A stretch of DNA of 64,000 nucleotides from Okamejei kenojei (taxonomy: Eukaryota). Shown one piece after another: positions 1-64,000 of the stretch (position 1 is the stretch's first letter; every line of letters starts with the position of its first letter). The stretch lies in contig CM069160.1 of the NCBI GenBank assembly GCA_035221665.1, positions 34,224,001-34,288,000 on the forward strand. Reading direction: 5' to 3'. The translations under genes were made by a program, and so were the position numbers. The notes under the pieces were generated by a model. That model ran no database searches, was not told the origin of the DNA, and worked only from the letters and a program-made list of their open reading frames with translations.

Positions 1-756
1 TTTTTCCCAGGGTGAAAATAATCAAAGATTCAAGGACCACAGCTTTAAGGTAAGAAGGGCAAAGGTTAAAGGATTTGTGCGGGGCAAGTTGTTTTTCACG
101 GTGTGGGGAGTACCTGGGATGTGCTGCCGGGTGTGGCAGTGGAGACAGATACAATAGTGGCATTTTAGATAGACACCTGGATATACAGGGAATGGAGGGA
201 TATGGTTTATGTGCAGGCAGATAAGAGCTGGTCTTCGCACCATGTTCTGCACAGACATTGTGGGCTGAATGGCCTGTTCTGTGCTGTACTGCTCTACGTT
301 ATATTGAACCATTCATGATCTGCGCTTTAGCCGACATAACACACGCCAGGCAGTTTTACTGAATTATACATCAGCCTGTACTTACCATAATATCATTCCA
401 CATCCTCGTCTCCTGCACAAAACAGAAATATTTCACATTTTCACTGCAACTAAAATTGGAAATAAAATAATGACAGCGGGGAGCAAGGAACAGAGAGGGG
501 GGCACAGTGACGCAGCTCTTCACAGCTCCAGGGACCTGGGTTCAATCCTGAATTTGAACAGCTAGATACCAAATTGTACAGCAGAACCAAGAAGGTAATA
601 ATCTCTGGATTGCTACTTGAGCCAAGAGCAAATTGGCATAGAGTTGAAAGGATTAGAGAGTTGAACGCGTGGATCAAAGTCTGATATGGAAGGTGGATTT
701 GAATCTGTGGGACATTGGCCCTAGTATTGGGGAAGGAGGGAACTGTCCTGACAGGA

Positions 757-926
757 CGGACTCCATTTGAACCAGGCTGGGACCAGACCCCACTTGAACC
801 CGGCTGGGACCAGACCCCACTTGAACCCGGCTGGGACCAGACTCCACTTGAACCCGGCTGGGACCAGACTCCACTTGAACCCGGCTGGGACCAGACTCCA
901 CTTGAACCCGGCTGGGACCAGACTCC
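757..926 (+). repeat. 27-bp minisatellite (CAGACTCCACTTGAACCCGGCTGGGAC) x6 inside a CR1 ORF1 esterase remnant
   Basis: Tandem units are visible directly. One frame reads DGLHLNQAGT(RxHLNPAGT)n, preceded by KVIISGLL...ELNAWI. Confidence 0.9.
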
Positions 927-1442
927 TGGCAAACTGTATACATCACTACATGATTTCTGTTATACAAGAACAATAATACCCATTGTAGAATAAATGCCCT
1001 CGAGCTGGATTTTGATCACAAGTTACTACATTAGTCACATGCAATATGAACTTGCAGCATTTTATAAAATAATCTGTTCTGACAATATTGGTACTCAAAG
1101 AGATTAGCGAGTGGCCAATCTAATGAACAGTGTACAGTTTCATTATCTACAGGCATAATAGTATTCAGCTGCTCCACAAAGATTTCCTAATATGGACAGT
1201 CTTACTGAAGAAGCAAAGCTTATATTTTTAAACTAATGGTATCTTACAGCCTTTTTATGTCCTTTCAGTTTCAATTAAACAGGAAAAGCTCTCATTCACC
1301 TCACTTCCAAGATAATGGTCAACAGTGAAAATAAAATAATCCATTCCTAAAGCAATTACCGAGAATGTTTCATAAAGAGGAGACATTTACTAAGTCAACA
1401 TTTTTTTTTCATCGTAAATCGTGTAGCTACAATCTCACTAGG

Positions 1443-2030
1443 GCAGTTGTATACGGCCCCAGTGAGACCACACCTGGAGTATTGTGTGCAGTTTTGGTCT
1501 CCAAATTTGAGGAAGGACATTCTTGCTATTGAGGGAGTGCAGTGTAGGTTCACCAGGATAATTCCCGGGATGGCGGGACTGTCATATGTTGATAGAATGG
1601 AGCGGCTGGGATTGTATACTCTGGAATTTAGATGGATGAGATAGAATCTTATTGACATCTTAGATTATTAAGGGATTGGACACGCTAGAGGCAGGAAACA
1701 TGTTCACTTGTTGGGGGAGTCCCGACCAGGGGCCACAGTTTAAGAAAAAGGGTTAGGCCATTTAGAACAGAGACAAGGAAAATCTTTTTAACCCAAAGAG
1801 TTGTGAATCTGTGGAATTCTACGCCGCAGGCAGAGGTGGCCAATTTTCCAGATGCTTTCAATAGAGAGTTAGATAAAGCTCTTAAAGATACTGGAGTCAG
1901 GGGATATGGTGAGAAGGCAGGAACAGGGTACTGATTGTGGATGATCAGCTATGATCACAGTGAATGGCAGTGCTGGCTCAAAGGGCAGAATGGCCTCCTC
2001 CTGCACCTATTGTCAACTGTCTATTGTCTA
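1443..2030 (+). mobile_element. CR1 LINE 3' fragment
   Basis: VRPHLEYCVQFWSP motif, CR1 3'UTR and ctattgt-type tail repeats. Confidence 0.85.
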
Positions 2031-2307
2031 TAACTAGGGCTGTAGATAGAGCTTCAAACTAAATAGTGGGGAGAGGAGGGCAACAAATTGAAAGTGTAAG
2101 GGTGGAGTTAAAGGGTAAGATAATTTTGTTCCACATCCTCGTATCCTGCACAAAACAGAAATATTTCACATTTTCACTGCAACCAAAATTGGAAATAAAA
2201 TAATGACAGCGGGGAGCAAGGAACAAAGAGAGGGGGGCACAGTGACGCAGCTCTTCACAGCTCCAGGGACCTGGGTTCAATCCTGAATTTGAACAGCTGT
2301 TTACCAA

Positions 2308-5300
2308 ACTAGGGCTGTAGATAAAGCTTCAAACTAACTAGTGGGGAGCGGATAGTAACAAATTGGAAGTGTAAGGGTGGAGTTAAAGGCAAAGATAGTG
2401 CAGAAAAGCTGCAGACGTTTCCAGAAGTAACAGGACGGAAAGTTAAAGTTAAAGAAGGGATAAGAGAGTAAGGTCAGGTAAAATCGGGACTAGCGTGAGA
2501 GGAGGGGAGGTGAATACAGAATTAAAGGTGTTGTATTTGAATGTGTGCAGTATAAGAAATAAAGTGGATGAGCTTGTAGCACAGTTACAGATTGGTAGGC
2601 ATGATGTTGTGGGAATTACAGAGATGTGGCTGCAAGAGGATCGGAGTTGGGAGCTGAATATTCAGGGTTACACGTCCTATCGGAAAGTCAGACAGGTGGG
2701 CAGAGCGGGTGAGGCAGCTCTGTTGGTAAGGAATGAAATTCAGTCCCTTGCGAGGGGTGGCATGGGATCAGTCGATGTAGCGTCATTGTGGAGAGAGCTG
2801 AGAAATTATGCGGGTAAAAAGTCTCTAATGGGAGTTCTCTACTGGCCCCCAAACAGTAACCAGGATATAGGGTACAGGTTACATCAGAATATACAATTGG
2901 CATGTAAGAAAGGCATTACTACAGTGGTGATGGGAGATTTCAATATGCAAGTAGGTTGGTACTGGACCCCAAGAAAGGGAATTTCTAGAATGCTCAGAGA
3001 TGGATTCTTAGAGCATCTTGTGGTGGAGCCCACCAGCAAAAAAATGAAACTCTGGATTTAGTGTTGTGTAATGAACCGGATTTGACAAGGGAACTGGAGG
3101 TAAAGGAACCACTAGGGAGTAGCGACCACAATATGATAAGATTCAACCTGCAATTTGAGAGGCAGAAGGTGAAACCAGACGTGTCGGTATTGCAGTTGTG
3201 CAATGGGGACTATGGAGGCATGAGGGAGGAGATGGCCAAAGTGGACATGGAAATTGACCCTAGCTGGAATTTCTGGCAATAATCTGGAAAATGCAGGATC
3301 TTTTCATTCCAAAGAAGAAAGTTTTGAGGGGAGAATGAGGCGACCATGGCTGAGAAGGGAAGTCAAGGACTATATAAAACTAAAAGAGAAAGCGTATAAC
3401 ATTGTAAAGATTAGTGGGAAGCCAAAGGGTTGGGAAGCTTTTAAAGAACAGAAGGTAACTAAAAAGGCAATAAGGCGAGGAAAGATGAAATCCGAAGGTA
3501 AGCTTGCTGGTAATATCAAAAATGATAGCAAGAGTTTCTACAGTTATACAAACAGTAAGAAAGATGTAAGAGTGGATGTTGGACAGCTGGAAAACGATGC
3601 AGGAGAAGTGATAATGGAGAATAAAGAAATGGCAGAAGAGTTAAAGAACTTTTTTGCAACAGTCTTCACAGTGGAAGACACCAGCAACGTGCCTGAAATG
3701 CAAGAGAGTCAGGGGGTGGAAGTTAGTGGAGTGGCTGTTACTAAGGAGAAGGTGTTTGGGAAGCTGAAAGGGCTGAAGGTGGATAAGTCACCTGGACTGG
3801 ATAGACTGTACCCCAGGGTTCTGCACGAGGTGGCTTTAGAGATTGTGGAGGCATTAATACATAGATAGATACATAGCATCTGTGATATTTCAAGTATCAC
3901 TAGAGTCAGGAGCGGTTCCAGACGATTGGAAATTTGCCAATATTACCCCGCTGCACAAGGAGGGAGCAAAGCAGAATATTGGGAACTACAGGCCGGTTGG
4001 TCTGACTTCGATGGTTGGTAAGATTTTAGAGTCCATTATAAAGGCTGAGTTTACGGAGAACCTGGTTCATGATAAAATAGGTCGAAGTCAGCACTGTTTT
4101 GTGAAGGGGTGGTCTGCCTCACGAATCTGCAGGAATACTTTGCAGAAGTAAACAGCAGGACAGACAAAGGAGAGTTCGTGGATGTTGTTTATCTAGATTT
4201 TCAGAAAGCCTTTGATAAGGTGCCACACATGAGGCTGCTCAGGAAGATGAGAGCCCATGGCATCAAAGGGCAGATACCAGCATGGATAGCAGGTTGGCTG
4301 GATGGCAGAAGGCAAAGAGTGGCAATAAAGGGGGTTATTTCTGATTGGCTGCCAGTGACTAGTGGAGTTCCGTGGGGGTTGGTACTGGGGCCGCTACTCT
4401 TCACGTTGTGTATTACTGATTTGGATGAGGGGATAGAAGGCTTTGTGGCCAAGTTTGCGGATGATACGAAAATAGGTGGAGGGGCAGGAAGCGTAGAGAA
4501 AGCAGGGACTCTACAGAAGAACTTGGACAGGTTGGGAGAGTGGGCAGAGAAGTGGCAGATGGAATACAGTGTAGCAAAGTGTGGAGTTATGCATTTTGGT
4601 GGCTGCAATAAAAACGTAGACTATTTTTTAAATGGGGAGAGAATCCAGAAATCGGAGGTGCAAAGCGATTTGGGAATGCTGGTGCAGGATTCCCCCAAAG
4701 TTACTCTGCAACTCGAATCGGTAGTAAAGAAAGCAAACTCAATGCTAGAATTTATTTGAAGAGGGCTAGAACACAAAATTAGGGATGTAATGCTGAGGAT
4801 CTATAAGGTACTGGTCAGGCTGCATTTGGAGTATTGTGAGCAATTTTGGGCACCATATCAGAGGAAGGATGTGCTGGCTCTGGGGATGGTCCAGATGAAT
4901 TTACAAGAATGATCCCAGGAAAGAGTGGTTCAACATACGATGAGCGTTTGTCAGTACTGGGCTTGTACTCGCTGGAGTTTAGATGAATGATGGGGGACTT
5001 CATTGAAGCTTACAGAATAGCAAAAGCCTTGGATAGAGTGGATGTGGAGAGGATGCTTCCACTAGTGGGAGAGTCGAGGACTAGAGGTCATAACCTCAGA
5101 ATTAAAGGACATTCCTTTATGAAGGAGATGAGGAGGAATTTCTTTAGTCAGAGGGTGGTGAATCTGTGGAATTATTTGCCACTGACGGCGGTGGAGGTGA
5201 AGTCAATGGATATTTCTAAGGCAGAGATAGACAGATTCTTGATTAGTACAGGTATCAGGGGTTATGAGAAGGCAGGGGAATGGGGAGAGATAGGTCAGCC

Positions 5301-5370
5301 ATGATTGAATGATGGCATAGATTTGTTGGGCCGAATGGCCTAATTCTGCTCCTATCACCTATAACCATGC
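2308..5370 (+). mobile_element. Degraded CR1 LINE, ORF2 (APE endonuclease plus RT)
   Basis: Fragmented ORFs with ITEMWL, MGDFN, SDHN, YLDFQKAFDKVPH and KFADDTK. Many frameshifts. Confidence 0.92.
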
Positions 5371-5493
5371 GACCTTAAGACCTGACCTTCGAGACTTGTG
5401 GGGTGCAGATACTACCTGTGAGTCTGTGGGTTTCATGAGGGTGCTGTGTGTGTCCCCCACACACATCCCAAAGACCCGGAGTTTGCTTATCTT

Positions 5494-6026
5494 TTACTCA
5501 CCCGGAACAGAACCGGAGCAGATTGTCAGCCACTTGTCTGTATTCCATGTCCAGAAGATAGGATAAAGTTTCTCCGTGAATTTATTCCCAGTGAAGGTGT
5601 GGAGATGTGACTTGGTGTCCACATCGTAAAATGAAACTGTCCCGGACTCATAACTGAGATAAACCCCCACCCTCCCGGGGATGTGACGGGCGGGGAGAGG
5701 GGATAGAGGGGAGGTGACTGCATCAAATTTATCATCACACCGCCCGATGCTCCAGACTCCAGTCTCCGGGGTCTGTTTGACATCTCGCTTCCTCTCCACA
5801 GACTCTGCGGCGACTCCCAGACTCCAGCTCCGACTCTCCGCCACCTCCACCTCCCAGTAATGTCTCCCCGATGTGAATCCCTCCGATCCCAGCACACACC
5901 GACAGTTTGTAAACCTCTTCCCGATGTCAGGGAGACTCCTCTGTGTCCGGGTAAATCTCACCCTCTTCCGATCCTCAGACACCTCGAGCCGTGGATGCAC
6001 TGTTTCCACATCCAGGGTGACGGAGA
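5494..6026 (-). CDS. B30.2 (PRY-SPRY) exon, distal orphan copy B
   Basis: Same acceptor, length and motifs as copy A with no indels or stops. No Ig, TM or 27-bp exon was seen between it and copy A. Confidence 0.88.
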
Positions 6027-8314
6027 CTGGGGGGAGAAGCAGAGAATCAGAGAATCCCCGGGGGTCAGGGGGAGACTCGGGCAGCATGGCCCCGGGACCG
6101 GGGGAGAGGCTGCTCAGCCTCAGGCACGGGCGGGTGGACAACTGGACGATATCCCGGCGTTTTCCCACCCACCAACATCCCATGGACAAAAACATGTTTC
6201 CCTGCTTTTCCTAATTGGGGTGGAAGTGGATGGGAAGCGGGTGAACTGTAAGAAATAAAAACAAACTGCTGGAGGAAGACCGCGGGTCACTGCCCCGTGG
6301 TGAATCCAATATTGTATTTTAAAACCAACTGTTTAATGACAACATACAGTAGGATCTAAAAGTGTCACATTTTCACTGTCGGGTAGTCATGGTCCTCTAG
6401 TCGTGGGGGTGGGGGTTGGGAGGGGGGCCTCACAAATGAAATAGCTTAGGGCCTCTCTTCATCGAAATCTGGCCCTGTCTGTGAGAATGTGTGTGTGAGC
6501 GTGTGTTAGAGAGTGTGTGTGTGTAAAAGATTGTGAGTATGTGAGTATGTGTGAGTGTTAGAGTGTGAATGTGTGTTAGCATGTGTGTGTGTGAGAGAGA
6601 GTATTTCAGAGTGTGAGAGTGCATATATAAATGTGTGTGTGTGTCCATATAAATATATACCAGGCAAAGCTCGTAATGCTCACTCAGTGCGTGTACATAT
6701 TGGGCAGAGGTGAGGAGAACTGGTGGAGCAAGATAGGTGGGTTCAGGTGAGGGGGTGGGGTGATTGGTAGAATGACCAGGTGGGGGAGAGAAGGGTGGAG
6801 ACAGGAACCGAGGCTGGAGGTGATGTGCTGAAGACAAAGGGATGAGAATGATGGATTCTGATAAGAATTGAAGGTGTGGTGAGAAACGTAGAACCAGAGG
6901 GAGGTTGGAGCGCATTGGATCTAAGAGATAGCTAATTGGATAGAACATTGGCTTCATGGAGGGAAGCAGAGGGTGATGAGGGAAGGTTGGTTTCCGGACT
7001 GGAGGCCTGTGACTAGTGGTGTGCCTCACGGTTCTGTGCTTATTTCAATGATCTGGGTGAGAATAGTAAGATTAAATGAGAACTTACCAGTTTGAAGTTT
7101 GATCTTGAATTTTATGAGGAGTTACGTCGGTGATTACGTGAAGAAACCCACCAGTGCGCATGCGCATCAATCTTCAAAGCAGCGGTATGAATTCACAGAT
7201 GACAAAAATCGAAGTAAACGTAGTAAGATTAGCAACCTGAGAACTACCAGATGACCTTTATGAGAGAGGGTTGGACGTGGACGGCACGTAACTCCTCATA
7301 AAATCAAGATCAAACTTCAAACTGGTAAGTTCTCGTTTAATCTTACTATTTTATTTCGGAGTCACGCGAGTGATTCCGTGAAGGGTTCAAAGCCTTGTGA
7401 TTTCATGCCGCATCCAAATCTCGGCGTCTCACTGCATCGATTGACTCAAGATGAGTGAATAATCAAAAAATGCATTAAGCATGAAGCCTTATCTTAATAG
7501 ACAACCCTAGCCATATTCCCAAACTTGCTTGGAATGCTAGTACTAGATGTTGTTATCCTTTGTGTGTTGTACAAACAAGTGTAAACTTGTGAGTGGTCCA
7601 CTTACCCATGTTTCGGTAGTGCCAGAACCACCTTGTTGAGTAGGTTTGGTAGGGTGCGTGGAAAGTCTGCCCAGCTGTCATGCTGCCCCCAGCACCAGTG
7701 AACAGCGTACTGCTGATGAGCGCCTGGGGTGCGTTCTGAAACGATGAACCTTTGCCCGCCGCCTTAATTGATCCGTCTGCCAGGTTTTTTCCGCTGTTGA
7801 ATAGGTCTTACCTGAATACCAGATTCGGCGGCTGGCTCTCACATCCCCCTTTTTTCGCTGTTCACTGCCGGCACATATGTGCTCCAGTATGTTCCATCGA
7901 CATCTTTAGAGCCTGGAGTCAGTTACATCTTGACCTTTTGCACTCTCCTCCTCAGAGAGGGCGATTTGTAGGCAGCCCTAAACAGGCGCTACCGCAGGCC
8001 GCAGGATACCTGCGCTGACATGGCCCCATTGGACCTGTACCAGGATGGAACATTCTGCTGGGATGGCAACTTTGTTGTCAGGAAAGGGTACCTCTGACAC
8101 GTGCCCTTCATCCCTTGGGGTCTGCCCCACGGCCATACCCTGAGACTCAGCGTCAGCAGGATACTGACCCGTCCTGGTCTCCGCCTCCAAGAGGGAGACA
8201 TGAAGCAGCCCTGTAACTGCTGCTGCTGGTGCAGCCTGCAGATGGAACATCTGGCTCAACGTCACCATCAGAGTCGGGGTCAGAACTAAGGTGACCCATG
8301 GCACGCGCCTCATC

Positions 8315-11300
8315 ATAATAATAATATAATAATAATAATAATAATATATTTTACTGTCATTACACATAAGTGCAACGAGATTTGGTTTGCAACTTCCATC
8401 CGATTTCATAACTTAATCGACAAATAAAATTTAGTTTTAAATATCCTGAGAACAAGGTTTGTAAAAACGAACATTAGACCAGTAAAATCAACACAGACTA
8501 AAGTGCGAGGCCGGGGGAGAGTCCATGGGGGTGGGGTATACTCAGCAGGGCCGGTTCAGAACTGCTATAGCTCTGGGAATGAAGCTGTTCCTGAGTCTGG
8601 TGGTGCGGGCTTGTAACGTCTGCCGGAAGGGAGTAGTTCGAACAGTCCATTACAAGGGTGTGAGGAGTCTTTATGGATGCTGACAGCCTTCCTGAGGCAC
8701 TGTGTGTGGTAGATGCCCTCCAAGGCTGGTAGCGGTGTCCCAATATTCTTCTGCGCTCTGTGGACGACGCGCTGTAGAGCTCTCCTCTCCGCCTCCGTGC
8801 AGCTGAGATACCACACAGAGATGCGATACGTTAGTATGCTCTCTGTGGTGCAGCGGTAGAAGGTCGTCAGCAGCTGTTGGGGCAGACCAGTCTTTTTCAA
8901 TGTTCTTAGGAAGAGCAGTTTTTGCTGTGCCTTTTTGACCAGCGCAGCGGTGTTGGTGGACCATGTGAGGTCCTCTGAGATGTGAGTGCCCAGAAACTTA
9001 AAGCTGGACACTCTCTCCACACTGTCTCCGTAGATGGAGATTGGGGCATAGTCCCCATTCTGTGACCTCCTGAAGTAGATAATCAGCTCCTTGGTCTTGG
9101 AGGTGTTTAGCAACAAGTTGTTCCGTGAGCACCAGTCCGACAGGTTCTACACCTCCGTTCTATAGTTTGTTTCATCACCGTTGGTGATCAGCCCGATCAC
9201 CGTTATGTCGTCTGCAAACTTGACAATGGTGTTGTCAAATGCAGGGACACAGTCGTGGGTGAAGAGGGAGTAGAGCATGGGGCTCAGTACACAGCCCTGT
9301 GGTGTGCCGGTGCTCAGGGTGATAGTGGAGGACAGGTGCGGCCCTAGTCTCACTGCCTGCGGTCGCTCCGTCAGAAACTTCAGGATCCAAATCGCATAAC
9401 AGTGAGCTGAGGCCTAGTTGGTGGAGTTTGGTGGTGAGCTTGGTGGGGATGACCGTATTGAAGGCAGAGCTATAGTCAATGAAGAGCATCCTCACATAGG
9501 TACCCTGTCTTTCCAGGTGGGTCAGGACAGTGTGAAGAGCCACAGAGATGGCATCTTCTGTGGATCTATTTGCCCTGTATGCAAATTGATGAGAGTCCAA
9601 TGATGCAGGGATGCTGGATTTGATGTGGGAGAGGACCAGCCTTTCAAAGCACTTCATTGGTATTTGTGTTAGGGCAACCGGGCGGTAGTCATTCAGGTTG
9701 GTGACTTTAGACTTTTTCGGCACCGGCACTATGGTAGCTGTCTTCAGGCACTTGGGGATCATTGCCAGAGATAGAGACAGGTTGAAGATCCTCGTAAAAA
9801 CCCCCGCCAGCTGTACAGCACAGTCCTTCAGTACCCTACCCTGGACTCCATCCAGGTCTGCAGCCTTGCGTGGATTGATCCTACACAGAAGGCACTGTAC
9901 CTCCTGGGTGCTCAGTGTTAAGGCCTGTCCCTCCACCCTAGCCGGGGTTGCTCCTCTCCTGGTGGTGTTGCCAGTTTCGAAGCTGGCAAAGAAGTTGTTT
10001 AATTCATTGGCCAGTGTGATATCACTGTGGGGGCAGACGGGGCTGCTCTTGTAGTCAGTGATGTCCCTGACACCCTGCCACGTGCTTCTGGTGTCCGCGG
10101 TGTTGAAGTGGTCTTCCACCCTTTGCCCGTGGATGTCTTTGGCCTTTTTATGCCTTTGTTCAGGTTTGACCTGGCAGCACTGTAGGCAGAAGTATCCCTG
10201 GATTTAAAGGCAATGTTGCGTGCCCTGAGCAGGTTCTGAACCTCCTTGTTCATCCACGGTTTGCGGTTTGGGAACATCTTTATTTCCTTGTCCACTGTGA
10301 CAGTCTCCACACAGCAGTTGATGTGGGAGAGCACAGTGGATGTGTACTCCTCCAAGTTAACCTCTGTACCACTGGTAGCCTGTTGTGCAAACAGGTCCCA
10401 GTCGGTGCGATCAAAGCAGTCCCGGAGTTGCAGGGTGGCGTCCTCAGGCCATATTTTGACCGTCTTTGTTGCAGGTTTGGTCTTGCGGATGAGGGGTTTG
10501 TATGCAGGCAGTAGAAACAGTGAGAGGTGATTGGATTGTCCCAGGGATGGGCAGGGGAGGGCTCTGTATGCGTCCTTGATGTTGGTGTACGCTTTATCCA
10601 GTGTGTTTGAGCCCCTGGTAGGGCACTGCACATGCTGGTGGAATTTGTGGAGTGCAGCTCGTAGGTCCACCTGGTTAAAGTCCCCTGCAACAATGAAGGC
10701 ACCGTCGGGGTGAGCATCCTGCTGCTTGCTGGTGGCTGAGTGCAGCTGTGCTAGCGCTAGGTTAGCATTAGCCTGTGGTGGGATGTATATGGCCATGATG
10801 ATAACCACAGTAAACACCCGAGGCAGGTAAAATGGCCTACATTTAAGCAGTAGGTATTCCAGGTCTGGGGAACAGTAGCTCTCTGCTGCAGTGTGGTTGG
10901 TGCACCAGTCCTTGTTGATACAGATGCAGAGCCCGCCACCCTTGCTCTTACCGGAGTCCTTTGTTCAATCAACACGATGCAGTGGTTAGGCCTACAGCCC
11001 CGTCGGGAACCAGCGCGCTGAGCCAGGTCTCTGTGAAGATCAGCACACAGCAGTCTTTCAGGGATCGCTGGGTGTTGATCCAGAGCCTCACCTCATCCAG
11101 CTTGTTGGTGAGTGACCGGACATTCGTGAGAGACACTTGGTAGCGATGGTCTTTGTGGGGCCCTCCGTAGCCTGTCCTGCACCCCCGCTCGCCTTCCACG
11201 TTTCTGCTTTCTCTCCCGGCGCATTCTCCGTCTCCTACCCTCCGGGGTGGTGATCCAGGAGGCTGTTGTGCCAAGCTCCATCAGGATTTTGGTGAGGGTA

Positions 11301-11787
11301 CAGTAGGACTCACCAGCCAGGTTCTCGCTTCCACGTCCGATGTTGAGCAGTTCCAATCGGCTCCACGTACGACCTGTCGGGATCGCAGTGCGGGTACTAG
11401 ATATCCCCGTCCTGGAGATGAGTCACTTACTGTGTTTTCTGGGGGTACTGGGATTTCTAGGGGTTCTAGGGGTTCTGAGGTTTTTATGTACCTGATTTCC
11501 ACAACAGCGTTCGGTGCCGGGCTGCTCCCAATTAACTCGGACTGGGGAGCGCAACGCCGCCGTGTCTGATTTCCCCGTCCTGGAGGTGAGTCCCTTACGG
11601 TGTTTTCGGGTCGTACTGGGAATTCTAGGGGGGGGGGGGGTACTGGGGTTTCTAGGGGTTCTAGGGGTTCTCGGGGTTTTAGGGTTTTTACATACCTTGT
11701 TTTCACAGCCGTGTTCGGTCGCGGGCTGCTCCGAATTCACTCGGACTGAGGAGTGTAAAGCCGCTGCGTCTGAGCACGCCGCCATCT
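8315..11787 (-). mobile_element. Near full-length, frameshifted Rex1/Babar-type LINE nested in the DIRS-like element
   Basis: APE (NVRSLTNKLDE, FTETWL, AGDFN), RT ([27 protein letters not shown]), a (TAT)n tail at 8315-8346, a 5' end AGATGGCGGC and a candidate TSD TCATC. Confidence 0.88.
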
Positions 11788-12128
11788 TCATCTTCATTCC
11801 CATCATCATCCATGAGGGTTCTATCAAGCAGCCCTTTACTAGGTGCTGCTGGCGCCTTTTGTTCAGTGTGGCGCTGACACTCCTCCTGCTGGAGTGTGCC
11901 CTGCTGCAGCACTCTATGCAATAGTTGCTGCATTTGGGATAGTCGCTCAAACGCACTATCCAGCCCCCATGAGGAATCATCCCCCGACTCCGTGGGCCTA
12001 TTATTTTGCTATCCAGCCCCGGTGGGGAATCATCCCCCGACTCCGTGGGCCTAGCAGACTTATGTGTTACCTTGAGCAACCTTGAGTTGCTGGCGCCGCC
12101 TCTTGTAGAGGCCGGCGCCTTTTTATAT

Positions 12129-13052
12129 GAAGCAGCCCTGCCCCAGGCGCTGCTGGCGCGGCTCTCCCGTAGGCCGGCGCTTTCACACACGAAACAGCCC
12201 TATCCCAGGCGCTGCTGGCGCGGCTCTCCCGTAGGCCGGCGCTTTCACACATGAAACAGCCCTATCCCAGGCGCTGCTGGCGCGGCTCTCCTGTAGGCCG
12301 GCGCTTTCACACATGAAACAGCCCTATCCCAGGCGCTGCTGGCGCGGCTCTCCCGTAGGCCGGCGCTTTCACACGTGAAACAGCCCTATCCCAAGCGCTG
12401 CTGGCGCGGCTCTCCCGTAGGCCGGCGCTTTCACACATAAAACAGCCCTATCCCAGGCGCTGCTGGCGCGGCTCTCCCGTAGGCCGGCGCTTTTAAACAT
12501 GAAGCAGCCCTATCCCAGGCGCTGCTGGCGCAGCTCTCCTGTAGGCTGGCACTTTCACACATGAAGCAACGCTGTCCCAGGCGTTGCTGGCGCGGCTCTC
12601 CCGTAGGCCGGCGCTTTCACACATGAAACAGCCCTGTCCCAGGCGCTGCTGGCGCGGCTCTCCCGTAGGCCGGCGCTTTCACACATGAAACAGCCCTGTC
12701 CCAGGCGCTGCTGGCGCGGCTCTCCTGTAGGCCGGCGCTTTCACACATGAAGCAACGCTGTCCCAGGCGCTGCTGGCGCGGCTCTCCCGTAGGCCGGCGC
12801 TTTCACACATGAAGCAGCTCAATCCCAGGCGCTGCTGGCGCGGCTCTCCCGTAGGCCAGCGCTTTCACACATGAAGCAACGCTGTCCCAGGCGCTGCTGG
12901 CGCGGCTCTCCCGTAGGCCGGCGCTTCCACACATGAAGCAGCCCTGTCCCAGGCGTTGCTGGCGCGGCTCTCCTGTAGGCCGGCGCTTTTAAACATGAAG
13001 CAACCTTATCCCAGGCGCTGATGGCACGGCTTGTCCCATAGGCCCGCGCTAT
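12129..13052. repeat. GC-rich 62-bp tandem array, about 15 copies, inside the DIRS-like element
   Basis: Units start at 12129, 12191, 12253, 12315 and so on, with consensus GAAACAGCCCTATCCCAGGCGCTGCTGGCGCGGCTCTCCCGTAGGCCGGCGCTTTCACACAT. Confidence 0.95.
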
Positions 13053-15140
13053 TACAGTGTAGTCTCGCTAATCTTGTTGTGTAGAGCTTCACCTGTGAAG
13101 GGTTATAAGTAGTACAGCATACATGCAAAAAATATCTTTATTATTGGAGAGAAACCCTTGCAGCCCGACTCACCTGAGCCCAATAGGGCTGAACGAGTCC
13201 TCTCTGCACCAATTTTACTCCCTGCCTGGGGCCCAACGTGTCTGTGAGCCACTGACCGCACTGTCAGCGACTCTGGCATTACTTACTTGCCACTCCTCGG
13301 CATCCCCGCAGGCTGGAAGCCACTGACTGCCCTGTCAGCGGCTGCTTATCTCAAAACCCGATCTTTTACCGGCTATCCGCTTCCGCGGTGGGACCGGGGT
13401 TTTCCCCACGGCCCATAGCCGGCTCACTCGTCGGGCTCTGCAATAAATCTGGCAGGAAAACCTCTGTGAAGAGAGGCTCCTGCTTGAACAAAAACCCTGG
13501 AAAGTAAAAGAAACTTACCTTCTAGGTTTAAACTTACCGCCGGCCTGAGCGATGTCCTGCCAGTCCGGTGCTTGCGCCAATGAGGCTGACGTACTGACGC
13601 GCATGCTCACTGGCGAGGTTCTTCACGGAATCACTCACGTGACTCTGAAGTAAAATGTACATGGCATGATTAGCAAGTCTGTAGGTGACACAAAAGTGGG
13701 TGGTATTGCGGATAGTGAAGATGTTTGTCAAAAATTACAGCAGGATCTTGATCAGTTGGGCAGATCGGCAGATCGGTTGATGGTATTTAATACAGGATTA
13801 AATACAAATGTAATGTAGGAGTGCAGTAACATAGTTCCTTGAAAGTGGCTTCACAGGTAGATAGTGTGCTCATAAAGTGTTTCAGCACATTGGCCTTCAT
13901 CAGTCACAGTATTGAGTATAGAAGTTGGGAGGTCACGTTGCGGATATATAAGACGTTGGTGATGCCACATTTGGAGTGTTGTGTTCAGTTCTGGGCACCT
14001 TGTTATAGGAAATACGTTGTCAAGCTGTAAAGGGTACAGATAAGATTTACGAGGATGTTGCCAGGACTCGAGGGCCTGAGCTTTAGGGAGAGGGTGAGCA
14101 CGCTAGGACTTTATTCCCCGTAGCGCAGGAGGATGAGGGGTGATCTTATAGAGGTGTACAGTATTGTGAGAGGAATAGATCAGGTAAACGCACAGAGTCG
14201 CGTCCCCAGAGTAGGGGAATCACCAACCATAGCTTTAAAGTAAGGGGGGGGGGGGGGGGGGGGGGAGTACAGTAAACAGGAACCAGAGGGAACTCTTTTA
14301 CCCAAAGGGTGATGCGTAGATGAAACGAGCTGTCGGAAGAGGTAGTTGAGGCAGAAGATAGAACGGGCGGATAGTCACAACCTTCTTTCCAGGGTGAAAA
14401 TGATCAAATACTAGAGGACAGAGCTTTAAGGTGAGAGGGGCAAAGTTGAAAGGATTTGTGCGGGGCAAGTTGTTTTTCAGAGGGAGGGGAGTACCTGGGA
14501 TGTGCTGCCAGGGGTGGTGGTGGAGGCAGATATGATAGTGGCATTTTAAACAGACACCTGGATATACAGGGAATGGAGGGATATGGATTATGTGCAGGCA
14601 GATAAGAGCTGGTCTTTGCACCATGTTCTGCACAGACATTGTGGGCTGAATGGCCTGTTCTGTGCTGTACAGTTCTACGTTACATTGAACCATTCATGAT
14701 CTGCGCTTTAGCCGACATAACACACACCAGATAGTATTATTGAATTATACATCAGACTGTACTTACCATAATATCGTTCCACATCCTCGTATCCTGCACA
14801 AAACAGAAACATTTCACATTTTCACTGCAACTAAAATTGGAAATAAAATAATGACAGTGGGAGCACGGAACAGAGAGAGGGGGGCACAGTGACGCAGCTC
14901 TTCACAGCTCCAGGGACCTGGGTTCAATCCTGAATTTGAACAGCTAGATACCAAATTGTACAGCAGAACCAAGAAGGTAATAATCTCTGGATTGCTACTT
15001 GAGCCGAGAGCAAATTGGTATAGAGTTGAGAGGATTAGAGAGTTGAATGCGTGGATCAAAGTCTGATGTGGAAGTAGTAGATTTGAATCTGTGTGACATT
15101 GGCCCCAGTATTGGGGAAGGAGGGAACTGTTCCGACGGGA

Positions 15141-15364
15141 CAGACTCCACTTGAACCCGGCTGGGACCAGACTCCACTTGAACCCGGCTGGGACCAGATT
15201 CCACTTGAACCCGGCTTGGACCAGACTCCACTTGAACCCGGCTGCGACCAGACTCCACTTGAACCCGGCTGGGACCAGACTCCACTTGAACCCGGCTGGG
15301 ACCAGACTCCACTTGAACCCGGCTGGGACCAGACTCCACTTGAACCCGGCTGGGACCAGACTCC
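15141..15364 (+). repeat. The same 27-bp minisatellite x8 in duplicate copy A
   Basis: Eight EPGxD units in ORF 15093..15431. Confidence 0.9.
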
Positions 15365-16512
15365 TGGCAAACTGTATACATCACTACATGATTTCTGTTA
15401 TACAAGAGCAATAATACCCATTGTAGAATAAATGCCCTCGAGCTGGATTTTGATCACAAGTGACTGCATTAATCACATGCAATATGAACTTGCAACATTT
15501 TATAAAATAATCTGTTCTGACAATATTGGTACTCAAAGAGATTGGCGAGTGGCCAAACTAATGAACAGTGTACAGTTTCATTATGTACAGGCATAATAGT
15601 ATTCAGCTGCCCCACAAAGATTTCCTAATGTGTACAGTTTTACTGAATAAGCAAAACATATATTTAAACCAACGGTATCTGACAGATATTTTTATGTCCT
15701 TTCAGTTTCTATTAAACAGGAAAAGCTCTCATTCACCTCACATCCAAGATAATGAAGTCAACAGTGAAAATAAAATAATCCACTCCTAAAGCAATTACCT
15801 AGAATGTTTCATAAAGAGGAGACATTTACGAATTCAACATTTTTTTTTCATTGTAAATCGTGTAGCTACAATCACACTAGGGCAGTTGTACAGGGCCCCA
15901 GTGAGACCACACCTGGAGTATTGTGTGCAGTTTTGGTCTCCAAATGTGAGGAAGTACATTCTTGTTATTGAGGGAGAGCAGTGTAGGTTCACCAGGATAA
16001 TTCCCGGGATGGCGGGACTGTCATATGTTGATAGAATGGAGCGGCTGGGCTTTAGAAGGATAAGAGGGAATCTTATTGAAACATTAGATTATTAAGGGAT
16101 TGGACACGCTAGAGGCAGGAAACATGTTCACTTGTTGGGGGAGTCCCGATCAGGGGCCACGGTTTAAGAAAAAGGATTAGGCTATTTAGAACAGAGACGA
16201 GGAAAAATCTTTTCACCCAGAGAGTTGTGAATCTGTGGAATTTTACTTCGGAGTCACGTGAGTGACTACGTGAAGAAGGCCCGCCTGGCGCTAGAACGGC
16301 ATTACGTCGTCGCTGACGGCAGAAGCAAGAGTTGCAGAGCGCAGCTCCTCGCAGCGGCCGGAACGGACCCGCAGGTAAGTAGCAAAGAAAGTGGGGACGT
16401 TCTAAAAAAGACGTTACGCTGGTAAAACCAGCAAAAGAGAAAGTAAAAGTAAAAATCAGAGTCATGCTGGCGTAATGATTCAGCCAGATAATAAAAAAAA
16501 AAGAAAAAGAAA

Positions 16513-17646
16513 ATGGAGAAGTCTCAAAGGAAAATTTTGCGGGTAAAAAGATCGACCCGGGGTGAAGCTAAAGAGTCGGGACAAGAGTTTAGTGCAGATC
16601 CAGTTCCGATACCGGTGGCCGCTGATTCACCCGTTAGTGAGACTATAATTTCTCCAGAAATGCAAACCACGGAGGAAAATGTTCCAAGAAAAAGTAAAAA
16701 GAAATCCGTGAGGCCCGTGGTTTCTGATAATGACTCTGATAATGAAAGTCCTCCGGATAATAAAGCTATATGGCTTAAAATGGAACATATGGAGAAAGTA
16801 CTCCAAAATATAATGCGACAAGGGTCACAGTACCCAGAAGTTTCCCAAAATGACCCTGAGGGGTTTGAATATAATGAATATGGCTATGTGCCAAATTGGG
16901 AATTTGAAACTCCAGACCCAGGATTAAGGGCGGAGGAAGTCTCATTGGATATAATTCCAAGTGTATCAGGGCTGCAGAAGACAGACCCTGCAAGTGGTGA
17001 TGTGGATTATGAGTGCACACCACGAATAAAAAAGAAAAGGCCAGATGTGCCTGATATGGCAAAAGATTTTGCTATACCTGAAGGAAGTGGTGAGGCTATG
17101 GAAGAAAGTCTAGCTGCCAGTATTAATTATATGGTATCTCACCAACTTCAAGATTCTTTGATGACTGAAACAGCAGAATTATATAAAACACCGGAAAATT
17201 GCACCTCATTGAAGGTACTTACGGTTAATCCGTCCATATGGACACCTTTGACTCCGGGCATGAGAGGACAAGAAATAAGATTTCAAAGAATCCTCAAATT
17301 GATTTCAGCTGCCATTACTGCTTTTGGAAGGCAAATGGAGGGGTCGGAAATGGTTAAAATCCAAAAAGATACTTTGGGCTTATTGTGCAATTCCTTCTAT
17401 GAAATTAATTGTATGAGAAAAATTGCGATTCGGCCCATATTCCATCCAAGGTTTGCAGGTCTGTGTCGATCAAGTGGTGTTCAAGCTCCTGGTTATCTAT
17501 TTGGAGAGAACCTGCCTAAACAAATAAGAGAAATGGATGAAGAGGCTAAATCTATTAGCCACATGAGACCTTTCGTGTTTGGACAAAAAAAAGGTATTTT
17601 TCGTCAAGAAGGGGTTTTGATTTTGGAAGCAGAGGCAGGAATATGA
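16513..17646 (+). CDS. DIRS ORF1 (gag-like)
   Basis: A 377-aa ORF upstream of RT with an acidic N-half and a C-terminal YLFGENL motif. Confidence 0.75.
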   Translation: MEKSQRKILRVKRSTRGEAKESGQEFSADPVPIPVAADSPVSETIISPEMQTTEENVPRKSKKKSVRPVVSDNDSDNESPPDNKAIWLKMEHMEKVLQNIMRQGSQYPEVSQNDPEGFEYNEYGYVPNWEFETPDPGLRAEEVSLDIIPSVSGLQKTDPASGDVDYECTPRIKKKRPDVPDMAKDFAIPEGSGEAMEESLAASINYMVSHQLQDSLMTETAELYKTPENCTSLKVLTVNPSIWTPLTPGMRGQEIRFQRILKLISAAITAFGRQMEGSEMVKIQKDTLGLLCNSFYEINCMRKIAIRPIFHPRFAGLCRSSGVQAPGYLFGENLPKQIREMDEEAKSISHMRPFVFGQKKGIFRQEGVLILEAEAGI

Positions 17647-17914
17647 TAAGAAAATATTACCATCCGACTCAGCCTAATGTTCACCCGTATACGGGGAGAA
17701 GGAGACCACCACGTTCATATGGAGAGGTACAAAAAAATTATTCAATTCTTAAAGAAACTGTGGACAAATCTCCAGTTGGAGGGAGATTACAAATGTTTTA
17801 TAATGAATGACTGGCCATCACATCTGATCGATTTATTTTACAGTTTCAGGAGCTACTATTACATTTAAAGAAGGTGTTAATTCTCCGGTACAAAATAAAC
17901 CTGCTTATGGTTTC

Positions 17915-19647
17915 ATGTTTTCTGCAATTGAAGAGGCAGAAATTAATGTGGAAATTGACAAATTGTGTAAAAAAGGTGTTATTGAAAAAACTGTTGAACA
18001 TAAACATCAATTTGTGTCAAACATATTTCCAAGAAGTAAAAAAGATGGTGGTTGCAGAATTATTCTGGACCTTACAAACTTTAATAAATTTGTAGAGTAT
18101 AAACATTTAAAGATGGAAACATTCAACACTACAAGACATTTGATATCAGCAGGTTGTTATATGGCTACAAGTGACTTAAAGGATGCGTACTATTCAGTAC
18201 CAATACATCAGTTCTTTCGAAGGTATTTAAAATTTAATTGGCTGGGACAGCTGTGGCAATTCAAAGCTTTACCAAATGGGTTAAGTTCAGCTCCCAGGCT
18301 CTTTACAAAGCTGTTGAAACCAGCTTTAGCACAATTAAGAGCACAAAAACACATTATTATGGCTTATTTGTATGATATTTTAATCATCAATAGTAATCTG
18401 GAATCAGCTGAAAAATCAGTTTCAGCAACTAAAACTTTATTTGAGAAATTAGGTTTCTTGATTCATCCAATTAAGTCCCAGCTGCAGCCAGCACAGTCAA
18501 TTAACTATTTGGGGTTTGTGATTAACTCAGTTACTATGTTAGTAACTTTACCAACAGATAAGATTGATGATATTCTAATGACCTGTAGGGGTCTCATTCA
18601 CAAACCTTATCCCTCCATCCGAGAAGTAGCAAAGGTTATTGGTAAATTAGTAGCAGCATTTCCTGCAGTAGAATTTGGTCCATTACATTACCAAAACCTT
18701 CAAAGGGACAAAATAAGAGCTCTAAAAAAGAGAGCAAGCCATTTTGATAGGCCTATGCAATTAACAAAAGAAGCTTTATTGGAATTACAATGGTGGATTG
18801 AAAATGTCCCACAAGCTGCTAAAAACATTTTGATACAACAGCCTGAAGTAATTTTACAAACAGATGCTAGTGCTCTCGGATGAGGGGCAACAGATTCATT
18901 TACCAGCTGTGGGGGCAGATGGACTGTCCAAGAGGAAATGTTTCTCCAAACATATGGTATTAACTATTTAGAATTATTGGGAGCGTTTTATGGGTTAAAA
19001 GCCTATTGTTCTACAAAAAAGAATCTGCATGTACTGATACAATTAGACAATAAAACAGCTGTTGCATATGTTAATCACATGGGTGGAGTAAGATCGGTAT
19101 CATGTGATTGTCTGGTCAATCAGATATGGCAGTGGTGTATTAAGCACCAAATTTGGATTTCGGCAAATTACATTCCAGGTAAAGATAATGTGGTGGCAGG
19201 TAATAGATCAAGGGTGTTTAAAGACAACACAGAATGGATGTTGAACCCAGTAATTTTCAGTAAAATTGTGATTCAATATGGGTTACCAGACATTGATCTG
19301 TTTGCATCAAGATTAAATCATCAATTGCCTAAATATGTGTCTTGGGAACCAGATCCAGATGCAGTAGCAGTAGATGCTTTTCACTACATTGGGGGAATCT
19401 GTTCTTTTATGCCTTTCTGCCATTTGCTCTGGTTCAGCAATGTCTGAAGAAAATAGAGCAAGATTCTGCCACAGGATTATTGGTGATTCCAAATTGGCCG
19501 ACACAACCATGGTTCCCATTGATGTTAAACATGATTAAAGAACCATATATGTCAATTCCTAGCAGCAGTGATTTATTGATAAAACCAGTAACCAAAGAAA
19601 TTCATCCATTACATGCTTATATGAATTTGTTAATCTGCAGGTTTTGA
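17915..19647 (+). pseudogene. DIRS RT-RNase H-methyltransferase-like ORF (disrupted)
   Basis: DLKDAYYSVPI, LPNGLSSAPRLFTK, AYLYD (YLDD mutated), TDASALG* (stop at 18881-18883), INYLEL, DNKTAVAY, IDLFAS and YAFLPF. Frameshift near 19385. Confidence 0.9.
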
Positions 19648-19649
19648 CC

Positions 19650-20614
19650 AGACCACTACGAGAGCTTGGATTGTCGTATAGAATTATGGATATTATAGTC
19701 GCATCATGGCGAGATAGTACTCAGAGACAATATATGACACATATAAAGAAATGGGAAAATTTTGTAGACAATCAAATATATCCTATCATACTGTGAACAT
19801 TGCAAACATATTGGAGTTCCTTGCCGAGTTGCATTTTGAACAGCACTTAAGTTATAGTGCCATTAATAGTGCACGTAGTGCCTTATCATCTTATTTAGGA
19901 CAAATATCTGACCAGAAATCAATTGGATAACATCCATTAATATCCAGATTTATGAAAGGAATCTTTAACAAAAATCCACCCAAACCAAGATATACAGAAA
20001 TTTGGGATGTCAGCATTGTACTTACTTTACTTAGGCAATGGACTCCAATCGAAGTTTTGTCATTGGAAAAGTTAACATTTAAATTAGTCATGTTAATGGC
20101 ATTGGTTTCAGCTCAAAGGGTGCAAACATTACAAATGCTACGTTTAGACTGTATGCATGTGGCTGCAGATAACATTGTGTTCTATGTTTACGATCTGATC
20201 AAACAAAGCAGACCAGGGAGAACTGGAGCAAAGGTAATGTTTCAAGCTTACCCTATTGATCCAACGTTGTGTGTAGTTAAACATTTGAATCAATATGTAA
20301 AAGTTACCAAAACTCTTCGAGGTGATGAAAAAACATTAATGATTACGCATAAGAAACCACACACAAAAGCTTCAGTGCAAACAATTTCAAGGTGGTTAAA
20401 ACAGGTGTTATTTTTAGCAGGAGTAGACACTGATGTGTTCAAATCTCATTCCACCAGGGCAGCAGCTACGTCTGCGGCGAAGTTACAGGACGTACCACTT
20501 GAACACATTTTAGAAACCGCAGGGTGGTGTAAAGAAGAAACTTTTTCAAAGTTCTACAATAAACCTGTTCACACAATGACAGGCTTTGGACACGCGGTGT
20601 TGGGTTCACTATAA
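19650..20614 (+). pseudogene. DIRS tyrosine recombinase (catalytic part 19952-20614 open, N-terminus frameshifted)
   Basis: SAQRVQ (R), HSTR (HxxR), AGW and FSKFY (catalytic Y) in the expected order. Confidence 0.9.
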
Positions 20615-21409
20615 TCACCTGCTTTGTTTCACTATCGATTGATATTATCGATTATGTTATCACTTATGTCTTTTATCACTTTGTAATGGTTTCCCCAGAT
20701 GTAAAAAGGGGGTTATTATATGTTCTTTTATCATTAAAAGATTTATGGAAAGAACTAAAACTAGCCTGGTAAAAGGTTTTTTACTCATGTATGTGTTGAC
20801 CTAGCCGGACTGTCATATGGAAGAATTCTACGACATGGAAAACACAGAAGCTTCAAAATCTTCACGTAGTCACTCACGTGACTCCGAAGTAAAATAGTAA
20901 TATTAAACGAGAACTTACCAGTTCGAAGTTTGATCGTTATTTTATGAGGAGTAACGATGAGGGATTACGTGCCCTCCACTCCACACCCTCATAAAATAAA
21001 TGATCATCTGGTAGTTCTAAATCTATGGTGAGCCTTACTATCTTACTCCGGCTATTGTGTTCTGTGTTTTTCATGCCGCTGCTTTGAAGTATGCCGTTCT
21101 AGCGCCAGGCGGGCCTTCTTCACGTAATCCCTCATCGTTACTCCTCATAAAATAACGATCAAACTTCGAGCTGGTAAGTTCTCGTTTAATCTTACTATTC
21201 TATGCCGCAGGCAGTGGTGGCCAATTCTCCGGATGCTTTCAATAGAGAGTTAGATAGAGTTCTTAAAAATACTAGAGTCAGGGGATATGGGGAGAAGACA
21301 GGAACAGGGTACTGATTGTGGATGATCAGCCATGATCACATTGAATGGCGGTGCTGGCTCAAAGGACAGAATGGCCTACTCCTGCACCTATTGTCCATTG
21401 TCTATTGTC

Positions 21410-24400
21410 TATAACTACGGCTGTAGATAGAGCTTCAAACTAACTAGTGGGGAGTGGAGAGCAACAAATTGGAAGTGTAAGGGTGGAGTTAAAGGGAAAG
21501 AGAGGGCAGAAAAGCTACAGAAGTTTCCAGAAGTAACAGGACGGAAAGTTAAAGAAGGGATAAGAGAGTAAGGTCAGGTAAAATCGGGACTGGTGTGAGA
21601 GGAGGGGAGGTGAATACAGAATTAGAGGTGTTGAATTTGAATGTGTGCAGTATAAGAAATAAAGTGGATGAGCTTGTAGCACAGTTACAGGTTGGTAGGC
21701 ATGATGTTGTGGAAATTACAGAGATGTGGCTGCAAGAGGATTGGAGCTGGGAGCTGAATATTCAGGGTTATACGTCCTATTGGAAAGTCAGACAGGTGGG
21801 CAGCTCTGTTGGTAAGGAATGAAATTCAGTCCCTTGCGAGGAGTGGCATGGGATCAGAAGATGTCGAGTCATTGTGGATTGTGCTCAGAAATTATGTGGG
21901 TAAAAAGACTCTAATGGGAGTTCTCTACTGGCCCCCAAACAGTAACCAGGATATAGGGAACAGGTTACATCAGAATATACAATTGGCATGTAAGAAAGGT
22001 ATTACTACGGTGGTGATGGGAGATTTCAATATGCAAGATGGTTGGTACTGGACCCCAAGGGAATTTCTAGAATGCCTTCGAGATGGAATCTTAGAACAGC
22101 TTATGATGGAGCCCACCAGCAAAAAATGAAACTGGATTTAGTGTTGTGTAATGAACCGGTTTGACAAGGAAACTCGAGGTAAAGGAACCACAAGGATGTA
22201 GAGACCACAATATGATAAGATTCAACCTGCAATTTGAGAGGGAGAAGGTGAAATCGGATGTGTCGGTATTGCAGTTGAGCAAAGGGGACTATGGAGGCAC
22301 GAGGGAGGAGCTGGCCAAAGCTGACTGGAAAAGGACCCTAGCAGGGATGAAAGTGGAACAGCAATGGCAAGAATTTTTGGGAATAATTTGAAAGATGCAG
22401 GATCTTTTCATTCCAAAGAAGAAAAAAGATTCTGGGGGAAAATGAGATGACCATGGCTGACAAGGGAAGTCAAGGACTGTGTAAAACTACAAGAGAAGGC
22501 GTATAACATTGCAAAGATTAGTGGGAAGCTTGAGGATTGGGAAGCTTTTAAAGAACAAAAGAAGGTAACTGAAAAGACAATGAGGTGAGGAAAGATGAAA
22601 TATGAAGTTAAGCTAGCTGGTAATATGTAAAAGGATAGCAAGAGTTTCTTCAGTTATACAAACAGTAAGAAAGATATAAGAGCGTATGTTGGACAGCTGG
22701 AAAACGATGCAGGAGAAATGATAATGGAGAATAAAGAAATGGAAGAGTTGAATAACTTTTTTGCAACAGTCTTCACAGTGGAAGACACCAACAACGTGCC
22801 TGAAATACAAGAGAGTCAGGGGGTGGAAGTTAGTGGAGTGGCTGTTACTAGAGTGAAGGTGCTTGGGAAGCTGATGGGGCTGAAGGTGGATAAGTCACAT
22901 GGAACAGTTGGACTGTACCCCAGGGGTCTGCACAAGGTGGCTTTGGAGATTGTGGATTAGGCATGTAATGCATTAATACATAGATAGATACATAGCATCC
23001 GTGATATTTCAAGAATCACTAGAGTCAGGAGTGGTTCCGCTCCTGACTATTATTATTACACCGCTGCACAAGAAGGGAGCAAAGCAGAATATTGGGAACT
23101 ATAGGCTGGTTAGTCTGACTTCGATGGTTGGTCAGATTTTAGATTCCATTATAAAGGCTGAGCTTACGAAGAACTTGGTTCATGATAAAATAGGTCAAAG
23201 TCAGCACTGTTTTGTGAACGGGAGGTCTTGCCTGACCAAACTGCAGGAATACTTTACAGAAGTAAACAGCAGGACAGACAAAGGACAATTAGTGGATGTT
23301 GTTTATCTAGATTTTCAGAAAGCCTTTGATAAGGTGCCACACGTGAGGCTGCTCAGGAAGATGAGAGCCTATGGTATCAAAGGGCAGATACCAGCATGGA
23401 TAGCAGGTCCTCTGGATGACAGAAGGCAAAGAGTGCCAATAAAGGGGGTTATTCTGGTTGGCTGCCAATGACTAGCAGATTTCTGTGGTGGTCGTTGCTG
23501 GGGCTGCTACTCTTCACGTTGTATATTACTGATTTGGATGCGGGAATAGAAGGCTTTGTAGCCAAGTTTGTGGATGACATGGAAATAGGTGGAGCGACAG
23601 GTAGTGTAGAGAAAGCAGGGACTATACAGAACTACTTAGACAAGTTGGGAGAGTGGGCAGAGAAGTGGCAGGTGGAATATAGTGTAGCAAAGTGTGGAGT
23701 CATGCATTTTGGTGGCTGGAATAAAGATATAGACTATTTTCTAAATGGGGAGAGAATCCAGAAATCGGAGGTGCAAAGTGACTTGAGAGTGCTGGTGCAG
23801 TGTAGATGATATGTGTATACACCTTTAATTGATAGTAACGTTGTCCATGCTAACCACTCCCCCACCAGTCAGTATAATTGTAACCTACACGCCCCTAGCT
23901 CTCTCTCTGGTGATCGTGACAGACCACGTACAGCTAGGGCAATAATGTGTGATTAATAAAGTAATGAAGATCTAACGGTATCCGTGAATCTACTTTACAT
24001 GGCGTCAGAAGTTCTCCTTCCTGCGTCTCCAGTTTATCGAGTTTTATTTTCTTAGTCCCAGTACCCCCTCCCTGTGCGGTGATGGCTTCTACCTGTCGTA
24101 AACCTGACATCCTAGTCTTTGATGCAGACATCACTCATCGCTGGAGTGTGTTCCGACGTGACTTTGAGCATTATGTTACAATCGCTCACCCTGCTGTGGC
24201 CCCCACGGTCAAAGCCTCCCTTCTGCTGAACCTGGCTGGACCCGAGGCGCTTGAGCAATCGGAGTCATTCATCTACGGACCAGGCGAGAGTATTCAGGAC
24301 CCGGTATGTCTCATTGCTAAATTTACGGCGATGTGTGACCTTCCCATTAACCAAATCTTAGAGCATTTCAAACTGTTCTCCCGACACCAAAACCCTGGGG

Positions 24401-27400
24401 AATCTATTGACAATTTCATGGCCGCACTGCGCCAACTGGCTCGCCGATGTGACCTGCATGTCCTGACCCCTGAGACTTTGACCCGTGACATCTTGGTCTT
24501 TGTTCTACGGGATGATATGCTGCGCTCTGAGCTGCTACGTAAGCCTGATCTGACATTCAATGAGGCATTGCATGCCTCTCGTTTAGCTGAGGCTGTCTCC
24601 TCCGCTGTACCTGACCCTGTGCTCCACGCAGCCAGTTTCGCTGGTCGCCAGTACAATGCCCCTCGGCGACAGAGGGCAAGCCCACTGCAGGGCTCCAGAA
24701 CGCGCCAACGCGGTCCGAATTGTAACTTTGTTTTGCACCGTGCTAATGTCTGCCCGGCGTTGGGGAAAACGTGTAATTTCTGCAACAAGCCCAACCATTT
24801 CTCGACGGCATGCCGTTCCCGTGGGAACCCTGCACAGCCACAGCAGATACCGTCTTGCTACTTGACACGCGATGATACCACATCTGGTTCCCATCTCCAG
24901 CACGATTAACTCCCCCTGTCTCACTCTGGCTCTTCTCAGAGCGAACGGAATGTGTTGTCCTTGCGAGGTGCACCTGCTCTGATAACAGACCCGACCGTCC
25001 GAGTCATGATGAATGGTATGGCCTTCTCTGCTAAGGTGGACACGGGGGCTGCTGCTAATGTTATGTCAACAAGCCTGTTCAGGAAGATAAGAAATAATGA
25101 GCCCGTTTCCACAGACAGTGCTGTTTTGCGTGCCTATGGGGGTGGCGTACTTGTTCCTGTGGGGAGGGGCACTCTCCACTGCAAGGTGCTGAAGACCTCT
25201 CGGCCCCTCTCTTTCTTCCTGCTAGACGGTAAATGTGACCCCCTGCTCGGCATGGAGGCCTGCCAGGACCTCGGATTGGTAAGCTTCCACAGCAATGTCC
25301 ACCTGGTAGAGGCACCCCTGAACCGGCTGGCCAAATTCCCAGACCGGTTTGACTCGAAGCTGGGGAAGTTGCCCTGCAGCTACAGGATTGCCCTCAATCC
25401 CGACATCACGCCGGTTATCCGTCCCCCGCACCAAGTATCCTTCGCCATGAGGGGCAGGGTCGAGTCTACTCTTCTCGAGATGGTGGCCACGGGCTCCTGA
25501 AGCCAGTAACGGACTCCACCCGGTGGGTCTCAACTATTGTTGTCACTGCGAAGAAAGACAAGAGCGAAATACAGATCTGCATCAACCCTAAGGTCTTGAA
25601 CTTGGTCATCAGGCGCCCGCACTATCCCATGCGGACGGTGGAGGATGTTGCTGCACAGGTCGGCCCTGCCACCGTGGTCTCGGTTCTTGATGCCAAGAGT
25701 TCGTTCTGGCAGATACCTCTAGACGAGCGATCCTCGCACCTGACGACCTTCAGCACGCCCTTCGGCAGGTATCGCTTCCTCTGCATGCCGTTTGGGATCA
25801 ACTCTGCCAGCGAGGTGTTCCAAAGGACCATGGAACAACTGTTTGCTGGACTTCCGTGTGCCATCATTGTCGACGACATCCTGGTTTATGGGAAGAATGT
25901 CGCTGAGCACGACCACCACCTTCGGCAGGTGCTGCAGCGGGCCCGGGAGGTCAACCTGAAGCTCAACCCGAAGAAGTGCCGATTCTGGGTCCCTGAGGTC
26001 ACCTACGTGGGGCATGTCTTCACTGCATCGGTGCTGAAGACGGCCGCAATATCCGAGATGCCTGCACCTGCTGACGTGCCTGGCCTGCAGCGCTTCTTGG
26101 GCATGGTCAACTACCTGGGAAAATTCATCCCCGACCTGAGTGAACTGAGTGCCCCTCTGCGGGATCTGGTGAAGAAGGACACTGCCTGGGCCTGGTTCCC
26201 GCAACACCAGAATGCATTTGACACCCTCAAACCTAAGCTGATCAGCATGCCAACGCTGAAGTACTTTGGCCTCCAGCACCCCATCGTTCTCACATGTGAT
26301 GCATCTAAGTTTGGCCTCGGGGCCGCCTGCCTGCAGATCCATGACGGGGTGCAACTGCCTGTGTCCTACGCATCCCGCACAATGACGACCGCTGAACAAC
26401 GCTATGCCCAGATTGAGAAAGAGCTGCTGGCGGTTGTCTTTGCCTGCTCCAAATTCAAAGACTATATCCTGGGCAACTGCTTCACTGTCGAGACGGACCA
26501 CCAGCCTCTGGTCACCATCCTCAACAAGCCGATACACATGGCCTCCTCCCGGCTCCAGCGCATGATGCTCCAGCTACAACGCTTCACTTTCACAGTGGTT
26601 TATCGCAAGGGCAAGGACATGTTTGTTGCTGACACGCTGTCTCGGGCGCCTCTCTCATCCACAACCCGACATCCGTACGAGACGTCCGATCTGATAGTCA
26701 TGAACGTTAACTTCGTGCCCTCCAGTCAGTTGAAGTCCTGGCCAAGCACACGGCGGCAGACGCTTCGCTACAACCGCTGGCCGCGATCATCAGGCAGGGT
26801 TGGCCAGACCGCCGTTCTTCCCTGCCGGCCGCAGCGGTGCCTTACTTCTTGGTTTGTGACGAGTTGGTGCTGCGTGATGGTGTGATTGTGAAGGGGCACA
26901 AGGTGGTGGTGCCCGCAGCACTACGAGAACAATACTTCAAAACCGCTCATCGTGGCCATCCTGGGGCCGAAGCGACCCTTTCCATCGCTCAGAGCCAGTT
27001 TTTCTGGCCTGACATGCCTCACTACTTCCGGGATAGGGTCTCCGCGTGCCCTACCTGCAACAGCCTCGCTCAGCAGCAACAGCGGGAGCCGCTCCTGCAG
27101 CAGCCAGCTGCTGACCTGCCATGGTCTGCGCTGGCAACCAACATCTTCAAATGGCACAGAAAACACATCCTGGTGCTTGTCGACTCTTACTCCAGCTGGT
27201 TTGAAGTTGACCATGCTCCACTCCCTCTCTTTCTCCGCGGTCATCGAGAAGTTGCGCTGCTACTTTGCCACCTTTGGGTGCCCGGTCAGCCTGCAGTCGG
27301 ACAACGGCAGCCAGTTCACCAGTGCCGAGTTCCGTGCTTTTGCCGAACGATGGAACTTTCGTCATTACACCAGCTGCCCGGAATACCCGCAGAGCAATGG

Positions 27401-28487
27401 ACTGGCCGAGCACGCGGTCCGCAGTGCTAAAGGATTGTTGGAACGTTGCCACCTATCCCGCTCCGACATCTACCTGGCCCTGCTGAACCTCCGCAACATC
27501 TCCCGCGACCATGCCCTGGGCTCCCCGGCTCAGTGACTCATGTCCCGTGTCACGAGGCCCACGGTCCCGGTGTCTCAGCAGTCCCTGTCCCCCTCCGTCT
27601 TTAAACCTTCCTTGGTCCGGAAACGCATTGCCCAGAAACACGGTATACAGAAGCGTTCCCACGACAGGTCCTGCCGTGTCCTTCGCCCTCTTCTCCCCGG
27701 CCAGGTCGTCCGTATGAGGTCCACTTCTGGCAGTTCCAAGCTGGCCGTGGTCGTCGTTTGTACCTTGTCAACCACGACGGCAGGGTGTACCGCCAGTCCC
27801 GCCAGCATCTCCGGCTCGTGAATGAGCCTCTCCCTCCCCCGGCGGCTCCATATGCCCCCCCCCCCGCTGCCACTTTCGCGGCCTCGTGCCTTGCCGGTTC
27901 CTCTGGGGTCCCCCCCTCGTCCTTCCCCTGTCCGTCTCCCGGCTGCGGTCCCGCTTTCTCCGGCTTCCTCGCCCTTCTCTTCGCCATCCCCCCCGATGCC
28001 CTCATCGCCCAGGGGTTCTCTTGTCCGTAGCCCCCACCACGCCCCGGCGTCGTCCCCGCTTGTTCCCGTCAGCGAAGGTGGTGATGGCGAGGTGCGGACC
28101 CGGTCTGGTCGCCTGGTCAGGGTGCGGGTCCGTTACAGTGATTACGTGTGATTCTGTATTGCCGTGCCCTACTGTTTGCATTCACCTTAGCGCATGAGAC
28201 GTGGTCGCCCTGTCACTCACTGTTTGTTTTTGTAGAGGAAGGATGTAGATGATATGTGTATACACCTTTAATTGATAGTGACGATGTCCATGCTAACCAC
28301 TCCCCCACCAGTTAGTATAATTGTAACCCACACGCCCCTAGCTCTCTCTCTGGTGATCGTGACAGACCACGTACAGCTAGGGCAATAATGTGCGATTAAT
28401 AAAGTAGTGAAGATCCCGGTATCCGTGAATATACTTTACATGCAGGATTCCCTGAAAATTGCTCTGCAAGTTGAATTGATAGTATAG
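21410..28487 (+). mobile_element. Degraded CR1 (paralog of 2308-5370), interrupted by the Gypsy element and 3'-deleted
   Basis: Colinear with the copy-B CR1. It resumes at 28446 for about 40 bp and then ends. Confidence 0.88.
23801..28440 (+). mobile_element. Gypsy/Ty3 LTR retrotransposon, full length, frameshifted
   Basis: LTRs 23801-23999 and 28244-28440 (TG...CA), 5-bp TSD TGCAG, PBS TGGCGTCAGAAG at 24000 (tRNA-Leu-like) and PPT 28234-28243. Gag CCHC knuckle, protease VDTGA, RT IVDD, RNase H CDAS and integrase SDNG occur in Gypsy order. Confidence 0.95.
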
Positions 28488-28554
28488 AAAGCTGTGCCCC
28501 CATGCCCCCCCCCCCCCACCCCCACATCCCAAAGACCCGCAGTTTGCTTGTCTG

Positions 28555-29087
28555 TTACTCACCCGGAACAGAACTGGAGCAAATTGTCATCCACTCGTTG
28601 GTAAGCCAAGGCCAGAAGAAAGGATAAAGTTTCTCCGTGAATTTATTCGCAGTGAAGGTGTGGAGATGGGACTTGGTGTCTGCGTCGTAAAATGAAACTG
28701 TCCCAGACTCGTAACTGAGGTAAACCCCCACCCTCTCGGGGATGGGACGGGCGAGGAGAGGGGATGGAGGGGAGGTGAATGCATTAAACTCATCACCCTG
28801 TCGCCCAATGCTCCAGACTCCAGTCTCCGGGGTCAGTGTGACCCGTCCCTTCCTCTCCACAGACTCTGCGGCGACTCCCAGACACCACAACCGACTCCCC
28901 TCCACCTCCATCTCCCAGTAATGTCTCCCCGATGTGAATCCCTCTGATCCCAGCACACACGCCCGGGCCGTAAACCTCTTCCCGGTGTCAGAGAGACTCC
29001 TCTCGGTCCCGGTCCGTCTCACGATCTTCCGATCCTCGGACACCTCAAGCCGCGGATTTGCTGTTTCCATATCCAGGGTGACGGAGA
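28555..29087 (-). CDS. B30.2 (PRY-SPRY) exon, proximal copy A
   Basis: Acceptor cttctccccccag|TC TCC. Translation VSVTLDMETANPRLEVSEDRK...KRF...VLGSEGFTSGRHYWEMEV...RVGVYLSYESGTVSFY...LYPFF is open through TAA at 28557-28555. Confidence 0.93.
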
Positions 29088-29858
29088 CTGGGGGGAGAAG
29101 CAGAGAATCCACGGGGGTCAGGGGTCGACTCGGGAAGCGCGGCCCCGGGACCGGGGGAGAGGCCGCTCCGCCTCGGGCACAGGCGGGCGGACAACTGGAC
29201 AATATCCCGCCGTTTTCCCACCCACCAACATCCCATGGACAAAAACATGTTTCCCGGAGTTTCCTAATTGGGGTGGAAGTGGAGTGCAACCGGGTGAACG
29301 GTGAGAAATAAAAACAAACTGGTGGAGGAAGTCCACGGGTCAGGCAACACATGTGTAAGGAAATGACAGAACACGTCTAAGGTCTAGGGTCTAGACACTT
29401 CTTCATTCTCATGCTTCCCTCTGCTCCCTCGGTAGCAAGAGATGCAGCAAATACATTCACACGCACACAGTCTCTCTCTCTCTCTGTTTCTCTCCCTCTC
29501 TCACACACACGCATTCACACAGATACACAAACACACACACAAACTCATTCACACACACACACACACACACACACATACATGTGCGCACACACACACACAC
29601 ACACTGTGATGGATATTCGCTTTCCAAGACAAAGGCTTGTTCACTTCTCAGGCACAAATGATTTTTGCTAACCTCAGATTTTTAACACAGCAAAAGGTTC
29701 AAGATGTTTGTTGTTCAGTAAGTTCGGAATCTAATCATAGAAACATAGAAAATAGGTGCTGGAGTAGGCCATTCAGTCAGCACCGCCATTCAATATGATC
29801 ATGGCAGATCATCCAAAATCAGTCCCAGTTCCTCCTTTCTCCCCATATTCATTGATTC

Positions 29859-30443
29859 AGTTGTATCGGGTCTTGGTGAGACCACACCTGGAGTATTGCA
29901 TACAGTTCTGGTCTCCAAATCTGAGGAAGGACATTATTGCCATAGAGGGAGTGCAGAGAAGGTTCACCAGACTGATTCCTGGGATGTCAGGACTGTCTTA
30001 TGAAGAAAGACTGGATAGACTCGGTTTATACTCTCTAGAATTTAGGAGATTGAGAGGGGATCTTATAGAAACTTACAAAATTCTCAAGGGGTTGGACAGG
30101 CTAGATGCAGGAACATTGTTCCCGATGTTGGGGAGGTCCAGGACAAGGGGTCACAGCTTAAGGATAAAGGGGAAATCCTTTAGGACCGAGATGAGAAGGA
30201 CTTTTTCAACACAGAGAGTGGTAGGTCTCTGGAACTCTCTGCCACAGGGGTAGTGGAGGCCAGTTCATTGGCTATATTTAAGAGGGAGTTAGATGTGGCC
30301 CTTGTGGCTAAGGGGATCAGAGGGTATGGAGAGAAGGCAGGTACGGGTTACTGAGTTGGATGATCAGCCATGATCATATTGAATGGCGGTGCAGGCTCGA
30401 AGGGCCGAATGGCCTACTACTGCACCTAATTTCTATGTTTCTA
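29859..30443 (+). mobile_element. Young 5'-truncated CR1 3' fragment
   Basis: Closely matches the 3' end of the CR1 at 48790-51900, has a TTTCTATG tail, and has candidate TSD TGATTC (29853-29858 / 30444-30449). Confidence 0.88.
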
Positions 30444-30891
30444 TGATTCTGTTAGCCCTAAGAGCTAAATCTAAGAATTTGCTTCCACTGCTTTCTGGTG
30501 CAGAGGATTGCACAGATTCACAACTCTCTGGGTGAAAAGGTTTTTCCTCATCTCAGTCCAAATGGCTTACCCCTTATTCTTAAACTGTGACCTCTGGTTC
30601 TGGACATTTTTCCTGCATCCAGCCTGTCCTGTCCTTTAAAATGTTTAAATGATTATCTAAGATCCCCTCTCATTCCTTCTAAATTCCAGTGAATACAAGC
30701 CTGGGCAACCCATTCTTTCAGCATATGTCAGTCCCGCCATCCCGGGAATTAACCTGGTGAACCTACGCTGCACTCCCTCAATAGCAAAAATGTCCTTCCT
30801 CAAATTAGGGGACCAAAACTGCACACAACACTCCAGGTGTGGTCTCACCAGAGTCGTGTCCAACTGAGGTAGGACCTCCTAAATACCAACG

Positions 30892-31206
30892 CGGTCACGG
30901 TAGCGTAGCGGTAGAGTTGCTGCTTCACATCGCTTGATGCGCCGGAGACCCGGGTTCAATCCCGACTACGGATGCTGTTTGTATGGAGTTTGTGCGTTCT
31001 CCACGTGACTGCGTGGGTTTTCTCCTTCCTCCCACACTCCAAAGACGTACAGGTATGTAGTTTAATTGACTTGGCGTCTGCGTAAATTGGCCTTGGTGTG
31101 TGTAGGATAGTTTTAATGTGCGGGGTTCGCTGGTCGGTGCGGGCTCAGTGGGTTGAAGGGTGGGTCGAAGGGCGTTGTATCTCTCAACTAAAGTAATCTA
31201 AAAAAA
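30892..31206 (+). mobile_element. tRNA-derived V-SINE (HE1-like)
   Basis: A-box-like TAGCGTAGCGG, B-box GGTTCAATCCC, V-domain-like TGTATGGAGTTTG...CCTCCCACACTCCAAAGAC and an A-rich end. Confidence 0.8.
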
Positions 31207-33016
31207 TCAAATCCTCTCGCTATGAAGGCCAACAGAAAACACTAAACATTAATAATAATAAAACATTAATGATAAAACACCATTGATCAAGCATGTGAAC
31301 CAACAAAATACCAGATCAAAGGGAGGCTACAGATTTTTGGCTGTTTCGAGCAACTATTCGTGGATAAAAACTGTTTTTATGTCTACTTTCAGTGACTGAT
31401 GAACTTCAGTTTTACTTTCAGTGACTGATGAACAAGGACCCCAGATCTCTTTGTACTTCCCCTTTTCCCAACTTGACACCATTCACATAATAATCTGCCT
31501 TCCTGTTTTTGCTGCCAAAGTGGATAACCTCACATTTATCCACATTAAACTGCATCTGCCATGCATCTGCCCACTCACCCAACTTGTCCAACTCACCCTG
31601 CATTCTCATAGCATCCTCCTCACAGTTCACACTGCCACCCAGCTTTGTGTCTTCTACAATCCTGCGGGATGTTACATTTAATTCCCTCGTTTAAATCATT
31701 AATATATATTGTGAATAATTGGGGTCCCAGCACAGAGGCCATCAGACCCTGGGGATTTATGTGCCTTCAACCCCAACGGTTTGCCTAACACCATTTCCTG
31801 ACAACTGTGGATTCCCTTCAGTTCCTCCCTCCCACCAGATCCTCGATCCCCTAGTATTTCTGGGAGACTGTTTGTGTCTTCCTTAATGAAGACAGAACCA
31901 AAGTACTTGTTTAACTATTCTGCCATTTCCTCATTTCCCATTATAAATTCACCTGTTTCTGACTGTAAGGGACCTACATTTGTCTTCACTGATCTTTTCC
32001 TCTTTCCACATCTAAAGAAGCTTTTACAGTCAGTTTTTATATTCCCAGCAAGCTTTCTTTCATGCTCCATTTTCCCCCTGTTAATTAACCCCTTTGTCCT
32101 CCTCTGTTGAATTCTAAATTTCCCCCAATCCTCCGGTTTGCTGCTTCCTCCGGCCAATTTATATGCCTCTTCCTTGGATTTAACACTATCCTTAATTTCC
32201 CTCATTAGCTACAGAAGAGCCGTCTTTCCCATTTTATTTTTTTGCCAGACAGGAAATGAACAATTTTTGCAGTTCATCCATGCGATCCTTGAATCATATC
32301 TTCAAAGTCTATTTCTTTAAGGTCAGGACCTTAGTTTCTGAATTAACCGTGTCACTCTCCATACTAATGCAGAATTCCACCATATTATGGTCACTGTTGC
32401 CCAAGGGGCTTTGTACAACAAGATCGCTAACTAATCCTTCCTCATTACTCAATACCCAGTCTAGGATGACCTGCCCTCCAGTTGGTTCCTCTACATGTTG
32501 GCTTAGAAAACCATCCCGTATACACTCCGTGAAATCCTCCTCCTCAGTGTTGTTACCAATTTAGTCAGCACAAAATATATGTAGATTAAAGTCACCCATG
32601 GTAACTGATGTACTGCTTGTTCCTCTGCTACTCATTCATATGTTATCCTCAATTGTAAGAATTGCACTTGTCTTTTGTAAATCCCTTGTAAACTATGACC
32701 TTCATTAAAATTACTCCTCAGAATTAATCGCGCTTCATTTAAAAATATAACTGTGTTTATTCTGCGTCGTTAGCTGGAAGTAACCAGACCTTGGTTGGGA
32801 GGGAGGACACACGGCTGTAAATAATGATTATTGACAACTAGCCCCCTTCAGCTGTGACTAGAGTAGTGAAGTAAGTTAGACTTTGATATACAGGTTGATG
32901 CAGTATAATCCCCTTATAGTGAGAGTACCTGTAGATACTTCGAACAGGTAAGACTTAAAGACTTGTCTTAAGTTTACGCTCTCGGACGGGTAATCTCAAT
33001 ATCATTACCACACTAA

Positions 33017-33240
33017 CACACACATATGCTCAAACATGCACACACACACACATGCACAAGCACATGCTCTCACACACACACAGCCACACACACACACACA
33101 CACACACAGGACCACATTTGCACCCACACACTCACACTCGCATACTCACGCACACACACTCACGCATTCACACACACACGCACGCCACACTCACACGATG
33201 GCACACGCACACATACATACACACCAAACGCACACTCACG
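33017..33240. repeat. (CA)n-rich microsatellite region (others at about 6480-6645, 29455-29605 and 35485-35592)
   Basis: Visible dinucleotide repeats. Confidence 0.9.
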
Positions 33241-33256
33241 TAAAACAAGATCTTAC

Positions 33257-33283
33257 CTTGGTGGCCACGTATCCTCTTCCACT
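33257..33283 (-). CDS. Butyrophilin-like 27-bp linker exon (EWKRIRGHQ)
   Basis: Acceptor tttctgttttcag and donor CAAG|gtaaga. A 27-bp, phase 1-1, W-basic exon is typical immediately before B30.2 in BTN genes. Confidence 0.75.
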
Positions 33284-33487
33284 CTGAAAACAGAAACAAC
33301 AAACAAGACTGAATAAAACTCTCTGGGATCTAATCTGTGATTAATTCCATAGCACACTGTAAATGTGTAAAGATACTCCTGATGGACCCGCTGCAGTATC
33401 ACTGCACTCTGGTGATAATGATGCTGCGTGAATGTTGCACGTGTCTGTGCGTGTGTGTGTGTGTACTGCACACGTTTGCCATGTTGA

Positions 33488-33489
<2 letters not shown>

Positions 33490-33523
<34 letters not shown>

Positions 33524-35435
33524 CCTTTTCCCTCTCCCTCTCTATCTTTCTCTCCGTCTCTCCCCCTCTCTCTCTTCCTCCCCCCCCCCCTCCCCTTCTC
33601 TCTCTCTCTCTCTCTCTCTATTCCTTCTCCGCTCTCTCCCCTATCTCCCCCCCTCACTCTCTCTCTCCATCCTTCAGTTTCTCTTCCTCCCTCTCTCTCC
33701 CTCCTTCCCTCTCTCACTCCCTGTCTCTATAGTCCTTCCCATATCCCCCTCTCCCTCTCTCTTTTTCTTCTTCTCTCTCTCTCTCCCCCCTCCCCCCTCT
33801 CTTCGTTCCTCTCTCTCTCCCTCTCCCACTCTCTGCTTCCCTCTCTCTCATGCTCTCTCTCTCTTTTCCCCCTCTCTCCCCCCCTCTCACCCTCTCTCCC
33901 TCCCTCTCCCCTCATTCCCAATCCCTCTCTCTCACCCCCTCCCCTTGTCTCTCACCCCTCCCCCGCTCTGGTCTGAGAACACAATGCAATTATTAAGAAA
34001 CCTCATCAGCGCCTCTACTTCCTGAGAAGATTACGGAGAGTCGGTCTGTCAAGGAGGACTCTCTCTAACTTCTACAGGTGCACAGTAGAGAGCTTGCTGA
34101 CCGGTTGCATCGTGGCTTGGTTCGACAACTTGAGTGCCCTGGAGAGGAAAAGACTACAAAAAGTAGTAAACACTGCCCAGTCCATCATCGGCTCTGATCT
34201 CGCTTCCATCGAGGGGATCTACCACAGTCGCTGCCTCAAAAGGCTGGCAGCATCATCAAGGACCCACACCACCCTGGCCACACACTCATCTCCCTGCTAC
34301 CTTCGGGTAGAAGGTACAGGAGTCTGAGGACTGCAACAACCCGGTTCAGGAATAGCTACTTCCCCACAGCCATCAGGCTATTAAACCTGGCTTGGACAAA
34401 ACTCTGAACATTAATACCCCTCCATCTGTTATTTGCATTTTATCAATTTATTCATTCATGTGTGTATTTAAGTATATAATTGTAGTCAATGCCTACTATG
34501 TTCTGTTGTCCTATGCAAAGAAAGAATTTCATTGTCCTGTCAGGGACACATGACAATAAACTCTTTTGACTGACTCTCTCTCTCCCGCTCACTCTCTCTC
34601 CCCACCTCCCACCCAGCTTCTCGATCTTCCCCCTCTCTCTCCCCATCACCATCTCTCTCCCCCTCCCCATCTCTTCCCCTCCCTCTCTCTCTCACACTCT
34701 ACCCCCTCCCTCTCTCTCCATCCCTCTCTCCCGCCTCTCTCCTCCCCCCCGCTCTCTTCCTCTCCCTCCCTCTCTCTCTCCGTCTCCCACTCTCCCTCTT
34801 TCTCTCTCCCCTCCTCTCTCTCTACCCCTCTTTCTTCCTCTCTCCCACCCTCTCTATCTCTCCCCCTCCCCTTGTCTCTCACCCCTCCCCGCACTCTCTC
34901 TCTCTCTCACTCCCCCTCCCCCCTCTCTCACTCCCCCTCCCTCCCACTTCCCCTCTCTCTCATTCCCCCTCCTACCCCTCTCACCCGCTCACTCTTCCCC
35001 CTCCCCACTCTATCTCTCTCTCCCTCTTGCTCTCCCCCTCTCTCCTCCTCCCCCTCCTCTCCTCTATCTCTCTCTCTCTCCCCCCATGTCTTTATCTTCC
35101 CCTCCCCATCTCTCCGCCTCCCTCACTCCCTCACCCTCTCCCCCCTCTCAATCCCCCAATCTCCCCCTCTCTCTATTGTGTCTCTCTCTCTCCCCCTCCA
35201 CTCCACCCTCTCTCTCACTTCCTCTCCCCCCCACCCTCTCTATATCTCTTCCCCCCTCTCTCTCCCTTCCCTCGCGCCCTCTTTCTTTCTCCCTCCCCTC
35301 GCACCCTCTTTCTCTCCCCCTCTCTCCTCCTCCCCCCTCTCACTCTCTCTTCCCCTCCCAATCTCTCCCTCCCTCCCTCTCTCCCTCCCTCTCCCCCCAC
35401 CCCTCCCCCTCCCCTCTCCCTCTCCATCTCATCTC
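33490..35435. repeat. CT-rich polypyrimidine low-complexity tracts flanking a Rex1 3' fragment
   Basis: Near-pure C/T at about 33490-33965 and 34570-35435. Confidence 0.9.
34001..34572 (+). mobile_element. Rex1/Babar LINE 3' fragment
   Basis: HQRLYFLRRL...FYRCTVESLLTGCI, closely similar to 62300-62860. Confidence 0.85.
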
Positions 35436-35592
35436 TGATTGAGATATTTGAAGATGTCACCAAAAAGGTTGATGAGGGCTGACCTGTGTGAGTGTGTGTA
35501 TTGGTGTGATTGTGTGTGCGAGTTTGTGTGAGTGTGCGTGAGCTGGTGTGTGTGTGTGCGAGCTGGTGTGTTAGTGTGTGAGCTGGTGTGTT

Positions 35593-35732
35593 NNNNNNNN
35601 NNNNNNNNNNNNNNNNNNNNNNNNNNNNNNNNNNNNNNNNNNNNNNNNNNNNNNNNNNNNNNNNNNNNNNNNNNNNNNNNNNNNNNNNNNNNNNNNNNNN
35701 NNNNNNNNNNNNNNNNNNNNNNNNNNNNNNNN
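35593..35732. other. Assembly gap (140 N)
   Basis: Run of n. Confidence 1.
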
Positions 35733-35751
35733 TCCTTCTCATTTGTGAATA

Positions 35752-38700
35752 TCTATATTACTAAAAGTCTGATCGTGACCGCTTTTTGCCCGCTGTGCTG
35801 CGATCTCAGAGAGAAAGCCGCCATCTACGGCCGTCATTTTTGGCCACCTCGCTCAGAGACCCCCTCCGCCTGCCTTGCCCAGAGGAATTTTCCCATCGAT
35901 GAAAAATGAGATATTAATCTTATTACCAAATTCCCCATGTGTCGCGCCTCACTAAGTCTCTGCCAGACCCAAGAAGCCAGAGGGTCACGGCTCACGGCTC
36001 TCTGAGCTGCGAATAACACTGAACGTATTGGTTGTAAAGTGTGCGTCTCAAGCATGAACGAGAAAGATCGCAAATAAGAAGGCTTCAAGAGACAGGAGAT
36101 AAAAAACTAAAAGACTGGCTGAACAGCAGGCCAGAGATACAAGAAGACAAAATGCACAACTGGTAAGGAGAAATCTTTCTTCTGATGTTGGTCAAATGAC
36201 AAAGGTTTGCCCTCACTGTCGAGCGTACCGTTTCCCTGGAGAAACCACCAACTTTTGCTGCATGAATGGTCAGGTGAACATTGCTCCTGTGCAGGCACTG
36301 CCTAATGAACTCATGAGACTGTATACTGTTGACACTCCACAAGCAAAGGAGTTCAGAAGGAATATTAGACAATACAACTGTTTATTTCAACTGACGTCAT
36401 TCGGTGCCAAGGAAGTGGTGCCACCCGGATGGAATCCTTTAGTGATCATTCAAGGCCAGATTCATCATTACATTAGTTCGTTGATGCCTGACCCAGATCA
36501 ACAAAGTCGATTCTTGCAGATCTATTTTATGGACCCCCAAGATAGCATTGAATTGCGAATGGGTATACTGCAAAATGCTGGTATTCAAAGGGAAATTGTT
36601 GCAATGCTTGAACGCCTGATAAGACAAAACAACCCTTACATTGAAACACTTAAAATGGCAAAGTAAAGAATTTGAGGTTTACCAGAGGCATCAATCATCA
36701 TAGATCCAAATCATGTACGTTCGGAAGTATGGCAATGCTTCATTCTTCATTACGATGACTTGCAATCAGAACTGGAGCGAGATCCGACAGTCGCTCTTTC
36801 ACAGTCTGCAGCCGTGTGATAGACCAGATTTGATTGCAAGAGTATTTGATCTGAAAAGGAAGATATTCATCAAGTACGTCTCTGGCCCAAACGGGCTCTT
36901 TGGCAACTGTATAGCTTTTGTCTCCACTGTGGAATATCAGAAGAGAGGCCTGTCTCATTTGCACTGTCTGCTGTGGCTTGACGAAGCCACTAAGCCAAGA
37001 CCAAATGATTTTGACACATTTGTGCGAGCTGAAATACCAGACCCGCAAGTGGATCCTGAGCTGCATGAATTGGTACTCACGCACGTGATTCATGGACCGT
37101 TCTGCAACCACGCCTCTCCATGTCGGAAGAAAGGAACATGCAGTAAGAGATTCCCAAAACCATTTATCGCGAGCACAAGGTGTGGACATAATTCATATGC
37201 TCTATACAGGAGAAGATCTCTAGACATGGGAGGATTTCTGGGATATCAAGAAGAACGCCAGCATCGACCTATCACTTCTGATTGGGTGGTGCTCTATAAT
37301 GCTGAATTATTGAAGTTGTTCAAATGTCACATCAACGTTGAGATATGCTGCTCTATAAAGTCAGTCAAATACGTCATCAAGTACACCATGAAGGGAAGTG
37401 ATCAAGCATCTTTTAGAGTTAACAGGGATGACAAAATTTTTTACAGTACTTGACTGGCAGATACATTGGTCCATCAGAAGCAGTGGCATTAATCTTTGGA
37501 TTTCCGACTCATGAGAGACACCCCGCTGTCTTTCGACTCCAGGTACATCGACCAGGAAAACAACGAGTTTTTCTCAGACTCGATGCTGCTGAACACGGGA
37601 CCAATGGTCATATGCCGAGAATGACTGAATTCATGGCATTGTCTTCTCAAGAGCCATTTCCAAGAACACTCGACTACAGTGATGTTCCCCGATTTTACAC
37701 ATGGAACAAAAAGAGATGGCAAAGAAGAAAGGCCTGGAAGACAGTGCAAGATCATCTAGGTATTTTTGAATCTAACGTTCTGGGACGAGTGTATACCGTG
37801 TCTCCAAAATGTGGTGACCTCTACTACTTGAGACTGCTTCTCTATCACATAAAAGGACCAGTATCCTTTGATTCATTGAAAACACATGAGGGACAAATGT
37901 ATCCTTTCTTCAAAGACATCTGCAGACAAAGAGGTTTGTTGCAGACAGATGGCCATTGGCAACAAATAATGGAAGGTGCTGAGAACACAAGTGCAATGAG
38001 AGATTTGTTTGTTGTTTTGTTGACGAATACTGAGATCAACGATCCTCGACAATTATGGGATCTCTTCAAGAATTCAATGTCTGACGATTACCTTGAAAAA
38101 GAACGGAGAACAATGAATGATCCTAATATCGTGATTGAAGAGAAGGGGAAATGATGCTGATGTTGAAAATGCCTGCATCAAGAAATCCTACATGTGGAGA
38201 CTTTTCACCAAGTTTCAATTGCACACAAATATGCGATAGACAGAGGGAGAAGGCGACTATTCTCAATTTTTGTTGAAAGTTGGAAAAGGCAAGATTTTAA
38301 AGAATGAAGACGATGAAATTGAAATCCCACAAGACATGCTTCTGTCAGCAGAAACACTGGAGGATTGTATTGATTTCATCTATCCCACATTTGACAATCC
38401 TGCAGAATTATTCTCCAACAATTGTATCTTGGTTCCTCACAACGATACCATGAGAAGCATCAATTCTACATGCATCAGACTCTTCCCTGGAATCGTTAAG
38501 GAGTACTTTTCTTACAATGCTGTCACTGAGGGAACTCGTGATACTCACTTCCCAACAGAATTCCTCGATTCACTCGAGCTCTCTGGATTACCACCACACA
38601 AATTGGAGTTGAAAAAAGGATCTCCAATCATATTATTGAGAAACCTGGAGCCGCCAAAGCGATGCAATGGAACAAGGGTGATTGTGGAAGAGCTACACAA

Positions 38701-39910
38701 TAATCTGATCGCTGCAAGAATCAACATGGGAGCCTTCAAAGATGACATTGTTCTCATTCCCAGGATAGCACTCATTTTGACAGAAGGTGAAGACATTCCC
38801 CTTCAGCGCACCCAATTCCCCATTCAATCAAGTTTTGCTATGACGATCCATAAAGCACAAGGACAAACAATGCAGAAGGTGTTGATCTACCTCGACAAAC
38901 CGGTATTTCAGCATGGACAACTATATGTGGCTCAGCTGAGGAAAGATGAAGGGAAATGTCAAAGTTTTCCTGAAGGATGGAACATCGACCAAGAATGTTG
39001 TAATTAAAAGCGTGCTTCGTTGAATAATGACTTCTGTGATAAATTCTCAGATTTTCTTTCTTAAAATTTGACCGCTGAATTTCTCTATATTAAAATTGTC
39101 ACTTTTTATCAACAGGAAATAGTAATCAAGAGGCAATGAGCAGCATAACATGACAAGAGACACAACAAGAAAGAACTAAATAATTCTCATCTTTAACATT
39201 TAACTTGTTCTTATATTTTAAGAGTCATTCACATTTTAAACTTTAATAAATCCTTTTTGCTCTTTTGATGCCTGTGTGTTCTTCGTCACAATGGGAACCT
39301 AATAGGCAGGAATGGCTGCTCTGTGGGAGAGTCACTAAGAGTGCATGGGGGGAGATTGTGGGGAGATGCACTGAATGCGTGGGGGGGAGGGGAATGACAA
39401 GGAGCAGAGTGGGGAGGGGGGGGTGAAGGGAGCAGGGGTGACTGAGTGAACTGCCAGCGTACCAGGCGCGAGTGACTGCACTGCCAGCCCACGGGCCGTG
39501 AGTAAGTGAACTGCCAGCGCACCAGCCGTAAGTGACTGAACTGCCAGTCCAATAATCCATTCAGTCCACCCTCTCCCCATTTTCTCTCACAGTCTGTCAC
39601 CTGTTTTGGGCAGAATTTCTGGAAGTTTCTCTGCTACCAGCCTGGCAGGTCCGAGTGACTGTACTGCCAGGCCTCAGTGACTGACCTGCCAGCTGAAGAA
39701 TCCATTCGGCCCACAATGTCTATACTAGCCCTCTGGAAACCAGTACCTTCAGCCCACAACACCCATGCTAGCGCAACAGAAAGCCCCCCCCCCCCCCCCC
39801 CCCCCCCCCACTGGCCAGCATTGTTGGAATTGGTGGAGAGGTGGAATATTGCATTGGGTGACCAGCCCTCCCGTGTGATGCTGGGACCCAACAGGTCCCA
39901 CTTAGTCTAG
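35752..39910 (+). mobile_element. Helitron (internally deleted RepHel) with both termini
   Basis: A|TC 5' end at 35752, hairpin TGGGACC-caaca-GGTCCCA at 39882-39900 and CTAG|T 3' end. Rep motifs FITMTCN, VEYQKRGLSHLHCLLW and KYVIKY. PIF1-type helicase motifs FAMTIHKAQGQT and VFQHGQLYVA. Confidence 0.93.
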
Positions 39911-39930
39911 TTTCAATACTAAATTCTTAC

Positions 39931-39963
39931 CAAGTTCTACGATGGATTTGCGCCGTTCCAGCT
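39931..39963 (-). CDS. Butyrophilin-like juxtamembrane micro-exon (33 bp, ELERRKSIVEL)
   Basis: Polypyrimidine acceptor tttctccttccag and donor G|gtaaga. Phase 1-1 and in frame. Confidence 0.7.
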
Positions 39964-40059
39964 CTGGAAGGAGAAACCAGTGTTACATTTGAACAATGAG
40001 CATCAGAGACAATGACTATCAGAGTCAGAGGTCAATCCAAACAAGGCTGGAAATAAGTG

Positions 40060-40610
40060 CAGACAACGAGGGAAGGTCCGCGCGGGTCAGGCAGCTGCAG
40101 AGAGGAACAGAATTCCTGGTTCACGTTGACAGGGTCTCATCAGGCCTGGACAATGTCAGATGGTGACAGGTGTGAGACAAGTGTAGCGGCAAATAAAGGC
40201 AGGAAAACAAATGTTGTGTAACATGTGAAGGGCAGGAGAGGGGAATGACGAGGAACGGATCAGGTGAATAAATACAGTGTGGGTCTGGGGAGGCTTCAAT
40301 GATTCACCCACGACCAACAGTTGCTGTAGGAAAATGTGAACACGGTGATCATTGTGTGAAACGGTTGAGGACAATGCTGAATGTGGAAGGCTGCGAGATG
40401 CCGGATTCAAAGGCGGGCAGTTCCCCAGCCTCTGCTCAGCCTCATTAGATCAGTGTTGGAGAGCGAGGGAGAGCTCACACTGGGACGGGACACGCAATGA
40501 AAGTGACAAGTGAGCGAAAGCTCAGGTTGACAACGGGGAACTGAACAGAGATGTTCATCCAAGTGATCACCTCATCTGTGATCCGTCTCTCCACAGTGGA
40601 GATCAAATAC
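40060..40610 (-). mobile_element. Highly degraded Penelope-like element remnant (smaller pieces at about 29315-29405, 44895-44940 and 45500-45582)
   Basis: The reverse strand near 40540-40605 reads LHCGETDHR*GDHLDEHLCSV, resembling the GIY-YIG segment YIGETxRRLGDRFxEH. Terminal-like GATGCTGCCTGACC/CACCCGCTG motifs occur in the small pieces. Confidence 0.5.
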
Positions 40611-40880
40611 AGGAAACAGAGACAAGTCCAAGTGACTCTGTGTCCGGTTAAATCTCCTCCCACGGCACTGCCTGATGCACACACAGATGTCACATCTGCC
40701 CCTTTACCCCATTATCCCCACCTCCCGGGACACTGATACTCGCTCCAGGGGCAACAGTTACCACTGGAAGGTGGAAGCCCCTCGGAGAGTGCTCTGGTTT
40801 TCCACTGAAGTTACAGTGGGAATCTAGCAGAATCCCGCCCGGATTTCTTGACCTGCATCTAATGCTGTTGTTTAACGTAC

Positions 40881-40994
40881 CTTTAATGCGTCTGTTTTGT
40901 TTCACGTTCCAATAAAACACAGCACCGTGGGCAGCAATGAGAAGACAAATGGTGAGGACCAGCGGCAGGACCCAGTCAGCAGGGAAGACATCAT
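40881..40994 (-). CDS. Butyrophilin-like transmembrane exon (114 bp)
   Basis: ttctgcag|AT ... AAAG|gtacgt. Translation DVFPADWVLPLVLTICLLIAAHGAVFYWNVKQNRRIK is a hydrophobic span followed by basic stop-transfer residues. Confidence 0.85.
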
Positions 40995-41198
40995 CTGCAG
41001 AATGAAGACAGTGAACGGCGAATATAGTAAACTGTCTTTAAAAATCAGTGATCATTTCCCCACAGAAGTGAGATGTGGATAAATCATCAGTGAGTGAGAA
41101 ACATGTGAGGTCCTCAGTGAGCATTCTGGGCAGTCGGGGTTTCAATGGAATGTAAATCACCTTTATACTTCAATTATCAAACAGACACGGTTACAAAC

Positions 41199-41480
41199 CT
41201 GATATTTTAACGATTGCCTCACGTTGTATGTTTAACTATCTGTATTGAACAACACACTTGATCTTGTTTGTTGATTGCCTCGTTACTGTTACGTTGCGCT
41301 CCACATTTACAAGACCTTCCGTATCTTCGTGGTACATTGTTTCAGCTTGTGGTAAAACCTGTCCATCTTCACCGATCCACAGCATCTCTGGTCCAGGATA
41401 CCATCCACCGGACTTACACACGAGCTGGATTCCATCTCCCTGGTATGCCTGCAACCGAATCCGGGGCAAACTCCCCAAAG
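41199..41480 (-). CDS. Butyrophilin-like IgC exon (282 bp) with in-frame TAG
   Basis: Acceptor tgatgcag|CT TTG and donor TCAG|gtttgt. Translation LGSLPRIRLQAYQGDGIQLVCKSGGWYPGPEMLW...IKCVVQYR*LNIQREAIVKIS contains the BTN C-type CxSxGWYPxP motif. Confidence 0.9.
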
Positions 41481-41649
41481 CTGCATCAGTGACAGATGTA
41501 GAAATAACAATAGTCAGGAAGAATAGCAACTTGGACCAAACAGCATTTTGTTCAAGTACGCAAACCTCTTGCAACAATTCCTGTACAATTTCTAATTATT
41601 TCCATTTTCAATGGAAAGTCATTGAGCAGAAATGTCAACTCTGCTTCTC

Positions 41650-44600
41650 TCTGGAAGTCATCGTCGACTTCAGGAAAAACCAGCACAGTCCCACACCACT
41701 TCACATCAATGACAGCGATGTGGAGTTGGTCAGTAGCACTAAGTTCCTGGAGGTGCAGATCACTAACAGTCTGACTTCAATTCAATTCAATTCAATTTTT
41801 AATTGTCATTGTGCAGTGTTACAGTACAGAGACAACGAAATGCAGTTAGCATCTCCCAAGAAGAGCAAACGTAGAATAATGAACGGTAAAAAAAATATAT
41901 ATGTACAAACAGTATCAGTAGTGCAATTATACTGGGGGAAGGAGCGTCCGCCGGGGGGGGGGGGGGGGGGGGGGGTGACTGGCAATCACCGAGGTGCAGA
42001 GTTAAGCATTGTAACAGCCACAGGGAAGAAGCTGTTCCTGAACCTGCTGGTCCGGCAACGGAGGGACCTCTAACGCCTCCCGGAGGAGGGTGAACAGTCT
42101 GTGGTTGGGGTGAGACCAGTCATTGACGATGCTGCGCGCCTTTGCAGACATCGCTTGCTATGGACAGACTCAATGGAGGGGAGTGAGGAACCGGTGATGC
42201 GTTGGGCAGTTTTCACCACCCTCTGCAGTGCTTTCCGGTCAGAGACAGAGCAGTTGCCATACCATACTGTGATACAGTTGGTAAGGATGCTCTCGATGGT
42301 GCAGCGGTAGAAGTTCACCAGAATCTGAAGTGACAGATGGACCTTCTTTAGTCTCCTCAGGAAGAAGAGACACTGGTGATCCTTCTTGACCAGTGTAGAG
42401 GTATTGTGGGTCCAAGAGAGGTCATCAGAGATGTTGACCCCCAGAAACCTGAAGCTGGAAACATGTTCCACCTCTGTCCCATTAATATGGATGGGGGTGT
42501 GCGTGCTACCCCTCGACCTTCTGTAGTCCACAATGAGCTCCTTGGTCTTCTTGGAGTTAAGGGCCAGGTTGTTGTCAGCACACCATGCTGCTAGGAGCTG
42601 AACCTCCTCCCTATAGGCCGACTCATCGTTGTCGCTGATGAGGCCAATCACCGTCGTGGCATCTACATACTTGATGATGGTGTTAGAACCATGTACAGGT
42701 GTGCAGTCGTAGGTGAAGAGGGAGTAGAGGAGGAGGCTCAGTACACAGCCCTGTGGAACGCCGGTGCTCAGGGTGCGGGTTGAAGAGGTGTGGTTGTCCA
42801 ACCTAACAGACTGTGGTCTGTTAGTCAGGAAATCCAGTATCCAGTTGCAGAGGGAGGGGTTGATGCCCAGGTCGCCGAGTTTGGTGATCAATTTTGAGGG
42901 GATAATGATGTTAAATGCTGAGCTAAAGTCAATGAACAGCATTCTCACGTAGGTGTCTCTGTTATCGAGGTGGGAGAGGGCGGATTGGAGTGCCGTTGAG
43001 ATGGCATCCTCCGTACTCCTATTCTTGCGGTAGGCAAACTGATAGGGGTCCAGTGTGGGAGGTAGGCAGCCTTTGATGTGTGCCAGGACCAGCCTCTCGA
43101 AGCACTTGGTGATGATGGGAGTAAGTGCAACTGGGCGGAAGTCGGTGAGGCTCGCCGCAGTGGAGTGTTTTGGCACCGGCACGATAGATGTGGTTTTAAG
43201 GCACATGGGGCCAACTGCTTGGGCAAGTGACAGGTTGAAGATGTCAGTCCAGACGTCTGTCAGCTGCAGCACAGGTCCTGAGGACTCGCCCGGGGATGCC
43301 GTCAGGGCCAGCAGCCTTACTTGCATTAATCCTGCTCAGTGCTAGATACACGTCACAGAGGGTGAGTGTGAGGGGCTGGTGATCAGCAGGGAGCACAGCC
43401 TTGATGGCCATCTCTTGGTTGTACCCGCCAAAGCGGCCATAAAAGTGGTTAAGCTCCTCAAGGAAGGATGAGTCGCTGGATGTGGGGGTGGTGTTGGTGG
43501 GTCTATAGTCCTTGATGGCCTGGATGCCTTGCCATAAGCGTCGGGGGTCAGAGTTGTTGTTGAAGTGCTCCTCAATCCTAAGCTTGTAGCTACGCTTGGC
43601 CTTCTTGATGCCCCACTTCAGGTTAGCCCTGGATGAACCGTAGGCTCGAGCATCGCCTGACCTGAAAGCGGTGTCCCGTGCTTTCAGCAGTAGCCTGACC
43701 TCGCTGTTCACCCATGGCTTCTGATTCGGGAATGTGGTGATACGTTTGAGGGTGGTGACACTGTTGATGGTGGAGTTGATAAACTCCAGAACAGAGGATG
43801 TATAAGTGTCTGTGTCCGTGTGGGAGTCGAGGGTGGCCTGGGTTGCAAACACATTCCAGTCAGTGTTTCCAAAACGCTGCTGAAGTGTGGAGTCAACCTC
43901 CTCTGACCAGACTTTAACTGTTCTCACTGTGGGTTGTACCCGTCTGATGAGTGGTGAGTACTTAGAGAGCAGGAACAATGAGAGGTGATCAGACTGACCA
44001 AGGTGGGGGAGGGGAAAGGCTTTGTAAGCTTCAGCCATATTTGTGTAAACTTTATCCAGGGTCCTGTCTTCTCTAGTGGCGAAGGAGACATGTTGGTGGA
44101 ATTTTGGGAGTACAGTCTTCAGGTTGGAGTGATTGAAGTCACCCGCAAAAATGAAGGACGCCTCGGGGTTGTGAGTCTGTTGTTTGCTGATGGCAGTATG
44201 CAGTTCTTTCATTGCAAGCTTCGCATTAACATCAGGAGCGATATAGGCTGCATATGGACCTGGTCAAATAACATCTCATCAACAGTTAAGAGAGCGCAGC
44301 AGCGGTTGCACTTTCTGCGCCGGATGAGAAGAGCTCACCTCCCCCATCCCGTCCTCACCACTTTCTACAGGGACACCATAGAGAATATTTTGACCAGCTG
44401 TATCGCTGTCTGGTTTGGGGACTGTAAAGCCTCCGACTGGAAATCCATGCAGAGGGTGGTGAGGACGGCTGAAAAAATCATCAGGACTTCTCTCCCCTCA
44501 ATCGGGGACATTGCAACCAAACGTTGCGTGTCTAAGGCCAGCAGTACTATAAAGGACCCCACACATCTCCATCACGGACTGTTCACTCAGCTGCCCTCGG

Positions 44601-44865
44601 GCAAAACATATTGTAGCATAAGGAGCAGAACATCAAGGTTCTGCAACAGCTTCTCCCCACGAGCCATCAGACTCCTGAATGCCATGTAATAGGCTGCCAC
44701 CATTGTCTATTTATCCTTTCATCCATTTTATCCATTTATCCATTTTATCCTTCTGTTTATTATCGTTTTGCACGGGAAGCCAAATGCAACGGAATTTTGT
44801 TTGGAATTGCATATATCGATGTATTTCTAAATGACAATAAAGTTTGTTTGATTGATTTTGATTGA
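41650..44865 (+). mobile_element. Older Rex1/Babar 3' fragment (41650-41775 plus 44257-44865)
   Basis: The rejoined flanks read VDFRK...QITNSLT|WSNNISSTVKRAQQRLHFLRR. AATAAA and a (TTGA)n tail follow. Confidence 0.82.
41776..44256 (-). mobile_element. 5'-truncated Rex1/Babar LINE with two long ORFs, nested in an older Rex1 fragment
   Basis: ORFs 43244..44212 (APE C-part) and 42070..43326 (RT), a (TTGAA)n tail at 41776-41797, and flanking GAC. Confidence 0.9.
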
Positions 44866-45730
44866 CATTAACAAAATAAAAATAAAAATAAATCTCTCCC
44901 CAGATGCTGCCTGACCTGCTGAATGTTTTCAGCATCGCTGTAATTAAATCCAGGCTGAGAGTGACAGGGTAAATGGCTGGGCCCTGGAGAGTGTGGTGGA
45001 ACGGAGATATCCAGGGGTCCGAGTATATGGCCACCTGGAAGTAGCACTCGCGGTCATTATTGGGAAAATTGGTGTCATCCTCCACAACCAACCAATATTG
45101 ACCTTGAATGCCTGTGGGGCAAGGACTTATATGTGGCAGCATTTGTTTGATGCATCTAGGAGGGTTTGCTGACACACTAGGCAGTTAATCCTTCGCTCGG
45201 TGGGATTATAATTGACCCTGATTTGGGAAATGAGTGCAACGAGGTGGAGTTTCAAAGGGAGAGTATAAATATATATATATAAATGTGTACATATATGCTG
45301 TATATGGTGAGTACATTTTACCTTCAGTAAGGAGACAAAGACTGTGCCCCAGGTGAGGCCTCATCAACATCCTATATAACTGTGATGAGGCTTCCCAACA
45401 TTTATTCTCCATTCCCCTCAATTAAAAACACTGGGACAGATGTGATGGAACTCCAGTTAAACACATTCCCATGGCTGCCCTCCATTTACTCAATGGTAGA
45501 CAAACATGCTGGAGAGACACAGCGGGTGAGGCAGCATCTATGGAGCGAAGGAAACAGGCAACGTTTTGGGCCGAAACCCTTTCTCCATTTACTCAAGTTA
45601 CTTCTCAATGTAAACATTACAACAGCACGTTCTTAATTATGTAATTATAAATCAACATTGTTGATTGAACGCTCTTTACCATTTGTTCTTTTCACATTTA
45701 TCGTCAACAATCAGTGTTTTACTTACTCAC

Positions 45731-46078
45731 CTCGAACTCGCAGTTGTGCTGGAGATGTTTCATACTCAGTTCCTTCTGTAACTGAACATGTATATTCCCC
45801 TTCATCAAACCTTCTTACGTTCTTTATTCTGAGGGAAATGTTCCCTTTGGCCACTTCATCTTTAAACAGTTCGGCTCTTGCTCTGTAATCCTGGTGTTGA
45901 GCGAGGGTGTCATTGTGTCCTTGTCTGTACACGAGGACTGGTGAGGTGAGACCTGACCTCCTCCACTGCACGACCATGTTGCTGGTCAATATATCTGGGA
46001 CAAGCTGACATTCCAACACCACATCCCCACCTACAGTGGCTACAAAACCATCGCCCGGTACAATAACGAGAAATTCAC
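45731..46078 (-). CDS. Butyrophilin-like IgV exon (348 bp)
   Basis: Acceptor cccgcag|GT GAA and donor CGAG|gtgagt. Translation EFLVIVPGDGFVATVGGDVVLECQL...VQW...YRARAELFKDEVAKGNISLRIKNVRRFDEGEYTC has the canonical V-set C/W/DxGxYxC motifs of the B7/BTN type. Confidence 0.93.
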
Positions 46079-46139
46079 CTGCGGGTCAATTCAAATAATT
46101 GAAAACATGATTATTTAGGAAATCAATACGGGGAACCTC

Positions 46140-47560
46140 TTATTGAAGGTCGAGTCGCAGGTAGATGAGGTGGTCAAAAAGGCCTTTGGCTCTTTGGCCT
46201 TCATCAGTCAGACTATTGAGTACAGAGAACTTGGGAGCTCATGCTGCAGTTGTATTAGACGGTGGTGAGACCGCATTTAGAATATTGTGTTCAGTTCTGA
46301 GCACCATGTTATAGAAAAGATATTATCAAGTTTGAGAATATTCAGAAAATATTTACGAGGATGTCCCCAGGACTAGAGGGTGTGAGCTATAGGGACGGGT
46401 TCATAGCAAAAGGATTTGAGTATAGGAGCAGGGAGGTTGTACTGCAGTAGTACAGGGTCTTGGTGAGATCACACCAGGAGTATTGCGTACAGTTTAGGTC
46501 TCCTAATCTGAGGAAAGACATTCTTGCCATCGAGGGAGTACAGAGAAGGTTCACCAGACTGATTGCTGGGATGTCGGGATTTTCATATGAGGAAAGACTG
46601 GATAGACTTGGCTTGTACTCGCTATAATTCAGAAGATTGAGGGGGGATCTTATAGAAACTTACTAAATTCTTAAGGGGCTGGACAGGCTAGATGCAGGAA
46701 GATTGTTCCCGGTGTTGGGGAAATCCAGAATAAGGGGTCACAGTTTAAGGATAAGGGGGAAGTCTTTTAGGACCGAGAGGAGAAAATCATTTTTCAGACA
46801 GAGAGTGGTGAATCTCAGGAATTCTCTGCTGCAGAAGGTAGTTGAGGCCAGTTCATTGGCTATATTTAAGAGGGAGTTAGATGTGGCCCTTTTGGCTAAG
46901 GGGATCAGGGGGTATGGAGAGAAGGCAGGTATGGGATACTGAGTTGGATGATCAGTCATGATAATATTGAATGGCGGTGCAGACTCGAAGGGCCGAATGG
47001 CCTACTCCTGCACCTATTTTCTATGTTCTATGTTCTGTAGGCTGGGTCTCTATTCCTTGGAGCGCAGGAGGATGAGGGGTGATCTTATAGAGATGTACAA
47101 AATCATGAGAGGAATAGATCGGGTAGATGCACAGTCCTTTGCCCAGATTAGGGGAATCGAGGACCAGAGGACATAGGTTCAAGGTGAAGGAGAAAAGATT
47201 TAATAGGAATTCGAGGGGTAACATTTTCACACAAAGTGTGGTGGGTCTATGGAACAAGCTGCCAGATGAGGCAGTTTAGGCTGGGACTATCACATTGCTT
47301 AAGAAACAGTTAGACAAATACATGGAGAAGACAGGTTTGGAGGGAAATGGACCAAGCGCAGGCATGGGGACCAGCATAGCCTGGACATTGTTGGCCGGTA
47401 TGGGCGAGTGGGGCCGAAGGGCCTGTTTGCACACTATATCACTCAATGATTCTATGACTCTAATAGGGTTAGGGAGGCAGAGATAGATCAGCCATCATTG
47501 TATGGTGGAGTAGACTTGATAGGCGGAATGACCTTAATCTGCTCCTATCACTTATAACCT
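46140..47560 (+). mobile_element. Nested CR1 3' fragments in the signal peptide-IgV intron
   Basis: CR1 ORF2 C-terminal motifs. The inner copy at about 46402-47036 ends in (TTCTATG)n. Confidence 0.82.
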
Positions 47561-47936
47561 TATAATCCAGGGATGAAGCCAGGATATGAACATTTTCACT
47601 GGTTGTTCACGATTTATTTATCAAATAACATTGGGGTCTCAACACCAATCCCCATGGGACACAACTCCTTACATCTTGCCATCCAGAGAGTAAAATGATC
47701 AGCATCCACTCTCTGCTTCCTGCTATCCCGATTATCCACGAAAATGAAGTTGCCTCCTCCTCCTGCAGGTCCCATCATCGCCCACAGAGGGAGGAAGAAC
47801 CTCCTTACTGATCGTATTAAGTGATGTGGACAACTGCATTAAAATGAGCGATTTTAAAATATGAATCTTCTGACCCCATGAAGCCGCCTCCATGACATAA
47901 ATAAATAGAAATCAGGCCAGATGGTGTGGTCATTAC

Positions 47937-47994
47937 CGTGGACTGAGCTGAGGATCCCGTGCAGTAACAACACAGCGCAGTGAACCACTCCCAT
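47937..47994 (-). CDS. Butyrophilin-like signal-peptide exon MGVVHCAVLLLHGILSSVH(G)
   Basis: ATG at 47994, a hydrophobic 19-aa leader, and a phase-1 donor CACG|gtaatg that joins in frame to the IgV exon. Confidence 0.75.
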
Positions 47995-48004
47995 CCCAGT
48001 GGAG

Positions 48005-48354
48005 NNNNNNNNNNNNNNNNNNNNNNNNNNNNNNNNNNNNNNNNNNNNNNNNNNNNNNNNNNNNNNNNNNNNNNNNNNNNNNNNNNNNNNNNNNNNNNNN
48101 NNNNNNNNNNNNNNNNNNNNNNNNNNNNNNNNNNNNNNNNNNNNNNNNNNNNNNNNNNNNNNNNNNNNNNNNNNNNNNNNNNNNNNNNNNNNNNNNNNNN
48201 NNNNNNNNNNNNNNNNNNNNNNNNNNNNNNNNNNNNNNNNNNNNNNNNNNNNNNNNNNNNNNNNNNNNNNNNNNNNNNNNNNNNNNNNNNNNNNNNNNNN
48301 NNNNNNNNNNNNNNNNNNNNNNNNNNNNNNNNNNNNNNNNNNNNNNNNNNNNNN
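48005..48354. other. Assembly gap (350 N) immediately upstream of the butyrophilin ATG
   Basis: Run of n. Confidence 1.
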
Positions 48355-48424
48355 GAAGCTGTGACCCCCCCTCCCCCTCCGTCCCCGTTGCCGGTGTCCA
48401 CCACCCCCACTCACTGTTGACCAG

Positions 48425-48550
48425 GGGGTGAAAGGTCACACCTTGTGCGGAGTGAAAGGTCAAACCTTGTGCGGGGTGAAAGGTCACCCCTTGTGCGGGG
48501 TGAAAGGTCACACCTTGTGCTGGGTGAAAGGTCACACCTTGTGCGGGGTG
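48425..48550. repeat. 24-bp minisatellite x5 (GGGGTGAAAGGTCACACCTTGTGC)
   Basis: AAAGGTCA recurs at 48431, 48455, 48479, 48503 and 48527. Confidence 0.92.
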
Positions 48551-48789
48551 GCCAAGGGCAACCGGTGGCCAAAGGACTCCGGGCTCCGCACCGAGACCCC
48601 AGCCCCGTGTGTGTGGGCACTGCCGACCCATTGCCCGTGACAGTGTGGCCCACAGGGGGGGGACGGGGCGGAGGGCAGCCGTGGCTGGACAGCGTTGACC
48701 CGGGGGGGAGGATGGGGTTGTCGGGAGGGATGCGCTCCTTCGGCCGCTTACACCTTGGTGCTCGGGTTCAGAGCAAACCTTCCTGCTTT

Positions 48790-51700
48790 CAATGACAACA
48801 CCCACAATATCCTCGTGGAGGATTTAAACTAATGTGGCAGGGGGATGGGTACAAGAGCAGAGAGGCAGGAGGGTGTAAAATGAGGGTAGAAGCATTAGGT
48901 AGCAAGGTGAAAAGTAAAAGTGGCAGGCAGACAAAACCAGGGCAAAAATCAAAAAGGGCCACTTTTCTGCAAAATTGTATAAGGGGTAAGTGCGTTGTAA
49001 AGACAAGCCTGAAGGCTTTGTGTGTCAATGCAAGGAGTATTCGTAATAAGGTGGACGAGTTGAACGTGCAGATAGATATTAATGATTGTGATATAGTTGG
49101 GATCACGGAGACATGGCTCCAGGGTGACGTAGGCTGGGAGCTGAACATCCAGGGATATTCAATATTCAGGAGGGATAGAGAGAAAGGAAAAGGAGGTGGG
49201 GTAGCATTGCTGGTTAGAGAGGAGATTAACGCAATGGAAAGGAAGGACATTAGCTTGGAGGATGTGGAATCGGTATGGGTAGAGCTACAAAACACTAAAG
49301 GGCAGAAAACGCTGGTGGGTGTTGTGTACAGGCCACCTAACAGTAGCAGAGAAGTTGGGGATGGTATCAAACAGGAAATTAGAAATGCGTGCGACAAAGG
49401 CAAAACAGTTATAATGGGTGACTTCAATCTACATATAGATTGGGTTAATCAAATTGGCAGGGGTGCTGAGGAAGAGGATTTTTTGGAATGTATGCGGGAT
49501 AGTTATCTAAATCAACATGTAGAGGAACCAACGAGAGAGCAGGCTATTTTAGACTGGGTTTTGAGTAATGAGGAAGGGGTAATTAGCCGTCTTGTTGTAC
49601 GTGCCCCCTTGGGCAAGAGTGACCATAATATGGTTGAGTTCTTCATTAGAATGGAGAGTGACATTGTTAATTCAGAAACAATGGTTCTGAACTTAAAGAA
49701 AGGTAACTTTGAGGGTATGAGACGTGAATTGGCCAAGATTGACTGGCAATTAATTCTAAAAGGGTTGACGGTGGATATACAATGGAAGACATTTAAAGAC
49801 TGCATGGATGAACTACAAAAATTGTTCATCCCAGTTTGGCAAAAGAATAAATCGGGGAAGGTAGTGCATCCGTGGATAACAAGGGAAATCAGGGATAGTA
49901 TCAAAGCAAAGGATGATGCGTACAAAGTAGCCAGAAAAAGCAGCATACCAGAGGACTGGGAGAAATTCAGAGACCAGCAGAGGAGGACAAAGGGCTTAAT
50001 TAGGAAAGGAAAAATAGATTATGAAAGAAAACTGGCAGGGAACATAAAAACTGACTGCAAAAGTTTTTATAGATATGTGAAGAGAAAGAGGTTAGTTAAA
50101 ACAAATGTAGGTCCCTTGCAGTCAGAAACAGGTGAGTTGATCATGGGGAACAAGGATATGGCGGACCAATTGAATAACTACTTTGGTTCCGTCTTCACTA
50201 AGGAAGACATAAATAATCTGCCTGAAATAGCAGGGGACTGTGGGTCAAAGGAGGAATTGAGTGAAATCCAGGTCAGTCGGGAAGTGGTGTTGGGTAAATT
50301 GAATAGATTAAAGGCCGATAAATCCCCAGGGCCAGATAGGCTGCATCCCAGAGTACTTAAGGAAGTAGCTCAGGAAATAGTGGATGCATTAGTGATAATC
50401 TTTCAAAACTCTTTAGATTCTGGAGTAGTTCCTGAGGATTGGCGGGTAGCAAATGTAACCCCTCTTTTTAAGAAGGGAGGGAGAGAGAAAACGGGGAATT
50501 ACAGACCAGTTAGTCTAACATCGGTAGTGGGGAAACTGCTAGAATCAGTTATTAAAGATGGGATAGCAGCACATTTGGAAAGTGGTGAAATCATTGGACA
50601 AAGTCAGCATGGATTTACAAAAGGTAAATCATGTCTGACGAATCTTGTGGAATTTTTCGAGGATGTAACTAGTAGCGTGGATAAGGGAGAACCAGTGGAT
50701 GTGGTATATCTGGACTTCAAAAAGGCTTTCGACAAGGTCCCACATAAGAGATTAGTATACAAACTTAAAGCATACGGTATTAGGGGTTCAGTATTGATGT
50801 GGATAGAGAACTGGCTGGCAAACAGGAAGCAAAGAGTAGGAGTAAACGGGTCCTTTTCACAATGGCAGGCAGTAACTAGTGGGGTACCGCAGGGCTCAGT
50901 GCTGGGACCCCAGCTATTTACAATATATATTAATGATCTGGATGAGGGAATTGAAGGCAATATCTCCAAGTTTGCGGATGACACTAAGCTGGGGGGCAGT
51001 GTTCGCTGTGAGGAGGATGCTAGGAGACTGCAAGGTGACTTGGATAGGCTGGGTGAGTGGGCAAATGTTTGGCAGATGCAGTATAATGTGGATAAATGTG
51101 AGGTTATCCACTTTGGTGGCAAAAACAGGAAAGCAGACTATTATTTAAATGGTGGCCAATTAGGAAAAGGGGAGATGCAGCGAGACCTGGGTGTCATGGT
51201 ACACCAGTCATTGAAAGTAGGCATGCAGGTGCAGCAGGCAGTGAAAAAAGCGACTGGTATGTTAGCTTTCATAGCAAAAGGATTTGAGTACAGGAGCAGG
51301 GAGGTTCTACTTCAGTTGTACAGGGTCTTGGTGAGACCACACCTGGAGTATTGCGTACAGTTTTGGTCTCCAAATCTGAGGAAGGACATTATTGCCATAG
51401 AGGGAGTGCAGAGAAGGTTCACCAGACTGATTTCTGGGATGTCAGGACTGTCTTATGAAGAAAGACTGGATAGACTCGGTTTATACTCTCTGGAATTTAG
51501 GAGATTGAGAGGGGATCTTATAGAAACTTACAAAATTCTTAAGGGGTTGGACAGGCTAGATGCAGGAAGATTGTTCCCGATGTTGGGGAAGTCCAGGACA
51601 AGGGGTCACAGCTTAAGGATAAGGGGGAAATCCTTTAAGACCGAGATGAGAAAGACTTTTTTCACACAGAGAGTGGTGAGTCTCTGGAACTTTCTGCCAC

Positions 51701-51900
51701 AGAGGGTAGTTGAGGCCAGTTCATTGGCTATATTTAAGAGTGAGTTGGATGTGGCCGTTGTGGCTAAGGGGATCAGAGGGTATGGAGAGAAGGCAGGTAC
51801 GGGATACTGAGTTGGATGATCAGCCATGATCATATTGAATGGCGGTGCAGGCTCGAAGGGCTGAATGGCCTACTCCTGCACCTAATTTCTATGTTTCTAT
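48790..51900 (+). mobile_element. CR1 LINE, 5'-truncated (no ORF1) with intact ORF2
   Basis: A 992-aa ORF, CR1 3'UTR and TTTCTATGTTTCTAT tail. Confidence 0.95.
48832..51810 (+). CDS. CR1 ORF2: APE endonuclease plus reverse transcriptase
   Basis: NARS, ITETWL, MGDFN, SDH, YLDFKKAFDKVPH, GVPQGSVLGP and KFADD with no stops. Confidence 0.95.
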   Translation: MWQGDGYKSREAGGCKMRVEALGSKVKSKSGRQTKPGQKSKRATFLQNCIRGKCVVKTSLKALCVNARSIRNKVDELNVQIDINDCDIVGITETWLQGDVGWELNIQGYSIFRRDREKGKGGGVALLVREEINAMERKDISLEDVESVWVELQNTKGQKTLVGVVYRPPNSSREVGDGIKQEIRNACDKGKTVIMGDFNLHIDWVNQIGRGAEEEDFLECMRDSYLNQHVEEPTREQAILDWVLSNEEGVISRLVVRAPLGKSDHNMVEFFIRMESDIVNSETMVLNLKKGNFEGMRRELAKIDWQLILKGLTVDIQWKTFKDCMDELQKLFIPVWQKNKSGKVVHPWITREIRDSIKAKDDAYKVARKSSIPEDWEKFRDQQRRTKGLIRKGKIDYERKLAGNIKTDCKSFYRYVKRKRLVKTNVGPLQSETGELIMGNKDMADQLNNYFGSVFTKEDINNLPEIAGDCGSKEELSEIQVSREVVLGKLNRLKADKSPGPDRLHPRVLKEVAQEIVDALVIIFQNSLDSGVVPEDWRVANVTPLFKKGGREKTGNYRPVSLTSVVGKLLESVIKDGIAAHLESGEIIGQSQHGFTKGKSCLTNLVEFFEDVTSSVDKGEPVDVVYLDFKKAFDKVPHKRLVYKLKAYGIRGSVLMWIENWLANRKQRVGVNGSFSQWQAVTSGVPQGSVLGPQLFTIYINDLDEGIEGNISKFADDTKLGGSVRCEEDARRLQGDLDRLGEWANVWQMQYNVDKCEVIHFGGKNRKADYYLNGGQLGKGEMQRDLGVMVHQSLKVGMQVQQAVKKATGMLAFIAKGFEYRSREVLLQLYRVLVRPHLEYCVQFWSPNLRKDIIAIEGVQRRFTRLISGMSGLSYEERLDRLGLYSLEFRRLRGDLIETYKILKGLDRLDAGRLFPMLGKSRTRGHSLRIRGKSFKTEMRKTFFTQRVVSLWNFLPQRVVEASSLAIFKSELDVAVVAKGIRGYGEKAGTGY

Positions 51901-53110
51901 TCAGCGCAAAAAATGTAAATTTTGACGGATTTTAACAAGTAAGAAGGTACGCGTTCCGTGTGTTTACAGTATATGCCGGAATCTGCCTTGTCCTCCACAT
52001 GGATTGAGCTGCTCCGTGCGTCATGCCCTTTGACCCGATGACCTTACGGGCAACCCCCCTATATGTTTCAGTAAGATCCTCTCTCATCCTTCTAAATTCC
52101 AGAGTAGGAAGTGAGGAAGGGGGTTACAGAGGAGGCAGTCTCTGTGAGATTCTGGCTCAGTTACATTAATATCTTCCCAGCAGTAACACATGAACAGTTT
52201 CAGCGCAGTTTGTCGCCGCGCTCGGTGTTCGGGACGCCGCCGCCGGCCCAGAGTTTCAGAGAGTGGAGCAGCAAGTTCCCTTCTTGCAATCGCGGCCACA
52301 TCCATGACACATCCAGACACCGGGCATTCATGTCTGATGATACAGTGGTCTACAGGAAGTCCAGATACGACCTTGGTAAGGCCATCAAAAAGGCCAAAAG
52401 GGAGTTCTGCTCCAAACTGGAGGAGGAGACAGATGTTCGGCAGCTGTGGCGGGGACTGAATGTAATCACCTCCTACAAGGCAAAACCAGTAGGCAGCTCG
52501 GATGTCGGCGATACATAACTCCCTGATGAGTTCAATGTGTTTTACGCACGTTTTGATAGGGAGAACACCGATGTGCCTTCCCGAGCCCCCATTTGCTGTG
52601 ATGGTGTGAGGGATAAAGTGATTAAACCCTATTAAAGAAAGGAGTTTTAAAGAGAATTCAAACAGACAGGGGCTGGAGAGAGGATTCTGACACAGCAGTG
52701 TCTGAAGGTTCCCAGACCCATCCTTGAGTCCTTAAGTAAGAAGAGATAGCTTTGTATAGCTAGAGAAGGGGGTGATGTAGAGAGATCCCTATCAGTGGAA
52801 AGGAGTGATAGATGGGACCCTTGTCACTATAGCTTAGCTTTAGTACTGATATAGGAAAACTGAGAGGGTTCACTAGGAGGTGAGTAAAACTGGGCCAGGT
52901 CATGAGCAATTGAGCATGCTTAATAGAATAAATGAATATTGCAACACACCCCTGGTCAAGAAATTGCTCATTACCATGAACATGTTTGAACATGCAATGT
53001 ATGATATGGGAGGTGCGAGGAGATGTACGGTGGGAGGTACCCACAGATTGTGCACCTCCGACCCTGATTGGAGAAAGGTCCGGAGGGGAGATTGAATGTA
53101 AGATTTTGTG

Positions 53111-53188
53111 TATAAAGGGGGATGATCTCTCTGGCTTCGGTGTGTCTCAAGTTGGAGAGGCACCCGGTCTGCAGACTCGTAAAATAAA
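53111..53188 (+). promoter_or_regulatory. ERV LTR TATA box (53111-53116) and poly(A) signal (53183-53188)
   Basis: TATAAA and AATAAA sit in the expected U3/R order and are conserved in the 3' LTR. Confidence 0.7.
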
Positions 53189-53255
53189 GAAATCTCTTGC
53201 TTCCAGGATTTAGTCTTTGAGTATTAATTGTGAGCATAAAGGGTATCTCACAAAT

Positions 53256-53273
53256 TGGGGGCTCGTCCGGGAT
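53256..53273 (+). other. Primer-binding site for tRNA-Pro
   Basis: TGGGGGCTCGTCCGGGAT, the canonical 18-nt PBS-Pro, 3 nt after the 5' LTR. Confidence 0.93.
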
Positions 53274-53539
53274 CGCCACTCCGGCTGCTTGGTGGAGGCA
53301 AAGAAGGAGGGGAAGGTGCACCCTGCTGATTTCAGCAGTCTCTGATCTCCTTGCTTCCAATCAGCAGTTTGAGCGAGTGATATTCGCTGGAAAAGACTTG
53401 GGAAGCAAGAGGGGGTGTAAGGTAAATACGTACGGGACGGTCGCGTGATTCTTGTGCACAGGACCCAGGTAAGAAAAACGACTATTAAGTATTGCTTGGG
53501 CAACCGGGCTCTGTCGGATGGGAATAGTCCGACGAGATA

Positions 53540-56500
53540 ATGGGAAACCGGAACGGGAGGAGGAAGGGTCCGGGGAACCGGGATGAGGCGCATACTGATA
53601 TGGAGCCTAACATTCCGCCCGATAGTCCGTTGGGGCGAATGTTGGATGGGGTGAAGGGAACACCCGGGGTAAGAGTAAGGAAACTATGTGCCTCTCACCA
53701 GTATGGGGGTGAGGAACTTTAAAAAGGAGATTAAAAGTTTATTGGAAGACCCCTTGGGGCTGGCTGAACAAATAGATCAGTTCCTAGGACCAAAAATGTG
53801 TTTATGAAAAATATTGAGTTGTTTCAAACAATCTCATTAAAGTAAGAATGGAACTAATGTAATGTGTGTGTAAAAACCGGTTTTGTATGAATGAGGAAGT
53901 TTGTATATGTGATAGGTTTGTTTGCTGTGGGCCATGTTGTAAGGGTGTCTGTGTGTGTTCCTTTAAGGAATTGTAAGCAATGGGGGAGGTTATTGTAAGG
54001 TAATGGACAACGCTTTGTATCATCGCAACTTAAAAAGGGGAAGTTGGAAAATGTAGGTTGCTTGGCTTCTATAGATTTCTTTTCAGTAAAGTTAATTTGG
54101 AAAATTGTTAGTCGTATGTATTTAAACTAGGAATTGGAATTTGGGAATTGTAGGGGGAATGGTTTGAACAAAATTAGAAATAAGTTAATTGCTGAACAAC
54201 AAGCAGCTTTTATGGTTTGTTTAGATAAACATTCTGGTTGGAGAAGGGTAATAAATTAATGGGGCCCAGAAAAAAAAGGAGTTGGCAGACAATGATGTCA
54301 ATAAGGGGAAGTTTGTTTACTTCAGAAGAAAGACAGATGGTCAGACAGGCAGGAGAAGGGGTTACAGGATTAAAGCGAGAGCAGGAAAATATCCCATTAC
54401 TGCACGAATTGGAGTAACCAAACCGAAGAAGTGTGAGAGATCTCAGGGAGATAACAATCAAGGGAATTAGAGAAGCCGTTCCCAAGGGACAGAATTTCGA
54501 ACAGGCTTTTGAAAATCAGCAGAACAAGGACGAACTTCCGACAGTGTTTTTACAAAGGTTAAGGAAACATGTCCAGCAGAATTCGGGGATAGACCCTGAT
54601 ACGACCGCAGGTCAGCAGTTGTTGAAGGTTAATTTTGTAACAAAATCATGGCCAGATATCAGAAAGAAATTGGAAAAATTGGAAGATTGGAATGAAAAAC
54701 CATTGAATCAGTTGTTAACAGAGGCTCAAAAGGTATATGTAAGACGGGATGAGGAGAAACAGAAGGGAAAGGCAAAAATGATGTTGCAAGCAGTACAGCA
54801 AGTAGTATTGGAGGACGAGGAAGAGGTGAATGGAGGGACCGAAGTTGGGGTCCCCGGGAAAACAAGGAACAAGGATCAGGAGGGTGGTACACGGGGCCAC
54901 CCTGGTGTTATTATTGTAAAGAGGAGGGTCATTTCAAGAGGGAATGTCCTAAGCGACGACGGGAGGTGCAGTCGTACGCACTCATGGAGGAAGAATAGGG
55001 GAGTCAGGGGTCCTGCTCCCTGGGGTGTATGGGATACACACGGGAACCTCTGGTAAATTTGAAATTAGGACCCCAGGGAGAGGATATGATATTTATGGTA
55101 GATTCGGGAGCAGAAAGATCGAGTATAACTAAGGTACCAGAAGGAACGAGATTGGGTAAAAAACAGGTTAGAATCTCAGGGGTAGAAGGGAAAGTGATGA
55201 CATTACCCGAGGTAGAAGGGGTGGTGGTAAAATATGAGAATCGGGAAACTATAGAAGATTTAATCTTGGTACCCCAGGCAGGGTTAAATTTGATGGGGAG
55301 AGACTTACAAATCCAATTAGGAATGGGAACAGCCCCCGTAGGGGGACAGATAATAGTCCAATTGTATAAATTGACCACGGAGGACGAGGGAAGAATAGTC
55401 CCGCAGGTGTGGGCAAAGGAAGGAAACCGGGGTGGGCTGCAGATCCCACCCTTGAAAATAGCTTTGAAAAAAGAAGGTGAGATAGTACGGGTAAGGCAAT
55501 ATCCAATTTCTATGGAAGGAAGGAGAGGACTTCAGCCAATTATAGAGAACTTACTAAAGGACGGTATATTAGAGAGTTGTATGTCCCCATATAACACCCC
55601 CGAACTCCCCGTAAGGAAAACCGACGGGACGTTCAGATTGGTCCAGGATCTCAGGGAATTAAATAAGGTAGTTAGAACGCGACACCCGGTGCTCCCGAAC
55701 CCGTATACCATAATGGGACGGATACCCCCGAATCACAAGTGGTTCAGTGTGGTAGATTTAAAAGACGCTTTTTGGAGCTGTCCCCTGGCTGAAGAGAGCA
55801 GGGACCTTTTTGCGTTTGAATGGGAAAACCCAGAGACCCAAAGGAAACAGCAGTATCGGTGGACTGCACTCCCTCAGGGATTTACAGAGTCCCCGAACCT
55901 GTTTGGACAGATATTAGAACAAGTATTAGAGGACGTCCCGAGGACTGATGAGACACAGCTGTTGCAGTATGTGGACGATTTATTACTATCTGAGAAGTAA
56001 GACATTGAGTTTAGAATGAGAAAGAAGGCAGATCAGAAAGGATTAAAGTGGGAAGCAGAGGGATGAATTGATGAGACTGCTTTAGAAAGAAAGAGCGTGA
56101 AAAAGGAAAGACAATGTTGTCAGTAACAACAGACCTGGTTGAAAAGTCTGAAATAAGTGATGCACCGACACACAGTGAGTCCTATGACAGAGCCAAACAG
56201 GGGCCAGAGATTCCATGCCAATAATAAATGTATTTGGTAGAGTGTTTTCTCAAATGCCCTATTGGGAGTGAAATAAATCTGGATCTCAGCCCAGACAATG
56301 CTAGTAAGGAGATAGGTAATGGATAAGGTGTGTTGGGGATGTGAACAGGTACGATAATCAGGAAATAATAATAATAATAATAATAATGATCTTAATAATA
56401 ATATTAAGATAATGGTGAACATAGCTATGGTAAGAACATTAAAAAGAGGTATTAAATACACCTAGGCTAGGATGCGGCAGCGGTTTAAATACTAGCGCCG

Positions 56501-57324
56501 TGTTTTTAATCAGATGTTGTAGGCAGATTTGGAAGGTGTTGATATAGTATGTGAATGATTTGCTGGTTTGTTCCACAAGTGAGGAGCAATGTGAGAAAGA
56601 GACATTGTAATTATCTTGGAAAAGATGGCACAGGAGGTCATGATGTATCAAGGAAGAAGTTTATGTTTTGTCAGCAGCAGGTAGAATATTTTGGACGAGT
56701 AATATCTAAAGAAGTAAAAGCTATAGCGCAGGATCAAATTGGAAGCTTGCCTGCAATCTTGCTTAGCTCAATTGGCAGAAATTAAGGCTTTAAGAGCAGC
56801 ATATGTACATGGAGTCTGGCATATGTTTGGAGCAGTAGGGAAACAGAAAGGCTTTGAGAAAAGCAACGGAGACCCCATGCAAAGTTATCAGTGTCCCCCT
56901 ATGGAATGTTGTTTGGGTTACCTTATTTGGGAAGGTGGAAGGCACACCAACCTTTGAGGGAGGTGATGTATTCTTGAGGAACTATTTACTGGCAGTATCC
57001 CGTTCCCTTACAGAATTAAAAGCGAAAGGATTATTGGCTCAAAGCCCCCCACTTGACGTTCCAATACATGCTGTAAAGGCCGGCGACTGGGTACTGGTCA
57101 AAAATTGGAAGGAGGAGAAACTCCAGCCCAGGTGGACTGAACCGTACCTAGTATTGCTGACAACCGAGACAGCAATACGAACAAAAGAAAAAGGGTGGAC
57201 CCACGCGATCCGGGTTAAAGGACCCGTCGATCCACCCGTTCCTGAGGTGGAGGAACAGTGGACGGTGAAGCCGGGAAGTAAACCCCTAACAGTAATTTTA
57301 AAAAGAAAAGCATTGAATGTATAA
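53540..57324 (+). pseudogene. ERV gag-pro-pol remnants
   Basis: Gag MGN...IPPDSPLGRML, capsid C-part FVTKSWPDIRKKL...EAQKVYVRRDEEKQK, and EE-TAG-G readthrough junction near 54996. Protease VDSGA and RT through QYVDDLLL (55029-56000). Integrase C-terminus GDWVLVK...WTH (56854-57324). RNase H and IN core are unrecognisable. Confidence 0.9.
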
Positions 57325-57332
57325 CTGACAGT

Positions 57333-58751
57333 ATGAAAGGAGCAGTCGTGGTATTGTTTGCTTTGTATGTAATTGTTGTAAAATGTATTAATAATTGTGA
57401 TAAATGTTATCATCCTATTCAATACAGAGGGGTAATAACCAGATCATTTACCTATCATTCCCATGTGAACAAAGTATGCCATGACCGAAAGACTAGAATC
57501 ATTTGTAAAGAGGGGGGAAAGGAGTATTTGATGGCAGGCAATAGGGGGTATATAGGGAAGCTTGGGGCCGTTACCTGCCCAAGGGGAGAGAGATGGGTTT
57601 GTGTACAGTTAGTTTTCCCTTCTAAGATCGTAAAAGGGGCAATAGATAAGACGAAGGAGGAAGTAGTAAAAGAGGTTACTAAGGTAGAAGTCACTAAGCC
57701 TCCCCCTCCCCCACATACTCAGCCTCAAGTGCACCAGACACTGTACAAAGAAATCAAGAAGCAGATCGAAATCCCTGAAGGAGAAAAAAACCTGTTTGTG
57801 GACTTGGCCACCCGAATAGCTGGGACCCTGAATGTGACTAACTGTTGGGTCTGCGGAGGACCGCTGATGAATTCACGCTGGCCATGGAGAGGTTCCATTG
57901 TTGAAATATGGGACCTGATGGGGTGGAACCTGACAGTTGGACAAGACCGAGATCCCCAGGTATGGGTCCTGACAGACGCTCCGGTTGGGACTGAGTGTAT
58001 CGCTAGGCCCTGGGCAAAGGATGCCGTCCTAGTAGGCAGCAGCCCCTGCCAGCGCATCGTCACCCAGTGGCCAAATCAGTCCCGAGTGTGGTGGCCAGAG
58101 GAGCCTAAATGGTATCTAACTAAGAAATATGGGAAAAACTGCGCTATCCGGATGGAGATTGATGGAGTGGAATCAGCCGGACTATGGAATTGCACCGGGA
58201 ATAACCCTTATCAGGGGATCCCAGTATTGCGAGATATATGGAACAAGGTTGCCTCTAGTGGACCGGCCCCTGAAGGATTGTTATGGATATGCGGATACAA
58301 GGCATACTCGGTGTTACCGACGAATTGGAGTGGGACTTGTTTTATTGGACTGGTACAACCTGGATTCTTCCTGTTAAACCACAAAGAAGGCCGGTCATTA
58401 GGAACACCTGTATTTGAGGACCTATATCGGAAAAAGAGGAAAATAGACATTGGAGAATGGGAAGATGATGAGTGGCCACCAGCAAGAATCATCTCATACT
58501 ACGGACCAGCCACTTGGGCACAGGATGGATCCTGGGGCTACCGAACACCAGTATACATGTTAAACCGGATCATAAGGCTACAGGCAGTACTGGAGGTAAT
58601 TACCAACCAAACTGCGGGGGCGCTGGAGATGCTGGCAAAGCAGCAGACGCAGATGAGAGCAGCGATATACCAGAACCGGTTAGCCCTAGATTACCTCCTG
58701 GCAGAAGAAGGAGGGGTATGCGGGAAATTCAACTCTCTAATTGCTGTTTGA
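57333..58751 (+). CDS. env: ERV envelope ORF (SU plus TM ectodomain to ISD), frameshifted before the membrane anchor
   Basis: Signal peptide, CWVC (CxxC), furin site RKKR and ISD YQNRLALDYLLAEEGGVC. The remaining LSNCC and TM anchor are in another frame (ORF 58472..59065). Confidence 0.92.
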   Translation: MKGAVVVLFALYVIVVKCINNCDKCYHPIQYRGVITRSFTYHSHVNKVCHDRKTRIICKEGGKEYLMAGNRGYIGKLGAVTCPRGERWVCVQLVFPSKIVKGAIDKTKEEVVKEVTKVEVTKPPPPPHTQPQVHQTLYKEIKKQIEIPEGEKNLFVDLATRIAGTLNVTNCWVCGGPLMNSRWPWRGSIVEIWDLMGWNLTVGQDRDPQVWVLTDAPVGTECIARPWAKDAVLVGSSPCQRIVTQWPNQSRVWWPEEPKWYLTKKYGKNCAIRMEIDGVESAGLWNCTGNNPYQGIPVLRDIWNKVASSGPAPEGLLWICGYKAYSVLPTNWSGTCFIGLVQPGFFLLNHKEGRSLGTPVFEDLYRKKRKIDIGEWEDDEWPPARIISYYGPATWAQDGSWGYRTPVYMLNRIIRLQAVLEVITNQTAGALEMLAKQQTQMRAAIYQNRLALDYLLAEEGGVCGKFNSLIAV

Positions 58752-60032
58752 ACATCGATGATAATGGACAGGCAGTGATGGACATATCAGAAGGGATCCG
58801 GAAGTTGGCGCATGTTCCAATACAAAAGTGGAATTCGATTATGGGAACCCAATGGTGGGATTCTATCCTTGGAGGAACATGGTGGAGAACGGTGGGACTT
58901 GTGTTTCTATGTGCAGTGGCTGGACTGATCTTTATCCCCTGTTGTATCCCTTGTTTTAGGGAACTTATTACCAGAAGTATGTCAGATGCAGGCTGTAGTC
59001 ATGCCTATGGGAGAGAAAGGGGAAATACAGAAAATAATGATAATGCGGCCAAGGGAAGTTTATGATTTACAGGAGGAGAAGGTTAGGACGATGTTACGTC
59101 AGTTCGAATTGAAGGAACTTAAAATGAGGGTTTAATCAGTGTATGCGTAGCAAAAGAAAAAGGGAGGATTGTGAGGGATAAAGTGATTAAACTCTATTAA
59201 AGAAAGGAGTTTTAAAGAGAATTCAAACAGAGAGGGGCTGGAGAGAGGATTCTGACACAGCAGTGTCTGAAGGTTCCCAGACCCATCCTTGAGTCCTTGA
59301 GTAAGAAGAGATAGCTTTGTATAGCTAGAGAAGGGGGTGATATAGAGAGATCCCTATCAGTGGAAAGGAGTGATAGATGGGACCCTTGTCACTATAGCTT
59401 AGCTTTAGTACTGATATAGGAAAACTGAGAGGGTTCACTAGGAGGTGAGTAAAACTGGGCCAGGTCATGAGCAATTGAGCATGCTTAATAGAATAAATGA
59501 ATATTACAACACACCCCTGGTCAAGAAATTGCTCATTACCATGAACATGTTTGAACATGCAATGTATGATATGGGAGGTGCGAGGGGATGTACGGTGGGA
59601 GGTACCCACAGAATGTACACCTCCGACCCTGATTGGAGAAAGGTCCAGAGGGGAGATTGAATGTAAGATTTTGTGTATAAAGGGGGATGATCTCTCTGGC
59701 TTCGGTGTGTCTCGAGTTGGAGAGGCACCCGGTCTGCAGACTCGTAAAATAAAGAAATCTCTTGCTTCCAGGATTTAGTCTTTGAGTATTAATTGTGAGC
59801 ATAAAGGGTATCTCACAATGGTATTTCAGTCTCAGTCGTAGAGGAAGACGTCGGGAAATCCTTCAGAGGGGTGAACCCTCGAAAAGCATCTGGACCTGAT
59901 GGGATACCTAGTCGTGTGCGAAAAACCTGTGCGGACCAACTGGCTGGAGTTTTTACGGACATTTTCAACCTGTCACTTCTGAGGTCTGAGGTTCCCACCT
60001 GCTTCAAAAGGGCATCAATAATACCAGTGCCC

Positions 60033-61570
60033 TTATATTTTAAAGGAATTTTAAATATAGGGGATCTTTATAAGGAAAATTCTTTTCTTTCATTTCAAGA
60101 GTTACAACAAACTTACGGGCTTCATAATAATGAATATTTTAGATATTTACAAATCAGAAACTATATCTCTGCAAATACACAAGAATTCAGAAATAGAAAG
60201 AGTGAAATTTTAGATGAATGCTTGAATAAACATCCAAATACAGAAAAAATGATATCATATATTTATAATATATTGTTGGAAAGTGATATTCCATCATCGG
60301 AAACACACAGACAGCTCTGGGAAAATGAATTAGGTCAAATAATAAGTCCAGAAATATGGGAAGAAAGCTTACAACACATACATTACTGCTCGTTAAATAC
60401 TAAACATGCTCTTATACAGTTTAAAATTTTACATAGATTACATTACTCCAAATCTAAATTACATAATATATTTCCAAAATTATCGCCTATATGTGATAAA
60501 TGTCAAATCTCAGAAGCAAATTTGTCACATTCATTCACTAATTGTACGAAGATTGTAGAATATTGGAACGAAATATTTAAGATAATTTCGAATGTTGTTA
60601 ATATTACTATGATTCCTGATCCAAAGTTAATAATACTTGGAATGCTTGAAACGGAACAAATAATTACAAGGAATCAAAGAATTTTTATCGACTACTGTCT
60701 AATAATTGGGAAAAAATTAATACTAAAATTTTGGAAAGGCCCTGCATCCCCAACAATTAAAATGTGGAATACAGAAATGTCGGAGACACTTCACTTGGAG
60801 AGATTGAGACTTGTTCTTATGGATAGGTTAGATCTCTTCAAAGGGATTTGGTCTCCATACATTAGATATTTACAGGGTCATAATGGTTCGGCGCGAGGAC
60901 TTGACTGAGGCCTGAATATCTGAATGGATGAAGAAATACATATAATAAATCATGAATGTATCTCCAAGAACGGATTATTGAGTAATATTCTAATCTCCAC
61001 CAAACTTTTCACATTTTCTTTTCTATTTTCTACTCTCTATCTTTCTATCTTTAAGTAGAAAAAAAAGTATAGAAACACATTATATATATTCTTAATATTA
61101 GCATGAATATAGATATTATTAGTTGTATGAAAATATTATAGATGTCTTATATTTGTAATTATATAAAATTGCGCATTTTCAACTATATAATAATTTTGAA
61201 ATATAAAGTTAATAATAATACAAACACTCTTAATATTATGAAAATATCATGAATATCATAGAAGTTCGGTTAAGATTGTGTATTATGTAGTTATATTAGG
61301 GGGGATGTGTATTTGGTAATCAGAAGAAATATGTATGGTATGAGAAGTATGAGTATATTGCTTATTTTAGGAATATACTACATACACTCCCAATTATACA
61401 AAATAAATAACCAGGAAATGTATAATTGATAACATTACAAATAACACAAACAGTATCAATTTATAATTAATATTATATAATTTTGAATATTATATAATTT
61501 TTAATGCCGCATAAGAGTGTACTCTGTATATGCTGTTTCTATAATAAAAAAAAAAAAATAAAATAATAAT
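60033..61570 (+). mobile_element. 5'-truncated L1/Tx1-clade LINE
   Basis: ORF2 C-terminal FKILHRLHY...CDKC...HSFTNC knuckle, AT-rich 3'UTR, poly(A) tail and 16-bp TSD AATAATACCAGTGCCC (60017-60032 / 61571-61586). Confidence 0.92.
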
Positions 61571-62864
61571 AATAATACCAGTGCCCAAGAAGAGCAAGGT
61601 GACGTGCCTCAATGACTATCGACCTGTGGCACTAACGCCTGTGGTGATGAAGTGCTTTGAGAGGTTGATCATGGCGCAAATCAACTTCTGCCTCGACAAA
61701 AACCTGGACCCACTACAGTTCGCTTACCGCCACAACAGATCAATGGTGGATGCGATCTCGCTGGCTCTCCACTCCGCTCTGGACCACTTGGACAACAAAA
61801 ACTCATATGACTACAGCTCGGCATTTAATACTATCATCCCCTCCAAGCTGGTTACCAAACTCGCAGAACTGGGTCTCTGCGCATCCCTCTGCAATTGGAT
61901 CCTCGACTTCCTCATTCACAGACCGCAGTCTGTTCGTATTGGTCGAAATGTGTCAGACTCGATAACAATCAGCACGGGAGCACCTCAAGGCTGCGTGCTC
62001 AGCCCCCTGCTGTACTCACTCTATACTCATGACTGCGTAGCTGGTCATAGTGCGAACTCCAGAGTATAGAAGAGAGATCGAGCGACTGTCCATATGGTGC
62101 CAGCACAATAACCTGGCCCTCAACACCAGCAAAACCAAGGAACTGATTGTGGACTTTGGAAGGAGTAGGATGGGGACCCACAGTCCTGTTTATATCAACG
62201 GGTCGATGGTTCAAAGGGTCAAGAGCTTCAAATTCCTGGGCGTGCACATCTGTGAAGATCTTTCCTGGTCCGAGAACACAGATGCAATTATTAAGAAAGC
62301 TCATCAGCGCCTCTACTTCCTGAGAAGATTACGGAGAGTCGGTCTGTCAAGGAGGACTCTCTCTAACTTCTACAGGTGCACAGTAGAGAGCTTGCTGACC
62401 GGTTGCATCGTGGCTTGGTTCGGCAACTTGAGCGCCCTGGAGAGGAAAAGACTACAGAAAGTAGTAAACACTGCCCAGTCCATCATCGGCTCTGACCTTC
62501 CTTCCATAGAGGGGATCTATCACAGTCGCTGCCTCAAAAATGCTGGCAGCATCATCAAGGACCCACTACACCCTGGCCACACACTCATCTCCCTGCTACC
62601 TTCTGAAGCCTGAAGACTGCAACGACCTGGTTCACGAATAGCTAATTCCCCACAGCCATCAGGCTATTAAACTTGGCTCGGAAATAACTCTGAACATTAA
62701 TACCCCTGCATCTGTCACCAGCACTTTATCAATTTATTAATTAATGTGTGTATTTACGTATATAATTGTAGTCAATGCCTACTATGTTCTGTTGTGCTGA
62801 AGCAAAGAAAGTATTTCATTGTCCTGTCAGGGACACACAACAATAAACTCTTTTGACTTTGATC

Positions 62865-63838
62865 CCGCCCGCCCGTCACAGACTGAACGTGACCACTGGG
62901 ATTAAACAAATCCCGGTGACCGGCCAGCTCTCCCGAGGTGTCACCGACTGCCGCCCCCTCCCTCCCTGACCCGCTCTCGCTCTCCCGAGCGACCAGACTC
63001 GCCGCTCCGGACCCGGGAACCTACCGGGGCTGGGACCTAGCCGGACCCGGGAACCTACCGGGGCTGGGACCGAGCCGGACCCGGGAACCTACCGGGACTG
63101 GGACCGAGCCGGACCCGGGAACCTACCGGGACTGGGACCGAGCCGGACCCGGGAACCTACCGGGACTGGGACCGAGCCGGACCCGGAAACCTACCGGGGA
63201 TGAGGCCGAGCCGGACCCGGGAACCTACCGGGGCTGGGACCGAGCCGGACCCGGGAACCTACCGGGACTGGGACCGAGCCGGACCCGGGAACCTACCGGG
63301 ACTGGGACCGAGCCGGACCCCGGGAACCTACCGGGACTGGGACCGAGCCGGAACCGGGAACCTACCGGGACAGGGACCGAGCCGGACCCGGGAACCTACC
63401 GGAACTGGGACCGAGCCGGACCCGGAAACCTACCGGGGCTGGGACCGACCGGACCCCGGGAACCTACCGGGACTGGGACCGAGCCGGACCCGGGAACCTA
63501 CCGGGACTGGGACCGTGCCGGACCCCGGGGGCAGTGGGCCGGGCCGGGCCGGGGCAGTGGGGGTTCCCTTTCACCGAATGCCGCCGGCAAACAGGTGAGT
63601 GAGTGATCGCTTTGTCCCAGCGGCTCCGGCGCCGTGAGTTGTCCCGGACCCCGCTCACCTGATCAATCCCCGCCCGGCGCGGCCGCTTCCCCTCCCTCCC
63701 TCCCTCCGGCCGGGACCCTCCTTGTCCCCGGGGGCCGAGTCTGTCACCGGCGCCCAGCAACAGCGCGGAGTAACCGGCGTCAGAGAGAGCGCTTACTTCA
63801 GCCTGGAGTCCGGGAATCCCGCAGGGGAACGGCGGCCG

Positions 63839-63889
<51 letters not shown>

Positions 63890-63900
63890 AGAGGGAGAAA
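62865..63900. promoter_or_regulatory. CpG-island-like region, possible promoter or first exon
   Basis: Very high GC and CpG density, donor-like sites on both strands, and a G run at 63841-63888. Confidence 0.45.
63007..63527. repeat. 34-bp GC-rich minisatellite, about 15 copies
   Basis: Unit CCGGACCCGGGAACCTACCGGGACTGGGACCGAG starting at 63007, 63041, 63075 and so on. Confidence 0.93.
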
Positions 63901-64000
63901 TCCTCCAAAGTTTCATAAAATGGAAGCCAGAATTGGAGGGGTGGAGAAAGTGAAACCGGGTGAGGTTTCCTCAAAGCGGCCCGGAGTCTTGCACAACTCT

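Follow-up and report, generated by a model that had tools for sequence, protein, structure and literature searches.

A skate butyrophilin gene in which a splice donor overlapping the stop codon may chain B30.2 domains in tandem

Butyrophilins control gamma-delta T cells via their B30.2 domains, and we know of no butyrophilin ligand in the skate lineage. Canonical members, such as human BTN3A1 and BTN2A1, consist of a signal peptide (SP), IgV and IgC domains, a transmembrane segment (TM), linkers and B30.2, with one B30.2 per chain (available sections of PMC12841164), and pairing of B30.2 domains was described as occurring between chains (available sections of PMC7348870). The only variation mentioned in those sections of PMC12841164, a survey of jawed-vertebrate butyrophilins, concerned heptad number. 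Butyrophilins with several B30.2 domains were described neither in the sections available of PMC12841164, PMC3137616 and PMC7348870 nor, judged by title or start of abstract, in the open-access papers retrieved. The tandem architecture is already present, unremarked, in database models. Two RefSeq butyrophilin models of the skate Rhinoraja longicauda contain two (XP_078272248.1) and three (XP_078272265.1) PRY-SPRY units; all three internal junctions read ...SIPG/SILG-YEDVQRAY-VSVTLD, and the C-terminal end, SAPGV, is TRIM-type. These entries are predicted models from an annotation that plainly fuses neighbouring genes (P0001, P0022), and in protein-collection searches with the junction none of the 42 and 44 hits was another protein that spans it. 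In an AlphaFold prediction of the Rhinoraja tandem protein (mean pLDDT 87.5, pTM 0.43) both domains folded and the linker formed a short helix after a hinge; with this pTM the packing of the domains is not predicted. A single-sequence fold was rejected as useless (pLDDT 38.6).

The gene studied here belongs to the skate Okamejei kenojei. It lies in a window, the whole stretch of 64,000 nucleotides that was analysed (G000:C30:34224001-34288000, in a 2.76-Gb genome), whose positions are used below; together with the 1 Mb fetched around it, the region examined spanned 1.064 Mb. The parts, their phases and their homologies were directly observed (Table 1). The initial annotation had described one SP-IgV-IgC-TM-linker set followed by two intact B30.2 exons, here A and B, and its coordinates, frames and phases were all borne out; the exons it stated stand, but two more, the first juxtamembrane linker and a micro-exon between A and B, had been overlooked.

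Table 1. Parts of the gene and neighbouring copies, in window positions unless a G000:C30 position is given.
Feature	Position	Strand	Details
Signal-peptide exon	47937..47994	-	58 nt, phase-1 donor
IgV exon	45731..46078	-	348 nt; V-set match
IgC exon	41199..41480	-	282 nt; nonsense codon TAG 41238-41236
Transmembrane exon	40881..40994	-	114 nt
Juxtamembrane linker exon 1	39931..39963	-	33 nt, ELERRKSIVEL
Juxtamembrane linker exon 2	33257..33283	-	27 nt, EWKRIRGHQ
B30.2 (PRY-SPRY) exon A	28555..29087	-	donor after 28563 overlaps stop TAA 28557-28555
Micro-exon	14767..14793	-	intact 27 nt, phase 1-1, G-YEDVERYY, cag/gtaagt sites
Unrelated DNA	6290..14029	.	7.7 kb, repeats and 62-bp minisatellite
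B30.2 exon B	5494..6026	-	donor after 5502 overlaps stop TAA 5496-5494
Truncated micro-exon copy	2129..2145	-	17 of 27 nt, donor lost
Micro-exon copy with in-frame TGA	386..412	-	leads to truncated B30.2 D
Truncated TRIM-type B30.2 (D)	G000:C30:34220112-34219701		left of window

The IgV and IgC ectodomain (with its TAG in this haplotype), the single TM, the short linker exons and the cytoplasmic B30.2 mark the gene as a butyrophilin (BTN/BTNL) of the canonical layout. Among the closest named proteins, the IgV exon was 87-90% identical to Amblyraja and Leucoraja and 80-82% to Rhinoraja butyrophilins (82% to XP_078272248.1), and the IgC exon matched the C2-set_3 region of annotated skate butyrophilins. 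A and B are both open frames of 176 codons with phase-1 acceptors, and PF13765 and PF00622 scored above cut-off in each. The path SP-IgV-IgC-TM-L1-L2-A-micro-B forms one frame of 648 residues, in which the TAG of IgC is the only internal stop. This nonsense codon, already noticed in the assembled haplotype, was confirmed at 41238, where six out of six paralogous IgC exons have TGG; it would block the membrane protein, and the assembled haplotype looks null. The closest paralog (G000:C30:34313554-34320250, plus strand), with an IgV identity of 98% and an IgC without stop, ends at a scaffold gap after linker 1. Interspersed with the first BTN subfamily at G000:C30:34.40-34.78 Mb are genes of a second, about 40% identical in IgV.

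Several other elements were seen in the window. An LTR pair, 98.5% identical over 649 bp, encloses gag-, pro/pol- and env-like frames in pieces at 52605-59818, presumably an endogenous retrovirus-like element. The open frame of 1004 residues at 48796-51810 (minus strand), which recurs at 98.8% identity about 33 kb left of the window, resembles, as we take it, a LINE reverse transcriptase, and broken frames at 36103-39007 (plus strand), within the intron between the two linker exons, are presumably Helitron-like Rep/helicase.

A and B both end CCG G|GTGAGTAA with the stop codon inside the donor, as had been reported, and the IgV exon's own donor, G|gtgagtaa, has the same letters. We call exons of the A/B kind E-type and TRIM-type exons V-type, and used as control 18 B30.2 exons from elsewhere (17 on C30, one on C692), for one of which an upstream RING exon was confirmed. 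All 18 of these TRIM-region exons end GGTGTGTAA and none has GGTGAGT, whereas GTGAGT is present at each of the 12 listed E-type ends, a count that excludes two degenerate copies. It is preceded by CGG in 11 of them and by CAC in the remaining paralog, whose donor is weakened (CAC|gt); eight of the 12 exons are open. Given 12 of 12 E-type against none of 18 TRIM-region ends, the donor is more than chance, and the earlier caveat of a coincidental match can be dropped. Homology to the TRIM 3' end is lost about 9 nt past the stop in E-type exons and kept in V-type ones, and the pattern of donor plus flank occurs ten times genome-wide, every time in the BTN cluster. A copy of another intron's donor was rejected as source, the pattern being confined to these exon ends and different from the subfamily-2 linker donors. 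Probably a TRIM-type end, GGTGTG-TAA, had changed to GGTGAG-TAA, which is a consensus donor and would thus let a last exon act as an internal one.

The micro-exon was found by searching for the linker peptide of the Rhinoraja models (nine residues, ending YEDVQRAY). It duplicates the last linker exon of subfamily 2: Amblyraja XP_032903494.1 and Pristis XP_051899828.1 have the same exon just before a single B30.2, as ordinary last linker, and subfamily-2 genes in the BTN cluster likewise carry a homolog in this place. Furthermore, the DNA that follows a paralogous E exon aligns collinearly with the intron-linker-B30.2 part of subfamily 2 at 89-92%. The repeated unit is therefore the linker micro-exon plus B30.2. 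As to its origin, a subfamily-2 3' end (intron, linker exon, intron, B30.2) may have landed behind a B30.2 exon with the new donor. This locus thus shows the features of the Rhinoraja-type tandem, an internal B30.2 with donor, a 27-nt linker exon and a further in-frame B30.2, and it shares with XP_078272248.1 and XP_078272265.1 the BTN subfamily, the internal B30.2 end and the homologous linker exon of nine residues. Unlike these models with their TRIM-type terminal B30.2, however, the last intact domain here, B, has retained a donor, and the module at the end is dead.

Three side observations concern these modules. A 27-bp minisatellite about 350 bp upstream of micro-exon copies marks the module at window positions 759-926 and 15137-15364. 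Two subfamily-2 genes also bear an E-micro-V tail, one of them with a TGA in its own last linker exon. Amblyraja XP_032903494.1 has three tandem IgV domains in the model, either a real repeat or a fused model.

How B came to lie behind A turned out to be less simple than a copied exon. The homology edge at 6289/29342, taken initially as the breakpoint of a duplication of the B30.2 exon only, stands, but B as an exon-only duplicate of A had to be rejected: A and B are only 86.6% identical, compared with 86.0-90.0% between A and TRIM-region exons, they are not sisters in the exon tree (star-like with poorly supported deep nodes, and used for this point only), and the copied unit runs about 10 kb downstream, including a micro-exon and a second, truncated B30.2. 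The truncated micro-exon, the TGA micro-exon and the truncated V exon behind B indicate that B brought a tail of its own. A has lost its original second B30.2: homology stops at 14029, where the unrelated DNA takes over, followed by B with 260 bp of intron. The unrelated DNA, which other BTN genes match in repeats only, stands in place of the last part of the intron that separates micro-exon and B. With 7.7 kb of foreign DNA in front of it, B may have come to follow A's micro-exon by accident.

We also rejected the possibility that B terminates a TRIM gene or a second BTN gene. The initial annotation had named upstream exons of its own as evidence against a shared gene, but neither the interval from A to B nor the 200 kb left of the window contained any IgV, IgC, TM, linker or TRIM exon, B having no RING, B-box or coiled-coil exons upstream that would place it in a TRIM gene. 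The one RING in the 1.064-Mb region (C30:35000857) is about 770 kb away from B. Genome-wide searches gave 668 B30.2 and 679 RING candidates, of which 150 of each were scored, mostly on C30. C30 carries a large TRIM expansion, with at least 150 near-identical TRIM RING and B30.2 exons. BTN B30.2 exons resemble TRIM exons (86-91%) no less than they resemble one another, which suggests exchange between the two families.

Neither does B look like an uncollapsed haplotype, which the initial annotation had considered as a way in which its proposal might fail. A and B are 13% apart, differ in their upstream DNA and lie in a single stretch free of gaps. Three 500-N gaps occur within the 200 kb left of the window, and the A-micro-B layout recurs there as an inverted copy which starts at a scaffold gap, shows 276 gap openings in 4.9 kb and is 98.9% identical further on; this copy may be a second haplotype. 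We therefore judge it very improbable that B or the further copies as a whole are an artefact of assembly, an explanation plausible only for the inverted copy and perhaps for copy C.

That more cassettes may lie beyond B had been suggested. Copy C indeed exists, 28.8 kb beyond B, but at 99.4% identity it codes for the same protein, which leaves no diversified cassette array; in aligned columns a third copy shows 100% identity. B and C differ by three silent and no replacement changes, while their flanks (about 7 kb) are 2.5% divergent (nominal P 4e-5, or 0.005 at the lowest full flank bin, in a test that is noisy with three changes only; a dead pair gave one silent to nine replacement changes). 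The silent-only changes hint that the B/C protein is made, and gene conversion between B and C is possible. Intact paralog pairs gave framework pN/pS values of 0.5-1.7, too noisy among close paralogs to rank the copies. Between A and B, pN was 0.053 and pS 0.159 in framework columns (pN/pS about 0.33); in the 28 columns found variable in a set of 12 control TRIM exons, pN was 0.50 and pS 0.20. A and B thus appear to differ like functional paralogs, a pattern that could predate B's arrival here.

This bears on the idea, prominent in the initial annotation, that the B30.2 exons are interchangeable last exons diversifying an immune sensor, with linker 2 splicing to A or skipping A for B or C. The frame would permit it, all exons being phase 1 with near-identical acceptors, and A and B differ strongly in variable columns. 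A precedent of a kind is zebrafish ftr06, where an intact B30.2 lies downstream of the exon that replaces it and yet is left out of the transcript (available sections of PMC3137616). However, B and C are one protein and the third copy agrees with them in aligned columns, so that the choice would be at most two-way; the other nearby copies are broken or near-identical. The repeated unit, moreover, includes the linker exon, which is required for chaining but not for swapping, and to skip A a transcript would have to ignore a strong acceptor in favour of one 23 kb further on. Among the splice sites and phases, no feature of exclusive choice was found. Dscam/protocadherin-type arrays have many diversified intact cassettes behind one constant part, used mutually exclusively; from A leftwards, ten B30.2 hits include only two distinct intact proteins, A and B (identical to C). 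Swapping of last exons at this locus is, in our opinion, improbable.

A more serious competitor is decay. The tandem design may be ancestral to skates and on its way out, with A as last exon and B, C and the other copies as orphan, untranslated segmental duplicates. Among 22 close micro-exon copies, five are open, 11 contain a TGA, five are truncated and one has indels. Right of the window there are six E-then-V pairs, 4-8 kb apart with collinear introns, and the second module is damaged in all of them. Where a micro-exon precedes a V-type exon (in these six pairs and in two on the left), it has a TGA in eight of eight cases, and none of the eight V-type second exons is intact at full length, one having an open frame with a deletion. 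Since indels crowd near gaps, some of the frameshifts may be assembly errors. An ATTAAA 282 nt behind A's stop, the many broken B30.2 fragments scattered over the 200 kb left of the window and the nonsense codon in IgC also speak for decay. Against it stands A's micro-exon: leaving aside its inverted duplicate, no other open copy was seen to follow an intact E-type donor directly. B and C, too, are open with silent differences only.

Contigs of putative RNA came from 22 runs, available as contigs only; 16 of these runs were guessed to be RNA, and four were aligned, over the stretch 28250-29480. Across the acceptor of A the depth dropped from 2010-3734 to 13-236, as spliced RNA of the family would give, and one contig had two differences from A over the 159 letters to the acceptor, followed by 47 further letters. 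Two contigs from guessed-RNA runs crossed the donor unspliced. They differ from A in 14 and 10 of 42 columns; one is a single letter from paralog E498 and the other three letters from the nearest copies, so that neither is A or B. Such read-through of paralogs, which counts for decay, is compatible with a one-domain isoform as well as with unspliced RNA. Among the contigs of the four runs over 28250-29480, where A's exon end is too divergent for contigs of paralogs, none was listed with a joint at 28563. In B, the first 27 coding nt contain no marker by which a contig might be linked to the linker exon. All considered, we regard decay of the design at this gene as rather unlikely.

The reading we favour, with modest confidence, is a butyrophilin with a tandem-B30.2 tail made by in-frame splicing from A through the 27-nt micro-exon to B. 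It draws on the intact micro-exon, the canonical sites and the open joined frame, on the Rhinoraja models, on the specificity of the donor, on the silent-only changes between B and C and on the recurrence of the A-micro-B layout; the dead second modules of paralogs, their read-through contigs, the foreign DNA in front of B, the predicted nature of the Rhinoraja models and the nonsense codon in IgC count against it. Of the multi-B30.2 tail proposed at the outset, the in-frame extension via the stop-overlapping donor is retained, whereas direct splicing of A to B is less likely than passage through a micro-exon, as in Rhinoraja XP_078272248.1 and XP_078272265.1. As for donor use and the roles of the domains, we infer that the protein would gain a second B30.2 when the donor is used, and that the TAA inside the donor would end a normal one-domain protein when it is ignored; both one- and two-domain forms are therefore probably produced. 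The micro-exon copies that follow B are dead, so that B would usually form the end of the chain. With two ligand-binding surfaces that differ in their variable loops, one chain might provide more avidity or dual sensing. If this is true, a chain with two or three different B30.2 domains puts pairing, or two ligand specificities, inside one protein, and the locus records both the origin of the design, by capture of a paralog's linker-plus-B30.2 end and a stop-overlapping donor, and its decay.

The best PDB match of exon A was the B30.2 of BTN3A1 (E 1e-44). Its pocket residues W350/H351/Y352 (available sections of PMC7348870) are, however, not kept in the alignment, which has A-R-A in A and N-C-R in B. 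The function is presumably not phosphoantigen sensing of the BTN3A1 type. When 1.84 billion representatives were searched with the Rhinoraja tandem protein as query, the ten hits looked up included tandem-B30.2 butyrophilin models in Polyodon (XP_041090921.1, three units), Acipenser (XP_058870411.1, two) and Lepisosteus (XP_069047490.1, two), with Atractosteus MBN3325953.1 in the same cluster as the last. As here, IgV, IgC and TM are followed by two to three PRY-SPRY units in the Polyodon, Acipenser and Lepisosteus models, but these are just 36-42% identical to the Rhinoraja protein and have unrelated linkers, which is why the ray-finned and skate forms probably arose independently. Teleost models with a pyrin domain contain even more PRY-SPRY units, eight in Salarias XP_029969401.1 and four to five in stickleback XP_040030520. 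It is tempting, if tentative, to see a recurrent and unrecognised receptor design of fish: skate butyrophilins may set the number of their B30.2 domains by splicing, giving one-, two- and three-domain receptors with different ligand loops after one base change in a TRIM-type last exon, and sturgeons, paddlefish and gars may have reached multi-B30.2 proteins on their own. In the B30.2 shuffling of fish TRIM genes (zebrafish ftr06 and ftr52; available sections of PMC3137616) the B30.2 exon is likewise a mobile 3' module in an expanding immune cluster; there, however, B30.2 was displaced by another domain, whereas in the skate gene B30.2 units appear to be chained.
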